The notes below the pieces were generated by a model. It was given only the letters and a program-made list of their open reading frames with translations, was not told where the DNA came from and made no database searches. Below are positions 1 through 49,335 of a stretch of DNA of 49,335 bases, in pieces. A program made the translations under genes and the position numbers. Within the stretch, counting starts at the first letter, position 1, and the number at the start of each line of letters is the position of its first letter. The DNA comes from Fonticula alba ATCC 38817 (taxonomy: Eukaryota; Protista; Nucleariida): the NCBI GenBank assembly GCA_000388065.2, contig KB932202.1. One strand, given 5' to 3'.

Positions 1-1717
1 GCAGGTCCCGGGCCCCGGGCGCGCGCCCTCCTCCCCCAAGGGGCATGTGCGTCGGGCGGCCGGGCGGCCGGGCGGGGATGCGCGGCCGCCTCCGCAAGCC
101 TCCCGGGCGGCAGTACCCCTGACGCGCGGGGAAATGCCAGCCGGCGGGCTTCCGCGCGCCCGGGGCGAGCCCAAGGGGCGGCCGGCGGCGGAAGAATGCC
201 CCGGCCCCTCGAGGGCCGACGAGCGCGCAGGGAGGCGAGCCGGGGCCGGCGGCCGAGCGATCGGCCACTCGCCGGCGCGCGCCTCTCGGTGCGATGGGCG
301 GCAAGTTAATAGGCCCCGCGCGACGCGCCGTGCGCGCGCCGGGCCGGATGACGAAGATCACTAGGGCCGGGCATTCTCCCCCATGGCCGAGATCCCGGCG
401 CGGGGCGAGCCGGGGCGAAGCGGCCAGCCGGCCCCGGGCGAAGCCCGGCCGATCGCCGTGGCGAAGGCGCCGCAGGGAGATCGCCCCGGGCCGGGCCCGG
501 CACCGGCCGGCAGCCGGCCGCCCGGGGGCCGGAACGTGTGCGTGCGTATATGTCGTGCGCGCGGCCAGGGGCCATCGGCCGGTCGTGTGAGCCGGGGGGC
601 AGACCGGCGCAGGCCGACCCGCGGTTCCCGCACCCGCCGGCCCCTGGTGTGGTGCGAGAACGCCGCCCGGCCGGGGTCCATGGGGCCCGACGACACGGGG
701 TGGGAAGGGGGGGAGGGGGGGGGGGCCGGCCGGCCGGCCGGCCGGCTGGCCGTGCGCGCCACCGGGCAGGCCTCGCGATACCAGCGCGCCGGGCAAATAT
801 GGGGCAATATACCCAGCAGGGCCTCTAATAAAAAGAGCACCATTTTCCGGCCGTCCGCCGGTTCCTCCTCCCCCCGGCGGCGCCATTCGACCCATTGCGC
901 ACTCGGGCCGGCCCGGAGGGGGAGGCCGGGCCGTCGGCGCGCGGGCGCGCATCTCCGTCCCTCGGGTCGGATCTTGGGCCCGGCCGCGCGCGCGCGCGCG
1001 CCCCATCGCCGCCCGGGGCCCGGGTTGTGCCCGAGCCGACGGCGGCGCCGGCCGAGCCGGCGGTCGTGTGGTCGTGCGTGTGTGTGTGCTGTGGAGGAGG
1101 CGGACCCGAGGTGGCCCGGGCGCAACTGCCCACACTTCTCCACGGTGCCGCCGGTGCGTGGGCGCGCGCTGTGCGACCGGGCGCATACATGTGCTCGCCT
1201 TCGCCCGGTCGGCCTGTCGGCTCGACCGCCCCAGGCCAAGGTCGCCGAGCCCCCTCGCCAAGAGGGCCCGCCGGGCCAAGGGAATGCCCCCGCTCCGCGC
1301 GTGTCCCCCTCTCTGCCCCCCGGGGGGGGGGGGGGGAACGCCGCCGCCGCCGCCGCCGCCAGGGGCCGCACATTCTCCCGCGGCACCGGGCCCGGGATTG
1401 GGACTGACACCGTGCGCGCGCGCGCGCGCCGGGCCCGGCCCCGAGCTACCCCGGACCCGCGACGCGACACAGCACGGGGGGGAGGGGGCGCCCGCCAGGC
1501 GTGGCGGTTGGCCCCTCCTCCCCGGCTGCCCCCGGCGGGCTGCCCCCGGTTGCCCCCGGTTGCCCCGGGGCCCCCTCCAGCCAGGTCCCTGGTCCCCGGG
1601 AGGACCGGCCCGCACGCCGGGCCACTAGACGCGCGCTTCGTATGTGCGCGGGCGCTGGGCCGGCCGCAGGACGCCCCTCCCCCCCCTCCCGGCGGCCCTC
1701 CGCCGTGGGGCCGCCTG

Positions 1718-1719
<2 letters not shown>

Positions 1720-1799
<80 letters not shown>
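1720..1799. repeat. (TG)n microsatellite, about 40 units, one TA interruption
   Basis: Direct reading of the sequence. Confidence 0.97.
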
Positions 1800-1803
<4 letters not shown>

Positions 1804-1951
1804 CCCGCACCCGGGTGCGTCTGGGAGAGGGGAGCCCCGGCCCGGGACAGGGGGAACGGCCCGGGCGCTGTCCCGTAACCTCCCCCGCGCCATGCGCCGG
1901 GGCGTGGCCCGGGGCCATCGCGTCGCCGCCCGCGGCGTCCCCCCCCCCCCC

Positions 1952-1960
1952 TATAAGAAG
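1952..1960 (+). promoter_or_regulatory. Candidate TATA box (TATAAGAAG) for the peroxidase gene
   Basis: Isolated AT-rich element in very GC-rich DNA, upstream of the ATG at 2515. The distance is uncertain because an N gap intervenes. Confidence 0.3.
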
Positions 1961-2020
1961 GGGTGCCCAGGCTGACCGGCTTCCAAGCGAGCGGCACCTT
2001 CTTTCTCGTGACAGTTCCCC

Positions 2021-2496
2021 NNNNNNNNNNNNNNNNNNNNNNNNNNNNNNNNNNNNNNNNNNNNNNNNNNNNNNNNNNNNNNNNNNNNNNNNNNNNNNNN
2101 NNNNNNNNNNNNNNNNNNNNNNNNNNNNNNNNNNNNNNNNNNNNNNNNNNNNNNNNNNNNNNNNNNNNNNNNNNNNNNNNNNNNNNNNNNNNNNNNNNNN
2201 NNNNNNNNNNNNNNNNNNNNNNNNNNNNNNNNNNNNNNNNNNNNNNNNNNNNNNNNNNNNNNNNNNNNNNNNNNNNNNNNNNNNNNNNNNNNNNNNNNNN
2301 NNNNNNNNNNNNNNNNNNNNNNNNNNNNNNNNNNNNNNNNNNNNNNNNNNNNNNNNNNNNNNNNNNNNNNNNNNNNNNNNNNNNNNNNNNNNNNNNNNNN
2401 NNNNNNNNNNNNNNNNNNNNNNNNNNNNNNNNNNNNNNNNNNNNNNNNNNNNNNNNNNNNNNNNNNNNNNNNNNNNNNNNNNNNNNNNNNNNNNNN
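2021..2496. other. Assembly gap (476 N)
   Basis: N run. Confidence 1.
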
Positions 2497-2514
2497 CCCA
2501 CCTACCCACCTACC

Positions 2515-5094
2515 ATGGTCTCCTACAGCAAGATGAGCCCCGGTCGGCCGGCGGCTCTGCTGGCCCTGCTGCTGATGGCCCTCATCAGCACGGCGCACGC
2601 CTTCACCTGCCCGATCCTCTTCTCCCTGCGCCAGTCGGCCATCGACTCCAACAACCCCAAGAGCGTGCTCGGCTACAACGGCGCCATCAAGGCCCTGGGC
2701 TGCTGCAACTCCGGGCACTCCTGGAAGGCCCCCCACTGCCAGGCCAACAGCGGCCCGGTGTGCGGCTACGACTTCGAGACCTACCCGAATGCCTGCGACC
2801 TGGGCGCCTGCCGGTCCGGTGTCCAGTTCACCGGCGCCTGCAAGCCCCAGCCCCATGTGCTGGACTGGTGCTCGGCTACAACGGCGCCATCAAGGCCCTG
2901 GGCTGCTGCAACTCCGGGCACTCCTGGAAGGCCCCCCACTGCCAGGCCAACAGCGGCCCGGTGTGCGGCTACGACTTCGAGACCTACCCGAATGCCTGCG
3001 ACCTGGGCGCCTGCCGGTCCGGTGTCCAGTTCACCGGCGCCTGCAAGCCCCAGCCCCATGTGCTGGACTGCTACATGGTCCCGCTGGACCAGATGGCCCA
3101 GCGGGCGGCCTGCTTCCAGGCGGCCCTCATGCGCATCATCCAGAGCGTGGACCTCAACAACACGCCGCCGGATCCGGAATGGCGCCTGGCCCAGCCCTGC
3201 GTCGTCCCCGGCCAGTATGACCTGACCCAGTGGCGCACGGCCGATGGCCGGTGCAACAACCCCACCCCGGAGCGCTCGTACTCCGGCATGACCGGGCTCT
3301 ACTTCATTCGCCACGACAAGACCCGGTTCATGCCGGCCAACGTGGACCTGGCCGTGGCGTCCGGGCCCAACCCCCGGCTGGTGAGCAACCTGCTCTTCAA
3401 GCGCAAGACCTTCACCCCCAACCCGGTGGGCCTCAGCGGCCTGGCCATGGCCTTCTTGAACTTCTTCATCCACGACTTCTTCCTGCCGGAGGTCGACTGG
3501 GCCGACATGCTGGCCATCCCCATCCCGCCCAATGACCCGGTGTACCCCTACAGCGAGTGGTCCGGCGAGGAGCACTACATGTACCTGCCCAAGACCCGGG
3601 TCCATGCCGATGGCACCGTCCGCAACCAGGTGACCGCCTGGTTCGATGGGTCCCAGGTGTATGGCTCGACCCAGTCTCGCATGGACTCCCTGCGTACCTT
3701 CCAGGGGGGCCGGATGCTGGCAGATCGGAAGAGCGTCGTGGCACTACATGTACCTGCCCAAGACCCGGGTCCATGCCGATGGCACCGTCCGCAACCAGGT
3801 GACCGCCTGGTTCGATGGGTCCCAGGTGTATGGCTCGACCCAGTCTCGCATGGACTCCCTGCGTACCTTCCAGGGGGGCCGGATGCTGGCCGACCCGGTG
3901 ACCGGCTTCGCGCCGGACGAGCCGGCCTCCGGCAACCGCCGCCGGCGCAACCCCAACCACCCGGCCCTCTTCCTGCTGGGTGACGACCGTGGCAACCAGC
4001 ATGCCGGTCTGACGGCCATGCACCTGCTCTTCGTCAATGAGCACAACAATGTGGCCGCCATGCTGGAAGCCGCCTATCCCCACCTGTCGGATGAGGAGCT
4101 CTTCCAGCGGGCGCGCCTCATCGTCGGTGCGGAGCTCTTCAAGATCCAGACCATCGAGATGTCCACCCAGCTGGTGGCCGACATCCCGTCGCAGCTGCTG
4201 GTGGCCTCCCTCTGGAGCGGCTACGCCACCAAGGAGTACAATGAGCTGGCCATCCATGCCACCCCCTTCGACTTCAATGCCGCCTACCGGTTCCATGCCA
4301 TGGTGCCGGAGACCCTGCAGCTGCGCGACCGCAATGGCACCCCCCTCGGCGACCGGGTCAACTACATCGACACCTTCCACAACACCACCCTCCTTCGGCA
4401 GTATGGCTATGGCCCGGTGCTCATCGGTCTGGCCTCCGAGGTGGCCGGCAAGCTGACCTTCAACAATGTGCCGGATGCCATCCGCAACATCCGCCACACG
4501 GATGTCACCTACTCCCGGTCGACCCCCTTCGGCGGGTACTTCGGCCCGAGCCTCGGCTCCAGCTCCAGGTCCAAGTGCGTGGTCCAGCCCTTCCTGGACA
4601 TCGGCACCGTGGATGTGGTCCGTGATCGCGAGCGCGGCGTGCCCCGTGCCAATGACTACTACGCCCGCATCGGCCTGCCGGAGCTTCGCGCCACGCACTT
4701 CGGCCAGATTGCCCCCACCCCGGAGGGGGCCCGCGCCGTGGCCGACCTCTACGACTGGGACATCAACAATGTGGACTTCATTGTCGGCCTGCTGGGCTTC
4801 GACTCCACCGAGCTCGATGGCATTCCCATCATCTCCACGGCCGGCTTCCTGCCCTTCGTCTACTCGCGCAACACCCACGATCGCTTCTACACCAAGGACT
4901 GGCTCACCCCCAGCGTCTACACCCAGGCCGGCTTCGATCGCCTCATGGGTACCTCCACCAACCCCGGCGGTGTCACCCTCGCCCAGATCATGGTCGAGGC
5001 TGGCGTCCTCGACCAGGCCCCGGCCAACAACGGTGTCCACTTTGCCACCCGCCTGCCCGGGCTCGAGGTGTTCAAGGTCTGGAAGTGGGACTAA
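2515..5094 (+). CDS. Secreted heme peroxidase/fatty-acid dioxygenase (peroxidase-cyclooxygenase superfamily) with N-terminal Kazal domain; 735 aa after removing two artefactual duplications; intronless
   Basis: Signal peptide (AALLALLLMALISTAHA). Kazal motif CQANSGPVCGYDFETYPNAC..C..GAC. Family motifs RTADGRCNNP, FFIHD (distal His), TAWFDGSQVYG, LGDDRGNQ, AYRFH (proximal His) and RDRERGVP. Removing 203 nt and 169 nt leaves 2208 nt, one open frame of 736 codons. Confidence 0.92.
2665..3070 (+). repeat. Exact 203-bp tandem duplication (2665-2867 = 2868-3070), frameshifting, probable assembly artefact
   Basis: The copies read as identical base by base; 203 is not a multiple of 3. Confidence 0.93.
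3572..3890 (+). repeat. Exact 150-bp direct duplication (3572-3721 = 3741-3890) separated by an Illumina adapter
   Basis: Identical copies flank AGATCGGAAGAGCGTCGTG. Confidence 0.95.
3722..3740 (+). other. Illumina TruSeq adapter contamination
   Basis: AGATCGGAAGAGCGTCGTG is the start of the standard Illumina read-through adapter. Confidence 0.97.
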
Positions 5095-7029
5095 GGGGGT
5101 CCCGGGCCGGGGGCAGGAGAGCCTCCTCTCCTTCCCTGTTCCTCCCCCCCTCCCCCCTCCGCGCCTCTCTGTCCTTTGTCCGGGGGGCGCACCAGGCGCG
5201 TCGCTCCTCTACCGTGTGTGGTGTGCCGGCGGCGCCCGTGTGTGTCCCCCTCCTTGTGTGTGGTTTTCTCTCGTATCTTGCGCATGTGTCCTGTCGCGTT
5301 CGCTTCCTCCCTCCCCCGCCCGCGCGCCCTTCGCCGGTCGGGGCGGGGGGGGGGGGGAGAAGTCGGCAGCGCCCCGTGCGCGTGTTGTTGTCCCGTTGGG
5401 CGAGCGTGCGCACGCGGCGCGCCACCAACGCCCTCTCCTTCCAGTTTCCCCTGGGGAGGGTCCTGGCGCGCGCCCCTCCGCTCCCCCTCTCTCTCTTTCT
5501 CTCTCTCCCCCGCGCCTCTGATGGCCCTCCCTCCAAGGGTGCACGTGTGCGCATCCCTTCCTCTCTCCTTCTCGCAGGGACGCCGTGCGGATGGGGGAGG
5601 GAGCGGGGGATGGCGCGTGCGTGCCCCCCGGGGGCTGCGCGTCAAATACACCTACCTTTTTGCTACCCTCCCTGTTCTGGTGTGCTGCTTGTGTCCCTGC
5701 TGCTTGCCGCGCGGGCTCTGATGTCTCTGTGTGTGTGTGTGTGTGTCTTCGTCGCTTGCCCTGGGCCCTCGTGTTATGTCTGCTCTGCCCCGGCTGGGAC
5801 CTTTGGGCGGGGGCGGGGGGGGGGGGGCCTCAGCGCGGGGTGTGTCTGTGTGTGTGGGCCTGGGGCGTGCCATGTGCAGCGCGGTGTTTTGAAGGCGCAA
5901 GGGGCTGCCCCGCTTTGGGCGGCGAGACGCGCGCGCGCCCTGCCCCCTCCCCACGCCCCCCCCCCCCCGCCCCCCTCCCCCCGCCCCCCTCCCCACGCCC
6001 CCCTCATCCGGGCTCTGGACCGGGCGGCCGCCGGTCCAGCTATGCGCCGGCCGAGGGGAAGGCCCCGGCCGAGGGGAGGGTGTAGCCTGGCGCGCAGGCC
6101 GGCGCGTCGGCCGAAGGAAGAAGCAAAAAGGGCATGCCGCATTCCGGCCTCCCGGAGGCCTTGGATACCCGGGGCGCCGGGGCCGGCCAGCTGCCGCGGT
6201 ACCCGGTCTTGCCTGTGCACGGGGCGCCCCGCGCGCCCCGGCCGCATCGCTCGCGATGGAGGCGTCCCGAACCGGAGAACGACCATGCATGGGGACAACC
6301 CCGGAGCTGCCGGCCCGGCCCCTGACGAGGCACGTCCCGGCCGGCGGCCGCCTGGCCGGGCCAGGAGGAGGCATTTCACAGCCGCGCCGTGCTCGGGCGT
6401 GTTGCCTTGTATTTTTGCCTCCTCCCTGGGAGGAGCCAGACCAGCAGGGAGGACGGCAGGGGGACGGGCGGCGCGCGGCGGCGGGAAAGCCCCGCCTAGG
6501 ATGCCGGTGGGCCGGCCTGTGCGGATCCGGTGCCGTCGCCCACGAGGCCCAGACGGAAGGAGCCGGCGCCCGATGGCCGTTCCCGGGAATGCGCATGGCT
6601 CCAGCCGCCCAGACCGGCGGACTGAATTAAGCTCCGGGCGTCCATTAAGCACGTGAACTCATGTGGCAAGGCGAGATCAGCACCCCCCGATGTTGGTCCC
6701 CGGGCATCCGCCCGTCGAGGCGGCCCCAGCCCTGTTCCCCTGCTGCCCACCGTCCCCCGGAGAGGCCAACGCCGACGGGGCCCCGTGGACCATGCCCACA
6801 TCCCCGCACATACATCCACGCATGAGAATCTCCGCCGGTCCCTCCCTTGTCCCCCCCCCCCAACTCTGGCAGGTTGGCCCAAGACGCAAATGTGCAGGAA
6901 AAAAAAAACAAAACAAAAAGCTCACCAGACCCAATGGGTGTATCTTGGCTCGGGGCTGCCCGCGAGAGTGGCTTTCACAGAGCGCCTTGTCTCTGCCCCT
7001 CGCAGGTTTGGGACCGGCCCGGGCGGCTG

Positions 7030-9492
7030 TCATTGCGGCGAACGCTGGCCGGCGGCCGGCTGTGGGCGCCGGTGGCCGCCGCGGCCCGATGCATTGTCCC
7101 GGCCGGCGCGCTGGCCGCCGCCATGCTGGCCGCTGGCCGGAGCACCGGGCCGGCGGTCTTGCTGCTCACGCGTGGGCCTGTTTCTCTGCCCATCGGCCAG
7201 ATGCTTCTGCTGGTAGGCAGCGCGGTAGCGCAGGAACAGCTCCACCAGGACCACCGCATCGTTGACCGCGTAGTCCACCTGAGCAGGATGCATGTCCTCC
7301 TTCCAGAGGCTCCAGTCGGCCATGGTCCAAGAGCTGTCCAGCAGCACGCCAAAGCAGAATGCCACCATGCCCTTGAGACCTTTGAGGCCTTTCGAGTCGG
7401 AAATCCCTGGGAAGGGATGCCCCCAATCGCGCAAGGGGGCCGGCACGGTGTGCATGTGCCCGGCATACTCCGGCGGGATGTCCGCCGGATAGCCCCCCAA
7501 GCTGGGGCGGTGCTGTGTGCTGGGCTTTTTGTTGTCCGAAGGCTGCGTCGGATGGTCCGCCAAGTCGATGAAGGACGGCATGTCCCCAGGCATTTGGAGA
7601 TAGCTGGCCAGTGGGACCACATCGCTCGAGTAGTTGTAAACAAGGTTCACCCACGACCGGTGCTGGTCATGCACCGTGAGGTACTCCCGCAAGCAGGCAG
7701 TCGCCAAGTCCGGGTGCTTGGCCATGCTGAAGAGGAAGACCACCGAGCGCCGGAGTGCCGCGGCGACACCGTGCCAAGTCAGCCGGCCAAGCGCTTCGGC
7801 CGGCAGCGGCGTCAGGCACACCTGCACCAGTGCCGGCACCTTGGACTGGGCGTTCGGGATGGACTCGGTGTCGAGGGCCGAGATGCCTCCCTGGCGGTGG
7901 AGCATGGCGCAGAATGCCTCGGCCGCGGCAGGCGTATCGACCCACACGACCTGCACACCGGCCGGGCGCTCGTACATTGGGTACTCCGGGCCCGCGGTGG
8001 CGGCCACGGGGTGCGGTTCGATGCCGACCTGGCGGATGGCATAATGCAGCAAATTGATGCTTGCCAGGTTCGTGAATGCCACCGGCCGCCAGCCGACCGA
8101 GCGAAGGGGCTTGTAACTTTGGGACCAGACAGTGAGACTGAAGGAATCCCGCTGCAGTTTCTTCTTCATCTTCTCAATGTCCCAATAATCATTCATGAGG
8201 CCCAGCAGGGGGATGCCTGAGTAGGGTGCTTGTGTCTGTCAGCAATCGGTCACCGGTGTATGTATGTGCATGTGCATGTGCATGTGCGTGCGTGCGTGCG
8301 TGTGTCTTCTTCCGTGCCCATCCCCTCCCTCTGGTCGTCCATGTTTCTGTTTCACTCGGCAGGGCAGATGTGTCTCGCCGGGGCGGAGGATGCCGGTGAC
8401 CCGGCGAAGCGGCATGGCCTGGGCCCGGAGGCGGGGAACGCACAGCAACGAACAAAGTAGCTAGCACCCACGAAGAAAGGCATGAATGGCTCAATCGCAA
8501 GGGCATCGCGGATCACCATGTCGAGCTCGTCATCCAAGATGCCGGACACCTTATACTTGGCCATGTGCCTGTCAAAGGGCATCTCAAGCTCCTTGTCCAG
8601 GGCCATCAGCCGCGCGCCGAGCTCCCAGGCCGGGTTCTCGGCCAAGACGCCGAAGGACACCACCACCGCCGCCAGGGCCTGGGGCAGCGGCGAGAGGGGG
8701 GAGGGGCGGCGAAAGGCAAGGCGGCACAGCCGAAGGTCAGACCGCGCAAGCTTCCCACAAGCAGAGGGGCAAGGGAATAGGGGGGAATTTTTCGGCACCC
8801 AGGCGCCCCGGGAGCGTACTAGCATGTTGGCGCGATCGAAGCGCGAGTGTTGATCATAGCCACCAAAGAAGGCATTGAGGTCACTCTCCACAGGGACGGT
8901 CCCCTTGTTCATAAAGTCAAGGACTGGGTGACAGCGGGTGGCGATGGGCGGCCCCCTCGCAGGAAGTTAGCAAAGTGCGGGACAACGGCATACAGGGGGA
9001 TCTTACGGGCGCGGCCCTTGGAAATCGGCCCCGGCGCCTCCTCGAGTGGGGGTCACGACTGGAGGGCCGGCGGCGATGCCTGCCAGGGCCGAGCCCTTTT
9101 GCTCTCGCCCCCCCCACGTCCCCCCCCCCCCGCCTCCCGAAAGCGACGCACAAGAGCGGCCGCGACCCGGCGCAAACGCACCCATGGTGGCAACCTGTCC
9201 GTAAGAGGCCTTCTTGATCCGCTTGTCAGCGATGGTATACTGGGTGTAGAGGTAGTCCAGCAGCCTCTTCTTGGCGTGGGTGGTGGGAGTTCACGGGAAG
9301 ATGGATGACCGCTCTTCGGGCATGGTCACCCGGGAGCCCTCCTGGCTGGAGGCATGTTCGGCAGGCGAGAGAGTCTGCACATGGTGTGGCAGGGCAAGTC
9401 AGGCCAATGGCTGGGCGAAGGACAAGGGAGTAGGGCAGTTGACTCATGCTGCTGTCGGGGGTGGACAGCAGTCTGCCATTTCGACGGACCAT
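7030..9492 (-). CDS. Paralog A: DEDDy 3'-5' exonuclease (WRN-exo/Mut-7/EXD-like) with unknown N-terminal domain, about 538 aa, 5 exons (9490-9492, 9182-9269, 8820-8923, 8444-8678, 7030-8216)
   Basis: ExoI SALDTES, ExoII YNYSSD, GLKGMVAFCFG, ADW and ExoIII AQVDYAVNDA are all present. The GT-AG introns join into one open frame of 1617 nt. The exon 5 and exon 3/4 boundaries are firmer than exons 1-2. Confidence 0.88.
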
Positions 9493-10890
9493 GGGGTTTC
9501 GCTGATGTGGTGGAGGTTCTGGTAAAAAGGAGAGGGCGGGCGAAAGGCGGGGGTGACTGTGCGGCAGGCAGACCAGATGCCATCCAGGTGACTTTTATTT
9601 GTGTGCGAGGGGACCAGCGCTGGGACCGGCACTGGGGCCGGGGGCGGGGGGAAACGAATGTCGTCCGGCCAGCCTTGGGGTGGGGAGCCGCGCAGCTGGC
9701 CTGGGCATGCCGGCGGCGCCCTCTGCGGCGACCCAGACGCGCTTGCGGACCCGCAGGGCGTCGCCCCGCGCTTGCGGACCAATGCCAATGCGAGTTGGCC
9801 GCGCCGGCCCGGCCGGCCCCGCCCTAACACGGGCCGCCAACTTCGATGGGTCTTGGTGGAAGGACACGCACAGCGGCGTGCACCCTCCACCGGGGGAGAC
9901 CACCCCCGCCCCCTCGCCTTCTGTTCTGGCGGCCCTCCCGCGTCCGCCGGCAGGGCGAAGAGTGGCCCCAGGCCCACAGGGGCAAGTGTCGTTGCATCAT
10001 CTTCGACGGAAGGCCCGGCCACCACTCCCTGTGCTCCGGCGCAGGGGAAGCCTGCCCCTCGGGGGCGAGCCGCGCCGGGCGTGTTTTCAAATTGGCCTCA
10101 TCTGGTTCGTTGGGAGCACAGGCCCCGGGTGGCTCCCCGGGACGGGCGCGCCCGGCGTCCCGAGCCGGGTTCACGAGCGCCTCCGAATGGGGGGGCTCCA
10201 CAATGCCGGCGCAAGAAAGCGGGCGCCGTGCACGGCGGCAGCCAGGCGGCGGGGCCAGCCCGGCCAAAAGCTCGCCCCAGGTCGGGGCACGCCCGCCGGG
10301 GGAGCCCGGCTCGCCGGACACCACCCGGCCTCTGCGGAAGGCAGGACCACGGACACCGGAGAGGGCAGGTGCCGCGCCGCCGGGGAATCCTCGCGCCTGC
10401 TGCCCCTTGCGATGGCCGGGCGCGGCCGTCTGGGCCGGGCACCACGCGCCTGTGCGAGCGTCGCCCCTTCCCGGCGGGGGCCTGATGGCGGAGTCCCCCG
10501 TGTCGGGCGTGCCTCTCTATGCTGCGCCCTGCCCGGCACGGGGCACAGACCTGCACCCCTGGCCGCTCTCCGGCTCATGACGCACGGCCACCCGTGCCGC
10601 ACAGACCCCAGCGCTGTGGCAGTCCCTGCCTCAGGCCCGGAAGGGGAGGGGGCGTTACGCAAGCTTCACTTCGACCTCCCAGCCCAGGCCGCCCCCTCCC
10701 GCGCGCGCGCGCACACCGCTTTTGCCCACCGGCCGGATGGGGCGCCCCAAAAAAAAGGCCCGCCGCATGACCTGCAGCCACGCCAAGCCCTTGCCCTCCC
10801 CCGCTCCCCTGCCCCGGGCCTGCGCCCGCCTCGCTCCGTGGCCACGCAGGGCCGCCCACTGCTCCGGCTGCCAGCTCCTCCGCGCGTGCC

Positions 10891-10954
10891 GCACGCCCAG
10901 CCAAGGCCGACGCCCGGCCGCACGCCCAGCCAAGGCCGACGCCCGGCCGCACGC
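10891..10954. repeat. 29-bp tandem repeat, 2.2 copies (GCACGCCCAGCCAAGGCCGACGCCCGGCC)
   Basis: Direct reading; no spacers. Confidence 0.9.
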
Positions 10955-11026
10955 GCCTTCCCATCAGGCGGACGCGCACCAGGAAAGAGCAAAAGCCGAG
11001 GAATAAAAAGAGCAAGGGGGTCCCGT

Positions 11027-13611
11027 CTATTTCCCCAGGACCGGCTGCTGGGGAAGGACCACCGCCGCCGGGGGGGGCCGCTGGACCTCCGGCGGGTCGG
11101 CCGGGCCGGCCTCCAACCGGGCCGCCTCGCGGCCCAGCTGGTTGACCGACTCCAGCAGCGACTCGACCGCCAGCCGGGAGAAGGTGGTGGCCAGGTCCCT
11201 GGCCCCGATGCCGGTGGTCACCCCGACGGTCACCTTGAACACGGTGCCGATGGTCAGGCCGTCGGCCATCTTGACCGCCATGCTGGCGGCCATGTTGGTG
11301 GCCAGCCGGGCGGACATCTTGGCCGCCTGGCGCGACGCCTCGGCCCCGGACTCCTCGCCGGCCAGCTGCCCGGCCAGGGAGGCCGTCGTGTGCAGGGCCT
11401 CCCGCACGGACTTCTCGTCCAGCTTGCCGTCCAGCATCTTGTTGGCCATCTTGGTGGCCATCTTGGCCGTCATCTTGGTGGCCATGCGCCCGGCCATGCG
11501 GACCGCCGAATTGGCCGCCAGCTTGGTGGTCACCCGGGCCGCCTCGGAGGCCGCCTTCTTGCCCAGCAGCTTGGCCGTCTCGTCGACCGGCAACCCGGCC
11601 GCCAGCAGCTCCAGCGTGCTGGGCGAGGGGGCGACCGCGGCGCCATCCCCCGCGGCGGCCCGGGCATCCTCCCACTCGGAGTCGCTGGCCCAATCCGGCC
11701 CCCGGTCGATGGTGTCCCAGCCGAGGTCCCCGCCGAGGTCCCACTCGGAGTCGCTGTCGGACCCGCTGTCCGAGCAGCCGCCCCCGGCCCGGCCGGCCGG
11801 GTCCCGAAGCGCCGCCTGGAAGGCCGCCTGCACCGCCGCCTGCACCACATCCTGCGTGATGGACAGCGAGGCGCCGGCCAATTCGGCGTCCTCCTCGGCC
11901 TCGGCCTCCGGGGCGGCCAGTTCCTGCGTCGAGGCCGCCCGGCGAGCCGCCGCCTCGGTGGCCACCTGGGCCGCCGTGACCCCGGCCAGCATGCGCACCG
12001 CCACCTCGCGATCCCGCTCAAACAGGCACCCCATGTGCTCGTAGTAGAGGAAGAGCTCCACCAGGATGGCCGCATGCTCGAAGAGATCCGGCCCCCGGCC
12101 GGCCGACCGGAGGCCCGCGATCCACCCCCCCTCGAACCCCGGGCAAATCCGCACCAAGTCCGCCAGGCCGCGCCGGCCGCTCAGCGGCCCGGACACCTCG
12201 TGCTCGGCCCCGCTGCGGGCCTTCTTGCCGCCGAGCTCCGACCCCGGCGGCAGGGCCAGCTCGATGAGGCCCCCGTGCGCATGGTAATCCAGCGGATCCA
12301 CCGGCAGGTCGAAGATGTGGCTCCAGCTGTAGCACAGCCGGACATTGCCCCGGCACAGGCCGGCCTCGGCATAATTGCACAGGTAGAACCCCAGGCACTT
12401 GTAGGCCGTGGCGTCGCCCAGGTCAAACTCGAACACCTGGGTCTTGCGCAGGCTGGCCACCAGGCCGGCCGTGTCCGCCAGCGAGGAGGGCAGGTCGCCG
12501 CGCAGCGGGGTCACCGCCACCCGGGCCCGGACCGGGCCGCGGGCCTCTTCCCCCGGGCCCGGGGCCCGGCTCGAGGTGATGGCCGCCACGCAGTGCCCCT
12601 CCACGGCCATGCGCCGGAAGAGGCCCCTGCCTGCCTCGTTGTCCACATACACCAGCCCATTGGCCCCGAGCGTCAGGAACATCTGGTTGAACACCCGGCC
12701 GATGGGCACGTCGCCCGGCCGGCTGGCCGGCGGCGCCCGGGCCGTGCTGTCGTCCGCCCACTTGTCGATCTTCCGGCCGCTGCGCTGGCGCAAGTGGTCC
12801 AGGACATCTGTCACCGCGTGGGCCCGTGCAATGTGCGCCACCAAAAAAAGCGGGTCGCCGAGGTCAGTGCTGCTGCGCGCCAGGCCTTGGCCCGCCCCCG
12901 GTCACCAGGGCACAGCGCCCGACGCACGTTTGGTATGCAGCCGAATGTCATCGTCCTCCTGGTAGAGGCACAGAAAGCCCCGGAGCAGGCGGAAGGCGGT
13001 GGCGCTCGTGTCGGCCCCGGCCGGGTCGTCCTCCGCATTGGCAAAGTGCATGAGCAGTATCCCCAGAAGCCGGAGCACGCTGTCGCGCGGGTGCTCCTCG
13101 AAGTGGCACGGTGCGACGCCCCGGCGGTCGATCACAAAGTGCACGAGGATCTGGGCCCAGTGGCGGAGTGGTGGCCGGTGAGACGCCGAAGCTCGGGCAT
13201 GTCGCATGCCGCACATGCGCGGACCATGGGCAGGGGGGGGGGGGGAACACTCGGAGCGCACCAGCACCATGGTCTTGTCCATGACAGAGAGGTCCTTGAA
13301 GTGGGCGTGCTGCTGCTTGACAAAGTCCACCAGGTGGTCTTGCCCGCTGGCCGGGCCGGGCCAGGAGGCGAATGGCTGGATGTCATCGTCTGGACAGAGG
13401 GCGTCGGGGTCAGAGGGGCCGGGGCACAGGCGTCGCACGGGAGCGGCACGGCATCGACGCACAGACACTAGAGGCGAAGTCGAAGGATTTCTTCAGACGC
13501 CGCGAGTCGCCGGTGATGTCCGGCTTGGTGTTTGTTCGGGGGGGGGGGGGGGGCGGTTAGCAGGGCGGCGACGCCGTTGAAGGCGTGGGCAAAGCAAGGG
13601 GCCCCTACCAT
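11027..13611 (-). CDS. Paralog B: catalytically inactive 3'-5' exonuclease-fold protein with long C-terminal extension, about 731 aa, 5 exons (13609-13611, 13463-13523, 13262-13389, 12928-13150, 11027-12807)
   Basis: Aligns to A (YVDNEAGRGLF, RVAVTPL, SLRKTQVFEF, GLADLVRICPG, AAILVELFLYY), but ExoI reads AAITS and the ExoIII Y and D are lost. Intron phases match A; the spliced frame is open (2196 nt). Confidence 0.8.
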
Positions 13612-13756
13612 GGCTGCGACCGAGCGGGGAGGCCGCAGACGAGAGACGCAGAGACGGGGGAGAGAGAGAACGAAAAAAGCAAAAGCGGTGGGTGGGGTTG
13701 CTGGGGCCTCCTGGGCGCTGAGCTGGCCCGGCCGGCCGCCCAAAAATCCGCCCCCC

Positions 13757-13766
13757 NNNNNNNNNN
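13757..13766. other. Assembly gap (10 N)
   Basis: N run within a poly-C tract. Confidence 1.
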
Positions 13767-15167
13767 CCCAAAAACCCCCCCCCCCCCCCCCCCCTCGGGT
13801 GGCTGCCCGCGATCGGGCGCGGGCGTCGTCGGCGATCTCCCCTCCGCAGGCTGACCCCCTGGAAGGAGGGGTCGCTGTTGATTTGCCGGGCGGAGGGGGG
13901 GGCGACCGCGCCGCCGGCGGGCCACGGTCCTCGTCGAAGGGCATGGCCTCCCTTGCCCCCCCCGGGGGGGAGAGTCGGCAGGAGGGCCCCCCTTGCCCCC
14001 CACGCGAGCCGGTGGGCCCGAGTGCCCGGGCGATGCGCCGGCGAGCCGGGCCCACAAAAAGCCGGCCCCGCGTCGCGCGCATGTTCCCATGGCCCTCCCG
14101 CGCTCGGCCCCCGTCCCAGCTGCCAAGCCCGCGGGTCCCCCCGCGGGAACGCCCTGCTCCGATCGAAGGGCACCCGGCGCCACAAGAGGAAGGCCTGGCT
14201 GCCCGCCCGCGAGCAACACGGCACCCCCGCAAGGCCGGCAGCCCTCCGCATCGGGAAACCCGGGCCGCTTCCGGTCCAGGTGCCAACGGTGGTCATTCCG
14301 CCCTGGGGCGCGGCCGGCCTCGCTGGTGTGGCGTCTCCGGGCCCCCCGGCCCTGCCGCGTGCGGGCGCGACGCTTGTCTTCGATTCCGGGCGCCGCGAGA
14401 GCGGGAGAGATCGCAAGATGGCAAGGTTGACAGAGCGAAAGGGCACGAGGGATCCGGGCGCCCTGATCCGCGCCCAGATCGCACCTGGCAACCCTCCCCC
14501 CCCCAGAATTATGGACAGCCACCCGGTCCAGTGGCAAAGGCAGGCATGCAAAGAGCCTTGTCCTCGCCTGTGCCGCGTTTTTGCCAGAAAAGGCCCATGG
14601 GACAGCATGCGCGTCCCATCTGCGCATGGTACCCGCCCGCGTCGCGCGCAGGCCCCCTTTGGCCAGCGGACCCCCAGTAGCAACGTGGTGCTTGTGAATC
14701 CGCCCTCTCTACGACACGCCTCGCGGGCTGACCGTGCTCTGCACTGTCCTCGCGATTGAGGGCGACGCCGCCCCGCATGGGCCGGTGCAGCGCGCGGCCG
14801 GAGGCATTGACAAGCCGTCCGGCCAGCCCGCCCGGCGGCAAAAGTGCCCAGGACACCCGGCAAGCGAGACACCCTAGCCCGGGCGGGCTTGTCCCCGGTT
14901 GTCCTCACAAGGGAGCACTGACCGAGACTGCTCCGACGGCCAGGTGGCCCAGCCTCGAAGGCCATGCATCCGGAGGACCCTCCCCAGGGACTTCGCCAGC
15001 GGGTCATGCACGGGCCGGAGGGATGTTTCCTCAAGGCGTTCGGCCGTTCGCACGCAAGGCCGCCCCGGCATCGATCCTGCGCGTTGGACCCCCTCCCCCC
15101 CCTCCCCCCCCCCTCTGGACATGTGCTTTGGGGCATATGTTCGGAGCACAAGGAAAGAGTGACACTT

Positions 15168-15173
15168 TTTATT
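15168..15173 (-). promoter_or_regulatory. Candidate polyadenylation signal AATAAA for paralog C
   Basis: TTTATT on the + strand, about 150 nt downstream of the paralog C stop codon. Confidence 0.4.
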
Positions 15174-15322
15174 GGTCCCAAGAGACGGTGCACACATCGA
15201 ACTCATACAGGCCGGATTTCCTGGAGAAGAGGAGGCTGAGCGCGTCACACTCTATGCATAGACGTATGGGCACGCGCCCCTCCCCCCTCCGCCAGCTCCC
15301 TCTCTGGAGTCCGCATGGTCGC

Positions 15323-17678
15323 TCATTTATGCAAGGTGTACATGTGCAGCGAGTAGAGGAATAGCATGTTCCCCAGGAAAGCATACTCGGTCCAGTACCT
15401 TCTCTGTGCCGGGCTCTCCCGCCCATCGGCAGGCAGCACCAGCATGTTCGCCACCCTGGGAGCAACACACAGGCCGAGAGTTTCCTGGACCATGCCCTCG
15501 AATGGGCGCGTCTGATCCACGGAAAAGAGCCTGTGGTCACTGTCCGTCCGAGTGGCGGCCTCTTGGTCGGCGCTGGTAGGCGGCGCTGCAAGGTTGATTC
15601 CATATTTCTGGGTCGCCACCTGGAAGGCATCAAATAGTTCGAGCAGCTCGGACTTCTGGCCATAGTGGATCCGGGGGTTCTTTTTGGCCCCGGTGGCCTG
15701 GGTATTTTGCTGGTAGAGAATTTGCAGGGCTTCAAGGGTGAGTCTCGGGTGTGTGAGTGGCTCAAATTGGAAGACGCGCGTCTGACCCAGACTCCACATC
15801 ACCTTGGGGTAGGATTTCACCAAGGTCGAGAGGGGAAGCCCCCGAGGGGAGACACTGCCACGCGAATCACCCACACCGGGGTCGAGGCCGAGCCGTCGTC
15901 CGCTCCCGCGACGCCCCGGCGGTCGATCACAAAGTGCACGAGGATCTGGGCCCAGTGGCGGGGTGGTGGCCGGTGAGACGCCGAAGCTCGGGCATGNNNN
16001 NNNNNNNNNNNNNNNNNNNNNNNNNNNNNNNNNNNNNNNNNNNNNNNNNNNNNNNNNGGGGGGGGGGGGGGGGGGGGGGGGGAGGTATCGCGCCACATGG
16101 ATGAAAGAGACCACATGTTGCGACTCCACCTGCTGGATGAAGTCCATAAGGGCGACCTCTGTGTCGACCAAAATACCGGCCGCCGTCAGGCCATAGTGTT
16201 CGAGACTCGGCAGGTCGGCCGACAGGGCTGCTCGCTCGGGCGAAAGCACACTCTGGAGCACATTCAAGGCGCCCTCCACCATGTCCAAAGGTCGGCCATC
16301 GATCCACCACCCGAAGACGGGCATCTTCGCCAGCGTATTCTGAAGCATCTCGGTGTTGAGCGAGTTCAAGATTTCGTTGGCCCGGCTATGGACTGTGCCG
16401 CCCGGGCGAGGTTGTGGCATGCAAGACAGCGACGCATGCAAGTTAGTGGGACAGCACTGACAGCCGGTTCGCCCCCCCCGCTGGAGCCCGCGGGGAGGGA
16501 GCTGCGGGGCTTTGCCAGCCCGGACCGCCGCGCCTGCGCATCCTTTCCCAGGGCCGCTCGGTCATGGGCAGCGAGGGGCCAGTTGGTGGAGATTGCGGGA
16601 GGGGGGGGGGCGTTTGAGTGTTGCAAGGGGCCTGGCGGCGTGCAACCACCAGGCCGTGTGGGCTTCCCCCCCCCCCCCCCCCCCCCCCCCGGCGTCTCGT
16701 GTTGAGGGGGAGGGGAGAATCCTCACATGTACAAGGACAGCGGAGGGCGCACTTCGCCTGACATCCTGCCAGAGGTACAAAATTTCCGGCGGAAAGATAT
16801 TCATAAAGTGCAAGAGAGTGGCACAGGCGAATGCAGTGCGCATCCGATCCTCTGGACGGAGGGTTCCCCAAGCCTCATGATGGAGTTTCAACTTTCCGCT
16901 CAGCGTGGCGGCCAAGAGGCGGATGAACCGGATACAGGAGGCCTCGTGGAGTGAGGGGCTCAGCAATAGCCCCACCTTGGGCAAGAACCAGTACCGGCGG
17001 ATGGAAGGGTCGGGTTGGGCAAGCCAGAGGCGGGGTGTCAGTGGGTCGGTCGCATCGCGAGGCCGGCATCATCTTTTATCCATGTAAGAGCGCGCCCGAG
17101 CAAGGACCACGCGCTTCGAGGTCACTGTTTGTTCTGGGTTGTACCAATACACTGGCTTGGCCAAGCACATTGTTGATGACGGCGCTGTAGAAGTAGTCCA
17201 CGCCTCCGTGGTGCTGGTAGATGTTGACGGTAGCGGCCTGGACTGTTTGATGTGTATATTTGTGAAAGCGAAAGAGGGGGCAGGCGAGGGGCAACGGGTC
17301 AGCATGTTTCCGGTTAGATGCTCGAGCTGGGGATCAAGAACAGAAGGCATGGCATTGTGGGGCCGGGCAATCTCGGCGCGCGCGTACTACTTGGGGCCAG
17401 GCGCGGGTAAAGAGCGTGTATGTCCAAATCCACGGGATTGATGCCAACACACAGAAGCCCATGTCCAGGGTTCGTGGCGGCCGGCAATTCATTTTGCGGC
17501 TGTGCAAGGAGAGTAGTCTTGAATGTGGCGGCGGCCGGCCGTGGTGCCGACATGACGAAGTGGGGTCAGCCAATCGGATCGCAAGCATCTTTTACGGGAG
17601 AGAGAGAGAGAGACGCCCCCCCCCTCCTCCCCCTTAGACCCGACAGACCAAAAGCGCACGTACGGGGGGCGTTGTCAT
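15323..17678 (-). CDS. Paralog C: inactive exonuclease-fold protein, 5 exons (17664-17678, 17388-17517, 17145-17242, 16753-16975, 15323-16392); last exon has a gap, an 89-bp foreign insert and a 1-nt frameshift
   Basis: Motifs LVDTEVALMDF, IRVAVSPL, SLGQTRVFQF, FEGMVQETLGL and SPAQRRY align to A and B. ExoI reads SFIHVA. Intron phases are 0,1,0,1. Exon 4 is 223 nt, the same length as in B. Confidence 0.72.
15908..15996. repeat. 89-bp copy of 13113-13201 (paralog B intron 3/exon 4 junction), one mismatch, next to an N gap
   Basis: Direct comparison of the two segments. Confidence 0.92.
15997..16057. other. Assembly gap (61 N)
   Basis: N run next to a poly-G tract. Confidence 1.
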
Positions 17679-17967
17679 GGTTGTCACTTGTTGTACGGGT
17701 GCCGGATGTTTTGGGGATATCCGTGCGGGGCAAAGGAAAAGGGGCCACGGGGTGAGGGCGGCGTCAGGCAGGTAGAAGAGGGGAGACGAGCGGGGCTGAT
17801 GTATCGAAGGGGGTGTGCTCTAGTGGAAAGAGCAATGGCCGCTTGAAGGGCCCCGTCCCCTCTCAAGTTCCCCCTCTGGGCCGCCCGAGAGTCGTCACAT
17901 CACCAGGAAGACACACCCCGGCGAGGCATCTACTGGGAGACATGACAAGGATGAGGGGAAACAATGA

Positions 17968-18340
17968 TCAAATTTTTCCCCGAGTGAAGGTGCGCGTGCC
18001 AGCGCCGCTGTAGAGGGAACACCCAAACGCCGGCTTCGGCTCAAGCCCGCTCACCCGGCACGACGGAGGCTTCGCCTGGGCAGGCGCCAGGGACTGGGGC
18101 CAACCTCTCACCCGACTCCCACCATAAAATTGGCGAGTTCCGCCAGGGCTAATCGCAGTCGCCTGGCGTCGGTCCATGGAACAGTACACTGCGCTCTCCC
18201 TGGCTGAGACCGACGAGGAATGCCCCCCATGCCCAGTTTGTATTTTTTGTCGCGAAACCACCCCCCGGCCGGATGGTCATTGCAGATATTCACAACGCTT
18301 ACCAGCACGGGGAGTACTGCCGGGCACGCGCTGGGCAGCA
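17968..18340 (-). pseudogene. Possible decayed exonuclease-family paralog (C-terminal part)
   Basis: LAELANFMVG resembles LADLVRICPG (B) and VAHLARWNIG (D). After a frame change, GWPQSLAPAQ resembles the W..PAQ lead-in to ExoIII. Stops and a frameshift are present. Confidence 0.35.
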
Positions 18341-18361
18341 TCAAGTTGCCAGGGCTTACCA

Positions 18362-18363
<2 letters not shown>

Positions 18364-18408
<45 letters not shown>

Positions 18409-18417
18409 TGTGTGTGT
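18364..18417. repeat. (GT)n microsatellite, about 27 units, one AT interruption
   Basis: Direct reading. Confidence 0.97.
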
Positions 18418-20330
18418 ACCAGGGCTTGTGGGTTCCTGCGGTCGAGAGACGAGCAAAAGTACACCCAGGGAGGGGCATTTCCTTGGCGGAGGGGGGGGGG
18501 GGGTAGGGGGGGCTGATCAAGCGGGCGAACATGGGTTGGTCCCAATGTGATGAAATTGCTAGCACCCTGTGCCGGCAGGGGGGCCCCCTTTTCCCCGGTC
18601 ATTCTCGACCTTTCTGGCGAACGCTCTCCTGGGGCCATCGCCACCACCGGTTGTGGCTCACCTGTCTGGTCGGAGGCCGAGCTCTTTTCTCCTACACCCG
18701 GCCAACTGCACCGCAAGGATTCCCGATCTCAATCCCCAGGCGGGTGCGACCATATCCTGGGCCGTCCCTCGAAGCTGTGCAGGCCCCAACAGACACACAC
18801 GGGTCCCTGATGGACAGATGATTCGCTCAAAAGGGGATTTATATCCTTCCTGCTCGTCGACTCCCTGCCGCCTGAATCGGGGGTCGCCCTCGATAGAGGA
18901 GTGAGAGAGCTGTTGCCCAGCCGCGGGGCCTGCCAACAGAAGCCTGGTCCGCCTGTGCTTGCGGGCTCCTTGCTTCTGGGACGCCCAGGGCACTGGCCGG
19001 CCATTACTGGCCCCGTCACCACTCCCTGCCCCGGGGGAAACGAGGGATGCTTCTACCAGTGTGCCATTCTCACAACTGCACCCCGGAGCGTGTCCTCCCC
19101 CCCCCCTGGGGACTACGGCGCGCCATCCGAGGTCACACCCCTCCTGGCCTGCAGGGTACTCCGTGTGGGTGCATATGTGTCGCTCCGTACATGAGCGCCT
19201 GCAAAAAGAGCGCCCGTATGAGCTGCATACGTGTGTTTGAGTCGATTCGCGTATGGTGAACGCACCCATTTTCACGCCTTTGTCCGATGCCTCGCAGGTA
19301 CCCTTTGGCGCGACCAGAATGGGAGCAGCTTCTCTCGGAGAAACTGCCCGCCGACGTCTGCCTAAGGCACAACTCGACCAGTCGACATTCTACCTTGAGG
19401 ACTCTGCCGGTACAGCGCTAGTAGGCACTCGATTGTCCTCCCCCGCGCTCCCCCCCCCCCCCCCCCCTGCCCATCGATCACCCGTCCGCTGGCATGGTCA
19501 ACATACCCCAGCGGACCCGGCCACGCCCGGAAGGGTGAGCGGTAGAAGAACGGCCCGACGAGACCAGGCGCGGTCCGGAACCAGCGTGTGTCATTAAGAT
19601 CTCTGGCCGGCAGCCCCACGTCGCCTACACCCTCCCTGACCCAGTGGAGATGCTCTGCCGGGCCGAGAGCTCCGAGAGCCAGACCGCCTGCCGCCCCCCT
19701 TCCCCCCTCCCCCCTCCCCTGGGCGCCCGCACCCAATCCCCATCCGCCCGGGCTGCCTGAGCCCACCAGGGCCACGCACAGCCCACAGAGGATACAAGCA
19801 AGCGGCCGTTCTTCATCCATGAGAGGCGACCGAAGGCAGGCCAATGCAACCAGCCTCCAAGGCCAGCAAGTAGCCAGCGCACAACCGATCGGCCAAACTA
19901 CTTGAGTCTCTCTCCGCGTCCCCACGCGCAGACTCCAAAGTGCCAATGATCCTGCGAGCATGGTATCCTTCGTTCACCAAGCCCACAGTCTTATCTCGAG
20001 ATTAAACCCACGCATGTGGCCCTCACAGAGGGGAGCGCGTGGCCAATTTTCAAGCCTCCCTAGCCCCACCACCCCGCCAGATGAGCCAACGTTTCGAAGA
20101 ATGGCATGACAGGGCACACGAAAGAGAAAGGAGAAGGTGGAGCGGTTGCCCGAAAGGGTGGGGTGTGCATATTTTTCGTGCCCCCATCTTAAGGCCCGGA
20201 ATGGCATGGCGGCGCGCCGCCTGCCAAGCATCGCCCTATCAACCCCTTTCCTCTGCCAGCGGCAGCCGCCTCCACACACACCTCGTCGCTGGGCACACAG
20301 AATGAACCCCCTTGCCTGGGAGGGCCTGAA

Positions 20331-20332
<2 letters not shown>

Positions 20333-20362
<30 letters not shown>
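20333..20362. repeat. (GT)15 microsatellite
   Basis: Direct reading. Confidence 0.95.
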
Positions 20363-20363
<1 letters not shown>

Positions 20364-21075
20364 GAGACGGCGGCCGCTGACAGAGGAGGGGGGCTGATAG
20401 GGCGATGCACACCTCGAGGCGCCAAGGGCCAGCCTGACCATGTCCCACCTCCGGGAAGCGCCTGAGACCCCTCTGCCTCCCCCTTTCATGTGGGCATTCC
20501 CGCAACCCCTGCCTCCCATTCTGTGGGTGGCCTCGAACTCGACAGTCTCGCGCTACCACGCCGACAACCGGCCCCGGTGTGCACCACATGCCTTCGAAGC
20601 GTTAAGGAAGCGCCCTAGACGGGTTGGACGTGCGTATATAGGTACACACAGACACACATGATTTCATGCGACTGGGCTCGGGCATCCCAATAGTCAGGCG
20701 CCTTGCATGCTCCCTGCCACTGGCATGCCCGAAGTGCTGTGTTCGCTTTTGCGCGTGCGCATTGATCTCCCACAGCGAATCCCGGCTTGACATCGCACCG
20801 GGGGGCTCTGTTCCGCCACCGGGGCAGCGGACCACCCATGCACATGCGCTTGTATGTCTACATGAAAACACGCACACTTGCGCGCCCGCGCGTGCCCGGT
20901 ACCGCCCCCAACCATGAGATGACGGCTGCCGCGTCTGAGGAACACCGGGGCACCAGCGAACGGCCAGGAGGGAGGGAGCTGGCGGGCATGCGCCAAAGGC
21001 CACGCTCCCTCGTCATGGCTGGGGCCGACCCCGGGCGCCGGACTTGCCGGATGGTGCCGGGGGTACCTTGGGCCC

Positions 21076-23059
21076 TCACTTGCAAATGGCCATCTGGGAG
21101 TGACAAACCAGGGCCAGGCACATGAGTAGTTGCTCCTTGATGGCCTGCTCACGGTTGAGTGCTTCATCGATGTCCCCAGCTGCGGCCATGTCCAGGCCGA
21201 TGTTCCACCGGGCAAGGTGGGCCACAGAACGCTCGCCCGAATGGCCCATCACCGAATGTGAGTCGTACGCCCGCGGGAAGGCCGTCCGGCCGCTCGGCTC
21301 TCGGGACAGGTCCACCGTGTTGAAGAGGTCGGCGCGCCTCTTGCCCGGGCTGCTACCTTCCACTATGATGTGGGGGAGTGGGACCCCGTGGACGAGAGCG
21401 CACACCTCCTCCAACAGCGAAGCTTGCCTGGCACCGTGGATAACGCGTGTGTTGTTGGGCACACCGGACTGGGTCTTCCTCGGGAGGATCTCCCTCACTA
21501 TCGGCCAGGACTCGGGCAGCTTCAGGTCGAGGGTGATCTTGAACAGGCGCATGGTGGCCTGCTCGATGCCCTCCGGGCCAACGGCCGTGATGTAGTCCGC
21601 GAAGGCGTGCGGCATGTCCCACATGGCCATGTAAAGATCCGCCCGGGAGATTGTCCCATCTTCTGCCCGGACTACGTTATCGATGAAGAGCGAAATGAGC
21701 TCGAAGTCCATCACAACAAAGCGCGACAGCTGCTTGGTGCCGGGTAAATCCCACGCGTTCAGGCACTCAAATTCAATGCCGGCCCCGATGGAACCGGCCC
21801 CGGCCGCGGAGGTCTCCTCCTTCGACGGCACCGGCTTCGGCGCCAGCAGCAACAGCTGCACCAAGTCCGCAAGGTATCCTTCGTAGTTGTGCCCCGAGGG
21901 ATCCACCAGGAACCCGTGTTTCTCCGGCTCGTCCAGCAGGCTGGACATGTTGCTGACGAAGCCTTCGGTCGGGTCTCCCGCGCGTTCCACGTCTACCGGG
22001 GGGGGGGGGGGGGGAGGAGGAGGGGTGTTAGCGAGCAGGACCGCATGGTTGGCCGGGTCGCAGGCCATGTGTCTGGCGGCTCAAGAGGCCTATTAGAGGA
22101 GGAAGCCTGCCCCCGGCATGTGGTATGTCCAGCTCCTCCCCCGACAAGTCAAGGCAGGACGCGCACACTTCTTTACAAACGATCGCATCCTGGGCGACTT
22201 CAGCATCGGGACCAAGGGGCCCAGCAGGGCGAGAGACGCCTGTGCCTGAGTATGGCGGTCGCTCCTGCACGAGAAATACTCATTGAGACACAGCGCGTTC
22301 TTGATGATGAGCTTGTGGGCCAAGATCTCCAGGGGGAGCCCCGTGGCAAGCAGCCCCTTCTCGGACAAAAATCGCAGCATGACCTGCAGGTCAAGTGTCC
22401 GGCGGCAAGAGGACCCCTCGCGTCAGCAACTCCCGGGACATGTTGGAACCAGAGGCAAAGAGGCCATCCCCCCCCCCTCCCCCGCTCTGAATTCTCTGGG
22501 ACATACCAGAGCATTGGCCTGGGCCACAGGGCAAAGATGTCGAAGGTTCTCGGTGATAGTCGCGGCATCGAGCTGGCTAAGGGAATCGCTCAAAGCACCA
22601 CCCAGGGACACTGCAAGTGGCGATGTCGCGCCGAGACGGAAGCCCATGCATGCACAGGTACCCGCGCAAATACAGACGCAAGATACCCCCACCCGGAGCA
22701 TGACAGATCCCATGGTCCAAGGCACCGGGCGTTGGGGGACACACACCAGCCCCGCAAGATGAGCACATTCAACCGCAAGACGCCAGGTTAGATGATATCC
22801 CCCCGGGGAACAAGGCCAGGGGGTGGCGACACATGCGCGACATACACTTCCCATCGAACGGCACAAGAGTCGAAGAACAGCGCGGGATCGCCCCGCCGAC
22901 ATGGTAGAATACCATGGCCAAGCCGGGGGCGCACCTGCGGAGGCCAATTTCGTCCGAAGCTTGAATAGTCTGCTGTCAGGGTTAGCATATGCCTTTGGGC
23001 CGAAGACTCCATGGCACCCATGGTACATCCCAGCCCCCAGACTCCAGCGCACGTACCAT
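21076..23059 (-). CDS. Paralog D: inactive exonuclease-fold protein, about 455 aa, 5 exons (23057-23059, 22846-22972, 22507-22610, 22167-22383, 21076-21992)
   Basis: ATG|GTACGT first exon. Exon 3 is 104 nt as in A and ends AQANAL|. Motifs ISRADLY (ExoI Glu lost), RVIHGARQASLLE, TVDLS and SVAHLARWNIGL. The spliced frame is open (1368 nt). Confidence 0.78.
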
Positions 23060-23667
23060 GCTAAAAGAGGACGGCTCGATTCCTGCCACAAGACTGCACC
23101 GGGGAAGTGAAGAAAGAGGAGAAAAGGAAATACACACACGCGTATGTGTGGGGGAGAGGGAGAATTGTAGAGCGAAGGGGCGGAGGTGAAAAGAGGGAGG
23201 GAGAGGGGGGAAAGGAACCAGGAAGGCTCTTTTCTGGCAAGGCCCCAGGCCACTACCAATTTTGGCCCATCTCCATCAGGCTCTAGCGCCCACCCCGCCG
23301 GCCCTGGCCGTCCGCATGGCGGCCCCATTCTCTGCCAGTACCCAGTCGCCGCCGAGCTCCCACGTTGAGGGATCTTGGTGTCGTGCGGCGACCCGATTCC
23401 CTAGGTCGCGCGCTTCCCTCTGCCTGCACGGGCACGTCCATTTCACCGGGCCCGAGCCGGGCACCCTCGATCATACCCGGGTTGAGTGCGTCCACACCTT
23501 TTTCGGCCTAGCCATATATTTGGCCCAACTCAATTGCGTCATCATTCGGTGCCCCTGTGTTGCGAGGGCCTGGAGCGGGGGGTAGCCGCTCCGAATGGAT
23601 ACACAAACACCGGCCGACGGAGCCCTGGTAAGCAAGTGCCCACGGCGTGAGGCCAGGGCTCCGGCTC

Positions 23668-24200
23668 TCAACAGGGGCCGATGTTCCAAGGCCTGCACCT
23701 TGGAAGGACATGCATTTGGAAGGGTGCTTCTCCTTTCGGCCGCACCAGCCAAGCCGAGCCCCATCCGCTGGGGTCAGCAGTCGGGAACACAAGCAGGGCA
23801 GGGTGCGCTAATCCGCAACAGCCTCGGCTCCGAAGCACCACGGTCCGCTGGTCGGCCCCTTGGCCAAGACCTGGCGTTTGGTGCTTCCAAGACCCGAAAG
23901 CAGACACCTCGGCCGCGGGGCGGCGGGTGTGGAGCCGCGCCCGATCTCCACCAGCCCATGCCCTAAAGTCTCCCGTGCAACCACGAGGAGCTCATGGGAC
24001 ATTTCGCACGCTGCCTTTTGTACATCATGCAGCGAATAATGTCGCCCACCATGCGCTGGGGCGGGATCAGGACAGATGCCCTCGCCCGCAGCCCCCCTGC
24101 CCCGGATCCCAGGCCCCGCTCGATGGTGGTGCCTCGGCACAAAAAATCCTGCAAATATGCCGGCTGGTGGGATACATTCAGAAGAGTAAAGGGAAATAAA
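23668..24200 (-). pseudogene. Possible decayed exonuclease-family paralog
   Basis: SHELLVVARETLGHGLVEIG resembles the ExoII and 'IDL' regions. In another frame DQRT..GL..LLVFPTAD..APFQ resembles paralog C DQTR..GL..MLVLPAD..SPAQ. Frameshifted. Confidence 0.3.
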
Positions 24201-24663
24201 AACATGGGAATAAGCGAAGAAGAAAAGAAGGGGGAAACAATGCGCCGACAAAAGAGGCGCGAAACAAAGGCAACACGACAGCTGGACGCAAAAAAGTGAG
24301 CAAGCCCAGAAATGGGGCACAGCCTTGATAGGCTGAGGGAGATGGAGGGGAGGGGGCGCGGTAAACCGCCGAAGACATCACGTATCAGCCAGACGCTTGA
24401 CCTGCGTCCCAGGATTTGACCACGCATCCCTCCGGGCATCAAGCAGCCAGAAGGGGAGGGGGGGGGCACAGGCGAGACGGGGAGAGCAAGATGGCCACGG
24501 TTGGCGCGGAATGGTTGACCTGAGAGCCAGGGAGCTGCCCACTACTGACAAAGAACCCCTTGATTCGGGGCGAGACAGCATCAGACGGTAATAGTGGGAC
24601 ACTTTTTCATCCAGTGGGGATCTTCCTGCCAGGCTGTGATAGCTTGGGCATATCCAAATCTAA

Positions 24664-26718
24664 CTAAGTGGCAATGGACTGATCCGAAGTAGAAGTGGTT
24701 TTGGCCTCGGTTTTACACTTGTCACAAAGAATAGCAGTCTCAGAAGAAGAAGAAGAAGAAGGAGGAGGATTGGGAGGGTTTGGCGGGAGCAAATACAAGT
24801 AAAGAATGGCCATGATCCGCTCGATGCTGCCTTGAGCGACATCCCAATCATCCTCACACAGCAACTTGGACTCATGGAGGTTTTCGTTCGCCAGATCCAT
24901 GCGGAAGTTATCGTCGACTAGCTTCCGCAAGTTGTGTCTACCTGGTGGAGGGTTTTTCCCCTCTGGCTCATTATTGGGTTTCAAACCAATGTCGACGATT
25001 TTGTCCGTAGAGCATCGGTTTTCCAGAATACTCAACTGTTTACGCAGACCGTCAATCAGATCATCTTGATTAAAGATGACCAGCTTGCTGAATGATTCGT
25101 TGTATCGACGAGAAGCCAGCAACTTAGTCATACAATCCGAGGCATTCTTTGAATCAGTGGATTTGAAATTGAACTCGAACAGAGAAGCTTCCTGCAGAGC
25201 TTGGACCTTCTCATATGCCTCAATTTTGTCAGATGGAATATTGACAATGGCAACTCGAGCATATGCTACCATCTCCTCTTCAGCTGCCTTGACAAGTTCC
25301 AAAGAAGCCACATAGCGCTGCTGGATGATCTTGTCGAAGTCCTTCCTGGCACACTCATCAGAAATATCCCGCACTTTGGGAAGGACCTTCGGCCGAGAGG
25401 GGTAGAGGAAGTGATGCTCGGCCAAATACTTGACATTGCGCAGGCCATGACAAAACAATGAGTCTCCCTCCTCTGTCTTCCGGAAGGTCACACCACACCT
25501 CTCTTTGGTCAAGATGAGAGAAACAAGCTTGTCCTCCACATCCTCGATCTTGGGTCCCTCGCTCCACACGCCCATGCTCCAGGAGGTGGTTGGGTCCGTC
25601 TTGAGGTTGTTCACACAACGGAGCAGCCCAGCTTCATCCGGCAGGTAAATTTCTTTCGTCATGGATTGAATGGAAGCCCCACCATGGTTAGAACGGTGGC
25701 CAATAGAAAGAGGCGCAGCGGTGGAAAATGACGCACCTTTCGGCCAAGTATTGAGGGGCTTTCCCGACCCAGAGGTCCCAGCCGTGGCTTGGGCGGGCTG
25801 AGGGAGGTGCTTAACGGTGTAGTGAGTGGTATCAAGGAAGGGCGCAACCGTGTACAGGGCAAAGTAGATGGCCTGCATCTCGAAGGGGCGGACGCCCTTT
25901 TCAAGAATGGATAGCATATCCTGGACGAAATCAACAACGGCCAGCTTGTATCCCAGAAATCTGTTGACCAAATCTTTGTCGTCTTTGAGGAAGATGTGGA
26001 CCATGGCCTGGGCGAGTCACGGAAGCATGTCAGTGGCTGATATGATGTCGAAACTTGATGCGGGCCGCATTAAGCGATGTCGAAATGGCCGCCGATGAGA
26101 CTGGATAAAAACACACCAGGACGTTTGCCCTGCGAATCGGATCGAAGTTATGTGACATTTTGTAAAGCTCAATAAGCTTTGGCCGATTCTTGTCATCCTT
26201 CTTGACTACTTGGAGGGCGGGGGGCATTCCCACAAGTGTGTAAAGGGGATGCACAAAAATTAGCCATAGCAGAATACGTAGCACGGCAGGCACGGTGCCA
26301 TTTATCGTATGGTCCATTGTGCAAGGCGACGGAAGCATGAATACATATGTTCTTACGTGTTAGAGCGGCAACAAATTGTCAAGAGCCAGAATAGAGCAGG
26401 TTGAAAAGGCTTGGCACTCAACCCGGGCGATAGCAAACCATGCGGAGGGCCACCACAGGAGAAGGCCACTTTCGGACGTACGTCTGTCAAGGATCTCTTT
26501 ATAATACTCTTTCTCCTCAGCTCGTGCAATCACCACCCCAAGGGAGTAGAGGGTGAGACTTTCACTTTTGACAAATAGCGGGGCGCCTGTGGGCCCAGTC
26601 TAGGCGGGGAGTAAATGCCGTTCGTTAGGGGCTTGGGCAGTTGCAGAGCCATTTATGAAAGGCAGCGAGGATCAGCCATGTCCGACTCATAGAAAGGGGA
26701 GACCAGTGTTTGTACCAT
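24664..26718 (-). CDS. Paralog E: inactive exonuclease-fold protein, about 490 aa, 5 exons (26716-26718, 26482-26599, 26117-26208, 25737-26007, 24664-25652)
   Basis: Exon 3 ends IRRANVL| (A: FDRANML|). Motifs ARVAIVNIP, ALQEASLFEF, IVDIG and NLRKLVDDNF. ExoI reads ASLELV. Intron phases are 0,1,0,1; the spliced frame is open (1473 nt). Confidence 0.8.
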
Positions 26719-26897
26719 TTTGATATCGGAATGAGGGTAGGCTACCTACGCTAAAACAGAAAGGTAGGGCTGAAATTGAAACACATGCGATGCTGGGGGC
26801 AGGGGGGGGGGGGGGAAGACAACAATCCACAGGAGGGGCCCGTGTGGAAGAGCTCAATGTGTAGGGAGTGTTGGGGTCTCTGCAAGCACCTACGGGT

Positions 26898-26907
26898 CTT
26901 ATATATA
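26898..26907 (-). promoter_or_regulatory. Candidate TATA box (TATATAAG) for paralog E
   Basis: Lies about 180 nt upstream of the predicted ATG at 26718. Confidence 0.35.
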
Positions 26908-27589
26908 TGTTTATCCCTGCAGGGCATGCTCTGTCCCTCTGTCTGTCCCTCGCCCGATGGCGCATCAGCACACGACCCGACCGGCAGCCCTCCTCGCTGC
27001 GGGCCGGAGTACCTTTGCGCCTATCCCTCGACCTTACCTGGCACGCATACCCACGACGCTGGGTCCTCGGGTCCTGGATGTGCGTCCTGTATGTTCCTCG
27101 GCGACCGGGGGCACTCGAATGCTTTGCCCAACCGCTCGAACAGTCACGGTAGCACCGCCATTGAGCAGCACCGGCAGGCCCCTCCCCACCCTGGGAGCTG
27201 CTCTCCGGGGAAAGCCACTCGCATCGATGAGACCCAGTGGAAGGAATCGCCTGCTCGAGCCGAAATCCCACCTCGGGAGTAGATCAAATCGCAATGCCCA
27301 ATCCGAGTCTCCTGCAGGGAAGATGGTCTGATGTGTCTGCCCCGGGGCCGGGCCGAGCAGCCAAAACGCCCCTCCAGGGACTGGCATACAGGCGAGCTCA
27401 TGGCGGGCTTCCGACCGGTCGCCTGCGCGCGCCCTGGTGCTGTACGGCTCGCTGAATCGACGAAGCGCGCCTCAATCGACTCCGCCGAGCATGCAAGTGC
27501 CGCCAAAAGACGCCGGCGCGTCTAGATAGACCCCGCATCCGAGGTAAGTACATCCTCACTTTCGCACTCCAACCCGCCTCTCGGGGAAA

Positions 27590-28317
27590 GAACGCCACTG
27601 TATGAGCCGGTGTCGAGGGCCCCGGCCACCATGGATGCCGTCCATTGCTCACCCCTCGCTTTCCTTGCCCCTCGCACTCGTCCCCATTGTCCGGCACACG
27701 GCGCGACACAGCCCCGAGAGGCCGTCGGGCGCGCGCTGGCTCTTGCGCATCTGTTCACATTGGTCATCTCGACTCTCTGTCAGCAGTCGCGTAAGCATGC
27801 ATGTGTGCATGCCAGCCGGCAGCGTCGAAGCCATGGAATCGCCGGAGCGGCCCATACGTGTGCCGCCTAGCTCCGGGCACCTATGGATGCGAGGCCAGGA
27901 GTACTTGATGTACTCTTGGCATTCCCTCGGCAGCTCCTGGTGCCTAGCCGCGCTGCTCCGCCACATGGAGGGCCAAAAGGCTTCGATGAGTGGCCGAGGC
28001 ATAGGGCTGCGATGGTCGCTATTTCTGCCCAGCGCAAAGATCATGAGAGGATAGCGAAAGAAACAACACCGACTGCATGGACACACATGCCTGGTCTGTG
28101 CCGAATGAATTCTCGGCTTGTGCACCAGGTTGCCTTGTTCGCCGACAAGCAGGGCGAACGAAGGTCCCCCGAGAATTGTGCGCAGTGGCACGGGGCAAGC
28201 GGTCATGCACGGAGCCCCGCGGTTCTTCCGGGATGTGTTATATCTTTTTGCCTTTGTCCAATCTTCAATCCCACGGCGGGGCAAGGCCGGCCAGCCGGCC
28301 AGCACAGCAACACCCAC
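27590..28317 (-). pseudogene. Possible decayed exonuclease-family paralog
   Basis: The minus ORF contains HKPRIH (C: KNPRIH), KYSWPRI (B: CYSWSHI) and GLSGLCRAVC (A: GLKGMVAFC). A following frame has WPGPSTPAH. No matching upstream exons were found. Confidence 0.25.
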
Positions 28318-30672
28318 CCGTCCGGCGCTCTAATCGCTCTTGAAACTGCTAGCCATCAGCCATCCCACTCGATCCCGCAATGGTTTCCCCCGGACCGACA
28401 AACCAACCTGCGCCAGGAACATGGCCCGCCTGTGTGATTGAGTTCTCAAGGGCTCATGCATCCCGAGCGGGGATGGATGGCACGCCCACGAGGAGCTGAT
28501 GTTGGTTGGAAGCACGTTCCCCAGCTGTGCTCGTGTTGGATATTGCCCATCTGGGCCCATGGGTTGCGCCTCTCAGGAGACATACTGGACTCAGGGGTAT
28601 TTGCCTCCCCCTGGGCAAATGACTTCCATGGGCCTGCGTTTCTTGCGTAATAGCCCGGAGAGCATGCACTCGGGGGCGGCTCGGCACCACCACCAAGGCG
28701 ACACCATACTGCTTCGGGGGCGCCAGTCCGTGTCTAGCCTGCCACGATTCGCCCCGCGCTCGGCAGGCACATCGCTGGTCGGCCGAAGGGGCGGGAAGAA
28801 CACCGCCGCCCAGCCCACGCGCAAGACCTGTGCGCGAGCCCACAGACTGCCCATGTCGCCCTGTCTCGTCCTTGTCCTCGCACCTCCCCCCGCATATGGA
28901 CAGGCAATCAACAGGGGGAGGGCTCATAGCCGTTCCTCAGAGCGGAGCCCCCCCCCCCCCCCCCCGCCCCCCCGGCGAAACACACGCACGCACGCATCAC
29001 ACCAGGGCGCAGAAGGTCTCCCGGTCCCGGAGCGCAGGCTGCCTTCACCGCCCCCCTGGAAGCGGCCCTCACGCCGGCGCTGGCCCCAAGCCCACCCTGG
29101 AGTTGTGGGGCGGCCTGCACCGCGCCACCTCGGCCGACATTGCACCGGCAAGCTCGCTCGCCTCGCTTTTTTGGCCTCCCCTCTTCGAGTTCACCATGCG
29201 CGCCAGACCCGGCGGGGCTCTTGGCCGCCAAGGACTGGCCGTCTCTCGGCACCATCCGTTGATCTTGGCAGCCAGCGCCGAGCGGCCGGCCCTTGGCAGC
29301 CAAGGGTCGCCCGATACAGGCATCAATAAAAAATAAACAACTATCAATGTCTTCGCCAGCCGGGCGTGCGCGCGCCGGGTCCTGTTTCAGGCGGCCACCG
29401 CCTCCGGCCCCCGGGAAGAAAACAAACACACCGGCTTGTGTGCGTGTGTCCCAGCCCCGTGCCCCCTGCTTGCGGCGAGCATCAACATAGCAGACCCGGA
29501 AGTGCCCCCAGTTGGGGAGATGGAGACGACCATTTGCCAACGCAACCTTTTGTTTATTCCGGGGCTTCCACGCGGAGGCGGGGTTAACTCACTGGTAATG
29601 AGCGTCGAGACCGCGGGTCATGCCGGCCGCGGCCCCCTGCTCGGTTACCGGTGCGCGCACGCCGGCTGGCCATCCCGGTAAACTGAGAGACTCGGGAGGT
29701 GCCGCGCCCCGGGCAGACCGCGGCACAGGGGAGTCCAAGCCGGAGGGGGTGAACTCCAGCGTAGGCCACAAGGGTCCCCCCCGCTTCCCCTGGGGGCGTT
29801 TGCCTTGGCACACCGAGCGTGGCTGGAGCTAGGCTGTTCGCCCGGACAGGCGTTTCCACGTAAATGCCACGCCAGCCGCCTGTGTGCAGCCACCGACGTC
29901 GGGCCTGTGGCGGGGGCCAACCAGCCCGAGGCGAGCGCCCCGTCCGGGCAAGAAGAGGCCGGCCTGCCCAGACCCCGCCGCGCTGCCGGCGCCTTCTGTG
30001 CCGGCGGAGCAGCGCATCGACCGGGGGTCCCAGGGAAAGCGAGAGAGGAGGGGGGGGGGGCGGGGGCGGAGCAGGGGACCGGCGAGAGCCCTGCGCAGCC
30101 TGGCCCGGCGCGTCGCACGGCTGGCGGTGCTCCGCTCATGGCCCCGGGTCACCGAGGCTGCGAATCTCACACAGACGCACATGCCCCCCCAGGTCCCGGG
30201 CCAGTCCGGCAGGGGGGGATCGTGCCCGGAAGGAGGGGCGCCGCCTCTTCCAGATCGGCGCGGGGCCGCATCACGCTCTCGGCCCGGCTCGCCCAGCACT
30301 CCGAGACCCAATCACATGTTGTATTTTATTCCTACTGATCACACCTTTCCAGGTCACGCCCTGGCCGGGCGTCCCGGGACAGGCCGTTGCCCCGGCCAGC
30401 CGGCGCCGCGGGCCGATCGCCGTGCGTTGGGATCCGATCCGCCAGACGGCCCTCCCCCCGGACGGCGGCCGGGGACCGGCCAGCCGGTGCAACAGCCTGA
30501 AAGGGCGCCTGGCTTTGGGTCCGAAGGGCCGGCAGAAACGGCACCCCCTTCCCCCTCCCCCCCTGCCCCCCCCCCCCTTCCTATCCCCCTCCCCCTCTCC
30601 CTCGCTCTCTCCCCACCCCCCCCCCCCCTGCCCCTCCGCCCGCACCGAAGACACCGGCGGCACATTCGACCC

Positions 30673-32466
30673 ATGACGCAGGCCCCCAGCGAGGCCGGCC
30701 GGCCGGCTTCGCCCTTCCCTCTTCGCCAGGCCCCGCCGCCGGAGGAAGCAGGGCCACTGCTGCCCGGGCTGGACCTGGGGGCGGACCTGGCCGCGCGGGC
30801 GCAGCGTCTGCCGGCCCTGGCCCGGCGGACCCTGCGGCTGTTCCTGGCCGGCCGGCTGAGCCGGCTGGAGTACCAAAACCGCATGGGCTGCATCTTGATG
30901 GATGCGGCCGCGGCGCGGAGCATCGCCGCGGCGGCGGCCGGGCTGGAGGTCCGCGCGGCCCTGTCGGCGGGGCCCGGCCCCGCGCGCGGCCCGGCGGCGG
31001 TGCCGACGCGCCCGCGCCGGCGCGACGTGCGCCTCATGGTGCGCGAGTGGAACGACGTCATCTTGCAAATCCTGGCCGCCGTACGGCGGCTCTTCCTGGC
31101 CGCGCGGCCGCGGGTTCTCGAGCCCGGCCCGGGGCGCGGGTCGGCCGCCGGGCCGGGCGGGGCGCTGCTCGGCCCCGGCGGCCCCGGGCACCCGGGCCCC
31201 GGGGGGCTGCTCCTGGCCGGCGGCGGTGCTGGCGGCCACTCCGCCGGGCCGCTGGTCCTGGGGGCGTCACTGGCCCCGGGGCTGGAGGCGCTGCGCGCGC
31301 TGCTGCTGGAGGCGGGCGTCGCCTCGGCGGATCTGGCCGGGCTGACGCTGCCGGCCGTGGCCGCCCTCCAGCGCATGCACCAGACCCTGGAGTGGTGCGG
31401 GGCCGGCGTGCCGCCGGCCATTGGCCGGGCCTCCAGTAGCGGCAGCCGCAGCAGCAGCAGCAACAGCCGCCGGAGGCTCCTGGCCCCGGCCCGGTCCATA
31501 GCCCGGCTGGACCCGCGCGACCGGGGGTTCCTGGTGCGCCGGGCGCGCGCGCTGCTGGACCCCGCCGGGGCCGGGACGCCGGCCGCGCTGGACCGAGCGC
31601 TGGCCCTGCTGGACAGCCGCCACGGCCAGCAGGTGGGCCTGCTCGGGACCCTGTCACCGGCGGCCACCGCCGGGCTGGCGGGCTCGACGCCCGAGCGCCT
31701 GGGGTTGGGCGGTGCGGGCGCCGCCCCGGGCCCGGCCGGCCCCGGCACCGGGCCCCCCCCGCCGCCGCCCGGGCAGTATGTGGTCCCGGCGCACGACGCC
31801 CCGATCGGCGCCCCGTGGAGTCTGGACCGGCCGCCGGACGCGGTGTGGTCGGCCGGCGGCGGGACCAGCCTCTGGGAATCGGCCTTCGCCCTGTCGGCGC
31901 CGCAATTGGCCCTGCGGCATGGCGATCCGGCGGCGCCCCGGCCCTGGTGGTGGACGGTCGGCTCGACGCTCGAGGAGGACCTGGCCCGGCTGGCCGGCGC
32001 CCCGGCCGGCGACCCGTCGGATGAGGGGTCCTCGCCGGCGCCACCGCCAGGCGACGGGGGCTTTGTCCCGGGCATGGCCCTGGCCGGGCTGGTGGGCCGG
32101 TGCCTGGGCCCGGCCGCCGCCGCCGAGGGGGTGTCCCTCCCGCCGGCCGGCAGCCTCAGTCGCCTGGAGCTCGAGAGCCTGCTGGGCCGGGCGCTGGATG
32201 TGTTCGTGCGTGGCCGCGTGGAGGCCCTGCTGGGGGCGGTGTACCTGCCGCCGGGGCGCCGGTCGGTGTGCCTCGGCCGGCGCACGGTCGCCGCCGCGGC
32301 CGACGTCTTCCCGGTGGCCGGCTCCCGCCAGGCCACCAGCCACCTGGCCATGGCGCTGCACCTGGCGGCCGAGGGCAACTCCCCGGCGGCGCCCCGCCGC
32401 GACCCGGCCTTCTACCGGTCCCGGGCGCGCCCCATCAGCCGGCACCGGCTGTTCGGCCGGCTGTGA
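30673..32466 (+). CDS. Hypothetical Ala/Gly/Pro/Leu-rich protein, 597 aa, intronless
   Basis: Open frame from ATG 30673 with amphipathic-helix-like segments (MVREWNDVILQILAAVRRLF) and GC-ending codon bias. No domain recognised. Confidence 0.7.
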   Translation: MTQAPSEAGRPASPFPLRQAPPPEEAGPLLPGLDLGADLAARAQRLPALARRTLRLFLAGRLSRLEYQNRMGCILMDAAAARSIAAAAAGLEVRAALSAGPGPARGPAAVPTRPRRRDVRLMVREWNDVILQILAAVRRLFLAARPRVLEPGPGRGSAAGPGGALLGPGGPGHPGPGGLLLAGGGAGGHSAGPLVLGASLAPGLEALRALLLEAGVASADLAGLTLPAVAALQRMHQTLEWCGAGVPPAIGRASSSGSRSSSSNSRRRLLAPARSIARLDPRDRGFLVRRARALLDPAGAGTPAALDRALALLDSRHGQQVGLLGTLSPAATAGLAGSTPERLGLGGAGAAPGPAGPGTGPPPPPPGQYVVPAHDAPIGAPWSLDRPPDAVWSAGGGTSLWESAFALSAPQLALRHGDPAAPRPWWWTVGSTLEEDLARLAGAPAGDPSDEGSSPAPPPGDGGFVPGMALAGLVGRCLGPAAAAEGVSLPPAGSLSRLELESLLGRALDVFVRGRVEALLGAVYLPPGRRSVCLGRRTVAAAADVFPVAGSRQATSHLAMALHLAAEGNSPAAPRRDPAFYRSRARPISRHRLFGRL

Positions 32467-32894
32467 GGGGCGATCCGTGGCGCGATGCGGCGCGCGTGGG
32501 CCTGCTCCCTCGCCGCGGGCCCTCCTTCCCCTCCCCCCCCCTTTGCCTGTGCGCGGCCAGCCGCATGAACACACGACACGTTTTTTTTTCCACCCTCCTC
32601 CCGCCGCCCGGGGCTGGCTAACTCGCGTGAGGGGCGGCCGAGCGGGGGCGTCGTCAGTATGTCGGTGCCGGCGCCCCGGGCGGCTGTTTTGTGCGATCGG
32701 GGCCCGGCCGGCGGGGCCTGACCTTGCCCACGATCGGTATGGGAGCCAAGCGGAGATCGCGCGGCGCCGGGCATGCGCGGGAAGGGGCGGGGGAGGCGGA
32801 CATGTCGCGGAAATCCGATCGCCGAAAACAACAGGGTCGGGGCGCGCCCGGGGAGAGTTGGCTCGGGAGGGGGCCCGGACGGGCGGGGGGGGGG

Positions 32895-33120
32895 NNNNNN
32901 NNNNNNNNNNNNNNNNNNNNNNNNNNNNNNNNNNNNNNNNNNNNNNNNNNNNNNNNNNNNNNNNNNNNNNNNNNNNNNNNNNNNNNNNNNNNNNNNNNNN
33001 NNNNNNNNNNNNNNNNNNNNNNNNNNNNNNNNNNNNNNNNNNNNNNNNNNNNNNNNNNNNNNNNNNNNNNNNNNNNNNNNNNNNNNNNNNNNNNNNNNNN
33101 NNNNNNNNNNNNNNNNNNNN
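32895..33120. other. Assembly gap (226 N)
   Basis: N run between poly-G tracts. Confidence 1.
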
Positions 33121-33973
33121 GGGGGGGGGGGGGCACTGCTTGGTCAGCACCGCGGCCGCGTAGGCGTAACACACGCCCTCCTCACACATGAGCTCACCGT
33201 GCATGCACCACTCTCGCGCCCGGGTCGCTGGACGTCTGGGCCCTGGCGGGCAAATACCCTCGCATCCGTTTAGGGTTGGCCCCCGTTGGCCCTCCTCTCC
33301 GGGCTCCCCTGGCCGCTCCGCGGACCGGGCAGGGCGTGTGGCATTCCCCGGGGGCCCGGGGCGCTGGCCGGGGCGGCCCGATGCGGCGAACACACCCGGG
33401 GCCGGGGGTGCCACGCAAGGGGCCGTGCGCCGCGGTCAGCCGGGGGCGGTTGGACGGCCGGCGTCCAGGGGCGTCGCAATGCGCTGGCCGGGGAGGCGCG
33501 CGCGCGCGCGCGCCGGCCAGGGGGGAGTACATGCGTGCGTACGTGCGTACGTGCGTGTGTATGTGCGCGCGCGCGCGCGCGTATGTGTACGTCAAACCCC
33601 GCTCGCCAGGCGCCAGCCATGTGGTGGCCGGCCCCAACATGGGGTGGGCATCCATCACATACATGTTCCCGCCGCACCCGGGGACTCGACTGCCCACCGA
33701 AGCCGGCGGATCTGTGGCTGGCCCCGGCCCCGGCCCCGGCCCCGGCCGCCAGCCGTCCGGCGCCCGCTGCACGGCATGTGGCAGGGAGAAAAGCCCCCGA
33801 CCCCTGGGCTCGGCCTCCCCAGCGCTCTGTCCCCCCCCCCCCCTTCCCGGTTCACGATCGACTCCTGTCTCCCGTGCCCGTCTCCCTGTATGTTGCGCAC
33901 CCCTGCTCGCCCACTTCCCCGCGTCGGCCTCTCCTCACCTCCGCCACCCCACCCCGGGCCCCGCTCCAGCACC

Positions 33974-35555
33974 ATGACCTCCGCCACCTCCACCCTCCCC
34001 CCCACCCGCACCGACTCCATCCTCGGCTGCATCGGCAACACCCCGATGGTCCGCCTGGACCGCCTGGCCAAGGCCGCCGGTCTCGAGTGCGAGCTCTGGG
34101 CCAAGTGCGAGTTCTTCAACGCCGGTGGCTCCGTCAAGGACCGCATTGGCCTGCGCATGGTCGAGGAGGCCGAGAAGGACGGCATCCTCAAGCCCGGCTT
34201 CACCATCATCGAGCCCACCTCCGGCAACACCGGCATCGGTCTGGCCCTGGCCTCCGCCCTCAAGGGCTACCGCTGCATCATCACCCTCCCGGAGAAGATG
34301 TCCGACGAGAAGGTCAACGTCCTGAAGGCCCTCGGTGCCGAGATCATCCGCACCCCGACCGAGGCCGCCTGGGGTGCGTCATCACCGGCACCCGGACCGC
34401 CGCCCTCCCCCGGCTTCCCTCTCTTTCCTTTTCTCTCTCCTTTTCTCTCTCCTTTTCTCTCTCCTTTTCTCTCTCCTTTTCTCTCTCCTTTTCTCTCTTT
34501 CCTTCTCTCTTTCCTTCTCTCTTTCCTTCTCTCTTTCCTTTTCTCTTTCCTTCTCTCTCCCATTCTCTTTCCCTTTCCCTTTCCCTCTCCCTTTCCTTCT
34601 CTCCCTCTCCCTCTCCCTCTCCCTCTCCCTCTTCACGCGACCGTCCACTCACATGGCGCCTCCCCTCGCCCGCCCGCGCAGACGCCCCCGAGTCCCACAT
34701 CGGTGTTGCCAAGAAGCTCAACGCCGAGATCCCCAACTCCGTCATCCTTGACCAGTACATGAACCCCAACAACCCGCTGGCCCACTACTACGGCACCGGT
34801 GCCGAGATCCTGGCCCAGCTCGACAACAAGGTCGACATGTTCGTCTCCGCGGCCGGTACCGGTGGCACCCTCACCGGCACTGCCCGCCGCATCCTCGAGA
34901 CCGTCCCCGACTGCCATGTGCGTATCCGGTGCCCCCGTCGCGCCCTGCTCCAGCAGGCCCTCCCCCCGCGCGCCCCTTGCTGCTGCCACTGCGCCACTCC
35001 CCGTGCGCACATGCCACCTGTGCACGCCCCTCCGATACTCATCCCCCCCCCCCCCCTTCCTCCCCCGGCCGCCCGTCCCTCCGCGCACAGATCGTCGCCG
35101 TTGACCCCAAGGGCTCCATCCTCGCCGAGCCCGAGTCCCTCAACACCACCGACATCACCACCTACCAGGTGGAGGGCATCGGCTACGACTTCATTCCCGA
35201 CGTCCTGGACCGCTCCATCGTCACCGAGTGGATCAAGACCGAGGACTCCGAGTCCTTCGAGATGGCCCGCCGCCTCATCCGCGAGGAGGGCCTCCTGTGC
35301 GGTGCGTCCATACGTGGTGCCCCCATTCGCCCCTTCTCTCCTCCTCCTCGCGAACACATGCTCACGCCGTGCCTCTCCCCTCCCTCCCGCATAGGTGGCT
35401 CCTCCGGTGCCGCCGTCGTCGGCGCCCTTCAGGCCGCCAAGAAGCTCAAGGCCGGCCAGCGCTGCGTTGTCATCCTCCCCGACTCCATCCGTAACTACAT
35501 GTCCAAGCACCTGAGCGACGGCTGGATGAAGGAGAAGGGCTTCCTCGGCTGCTAA
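33974..35555 (+). CDS. CBS: Cystathionine beta-synthase, catalytic core only, 335 aa, 4 exons (33974-34373, 34682-34917, 35091-35301, 35395-35555)
   Basis: PLP lysine motif [41 protein letters not shown] and [10 protein letters not shown]. Three GTGCGT..AG introns give an open frame of 1008 nt. Confidence 0.96.
34419..34632. repeat. Polypyrimidine minisatellite in CBS intron 1 (12-bp units TTCTCTCTCCTT and TTCCTTCTCTCT, then CTCTCC units)
   Basis: Direct reading. Confidence 0.9.
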
Positions 35556-36699
35556 GTGCGCGTGCCGCGCCCTGTGGGGCGCCTTTCTCGGTGCCCCGGA
35601 GGGCGACTCCTGATGTGACGCGCGCGCGCGCGCGCGCGAGGGCGGCCTTGCGACCGCCGCCCCTCTCTCCCCCTCTCGGGGTGCTCTGTTTGGTGCACCG
35701 TGCGAGGGCGGCGCGGGGGGAGCGCTGCGGCGATAGAAGACCCTGTGAGGACCGCGGACGGGCGTTTGTGTGTTGTTGGCTGCTGCTGGTGTTGGTGCCC
35801 GCGGACGAGGCCAGGGGGGGGCACCCCCTCTTGCCTGCCGCCCCGCTGCTGCCGCATCCCATGTGCATGCACACCCACACACCCACGCTCTAGTCCCTCT
35901 TCGGCAGGGGGGGGGGCACCTCTTCGCAAGTGGTGCCCTCCTGTGCCGCCGGCCCCCCCTCTCTCCCTCGGCCCAATACACACCCCAATTTCGGATTGCG
36001 CGTGCCGGTGGCCGGTCATTTGTTAGTATGCGAGGGGGGGGGGGGGTGTATGGTGGCCATTGTCTCCTTCTCTTTCCCCTTTTTTCCCCCACCGCCGGCC
36101 TCGGCGCGCGTGCGAGGGCGCAGGGCGCGAGCCGGGCCCGGACGCCGGACGATCGCGCGACACGGCCCGCCGCCCGTTGGCACCAGGCGGCGTGCATTGG
36201 CACAGGCGAACGCAAGGTCCTGATCACGTCCCTGGGCGTCGTGCCACCGCCGGAATGCCATTCCTACATTGGGCGCCCACTCATCGCCGCCTCCCGCGCC
36301 CGGGCGCCGGGGGACACTTATCGGCGCGCGCCTCGCGCCCGGGGGGCCGGCCGGGCCCTTGCCGCCATCGAACGCAAGAAAGCCCCCTCTCCCTCCCGGC
36401 TTCCTTCCCTTGCTGCCCCTGTCAGTCCCCGCCCCTGCTGCCATTTTGTCCCCCCCCCCCTCCCACCTTCCTCTCGCCCCCTCTGCGCCCTGGCCGCCTG
36501 CCGTGCCCCCTCTCCCCTGCGGGGCGTGGACCCGCCACACGTGCCTGTCGTGCTATGTCTCCCCCCCCCCCTGGCTGATCGCCGCCCGCGCTGACACCCG
36601 CCCCCTGCCCACCCGCCTTCGCCCTTTCCCCTCTCTCCAGCTACCGCGCGCCACCACTAGGACATTCACAATGAGCGACGACCACTCTGTGCGTGCCGC

Positions 36700-36804
<105 letters not shown>

Positions 36805-37051
36805 AGGACAACTTCCCCAAACCCAAATAAACCCCCCCCCCCCCCAAAAAGAAGACACATCTCAGAAGACCACCTCGCGACGGAGCGGGGAAGACACACC
36901 TCCCCCGCCCCACAATACACCCCCCCCCCTTCATGTGTCCCCCCCCCCCCTGCTCCCAGTGTGCTGGCTTGCTTTCCCCGCGCCCCGCCCGACAAAATCA
37001 CCGCCAATCGGGGGAGGATCCATTGGCCGCGCGCGCGCGCGCACCCCGTCT

Positions 37052-37548
37052 TCAGCCGAGGCGCACCGAGCCCAGCAAGTCCGACAGGTCCGGCTCCGGC
37101 TCCTTGCCTGTGTTGGCCGCCGGGCTGGTTGGGCCGCTGGCCACGGCGCCGGCCGACTCGGCCACGGCGCCGGCCGACTCGACCGGCCCGCCGGCAAATG
37201 GCGGCCCCGTGGCCATGCGTGGCGACGCGGCGTCCGGCTCCTCGTCCGAGGCCTCCGGGCCCTCCGGGGCGTCGCCCGGCGCCACGAAATCCTCATCGAA
37301 GGGGTTGGTCGTGGGCCGGCCGGGCGCCGGGCTGCCGGGCGCCGCCGGCGTCCCGGCGTCCGAGAAGGGGTTGCTCGGGCTGTCGAAAAACCCCGGCCCC
37401 GGGGAGGCCTCCTCGAAGGGGTTGGTCGAGGGGGTGGTGCTGGCGCCGGCCGGCGATGTGGGGGCCGTGCGCCCGGCCGGGCCGCCGGCCGTCGGCCCAT
37501 CATCGAAGGGGTTCACCCCGCGGTAGGGGGCCGTCGCCGGGCTGCCGC

Positions 37549-37579
<31 letters not shown>

Positions 37580-38203
37580 GGCCCCGGCAAAGGGGTTGCT
37601 CGGCACCTCGCGGAAGGGCCCGGGGCTGCTGGCCCCCGGCCGACCGGGCGAGTGCGGCGGCGGCCGGTAATTCTGCTGGCGCATGTACTGCTGGCGCTGG
37701 AATTGCTGCTGCTGCTGCTGCTGCTGGTAGTGCTGCTGCTGCTGGTGATAGTGTTGTTGCTGCTGCTGCTGCTGCCGCTGTTGCTGTTGCTGGTACTGGC
37801 GCTGCTGCGCCTGGAAGTGCTGCTGCTGCTGCTGGTGGTACGACTGCCCGGGTGGCGGCTGGTGGTGGTGCTGAGTGGCCGGCGCGGCGCCGGCCGCATG
37901 TCGCGCCGGCCGCCGGTGCCGGCTCAGCTCCGACAAGGTGTGATCGTAGGCCGCCCGGCCGGCCGGCGTGCCGAGCTCCTTGTACGCCGCATTCAGCAGG
38001 CCCATCATGCGCGTGGCCGCGTCGAGCGTCATCTGCGGCGCCGCCTGGGCCGACTGCTGGGCCTGGGCAATCTTGTCCGGGTGGAACTCCCGCGCCCGGC
38101 GGTGGTAGGCCTTCTTGATGTCCTCCTGGCTCGGGCGCAGACAGTAATAGAGCCCGAGCACGGCATAGTGGTCGGGGAAGGGCTCCCCGGGGATCTGGTC
38201 CAT
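37052..38203 (-). CDS. N-terminal J-domain (DnaJ class C) protein with poly-Q tract and five NPF motifs, 383 aa
   Basis: DHYAVLGL..QEDIKKAYHRRAREFHPDK..LNAAYKELG..RAAYD. NPF occurs as SNPFA, VNPFD, TNPFE, SNPFS and TNPFD. Confidence 0.9.
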
Positions 38204-39150
38204 GGCGGGGGGCGCGGCCGAGAGGCGGGCGGGAAGCGAGGGGCGGAGGAGGGGGGAGGGGGGGGGGCGGACAGCAAGGTGCGCCGCGCGGGCGAGGAAA
38301 GGGAGAACAGGCGGCAGAGACGCCGGGCGAGAGGTGCGGGACGAGGGGACTGCGCGGCGAGGCCCACGCCCCAGGGCTCTGGAGTGCGCCGCCAAGAATG
38401 GCCCCGGGCCGGGCCGGGCGGCGGGCGGGGGGGGGGGGGGCAGCGAGGCCGTGTGTCGATTGCCGCACAGCCGAGCGCGCACATGCACTGGTGATGCGAT
38501 CAGATGCCCCTGGCGAGCGCGGCGCCAGAGGCCGGGCCCCACGGCCCGGGGCCACAAAGCCAAGGCTTGGCCGGGGGGCGGGGGAGGGGGGACGTGCGCG
38601 CCCGCGAGATCTTCCCCGGCCGGCCGGATCCCCCCGGCCCAGATGCCAGCTCTTGCCGTTTGAAACTGCCGCCGGCGCCCTCCCGAAGGGGGAAGCCCAT
38701 TCGCAGCCCGAACCCCCCCCGCCCCTCGTCCTCTCCTCGCCCCCCCGGGGGGAGGGGCGTGTGCGCCTGCGGGGCGTGTGTGCCCGAGCGCCTCCCCCCC
38801 CCCCGCCGCCGTACATCCGGCCAGCGTGCTACGCGGGCGTGTGTGTGTGTGTGTGTGACGGGCGCCGCCCGCTCCGCGGGCCGCCAGGCGACACCTCCGT
38901 TCCGATGGAGTAGAATGGAATCACCATCCAGATCGGGCACGCGAAGGAAAAAAAAAAAACAAAGGGAGGTGCATTGTGTTTGATGTACAAATATGTATGG
39001 AAATATGTGCATGTGTGTCGGCGTGTGGAGGGCACGCGCACGCACGCGCGCGGCGGGGAGGGGGGGAGCGGCGCCGTTGCCACGGGCGCCCCCGTCCGCA
39101 GCCATCCACAGGGAGAAACAACAGGGGGGGGGGGAGGGGGGGGCCGCCCC

Positions 39151-39545
39151 TCAGCGGCGGGCGCCACCGCCATTCCGGGGCTTCTTGCCCCCGGCGGCGG
39201 CGGTGCCTCCCGGCGAGGAGGCCGTCCCCGGCGAGGCCCCGCCGGCAGTGGCCAGCGGGTTCATCAACAGATTCGAGGACGAGGCGAAGGCCGTGTTGCG
39301 CGGGACATCCAGGTCGTTGATCAGCACGAAGTCCGGCGCCGAGGGCTCGATCGGCTGCTTGAGCGTGGCCGCCGCGAGGAGGTCCGTTCCGCTGGCCGAT
39401 GGCGACAGGCTCTGAAGGTGCGCGGCCGGGGGGCCGGCGCTGGCCGGCACCGCGGCACCGGCCGGCGACGTGACGGCCGTGATCACCGGCGAAGAGGCCG
39501 ACGAGTCGCCGGACACCGGGCGTGGCGGGGTCGCCAGCCCGGTGC

Positions 39546-39585
<40 letters not shown>

Positions 39586-41443
39586 CGGGCGCATGGCCCG
39601 GAAGAGCTTCCGCCCGCCGGAGACCATGCTGCGCAGGGTCGACGAGCTGGACGAAGCGGCCGAGTGCGAGGAGCCCCCGGCCCCACGGCGCCCGGACTCC
39701 GGGTGGGCCCCGCCGGCCAGGTAGATCGTCGGCCGGGGGGGCGGGTTCGGCGGGACCAGGGCCCGGTCGATTTGCGGCAGCAGCGCATCCAGCAGCCCGG
39801 TGCACTCGCTCAGGGCATCCCACGCCAGGTAGAAGGCGTGCAAATACCCCGGCAGGTGGAGGTCGCTGCCGACACACGCGGCCACCGCCGCCTGCGACCG
39901 CTCGGCAAAGGTGGCCACCGACAGCGTGTACCGGTCCCGGAAGTAGGCCACCGCCAGGCCCAGCATGCGCAGGAAGTAGCTCTGGTCCAGGTTGGTGTCC
40001 ACCAGCAGGTACTGCAGCTCGGCCCGGTCGGCCGCCGAATGCGGGCTCTTCACACTGCCCAGGGCCTCCTGCAGCAGGGACAAGTCCGGCAACGAGTGCG
40101 GGCTGATCAGCGGCTGGTCCTCGGTCGTGGAGGCCAGCAGCTCCAGCATCAACTCCATGCCGGACCCCGGGTCCTCGGCCAGCTGCTCCGGCAGGGCCAG
40201 ATGCGCCAGCTCGAAGCCCAGCCCATGCAGCGACGCTTGGACAATGCGCTGCCGCAGGAGGGCCTTGCTGGCCAGCACCTGCTCCAGCGCCAGCAGTCCA
40301 TTCTCATGGCCCAGGGCCAGCCCCAGCAGGTGGATGTCCGCCACGGCGGCCGTCGGCCACGACGCGGCCAGCGGCCCGCCGGCCGACCGAGTGCGCTGGT
40401 GCCCGCCCGCCTGGCCGGCATTCACCCGGATGGTGGTGGTCCCGTCGGCGTGGGCCGCCTCCCGCGGCGGGAGCATGCCCAACAGCGGCAGCCCGGCCAC
40501 GCGCAGGAGACTCCCCCGCGCCAGCCACACCTCCGGCGGGGCATCGGCCCGGCCGGTGGCCGCCGGCAGGTCGCCCAGCGCGCGCTTCTCCGCGCTCGCC
40601 GTGCACCGCGCCCCGGCCCCGAAGACAAAGTCCCCGACCTGGGCAAAGGTCAGGCTCGAGCCCCCGGCCGCCAGGGTCCGGCAAACCTGCCGCGCGATCG
40701 GATCCTCGCGCAAGATCGACTCCACGGTCGACAGCGGGACCGCCGTCGGCAGGGCCGCCGCCCCCGCGCCGCCGGCCTCATCGCCATGCTCGGCCGCCAG
40801 GGCCGCCGCCGTGTCATGCTCGGCCACCAGCCGCCGCAGGTCCTCCAGGCTCGAGACGCCCGTTCGCGCCAGCAGCCCCGGCCGGACCAGCAGCAGCAGC
40901 AGCACATCCAAATGACCACGGCGCCGGGCCAGGCCGACCGCCGGCCCGGCTGGCTGCCCGGCCCCGGCCAGCGACCCGGCCGCCAACGGCGCCAGGAAGT
41001 CATCCGCCTGCCCCGGCCCGCAGGCCGCGAACACCGACACCCCGGCCGCGCTGCCGCCCAGCCCCGACGTCGGCGAGGGCAGGTGCATGGCGCTGGTGCT
41101 GCCGCTGCCGGCCCCGGCATGGAAGTCCGCCGGCACCGGGATCACCACCGCCGGCTGCGACCGCGTGGCGGCCACAAACTTCAGGAAGGTATCCCGCGAG
41201 ATGATGCCCGTGCGGTTGGGGTCCAACGCGCGCAGCAACAACCCAAAGGCATCGGCCCCGGCATCCACGGCCACATGCGCCGCATCGTCCAGGAAGGCCT
41301 CCGGGCTGATGTCCAGCTCGTCCAGCAGCACACGCAAGTCCGCATACCCGACTTCCGCCTCGTCGCAGGAGAACCGATTGAAGGCCGCCACCCACTCGGG
41401 GCTGGCGCGCGCCAGCAGCCCATCCGGCAGGGCCGCCGCCGAC

Positions 41444-41474
<31 letters not shown>

Positions 41475-44400
41475 ACTGGGCATCCTCCTCCACCTCGGCC
41501 GTGGCGGTCACCACCACCGGCGAGGGGGGGGCGGCCTCGGTGGCCGCCGCCTCGCGGCCGCCCACCACCGGGGCCACCTGGGCAACGGTGCGCGCACGAC
41601 ACGCCCCCCCGGCCCGGGCCAGGGCATTCAGCCCGTCGGCCACCGACCGCAGGATCCAATTCAGCGCGAAGAGCGCCTCGCTGGCGGCCCACAGCTTCAG
41701 CAGCAGCCGCGGCTCATGCGCCAGCATGAAGGACCGCAGCAGGCCCCGGTCCGGCGCCCCGAGGAAGGGCAGCCGCGTCAGGGGGGCCACCCCGCGGCCG
41801 AGCAGCGGCCGCGCCGCCGGCGGTGCCGACAGCAGCGGAATGTCCTTGGCGATGCTGGTCGACGAGGTGGACCGCTGGTGCGCCCGCAAGGACCCGCCCC
41901 CGGACCCGGACGACGCCCCGGACGAGGCCACCGGGATGTCCGCCGAGATGATGAAAATGATGCGCGACAGGTCCGCATGGCAGGCGGCCAGCTGACCGGA
42001 CGCCTGGTCGAGCCAGCCCTGCGTCAGGGCCCCCGGGCCGGCCGGGCCCCGCAGGACCAGCGCCTCCAGCCCGGCCAGCCCGGCCTGCAAGCTGTCCCAC
42101 TGCGTGAGGAAGGCCCGCTCCAGGGGGCTGCGCCCGGCGGTGGACGAGGAAGAGGCCGCAGGCGACGCCGCGGGCCCGTCACTCGGGGACTTGGCCCCGG
42201 TGGCTGGCGGCTGGGCCGCCTCATCGGCCCCGGCCTCCGCCGGAGCGGTGTCCGGCTCGGCCGCGATAACGGCCTCCGGCGCCACGTCGCCCGCGTCGGC
42301 CACCGCCTCCCCGGGCACATCGGCCACATCGGCCTCACCGGGAGTACCGGGAGTATCACCGGGCACATCGGCCACATCGGCCTCGGCCGGGGGAGCACCC
42401 CCGGCCGCGCCGGCGGCATCGGCCTCGACATCGCCGCCGGCCGGGTCGTCAGCCTCCTCCGGCACGTCGCCGGCATCCACCAAACGAAGCAGGGCCGCCA
42501 GGTCGGCCGCGCGCCCGGCCCACGACTCCGACACATCCGCATGGTCCTCCACAAAGCCCAGGTACGCCGCAATGCGCGCCCCGATGGCCACCGTGTCGAC
42601 CGGCACAAACTTCGCCAGCAGCCCGGGCACATCGAGCCCACGCGCCAGCGCCGGCGCCAGCTCCGGCACCGCCAGCAGTCGCTCCAGGTGATTCTGCTGA
42701 TCCAGCAAGTGCCGGAGCAGGGCCACCAGCGACCGGCCGGACACCGCGCTGATCGGGCACAGCGGCCCGGCCACGGTCAAGTCCCCATCCCCCAGCAGGA
42801 GGGCCTGCTGCAGCACCGGCAGCGGGATCATGCGCGCCAGGGCCGGCGCCTCGGCCAGGCCGAAGACATCGCCACCGCCACCGGCGACGGCCCCCTGGTC
42901 CGGGGCCGAAAGGCCGGCCGGGCCCGAGACACTCCCCCCGGCACCGGAGGGGGCCCCCGAGCCGCCCGGCACCGCCAGCGAATCGTGCGACCCGCTGCCG
43001 GTCAGCGCCCCCGGCGAGGAAAGGCTGTCAAAGGACCCGCACGCCAGGGACGTGTTGTACAGCACCGAGGAGGAGTAGCCCCCGGGGCCGGCCAGCGGCG
43101 GGGCCGGCGACCGGAGGATCGGCACCGTGCCGCCGGCCGGCCCGTCCTCCGGGTGCCCGTCGCCCCCATCGCCACCGCTCGGCTGGTAGAAGGGCTCCAG
43201 CGTGGCCAGCAGCAAATCCAACTCGCAGTACGTCCGCGCCAGGACCAGCGTCGAGGACCGCACCTCAAAGGCATGGCCCAGGCGCTGCCACAGCTGGCTC
43301 CGCGCAGCGGCAATGCCCCGGCCCACGGCCACCCACCGGTCGGCCAGGAACCCGAGCGCCGCATCCAGCTCCCCGACAGTCAGGACCAATGACTGCCCGG
43401 CGTCCAGCGGCACGGCCAGGTTGTCCAGCGCCCGGTGCAGCGGCTCCGGCAGGGCGGCCACCAGCCCGGCCGGGTCCCCCTCCGGGCCCTCCTCGGCGCT
43501 GGTGACCGGCGCAAAGAGCCGGCACGAGGCCGGCAACGACGCCGGCAGCACATCCCGGAAGATGGCCCACGCCGCGAAGAAGTCCTGCGCCACGGAGTCC
43601 AGCTCCAGCAGCGCGTCCAGCAGCTGCTGCTCATCGAGGCTGTGCAGCAGCGGCGACTCGGCCGCCAGGGCACGCCCCCCGGCCGCGAGGGACGACAACC
43701 GCGGCAGCGTCTCGCCCAGGGCCAGGGCCGACCCGGCCCGCGACAGGGTCCGGCTCAGCCGGTCATGCAGCGACACCAGCACCGCGCGCCGGTCGCTGCC
43801 CAGCTGCACCGCCAGCGGCGGGCCGCTGACATTCGACCGCAAGGCCGCCACCAGCCCGGCACACTCGGCCTGCATGGTCCCCAGCCGCCGGGTCATGCCC
43901 GGCAGCGAGGTCACGAAATTCACCAGCGCCTGCTCCTGGCTCGGGGCCAGGGACAGCGACATGGCGGCCCCGGGCCCGGCCATGCCCGGCAACGAGGAGC
44001 CCGACCCGGAGGAGGACATGGCCAACCCGGCCCCGGCCCCGGGGCTGGACCCGGCCGGCGAGTCGCCCAGCCCGGCCCCGGCCACCGGCGCCGTCACCGG
44101 CGAATGGGCCGCCAATGGCGACGACACGCTGGGGATGGCCGTGGCCGTGGCCGCGGCCACACCAGCATGGCGCTCCTGCCGGGGGGTGGTCGGCGGCGAG
44201 GCCAGCGCCCCGGCCGACCCGGCCGCCTGGGGCCCGGGCGATGGGGGCGCCGGCCCGGCACCGGCCGCCAGCAACCCGGTCGAACTGGCCACCGGCCCGG
44301 CACCGGCCGCGCTGCTGCCCGGCGACAGCAGCAGCCCCGACGACTCGGACCCACTGCCGCCCACCAGCCCGGCACGGTCGCCGGCCGACTCCAAGTTGGC

Positions 44401-47400
44401 CGACTGCCCGGCCAGCATGGCCAAATACTGCGCATGCACGGCCATGTCCGTGGCATGGGCCTCCGACAGGAGGGCCCGCTGGCGCAGGCTCGTATCCGGC
44501 GCCAGCACCCCGGTGGCAAAGTCCCGCAGGGGCCCCAGCAGATCCCCCGGCGAGGGGGACTCCACAAACAGGCTCGACAGCGGCACCCACAGCCGGGTCA
44601 GGCACCCGCGCCCGGACAGGTCACTGCCCCGCGGGAACCCCAGCGCCGAGGGGAAGGACCCGGGCAGCGACTCGTCCAGCACCGCCGACACGCTGTGGCA
44701 GGACTCCGCCAGCCACCGCGCCTCCAGCACATGGCTGAACACGAGGGCCGCCTTCCGGTGCATGTCCTCCATCAGCCGCAGGACATGCAGCAGGCGCACG
44801 GTCAGCGTGCTGCTCCCCTGGCGCAGGGCGCAGAACCGCGTGGCCGTGAACCGCAAATTGTTGATCTGCTGGGCATTGGTCCCGCCGGCGGCCGCGCCCG
44901 CGGCCGCGGCCGCCCGCCGCGCGCACAGCACATCCGTCAGGGAGGTGATCATCGGCGCCGGGGCGATGACCAGCCCGCTGGCGGTGGACCCGCCCACGGC
45001 ATCGAGAGGGCCCCCGGCCAGGGCCGGGCTCGCCTCGCCGGCCTCCCCGGCATCGGCCGCCGGGAAGAGCACCTGCGACCCGGCCGCCGACCCGGGCAGC
45101 GACCCGGGCAGCGACCCCTTGCGGCCGGACGCCCCGGCCGGCCCCGGGGCCAGCGAGCCCAGTGACCCGGCCCCGGCCCCGGCCCCGGCCCCGGCCCCGG
45201 CCGGTGCGCCGACAGCCACGCCGCCGCTGGCATCCCGCGCCAGCAGGAAGATCGACGCCCCGGCCAGCGGGGCCACCCGCTCCACCTGGTCGCCGTACGA
45301 CTGCAGGGCCTGCTTCATTTGCAGGCCGAAGCCCACCAGCCCGCGGATGCGCGTGCGCGTGTGCGCCAACAGCTCGCACTCCAGGGCCCAGCTCCGGGTC
45401 TGGAGCGCGCGCAAATCCCCCGCCAGGGTGACCAGGCGCTCCTCGGCCGGGGCGGCCGTCGCCCCGTCGCCCGGGCCCGACAGCTCCAGCGGGTACGACA
45501 GGATGGCGTCCACCTCGAACAGGTCGCCCTCCAGGGCATTCAGCCGCCCATGGGCCCCATCGATCAGGGTCTCCTCCGCATGCAGGCAAGCCGACACCGC
45601 CGACACCAACTCATTGGACACATGGCCCAGGATGTTGGATGCCAGCAGCTCGAAGACCACCTGCTGCGCCGGGACAATGACCCCGGCCGTGGCCCCCGGC
45701 GGCGGGGGCGTCGCATTCGGGCCCATGCTCGACGCCAGCAGCGCCAGCACATGCGTGTCCCCCAGATCGCCACTCGGCCCGGGGAACGGCACGCACAGCT
45801 GCTGCGTCATTTGCAGCAGCCCATACAGCCGGTTGAGCCGGTGCAGCCGCACGTCGGCCGTCGACGCGGCGATGGCCAACGGCGCCACCGACGCCAGGCT
45901 CAACAGCACCGGGCCGCCGGCCGGCGAGCCGGACGACGACGCATCCTCCTCGGCCGGCAGCAGGTCCCCCGACAGCGAGGACACATGCTGCCCATCGTCG
46001 CCGGTGGCCGTGGCCGCCGCCGCCGCCACCGGCAGCTGGAGCAGCTGCGCCGCCACCGCCGCCGGGCCCACCAGCACCGAGGTCGTCAGCCACAGGGCCG
46101 ACACCGGGGCCCCGATCAGCTCCATCAGGAAATCCTGCAGCTGACCGACATACCCGTGCATGGCCTCGGTGACATCCTCCCCGGCACCGGCCACCCCGAC
46201 CAGGGTGAAGTCATCGGCCGCCCCCGGGCCGGGGGACAGGCAGATCGGCACCGCGCCCAGGGACTCGGGCGATTGGTCCGGCGCCGCCATATCCCCCACC
46301 TGGGCGGTCGGCGTGACGGCCGCCGAGTCGATGCCCGACGTGCCGGCCGCCGGCGCACCATCGCCCAGGGCACCGGCCGCCCCGGCCGAAGCCAACAGCC
46401 CCGGGCTCGGCCCCGGGGCCAGGCGCTTCAGGCAGATGGCCAGCGCGGCCTGCACCGTCGGCGAACGGGCCACCTCTTCCATTTGGCTGGCCTTCTGCAG
46501 GAAGGCCTCCACGCTGGCCAGGGCCCCGGCCGCCGCCGGCGACACCGCCACCCGGTCCTCGGACCCGGTGACCAGCTTGCACTTGACCGCCAGCGCCCCG
46601 GCCAGCGCCAGCAAATGGTCCACATCCCCGAGGACCAGCCCCAGGGCCGCCCCGGCGTCCGGATCCAGCGGGGCCGGCACCGGCACCGACCCGGCGGCCG
46701 CCAGCCCGAGCCCGCGCACCGCCTCCAAGACCGTCTCCTCGGAGGGCTGCTTCAGGGCCGCCAGCCGGGCCAGGGCCGCCAGCGCGCGCTCCAGCGCCGC
46801 CCCGGCCCCGGGCCCGGTGGCCGTCCAGTGCAGCTGCAGCACCGAGGCCGCATGGCCGGCCGCCGCGGCCTGGCACGCGGCCGCCGCGCGGCGCAGCTCC
46901 CCGAGCGTGGCCTCCGACAGGAGGGACCCCCCGCCCGGGGCGGTCGACTGCTCCATGTCCAGGCGCCGGTGCAGGGCCGCCACCTGGTGGAACAGCCGCG
47001 CCAGCGACCGCTCCAGCCCGGGCAGCGCGGTGGCCAGGGCACCCTGGCCGGTCTCCCCGGCCAGGCGCTCGGCCATGTCGGCCGGCACCGCCAGCGCCCC
47101 GGTGGCCGAGCACACCGCCCCGAAGCGCCCGAGCAGGGTGCACAGGTGCCGCGACTCGGCCCCGAAGGCCAGCAGCTGCCCGGCAAAGCTGCTCACCAAG
47201 GACGCACGCTCCGCCTCCTCGGTCAGGTGGGCCAGCTTGTCCAGCAGACGCTGGCCGCGCTCGGCCAGGGCCGAATAGTCCCGCTGCATGGCCACATGCA
47301 GCTCCTCGGCCTCCGGCCCGGCGAAGATGTCCACCGGCACGGCGGCCAGCTGCTCGGAATGGGTCTGCCGCAGGCGCAGCAGCGTCTGCAGGCGCCGGAG

Positions 47401-49269
47401 CTGGATCAGCACCACCTCCGGATCGACCGCCGCCTCGACCAGGTCATCCCCGGCCGCGGCCGGCGACGGCAGCAGCCCCGGCACCGCCCGGACCTCGGCC
47501 TCGCCGATGTAGAAGGACCGCGAGCCGGGCTCCGTCAGGGACTCGGCCGCCGAGTAGAGCAGCCGCCAAGCCGGCCCGGGCTGCTGCTGCTGCTGCTCCG
47601 CCGCCGCCGCCGCCCCCAGGCCGGTCACCAGACGCAAATCCGGCTGGCTCCAACGGAAGAGCGGCAACAGGTCCCCAATGGCCCCGAGCCACTGGTGCTC
47701 AATCAGCAACTGGTCCTGGTACAGCTGGAAGCAGATGGCCGGCCCGAGGCTCGGCAGCCCGGCCAGCCGGTCGGCAAACTGCGCATGGTGCTCCAGCAAA
47801 TCCTGCAGCCGGGTGTCCAGCTCGGTCAGCTCCGCGTGCAGGCGCTTGCGCGAGGCCTCGGTCACCGGCAGGGCCTGCATGTCGGACGACGGCAAGTCGC
47901 CCACCCCGGCCCCGGGACCCAGCAGCAGGGCCCCACTGGCCAGGGACATGGCGGCGGCCGCCCCCCCGGGCGACAGCGGCACCGACCCGCTGCCCCCGGC
48001 CGAGGAGGTGGCATACAAATCCTGATACCGGCCCACCAGCTCCGACAGGTAGGACACCCGCTTGGAGGCCAGCAGCCGGGCCAGCGACAGCTCGCAATAC
48101 GACCGGGCCAATTGATGCGGCAGGGTCAGCCCCTGGCTCCAGAGGATGTCCGCCTGCGGGACGATCGGCGCCCCGGCCGATGGCTGCAGCAGCCCCGAGG
48201 TCGAGGAGGCCACATGATCCACCTGGGCCAGGGCCTGCTCCAGCGACTGGGCCGTGCTGTCCAGCTGCCCGCGCAGGGCGGCCAATTGCCCGAAGAGAGC
48301 CGCCTCCGAGGCGGCCGACGCAATGCGCGCCTCCAGCCGAGTCCACCGCAGGGCCAGCGAATCGGCCCGATCACGCAGGAACCCCGGACGCAGGGGCTCC
48401 GGCAGGTCCAGCCCGAAGCCCAAGGCCTGGATGTGCGCCGACCGGGCCACCGTCACCGTGGCCTGGTCCAGGTAGTCCACCATCAGGGCGTCGTAGGCGG
48501 CCGATTCGGCCACCGCGCGCAGGGCCACCCCGGCGATCGGGGCATCCAGCAGCCGCGCCTCCATGGCATCGGCCCAGTCGGCCACCCGGTGGTGGTGCTC
48601 CGACAGCGAGGCGCAATCGGCCTCCTGCAGCAGCAGCAGCCGGGCCAGCTGCATCAGGCGCCCGGTGCGCCGGCAGTACGACAGCTCCAGCCAGTTCCAC
48701 AGCCGGCTCAGGCTCGACAGCGACAGGCGCTCCTGGCCGGCCGGCGTGCTGGCCATGGCCGCCTGCCCGGCGGCGCCGTCATCGTCCTGGCCCAGGACCT
48801 GCATCCGCGACCGAAGCACCAGATGCCCGGCCACCAGACGCGCGTAGTGCGCACGCAGGCCCTCGAAGCAGGCGGCCTCCCGCTGGAGAATGGCCCCGAT
48901 GGCGGCCGACCCGAGGGCCGTGGCCCCGACGGCTGCCAGATCCTCGGCCAGCGATTCGTCCGCATACCGGGTGGTCCGGGCGGTCTCGACCGCTTGGACA
49001 AATTCCCCGGCCGACAGGATCAGCGCGTCGGCCTGGGCCTGGGCATCGGCCGCGGCCGCCAGGGCCGCTTGCACCTGCCCGGCCACCAGGGCCAGGGCCG
49101 CCTGCGTGGCGGCCGCCGCCGTGTTCGTCAGAGCCAAGAACAGCTCCGACAGGTAGGTCACCAGCGACCGCTCGTCGGACTTCTCCAAGTCCGCCACGTC
49201 CTTGACGTCCAGGAGTCGCGGCACGCCGAGGCCCTCGGCGATGGTGAACACGCGTTCCAGGAGGTCGGC
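39151..49269 (-). CDS. Last exon (10119 nt, about 3372 aa) of a giant alpha-actinin/spectrin-superfamily protein; 5' end lies outside the window
   Basis: Begins with a CH2-domain tail (VFTIAEGLGVPRLLDVKDV..DERSLVTYLSELF). Spectrin-repeat-like segments (LWNWLE, VADWADAMEARL, LRWTRLE). EF-hand pair (AFNRFS..LLRALDPNRTGIISRDTFLKF). Branch point CTAAC and acceptor AG at 49270-49271. Confidence 0.85.
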
Positions 49270-49335
49270 CTGTGTACGGTGTGGAGGGTTAGTGGGGGTG
49301 GGGGGGGGGGGCGTTAGCCAGGCGTAGAAGGGAGT

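What the first reader, a model, noticed from the sequence alone, without database searches (positions are those of the whole stretch)
7030..26718. Hidden tandem array of five highly diverged 3'-5' exonuclease-family genes
Five minus-strand genes (A 7030-9492, B 11027-13611, C 15323-17678, D 21076-23059, E 24664-26718) look unrelated in the ORF track. Once spliced they share the same exon and phase pattern and the same ordered motifs. Seen: VWVD/YVD/LVD/VMD/ISD before ExoI; QVCLTPL/RVAVTPL/RVAVSPL/RVAIVNI; ALRRSVVFLF/SLRKTQVFEF/SLGQTRVFQF/ALQEASLFEF; IDL/IEL/INL/VDL/VDI; GLKGMVAFCFG/GLADLVRICPG/FEGMVQETLG/SVAHLARWNIG/NLRKLVDDNF. Established: these motifs follow the DnaQ-like DEDDy fold of WRN-exo/Mut-7/Nibbler/EXD proteins. 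Inference: a lineage-specific, fast-evolving locus; extreme protein divergence with intact gene structure suggests a conflict-driven role such as small-RNA or transposon defence. I do not recognise this family as described.
Basis: partly seen in the sequence, partly recalled or inferred. Interest (0 to 1): 0.9.

Follow-up and report, generated by a model that had tools for sequence, protein, structure and literature searches.

The report
Exonuclease gene array with dead copies
In the amoeba Fonticula alba, five neighbouring genes descend from one 3'-5' exonuclease gene: one copy keeps its catalytic residues and four expressed copies have lost them, a family not detected outside this species but an ordinary kind of gene-family evolution.

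Summary
The window is Fonticula alba scaffold KB932202. The five minus-strand genes are H696_01335 (A), 01336 (B), 01337 (C), 01339 (D) and 01340 (E).

**Shared structure.** All five end with three introns of phase 1, 0, 1, flanking an exon of 89-128 nt and one of 217-271 nt, followed by a long terminal exon. RNA contigs show this for B and C; the annotation shows it for A, D and E.

**Common descent.** The 20 residues around the phase-0 intron are the best-matching window of each whole protein (rank 1 of 411-477 for D and E).

**Exonuclease domain.**
- A and two unlinked paralogues keep all five DEDDy catalytic residues, with borderline Pfam PF01612 scores.
- B and C are statistically demonstrable relatives of A that lack the ExoI acidic pair.
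- E is supported weakly by sequence and moderately by a predicted fold.
- D's C-terminal half could not be tied to the fold.

**Assembly.**
- Gap 1 is upstream of B's coding sequence and is bridged.
- Gap 2, inside C, is not bridged.
- The 89 nt beside gap 2 are a 99% copy of part of B.
- A 2-nt assembly indel at 15832 explains C's apparent frame change.

**Novelty.** No relatives beyond a generic ExoIII motif were found in 1.84 billion representative proteins. The "conflict or small-RNA defence" idea is untested. The scan noted this same stretch before (s1-065553), not on other DNA.

The parts
7030..9185 (-). Gene A (H696_01335, 509 aa). Annotated CDS exons 9182-9185, 8820-8923, 8444-8678, 7030-8216. 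This is the catalytically intact member.
   Evidence: 100% match to P0001. Exons mapped. The 4-nt first exon and the true start are unverified.
7225..7962 (-). Exonuclease domain of A. ExoI D-T-E at 7864-7872, ExoII N-Y-S-S-D at 7621-7635, ExoIII Y-A-V-N-D at 7258-7272.
   Evidence: Coordinates checked. Motifs align with the PF01612 proteins P0007 and P0008. Pfam and PDB hits cover the ExoIII part.
11027..13611 (-). Gene B (H696_01336, 731 aa). CDS exons 13609-13611, 13463-13523, 13262-13389, 12928-13150, 11027-12807. The exonuclease-like core lies at about 11960-12661, followed by a roughly 310-aa low-complexity tail.
   Evidence: Four GT-AG introns seen in RNA contigs of two samples. The spliced CDS gives 731 aa, as annotated. 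Related to A at z = 10. The catalytic positions read T, S, I, H and a gap.
13757..13766 (.). Assembly gap 1, inside a poly-C run upstream of B's start codon.
   Evidence: An independent DNA contig (run X4) joins 13750 to 13785. The gap is outside any CDS.
15323..17678 (-). Gene C (H696_01337). RNA-supported exons are 17664-17678 (coding part), 17388-17517, 17145-17242, 16753-16975, and a terminal exon running from 16392 down to the stop at 15323-15325. The terminal exon is interrupted by gap 2.
   Evidence: Joints in RNA contigs of two samples. Translation. HMM of A, A2 and B against C gives 24 bits. The annotated 398-aa model is contradicted: its 3' intron at 15236-15470 is contiguous in the RNA contigs.
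15997..16057 (.). Assembly gap 2, inside C's terminal exon and next to a poly-C/G run (16058-16083). Continuity and reading frame across it are not established.
   Evidence: RNA and DNA contigs stop at 15892-15908 on one side and start at 16094 on the other. The B-C alignment runs collinearly across the gap if the 89-nt piece is left out.
15908..15996 (.). An 89-nt piece abutting gap 2. It is a 99% copy of B 13113-13201, which is the acceptor end of B's phase-0 intron plus the first 38 nt of B's exon 4.
   Evidence: the repeat finder family D1. It is not collinear with B's domain order, and no contig enters it from C's unique flank. It is either an assembly artefact or an ectopic conversion; this is unresolved.
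15832..15833 (.). Two surplus bases in the assembly that shift C's reading frame.
   Evidence: Left out in both RNA contigs and in the one DNA contig that spans the place. Removing them gives one open frame of 192 codons from 15907 to the stop.
21076..22915 (-). Gene D (H696_01339, 435 aa). CDS exons 22846-22915, 22507-22610, 22167-22383, 21076-21992.
   Evidence: P0004. This is the only GT-AG solution that gives 435 aa. It has the same 104-nt exon and 1-0-1 phases as A and A3. Junction motif is rank 1 of 415 windows. The C-terminal domain is unassigned.
24664..26718 (-). Gene E (H696_01340, 489 aa). CDS exons 26716-26718, 26482-26599, 26117-26205, 25737-26007, 24664-25652. The exonuclease-like domain lies at about 24790-25374.
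   Evidence: P0003. Weak HMM hit and a collinear alignment to A. AlphaFold model and fold searches.

Best explanation
A 3'-5' exonuclease gene of the DnaQ-like DEDDy superfamily, carrying a lineage-specific N-terminal region, was duplicated repeatedly in tandem in Fonticula alba.

**Shown**
- Copy A and two unlinked copies (A2 = H696_06053 and A3 = P0005) keep the metal-binding and catalytic residues D, E, D, Y, D. They are presumably active exonucleases.
- Copies B, C and E have diverged to below 25% identity and have lost the ExoI acidic pair and most other catalytic residues.
- All four degenerate copies, D included, remain intact, codon-biased genes, and RNA libraries hold their sequence. 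Splicing is shown directly for B and C.
- All five genes share common ancestry. B and C belong to the exonuclease family.

**Probable**
- E keeps an exonuclease-like fold.
- D's C-terminal half is either exonuclease-derived but diverged beyond recognition, or replaced.

**Inferred**
- B-E act as pseudo-nucleases, keeping the fold for nucleic-acid binding or for pairing with the active copy.
For: **Identity of the genes**
- The genes match annotated Fonticula alba proteins.

**Gene structure**
- Phases 1-0-1 with exons of 89-128 nt and 217-271 nt occur in A, B, C, D, E and A3. A2 has lost the phase-0 intron (345 = 104 + 241 nt).

**Intron-anchored motif**
- The motif [RQ]AN.L | hydrophobic sits at the phase-0 intron. 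It is rank 1 of all windows in each protein, at every window size tested, for D and E against A, B and C.

**Sequence statistics**
- Smith-Waterman z: A-B 10, A2-B 8.4, B-C 7.7.
- HMM of A, A2 and B against C: 24 bits. HMM of B and C against A: 20 bits.
- E scores above all 300-500 shuffles.
- Adding E to the B+C profile raises A's score to 35.4 bits, against a maximum of 24.4 with shuffled E.
- The A-E local alignment is collinear.

**Catalytic residues**

**Fold of E**
- AlphaFold pTM 0.55, with beta-alpha-beta-beta-alpha-beta-alpha order.
- The matches that cover most of the model are Pol nu and Pol theta exonuclease-like domains, EXD2, EXD1, Nibbler, WRN, RNase D, Rrp6 and Egalitarian.

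**Expression and coding signal**
- RNA contigs are spliced for B and C. The intergenic stretch 13900-15100 has zero RNA depth.
- RNA runs hold 0.64-0.70 of the sampled words of the D+E stretch.
- GC3 > GC1 > GC2 in all five genes.

**Precedent**
- EXD1 is an inactive DEDD nuclease that acts as an RNA adaptor (PMC4712191).
Against: **D**
- D's C-terminal half gives no signal by HMM, profile improvement, hhalign or AlphaFold.
- Its best local match to A is off-diagonal, so it is chance.

**E**
- Sequence support is weak: 5-6 bits.
- Adding E helps the profile for A but not for A2 or A3.
- The model is only moderately confident (pLDDT 58.8) and was built from an alignment containing A and A2, so it is not fully independent.
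- Structural Z scores of 4-6.4 are in the range the tool calls unspecific.

**A and the family**
- A scores just under Pfam's cut-off, and only the ExoIII part matches known profiles.
- No activity, binding or interaction was tested.

**Gene models**
- C cannot be read across gap 2.
- The junctions of A, D and E rest on the annotation only.
Confidence: 0.7

Rival explanations
1. D is a chimera, and E less probably so. It keeps the family's 5' exons, but its C-terminal half is an unrelated or de novo sequence, not a diverged exonuclease domain.
For: Every test of D's C-terminal half is negative. Only the junction motif and the exon pattern tie D to the family.
Against: - D's terminal exon starts at the same phase-1 intron and has a similar length (917 nt) to the others.
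- The low-confidence model has an alternating beta/alpha order.
- The language-model search also fails on B, which is a proven relative, so negative results carry little weight.
Confidence: 0.2
2. B-E are decaying pseudogenes, relics of duplication without function, that merely happen to be transcribed.
For: They have lost the catalytic residues, are extremely diverged, and have no detectable homologues elsewhere. Long open frames arise easily in DNA of 65-70% G+C.
Against: - All four keep uninterrupted multi-exon reading frames of 435-731 codons with canonical GT-AG sites and conserved phases.
- E does so at only 50% G+C.
- GC3 > GC1 > GC2 in every copy.
- B and C are correctly spliced in RNA from two samples.
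- Divergence to below 20% identity without a single stop or frameshift is not expected of neutral decay. C's apparent frameshift is an assembly error.
Confidence: 0.08
3. The array is a fast-evolving conflict locus for small-RNA, transposon or pathogen defence, in which positive selection drives the divergence.
For: - The family is lineage-restricted.
- Divergence between neighbouring copies is extreme.
- There is a patch of about 92% identity between A2 and A3 and a 99% patch between B and C, as in gene families that exchange sequence.
- Related DEDDy proteins (Mut-7, Nibbler, EXD1) act in small-RNA pathways. This rests on established knowledge and on PMC4712191.
Against: - Nothing here measures selection.
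- No specific similarity to Mut-7, Nibbler or EXD proteins exceeds that to Pol I, RNase D or NrnC.
- Loss of catalytic residues followed by relaxed constraint explains fast divergence equally well.
Confidence: 0.12
4. The resemblance is chance or an artefact of annotation, and the five genes are unrelated.
For: Most pairwise comparisons involving D and E are not significant. Pfam finds nothing in B-E.
Against: The A-B-C statistics, identical intron phases in six genes, and the junction motif at rank 1 in all five proteins.
Confidence: 0.02

Closest known systems
DEDDy 3'-5' exonucleases of Pfam PF01612 (DNA_pol_A_exo1): Pol I proofreading domain, RNase D, Rrp6, WRN-exo, Mut-7/Nibbler, EXD2, NrnC
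   Same: - A, A2 and A3 carry ExoI D-x-E, ExoII N-x3-D and ExoIII Y-x3-D in the canonical order.
- The ExoIII region matches Pfam (23.1, 23.8 and 17.3 bits) and seven PDB DEDDy proteins.
   Different: - Only the last third of the domain is recognisable by profiles.
- A 55-110-residue insertion precedes ExoIII.
- The N-terminal region of about 115-300 residues, with its conserved intron motif, has no known relative.
- No orthologue was found outside Fonticula alba.
- No subfamily can be assigned.
EXD1, an inactive DEDD nuclease that acts as an RNA adaptor in the PIWI-EXD1-TDRD12 complex (PMC4712191)
   Same: B, C and E look like DEDD-type domains that have lost the catalytic residues, as EXD1 has. 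EXD1 is among the structural matches of the E model (Z 4.3).
   Different: - There is no Lsm domain and no sequence similarity to EXD1.
- There is no evidence of orthology.
- RNA binding or complex formation is not tested.
- Here the dead copies sit in tandem beside their active parent.
Vestigial exonuclease-like domains of DNA polymerases nu and theta, and the exonuclease-like domain of Egalitarian
   Same: These are the best structural matches of the E model that cover most of it: Pol nu 194-423 at Z 6.4, Pol theta at 5.0, Egalitarian at 4.3. They are DEDD folds without activity.
   Different: Those are domains of larger, conserved proteins. The Z scores are too low to claim more than a shared fold.
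Repeated evolution of inactive pseudonucleases in the fungal Dis3/RNase II family (PMC8097288)
   Same: The evolutionary pattern is the same: duplication of an exonuclease, then loss of catalytic residues and retention as a presumably RNA-binding protein.
   Different: That is a different fold and family (RNase II/RNB). I saw only the title and the start of the abstract.

Membership tests
DEDDy exonuclease (Pfam PF01612, DnaQ-like) | Profile score at or above Pfam's gathering cut-off (23.6 bits) | tested here: inconclusive
   A scores 23.1 (just under), A2 23.8 (passes) and A3 17.3, each on the ExoIII part only. B, C, D and E have no hit.
DEDDy exonuclease (Pfam PF01612, DnaQ-like) | ExoI motif D-x-E (two metal ligands) | tested here: met
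   Met in A (D230, E232), A2 and A3. These align with D-C-E of the PF01612 protein P0008. Not met in B (T, S), C (H, A) or E (E, V). D lacks the pair under either alignment.
DEDDy exonuclease (Pfam PF01612, DnaQ-like) | ExoII aspartate | tested here: met
   A has D313; A2 and A3 also have D. E keeps D358 and C has E353. B has I303, with a D two residues further on. D has a gap at this position.
DEDDy exonuclease (Pfam PF01612, DnaQ-like) | ExoIII motif Y-x3-D | tested here: met
   A has Y430 and D434, inside the stretch aligned by HMMER to Pol I and the diDNase ancestor. A2 and A3 are the same. C keeps only the Y. B, D and E have neither.
DEDDy exonuclease (Pfam PF01612, DnaQ-like) | RNase H-like DEDD fold | tested here: inconclusive
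   - E model: pLDDT 58.8, pTM 0.55. DEDD domains dominate the matches that cover most of the model, but Z is at most 6.4 and Foldseek E at best 0.013.
- D model: pLDDT 40.6, unusable.
For B and C the fold is inferred from homology to A.
DEDDy exonuclease (Pfam PF01612, DnaQ-like) | 3'-5' exonuclease activity | not testable with these tools
   This needs an assay of the recombinant protein.
   The profile of A+A2 against PDB ranks Pol I, the diDNase ancestor, NrnC and RNase D above the mut-7 homologue (E 0.25). All hits are weak and limited to ExoIII.
Pseudo-nuclease of the EXD1 kind | DEDD-type domain with catalytic residues lost, still expressed | tested here: met
   Met for B and C: homology to A, residues lost, spliced RNA. 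Probable for E. Open for D.
Pseudo-nuclease of the EXD1 kind | Orthology to EXD1 (N-terminal Lsm domain, TDRD12 partner) | tested here: not met
   No Pfam domain is found in the N-terminal regions, and no sequence hit to EXD1 appears in any search.

The most novel reading that the evidence does not exclude
The array encodes a lineage-specific nuclease system. One active DEDDy exonuclease (A) works with four fast-evolving catalytically dead paralogues, which act as substrate-selecting or regulatory subunits. They might form mixed oligomers, as DEDDy domains often oligomerise, and serve nucleic-acid surveillance or defence. The family's private N-terminal region would mediate assembly.
Probability: 0.15. 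Interest if true: 0.6.

Novelty: new variant of a known kind. Interest (0 to 1): 0.35.

Why it matters
- **Annotation.** It assigns four "hypothetical proteins" of Fonticula alba to a family. B and C are placed by sequence, E probably, and D by gene structure only.
- **Method.** It shows that conserved intron phase plus an intron-anchored motif can recover homology where sequence and structure prediction fail.
- **Biology.** It gives a compact natural example of an enzyme sitting next to a graded series of its own pseudo-enzyme descendants. Fonticula belongs to the sister lineage of fungi (established knowledge). If the dead copies prove to be partners of the active one, it would be a new case of pseudo-nuclease adaptors outside animals.
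- **Limits.** Otherwise this is an ordinary lineage-specific expansion.
- **Assembly.** The work also flags concrete errors in the reference: a 2-nt indel, a doubtful 89-nt piece at a gap, and a wrong model for H696_01337.

Tried and rejected
- **Splice-model enumeration.** Blind enumeration of GT-AG models to recover the annotated proteins was too slow without motif filters. It gave no solution for B under the strict splice-motif filter and seven candidate models for C, and 61,142 solutions for B once the filter was relaxed. It gave a single solution only for D. B and C were solved from RNA contigs instead.
- **Pairwise BLAST.** BLASTP and TBLASTN support only A-B.
- **Global alignment of exons 2 and 3.** These peptides are not significant beyond the junction motif.
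- **hhalign.** Single sequences against the family profile gave nothing for D and only a short off-diagonal hit for E. hhalign shuffle controls were too slow.
- **ESM Atlas searches.** D and E were uninformative. A control with B, a proven relative, also failed, so these negatives carry no weight.
- **AlphaFold on D.** pLDDT 40.6, and its Foldseek matches are meaningless.
- **Further copies.** A family HMM against all open frames of the window and of the A2/A3 loci found none. The A2/A3 locus holds no pseudo-nuclease array.
No homology to the N-termini of A2 or A3 was found upstream of 9185.
- **Literature.** The two papers that mention both Fonticula alba and exonuclease have unrelated titles and abstracts. 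I opened one, and it names the species only as a data source.


Full report
**Source and genes.** The largest open frame of gene A is 100% identical to Fonticula alba H696_01335, a 509-aa protein that UniRef names "3'-5' exonuclease domain-containing protein". The window is scaffold KB932202.1 at about 1.42-1.46 Mb, reversed.
- A at 7030-9185 (509 aa).
- B at 11027-13611 (731 aa).
- C at 15169-17678 (398 aa).
- D at 21076-22915 (435 aa, P0004 = H696_01339).
- E at 24664-26718 (489 aa, P0003 = H696_01340).
- A small 203-aa call lies between C and D.

All are on the minus strand. None of B-E has a Pfam domain.

**The gaps, tested first.** One read-laying run placed two RNA runs and two DNA runs on 11900-17899.
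- Gap 1 (13757-13766) lies in a poly-C run upstream of B's start codon. A contig of an independent DNA run joins 13750 to 13785. It is therefore a homopolymer-length uncertainty outside coding sequence.
- Gap 2 (15997-16057) lies inside C's terminal exon, beside a 26-nt poly-G/C run. No contig crosses it. RNA and DNA contigs end at 15892-15908 on one side and begin at 16094 on the other. Continuity and frame across gap 2 are therefore not established.
- The 89 nt that abut gap 2 (15908-15996) are a 99% copy of B 13113-13201. In B this is the 3' end of the phase-0 intron plus the first 38 nt of the next exon.
  - The piece is out of order relative to B's domain layout.
  - No contig enters it from C's unique flank.
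  - It is either an assembly artefact or an ectopic conversion; I cannot decide which.
  - If it is left out, B and C align collinearly across the gap with only a short proline-rich insertion.
- At 15832, both RNA contigs and the one DNA contig that spans the place lack two bases present in the assembly. Removing them merges the frame holding "RVAVSPL" with the frame holding "SLGQTRVFQF" into one open frame of 192 codons ending at 15323.

**Gene structure.** RNA contigs from two samples give four GT-AG introns in B. The resulting CDS exons measure 3, 61, 128, 223 and 1781 nt and encode 731 aa, as annotated. In C they give four introns and CDS exons of 15, 130, 98 and 223 nt plus a terminal exon. 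C's RNA model contradicts the annotated 398-aa model.

Mapping the annotated proteins gives these exon sizes:

| Gene | CDS exon sizes (nt) |
|---|---|
| A | 4, 104, 235, 1187 |
| D | 70, 104, 217, 917 |
| E | 3, 118, 89, 271, 989 |

D's model is the only GT-AG solution of the annotated length. In all five genes the last three introns have phases 1, 0, 1. The same holds for paralogue A3 elsewhere in the genome (541, 104, 244, 1232 nt). In A2 the phase-0 intron is simply missing, since 345 = 104 + 241. The junctions of A, D and E rest on the annotation; I could not lay reads on them.

**Are all five related?** In the exonuclease-like half, the evidence is graded.
- Smith-Waterman scores against 200 shuffles give z = 10 for A-B, 8.4 for A2-B and 7.7 for B-C.
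- An HMM of A, A2 and B finds C at 24 bits (E 6.5e-7). An HMM of B and C finds A at 20 bits.
- E scores only 5-6 bits, but this is above all 300-500 shuffles.
- E's local alignment to A (A 231-346 against E 278-395) is collinear with the domain.
- Adding E to the B+C profile lifts A from 20 to 35 bits, against at most 24 with shuffled E. It does not help A2 or A3.
- D gives nothing in any of these tests. Its best local match to A is off-diagonal.

An independent test uses the intron as an anchor. I took the 20 residues around the phase-0 intron:

| Gene | Residues around the phase-0 intron |
|---|---|
| A | DRANML\|ALAAV |
| B | DKTMVL\|ILVHF |
| C | GQASVL\|VGLLL |
| D | AQANAL\|VMLRF |
| E | RRANVL\|AMVHI |

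I scored each window against the anchored windows of the other genes and compared it with every other window of the same protein. The anchored window ranks first in all five proteins. For D and E against A, B and C only, it ranks first of 411-477 windows at half-widths 6, 8, 10 and 12. A2 and A3 have their best match to this motif at the corresponding place, and in A3 the intron is there too.

Together with the tandem, same-strand arrangement, I regard common descent of all five genes as well supported. What is unproven is that D's C-terminal half is still an exonuclease-type domain.

**What the family is.**
- A, A2 and A3 carry ExoI D-T-E, ExoII N/x-x3-D and ExoIII Y-A-V-N-D. In an alignment with two PF01612 proteins from the library search these fall in the canonical columns.
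- Pfam PF01612 scores 23.1 bits for A, 23.8 for A2 and 17.3 for A3, against a cut-off of 23.6. Each hit covers only the ExoIII third of the model.
- A profile of A+A2 against PDB sequences returns seven hits, all DEDDy exonucleases: Pol I, diDNase/NrnC, RNase D and a mut-7 homologue. E-values are 0.013-0.95 and the hits again cover ExoIII only.
- A full HMMER scan of 1.84 billion representative proteins finds A, A2 and A3. Beyond those it finds only three weak hits (E 9e-5 to 5e-4) to ordinary PF01612 proteins.

The family is therefore a very divergent DEDDy branch not detected outside Fonticula, with a private N-terminal region. No subfamily (WRN, Mut-7, Nibbler, EXD) can be claimed.

**Catalytic residues in B-E.** At the five catalytic columns the alignment gives:

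| Gene | ExoI D | ExoI E | ExoII D | ExoIII Y | ExoIII D |
|---|---|---|---|---|---|
| B | T | S | I | H | gap |
| C | H | A | E | Y | Y |
| E | E | V | D | gap | gap |

D, whose alignment is uncertain, lacks the ExoI pair under either alignment. None of the four can bind the two metal ions in the canonical way. This agrees with the scan's other note on this stretch (s1-065553).

**Structure.** Only two prediction jobs were available. I used them on the two doubtful domains, each with a seven-row family alignment.
- D's domain gave pLDDT 40.6 and pTM 0.28, which is unusable. Its Foldseek hits are meaningless.
- E's domain gave pLDDT 58.8 and pTM 0.55, with the beta-alpha-beta-beta-alpha-beta-alpha-beta-alpha order of the fold.
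- Foldseek ranks T. brucei RNase D, Pol nu and EXD2 first for E, at E 0.013-0.1 with none at or below 0.001.
- VIA-align gives Z 6.4 to the exonuclease-like domain of Pol nu, about 5 to that of Pol theta, and 4-4.5 to EXD2, EXD1, Nibbler, RNase D and WRN-exo.
- A search of 48,161 chains that does not rely on Foldseek puts a phage Pol I exonuclease domain, Pol nu and Rrp6 at ranks 1-3. Egalitarian, WRN, RNase D, PARN and Nibbler follow.

DEDD domains, active and vestigial, recur among the top-ranked chains. But the Z values are in the range the tool calls unspecific, and the input alignment contained A and A2. I count this as moderate support for E.

**Real genes or relics?**
- B and C are transcribed and correctly spliced in two RNA samples. 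The intergenic stretch 13900-15100 has zero RNA depth, so the RNA libraries are not contaminated with DNA.
- The same RNA runs hold 0.64-0.70 of the sampled words of the D+E stretch. That is more than either gene alone could supply.
- All five show GC3 > GC1 > GC2. GC3 ranges from 0.59 in E to 0.93 in B.
- All keep open multi-exon frames, E at only 50% G+C.

This favours functional pseudo-enzymes over decaying pseudogenes. No selection test is possible without orthologues.

**Mechanism.**
- Shown: descent by tandem duplication, retention of the catalytic residues in A only, and intact, codon-biased coding sequences for B-E that RNA libraries hold, with splicing shown directly for B and C.
- Inferred: A is an active metal-dependent 3'-5' exonuclease. 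B-E keep the fold as non-catalytic nucleic-acid-binding or partner proteins, as shown experimentally for EXD1 (PMC4712191). Pseudo-nucleases have also arisen repeatedly in the fungal Dis3 family (PMC8097288, title and abstract).

**Verdict.** This is a real, lineage-specific family expansion with pseudo-enzyme copies. It is a divergent variant of a known kind and of moderate interest.

Noticed in passing
window 11027-11960 (minus strand; C-terminal ~310 aa of gene B): B carries a long low-complexity tail that the other copies lack. It has an acidic Ser/Asp-rich stretch, then repeats of the type A-K-M-A/T-x-K-M (for example 'RMAGRMATKMTAKMATKMANKM') that look like amphipathic helices. RNA contigs extend beyond the laid stretch to about B's stop codon, so the tail appears transcribed. 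The only Pfam hint is a sub-threshold bacteriocin-IIc match (14 bits).
   Followed up: partly
L004:10001-12615 and L002:10001-12099 (scaffold KB932217.1): Two further catalytically intact family members, A3 (P0005, 706 aa) and A2 (P0002, 603 aa), lie about 10 kb apart on the same strand. They are 46% identical overall but share a patch of about 95 residues at about 92% identity (A2 342-434). This suggests gene conversion between them.
   Followed up: partly
window 24664-26718 compared with 11027-13611: Base composition differs strongly along the array. CDS G+C is 0.64 for A, 0.71 for B, 0.57 for C, 0.61 for D and 0.50 for E. GC3 runs from 0.93 in B to 0.59 in E, in a window that averages 0.69. 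The cause is unknown; expression level, age or local mutation bias are possibilities.
   Followed up: no
window 25653-25736: The last annotated intron of E is 84 nt long, a multiple of three, and has no stop codon in frame, since the open frame 24664-26004 runs through it. Retention would simply add 28 residues. Whether it is spliced was not checked.
   Followed up: no
window 25120-25202 (E residues 166-193): Near the start of its terminal exon, E has a stretch 'LLRCVNNLKTDPTTSWSMGVWSEG'. It resembles the segment just before ExoIII in A3 and A ('VVHCFGLRLDDTWTMGNWSAG'; local score 45; hhalign E 0.02). It lies out of order relative to the domain. It may instead correspond to A's 'DSFSLTVWSQS' at the collinear place. 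Unexplained.
   Followed up: partly
window 18658-19269 (minus strand): The annotation places a 203-aa gene (by locus-tag order, presumably H696_01338) between C and D. It has no Pfam hit and no similarity to the family HMM. Its translation looks like a GC-rich chance frame. It may not be a gene.
   Followed up: no
window 9599-13471 (plus strand) and many others: Very long antisense open frames (up to 1290 codons) overlap genes A and B. They are a by-product of about 70% G+C and should not be read as genes.
   Followed up: no
window 14179, 14929, 15003: A DNA run from 2025 labelled as another organism (X4) matches 11900-13246 without any difference. It shows three single-base differences in the B-C intergenic region, so a second, nearly identical isolate or strain exists in public data. 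A soil metagenome run (X10) also holds 47% of the sampled words of the stretch.
   Followed up: no

What the first reader, a model, noticed from the sequence alone, without database searches (positions are those of the whole stretch)
7030..25652. One active nuclease and four pseudo-nucleases in the array
Seen: only A has the full DEDDy set (ExoI D-T-E, ExoII YNYSSD, ExoIII Y-A-V-N-D). The ExoI D-x-E positions read T-S-S in B, H-V-A in C, D-L-Y in D and E-L-V in E. The ExoIII Y..D becomes D..H in B, Y..Y in C and K..L in D, and is absent in E. B, D and E still keep open frames and canonical splice sites. Established: inactive EXO-fold proteins such as Drosophila Exuperantia act as RNA-binding or scaffold modules, often as dimers. 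Inference: the inactive copies may be partners, decoys or specificity subunits for A.
Basis: partly seen in the sequence, partly recalled or inferred. Interest (0 to 1): 0.8.

Follow-up and report, generated by a model that had tools for sequence, protein, structure and literature searches.

The report
Exonuclease gene array with degenerate copies
The amoeba Fonticula alba has a row of related genes in which one copy looks like a working 3'-5' exonuclease and at least two others have lost the catalytic residues yet are still made, one of them at very high level; this is a lineage-specific case of the known "dead nuclease" theme.

Summary
The window is Fonticula alba scaffold KB932202. Genes A-E (H696_01335, 01336, 01337, 01339, 01340) all lie on the minus strand.

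- **A:** keeps the full DEDDy set (D230-T-E232, D313, Y430/D434). So do two paralogs on another scaffold.
- **B:** a demonstrable paralog (hhalign E 1.4e-6).
- **E:** a probable paralog (p about 0.004-0.005). Part of its model folds like a DEDD exonuclease (Z up to 9.5). It reads E-L-V at ExoI, keeps the ExoII Asp and has no ExoIII.
- **C:** its 3' half is a paralog of B (z 6.5) with Y..Y at ExoIII. The true ExoI position falls at the 15997-16057 gap and cannot be read.
- **D:** only weak sequence support (p about 0.05) and a failed model. It does share an exact intron position and phase with A and a second-scaffold paralog.

RNA assemblies show D and E spliced at GT-AG sites. E has roughly 100 times D's depth.

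So "one active, several dead but maintained" largely holds. The partner or decoy role is untested. The family has no relatives outside Fonticula.

The parts
7030..9185 (-). Gene A (H696_01335, 509 aa): N-terminal helical domain plus a DEDDy exonuclease domain with all five catalytic residues. ExoI is at 7875-7861, ExoII at 7638-7621 and ExoIII at 7272-7258.
   Evidence: Pfam PF01612 scores 23.1 bits against a cut-off of 23.6. ExoIII matches RNase D, NrnC and Mut-7 chains. hhalign to a canonical small DEDDy protein gives E 4e-11.
11027..13611 (-). Gene B (annotated 731 aa). The exo-like domain is in the large ORF 12901-11930, followed by a roughly 300-aa Ala/Lys/Met-rich tail (11929-11030). ExoI is T-S-S (12580-12566), the ExoII region is 12331-12308, and ExoIII is D..H (12088-12074). 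N-terminal-domain exons lie at about 13390-13262 and 13150-12928.
   Evidence: hhalign A-family vs B: probability 90%, E 1.4e-6, 205 columns. Smith-Waterman shuffle z 8.9-10. Leave-one-out profile 17.1 bits against a shuffled maximum of 0.9. Gene range. The intron between 12927 and the last exon is unresolved.
13757..13766 (.). Assembly gap beside a C/G homopolymer run, 146 nt upstream of B's annotated start codon. It lies outside all coding blocks.
15169..17678 (-). Gene C (annotated 398 aa), incomplete. Piece C5 (about 16400-16083) matches the family's N-terminal domain. Piece C3 (about 15865-15326) matches the exo domain from beta2 to the last helix. ExoII reads Y-G-Q-K-S-E (15664-15647) and ExoIII reads Y..Y (15397-15383).
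   Evidence: C5 vs A-family profile p 0.0023. B-C3 Smith-Waterman z 6.5, p 1.4e-4. C3 vs four-member profile p 0.0012. GC3 0.73 against GC2 0.41.
15908..16057 (.). An 89-nt, 99%-identical copy of B's intron-exon boundary (13113-13201) sits directly against the 61-N assembly gap. It is read out of B's frame by the C ORF. C's ExoI position falls here.
21076..23242 (-). Gene D (H696_01339, 435 aa; CDS 22915-21076). RNA-supported exons are 23242-23057, 22969-22846, 22610-22505, 22381-22167 and 21992-21076 onward. Candidate ExoI is D-L-Y (21645-21631). Candidate ExoIII is E-A-L-N-R (21168-21151).
   Evidence: Spliced RNA contigs, depth about 30. The model equals P0008 exactly. Weak profile match p 0.0034. 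Leave-one-out p about 0.045. The phase-1 intron sits in the same alignment column as in A and P0002. The AF2 model is poor.
23745..26746 (-). Gene E (H696_01340, 489 aa; CDS 26718-24664) with a long 3' UTR. RNA-supported introns are 26715-26600, 26481-26206, 26116-26008 and 25736-25653. ExoI is E-L-V (25305-25291), ExoII is N-Q-D-D (25074-25060), and the terminal helix without Tyr/Asp is at 24828-24790.
   Evidence: RNA contigs at depth about 3000-4000. The upstream exon joint was found at 26717. The model equals P0003. Profile match p 0.0035. A-E Smith-Waterman p 0.004, collinear. Leave-one-out: 1 of 400 shuffles reached the real score. AF2 residues 250-345 have pLDDT 62-85 and a beta1-beta2-beta3-alphaA-beta4-alphaB order. 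Foldseek and VIA top hits are DEDD exonuclease folds.

Best explanation
The stretch holds a Fonticula-specific tandem family of same-strand genes. Each is built from an N-terminal helical domain of about 190 aa followed by an RNase D/WRN-type (PF01612-like) DEDDy 3'-5' exonuclease domain.

**What each copy looks like.**
- Gene A keeps all five catalytic residues. It is presumably an active two-metal-ion 3'-5' exonuclease (inferred, not assayed).
- B and E are diverged paralogs. They have lost the ExoI Asp/Glu pair and the ExoIII Tyr/Asp, so they cannot use the canonical mechanism.
- C is a paralog, but its ExoI region is missing at an assembly gap.
- D is a probable paralog with the same losses.

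**Shown.** D and E are transcribed and spliced, and E has about 100 times D's RNA depth. All copies keep long open frames and coding-type codon periodicity.

**Inferred.** The dead copies are retained as non-catalytic proteins. By analogy with EXD1, Exuperantia and PML-PXL they are most likely nucleic-acid-binding or scaffold modules. Whether they act together with A is unknown.
For: **Identity and gene order:**

**Pentad in A and in the paralogs P0002 and P0004:**. ExoIII and ExoII equivalence to canonical enzymes.

**A-B homology and residue equivalence:**

**B-C3 homology:**

**E.**
- Collinear profile and Smith-Waterman matches.
- Partial AF2 exo fold with Pol nu, Egalitarian, Rrp6, EXD2, RNase D, Nibbler and EXD1 as best structural matches.
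- The phase-0 intron after R-A-N-x-L is in the same place as in A.

**D.** A phase-1 intron lies in the same MAFFT column as in A and P0002. There is a weak collinear profile hit.

**Transcription and splicing of D and E:**. The same RNA runs hold 54-59% of the sampled words of the A-B region, which is about what the exons of both genes would give.

**Codon periodicity.** GC3 is 0.57-0.97 against GC2 of 0.36-0.55 in all five. It is absent in the neighbouring 203-aa annotated gene.

**Precedents for inactive DEDD domains acting as RNA or DNA binders:** PMC4712191 and PMC13659232.
Against: - No Pfam, NCBIfam, PADLOC or ESM Atlas signal for B-E.
- hhalign of the A-family profile against C, D and E alone is not significant.
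- D's best pairwise alignment to A is off-diagonal. Its leave-one-out p is only about 0.05. Its model is unusable.
- E's model was built with the family in its alignment, so the fold is not fully independent of the assumed homology. Overall pLDDT is 46.
- B's intron between the N-terminal block and the exo block is unresolved. Without it a stop at 12904-12902 separates the two blocks.
- Transcription of A, B and C was not shown gene by gene.
- No activity, binding or interaction data exist.
Confidence: 0.6

Rival explanations
1. The dead copies are obligate partners, decoys or specificity subunits that form heteromers with the active enzyme A.
For: - The genes are clustered and co-oriented.
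- They share an N-terminal helical domain that could mediate association.
- EXD1 and Exu act as dimers.
Against: - No interaction test was possible.
- E's RNA depth is about 100 times D's, so the members cannot all be equimolar.
- Two further pentad-bearing paralogs lie elsewhere without nearby dead copies.
Confidence: 0.2
2. B-E are decaying duplicates without function. They are transcribed only incidentally.
For: - Catalytic residues are lost.
- Divergence is extreme and no homologs exist outside the species.
- C is truncated as assembled, and B's junction is doubtful.
- Long ORFs arise easily in DNA of 65-75% GC. One example is the 1290-aa antisense ORF over B.
Against: - D and E are precisely spliced and give intact ORFs.
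- E is very abundant and has only 49% GC, so its 450-codon open frame is not a chance event.
- All copies show GC3 well above GC2.
- Frames stay collinear with A despite identity of 25% or less.
Confidence: 0.12
3. The family is smaller than claimed. D is an unrelated orphan gene that merely sits in the row, so there are at most three degenerate copies.
For: - Leave-one-out p about 0.045.
- hhalign gives nothing.
- The best A-D alignment is non-collinear.
- Two MAFFT runs disagree on D's placement.
- AF2 pLDDT is 40 and the Foldseek hits are meaningless.
- The Atlas is uninformative.
Against: - An exact phase-1 intron coincides with A and P0002 in an alignment built without intron information. 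A second intron lies 2 nt from A's phase-0 intron.
- A collinear local profile hit covers V-D-L-S ... H-x-V ... G-L-D.
- D has the same strand, the same two-block gene layout and a similar size.
Confidence: 0.2
4. Some degenerate copies keep nuclease activity through non-canonical residues. E, for example, has Glu at the first ExoI position and keeps the ExoII Asp.
For: E279 and D358 align with D230 and D313 of A. From my own knowledge, some DEDD-fold proteins with imperfect motifs, such as yeast Pop2, are reported to retain activity.
Against: At most two of the four metal ligands are present in any of B-E, and the general-base Tyr is missing except in C.
Confidence: 0.08

Closest known systems
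RNase D / Rrp6 / WRN-exo / Mut-7-Nibbler / EXD2 type DEDDy exonucleases (Pfam PF01612, DNA_pol_A_exo1)
   Same: A, P0002 and P0004 carry ExoI DxE, ExoII D and ExoIII Yx3D in the right order. Their ExoIII block matches PF01612, TIGR01388 (RNase D) and PDB chains of RNase D, NrnC and Mut-7/Nibbler. E's model aligns best with this group of folds.
   Different: - Only the ExoIII part scores. A is 0.5 bit under the Pfam cut-off.
- There is an insertion of roughly 80-150 aa between ExoII and ExoIII.
- An unmatched N-terminal helical domain of about 190 aa precedes the exo domain.
- No full-length relative exists among 1.84 billion representative proteins outside Fonticula.
EXD1 (inactive DEDD-family partner of TDRD12 in the piRNA PET complex)
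   Same: A PF01612-type fold whose DEDD residues are replaced. It is inactive as a nuclease and binds ssRNA through the dead core (PMC4712191). EXD1 (5fis) is among E's structural matches.
   Different: - EXD1 is a conserved animal single-copy gene with an Lsm domain and a C-terminal dimerisation hook.
- The copies here are species-specific, sit in tandem beside an apparently active paralog, and have a different N-terminal domain.
- Dimerisation and RNA binding were not tested.
Exuperantia and the PML-1 PXL domain (pseudo-exonucleases; PXL's active relative is Plex9.1)
   Same: A DEDD fold with catalytic residues lost, reused for nucleic-acid binding. PXL and Plex9.1 show dead and active relatives side by side (PMC13659232).
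   Different: Those are TREX1-like folds joined to a SAM-like subdomain. No SAM-like part was seen here, and the sequence family is different.
Egalitarian, and the exo-like domains of DNA polymerases nu and theta
   Same: These are the top structural matches of E's model (Z 8.3-9.5). From my own knowledge, the Pol nu and Pol theta exo-like domains are catalytically inactive.
   Different: They are domains of much larger proteins with unrelated partners and functions. The match rests on a partial, medium-confidence model.

Membership tests
PF01612-type DEDDy 3'-5' exonuclease | Profile match at or above the curated cut-off | tested here: inconclusive
   A scores 23.1 bits against 23.6. Paralog P0002 scores 23.8 (passes) and P0004 17.3. 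B, D and E have no hit.
PF01612-type DEDDy 3'-5' exonuclease | Catalytic pentad: ExoI D-x-E, ExoII D, ExoIII Y-x3-D | tested here: met
   Met for A only within the window: D230, E232, D313, Y430, D434. Not met for B (T, S, D?, D, H), D (D, Y, S, E, R) or E (E, V, D, -, -). C is partly unreadable.
PF01612-type DEDDy 3'-5' exonuclease | DnaQ/RNase H-like fold with strand and helix order beta1-beta2-beta3-alphaA-beta4-alphaB | tested here: inconclusive
   E shows this order at pLDDT 62-85 for residues 250-345, and VIA Z reaches 9.5 against DEDD folds. However, overall pLDDT is 46 and the family was in the alignment. D's model is unusable.
PF01612-type DEDDy 3'-5' exonuclease | Metal-dependent 3'-5' exonuclease activity | not testable with these tools
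   This needs recombinant protein assays.
Pseudo-exonucleases (EXD1 / Exu / PXL kind) | Exonuclease-family descent with the metal-binding residues replaced | tested here: met
   Met for B and, with less certainty, E. C is met for ExoIII only. D is inconclusive.
Pseudo-exonucleases (EXD1 / Exu / PXL kind) | Maintained and expressed as a protein-coding gene | tested here: met
   D and E have spliced RNA and intact ORFs. All five show GC3 periodicity. B and C were not tested gene by gene, and no protein-level evidence exists.
Pseudo-exonucleases (EXD1 / Exu / PXL kind) | Nucleic-acid binding and/or dimerisation through the dead domain | not testable with these tools
   No multimer modelling or binding assay was available.

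The most novel reading that the evidence does not exclude
The array is a fast-evolving, lineage-specific nuclease system. One catalytic member works with a set of dead paralogs that have been reused. E would be an abundant nucleic-acid-binding protein that guides, shields or competes for A's substrates. The extreme divergence between neighbouring copies would reflect a conflict with viruses or mobile elements rather than simple drift.
Probability: 0.12. Interest if true: 0.7.

Novelty: new variant of a known kind. Interest (0 to 1): 0.45.

Why it matters
Dead nuclease domains reused as RNA or DNA binders are known from animals (EXD1, Exuperantia, Egalitarian, PML). Here the active form and several dead forms sit next to each other in one genome, in a protist lineage close to the root of fungi. 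The family has no relatives elsewhere. One dead copy is among the strongly expressed genes of the locus.

That gives a compact natural series for two questions. How does a DEDDy enzyme lose catalysis and gain another role? Do such copies work with their active parent?

It also shows that standard annotation misses the relationship entirely. B-E are 'hypothetical proteins' with no domain hits.

Tried and rejected
- **tblastn among the ORFs.** tblastn of each large ORF against the window found only self hits.
- **Domain and feature libraries.** Pfam, NCBIfam and PADLOC gave nothing for B-E. The ESM Atlas gave nothing useful for E or D.
- **hhalign.** The A-family profile against C, D and E alone gave only short, non-significant and mutually inconsistent matches. 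I therefore did not use those alignments.
- **'V-D-T-E' in C (16168-16154).** I considered it as an intact ExoI and rejected it. It lies in the piece that matches the N-terminal domain.
- **Alternative registers.** I considered one for E (exo domain at its N-terminus, from the S-W-S-M-G-V-W-S and D-L-V-N-R-F-L-G strings) and one for D (E-F-E at 'G-I-E-F-E-C'). Both were dropped in favour of the collinear alignment. That alignment is backed by the profile hits, the intron positions and E's model.
- **Exact look-ups.** Look-ups of the D and E ORFs as annotated proteins failed because both genes have upstream exons.
- **B's annotated model.** Enumerating GT-AG models to recover B's annotated 731-aa protein gave 650 candidates and no unique answer. 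The first attempt timed out. I could not look up a spliced candidate without pasting a long sequence, so I left that out.
- **D's structure.** The prediction failed at pLDDT 40.
- **More family members.** A search of the window and of the second locus found none.
Full report
**Source and gene map.**

The window is Fonticula alba scaffold KB932202.1. All genes of interest lie on the minus strand.
- A = H696_01335: 509 aa, 9185-7030.
- B: annotated 731 aa, 13611-11027.
- C: annotated 398 aa, 17678-15169.
- An annotated 203-aa gene at 19269-18658.
- D = H696_01339: 435 aa, 22915-21076.
- E = H696_01340: 489 aa, 26718-24664.

The 203-aa gene shows no codon-position GC periodicity (0.64/0.61/0.64) and is probably not real.

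**The gaps, tested first.**

- Gap 13757-13766 sits beside a C/G homopolymer run, 146 nt upstream of B's annotated ATG. It touches no coding block.
- Gap 15997-16057 lies inside C. Its upper flank is a run of about 25 C (read as poly-Pro).
- Its lower flank is an 89-nt, 99%-identical copy of B's intron-exon boundary (13113-13201). The similarity stops abruptly at 15908 and is cut by the gap on the other side.
- The C ORF reads this copy in a different frame from B.
- The single 412-codon frame that the ORF finder draws across the gap depends only on the nominal 61 N.
- About 160 residues of family sequence are unaccounted for between the two C pieces. The roughly 190 nt available cannot hold them. 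C is therefore either incomplete in the assembly or truncated.

**Gene A.**

- A carries L-D-T-E-S, Y-N-Y-S-S-D and Y-A-V-N-D in the expected order.
- Its ExoIII block matches Pfam PF01612 at 23.1 bits against a cut-off of 23.6. It also matches RNase D (TIGR01388) and PDB chains of RNase D, NrnC and Mut-7/Nibbler.
- A canonical small DEDDy protein matches at hhalign E 4e-11. A global hhalign also pairs the ExoII Asp.
- An exhaustive HMMER search of 1.84 billion representative proteins found only two other full-length relatives. Both are in Fonticula on scaffold KB932217: H696_06053 and H696_06055. Both keep the pentad.
- A is therefore the only complete copy in this array, but not in the genome.

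**Gene B.**

- B is a clear paralog. hhalign gives probability 90% and E 1.4e-6 over 205 columns.
- Smith-Waterman z is 8.9-10 against shuffles. The leave-one-out profile scores 17 bits against a shuffled maximum of 0.9.
The ExoII Asp is probably kept after a two-residue insertion.
- B's frame is open. The phase-1 donor at 12927 has two possible acceptors: a 42-nt intron to 12886 or a 120-nt intron to 12808. Without splicing, a stop at 12904-12902 separates the N-terminal block from the exo block.

**Gene C.**

- The 3' piece aligns with B from the second strand to the last helix (z 6.5, p 1.4e-4). It also matches the family profile (p 0.0012).
- It gives Glu at the ExoII Asp position and Y..Y at ExoIII.
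- The 5' piece matches the family's N-terminal domain (p 0.0023).
- The true ExoI position coincides with the out-of-frame B copy and the gap.

**Gene E.**

- A profile of A, its two paralogs and B matches E collinearly from ExoI to ExoII (p 0.0035).
- The best A-E local alignment covers the same region (p 0.004). In the leave-one-out test, 1 of 400 shuffles reached the real score.
- The phase-0 intron after R-A-N-x-L is in the same place in A and E.
- AF2 with the seven-member alignment gave a poor overall model (pLDDT 46). Residues 250-345 reach 62-85 with the order strand-strand-strand-helix-strand-helix.
- Foldseek's best hits are nearly all DEDD exonuclease folds, but weak (best E 0.024).
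- VIA-align gives Z 9.5 to Pol nu's exo-like domain, 8.3 to Egalitarian, 7.9 to Rrp6, 7.3 to EXD2, and lower scores to RNase D, Nibbler and EXD1.
- The same alignment did not force such a fold on D, so the alignment alone does not produce an exo fold. E's result is still not independent of the assumed homology.
- E reads E-L-V at ExoI and keeps the ExoII Asp (D358). The stretch that should hold ExoIII Tyr/Asp is missing.

**Gene D.**

- Sequence support is weak. There is a local profile hit at p 0.0034 and a leave-one-out p of about 0.045.
- hhalign gives nothing, and the best A-D alignment is off-diagonal.
- The model is unusable.
- The best argument is gene structure. In a MAFFT alignment made without intron information, D's phase-1 intron in F-V-K-K-(Y) falls in the same column and phase as A's in F-V-R-C-(C) and P0002's in F-V-S-H-(A). 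D's second intron lies 2 nt from A's phase-0 intron.
- On that alignment D reads D-L-Y at ExoI, Ser at ExoII and E..R at ExoIII.

**Expression.**

- Four RNA assemblies hold 64-70% of the D-E stretch.
- Laid on it, they show four GT-AG introns in D and four in E. The joined exons reproduce the annotated proteins exactly.
- Word depth is about 30 for D and about 3000-4000 for E in all four runs. This is a crude measure, but the difference is about 100-fold.
- The same runs hold 54-59% of the A-B stretch. That is about what the exons of both genes would give, but it was not resolved gene by gene.

**Coding signal.**

- GC3 exceeds GC2 strongly in A (0.82/0.48), B (0.92-0.97/0.52-0.55), C3 (0.73/0.41), D (0.82/0.43) and E (0.57-0.69/0.36-0.38).
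- E is unusually GC-poor for the locus.

**Reading.**

- The array is a species-specific family. A has an intact active site.
- B and E are demonstrably, and C and D probably, catalytically dead paralogs kept as coding genes.
- Known dead DEDD domains act as RNA or DNA binders: EXD1 (PMC4712191), and Exu and PML-PXL (PMC13659232). That is the most likely kind of role here.
- The partner or decoy idea is untested. The large difference in expression between D and E speaks against a simple equimolar assembly.

Noticed in passing
window 15908-15996 vs 13113-13201: An 89-nt, 99%-identical copy of B's intron-exon boundary lies directly against the assembly gap inside C, while the rest of B and C share no DNA similarity. 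It is either a very recent conversion or insertion, or an assembly artefact at a contig end.
   Followed up: partly
window 18658-19269 (-): The annotated 203-aa gene between C and D has flat GC across codon positions (0.64/0.61/0.64) and an Arg/Gly-rich, low-complexity product. It is probably a spurious gene call.
   Followed up: partly
window 24664-26007: Gene E has much lower GC (0.49) and GC3 (0.57-0.69) than its neighbours (GC3 0.82-0.97). It is also by far the most strongly represented in RNA. The cause was not examined; it could be expression-linked codon usage or a different history.
   Followed up: no
window 11030-11929 (-): B carries a C-terminal tail of about 300 aa, rich in Ala/Lys/Met/Thr with repeated A-T-K-M-like units. 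GC3 is 0.97. It has a weak Pfam hit to a cyclic class IIc bacteriocin family (E 0.056). It looks like amphipathic helical repeats and is absent from the other members.
   Followed up: no
L003 5656-15707 (KB932217.1): The pentad-bearing paralog H696_06053 lies on the opposite strand between two gene calls. These look like the N-terminal (ATP-grasp_2) and C-terminal (Ligase_CoA) halves of one succinyl-CoA ligase beta-type gene. It may be a nested gene or an insertion.
   Followed up: no
P0002 vs P0004 (H696_06053 / H696_06055): The two second-locus paralogs share a nearly identical stretch of about 90 aa from the beta2 strand to past ExoII, while their flanks are much more diverged. This suggests gene conversion.
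   Followed up: no
window 9182-9185 and 26716-26718: A and E are annotated with first coding exons of only 4 and 3 nt (ATGG, ATG), each followed by an intron. For E the RNA contigs confirm the joint (26600 joined to 26717).
   Followed up: partly
window 9599-13471 (+): A 1290-codon open frame runs antisense to B. It illustrates that long ORFs in this DNA of 70-75% GC are not evidence of coding on their own.
   Followed up: no
window 2515-5094 (+): The neighbouring gene downstream of A encodes an 814-aa animal-haem-peroxidase-domain protein with a faint Kazal hit. Another first-stage note covers it.
   Followed up: no
P0005 (ENA metagenome protein, 707 aa): A weak hit of the family profile is a protein made of eight near-identical repeats of about 88 aa. 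Each repeat matches the stretch just before ExoIII. It is probably a translated tandem DNA repeat.
   Followed up: no
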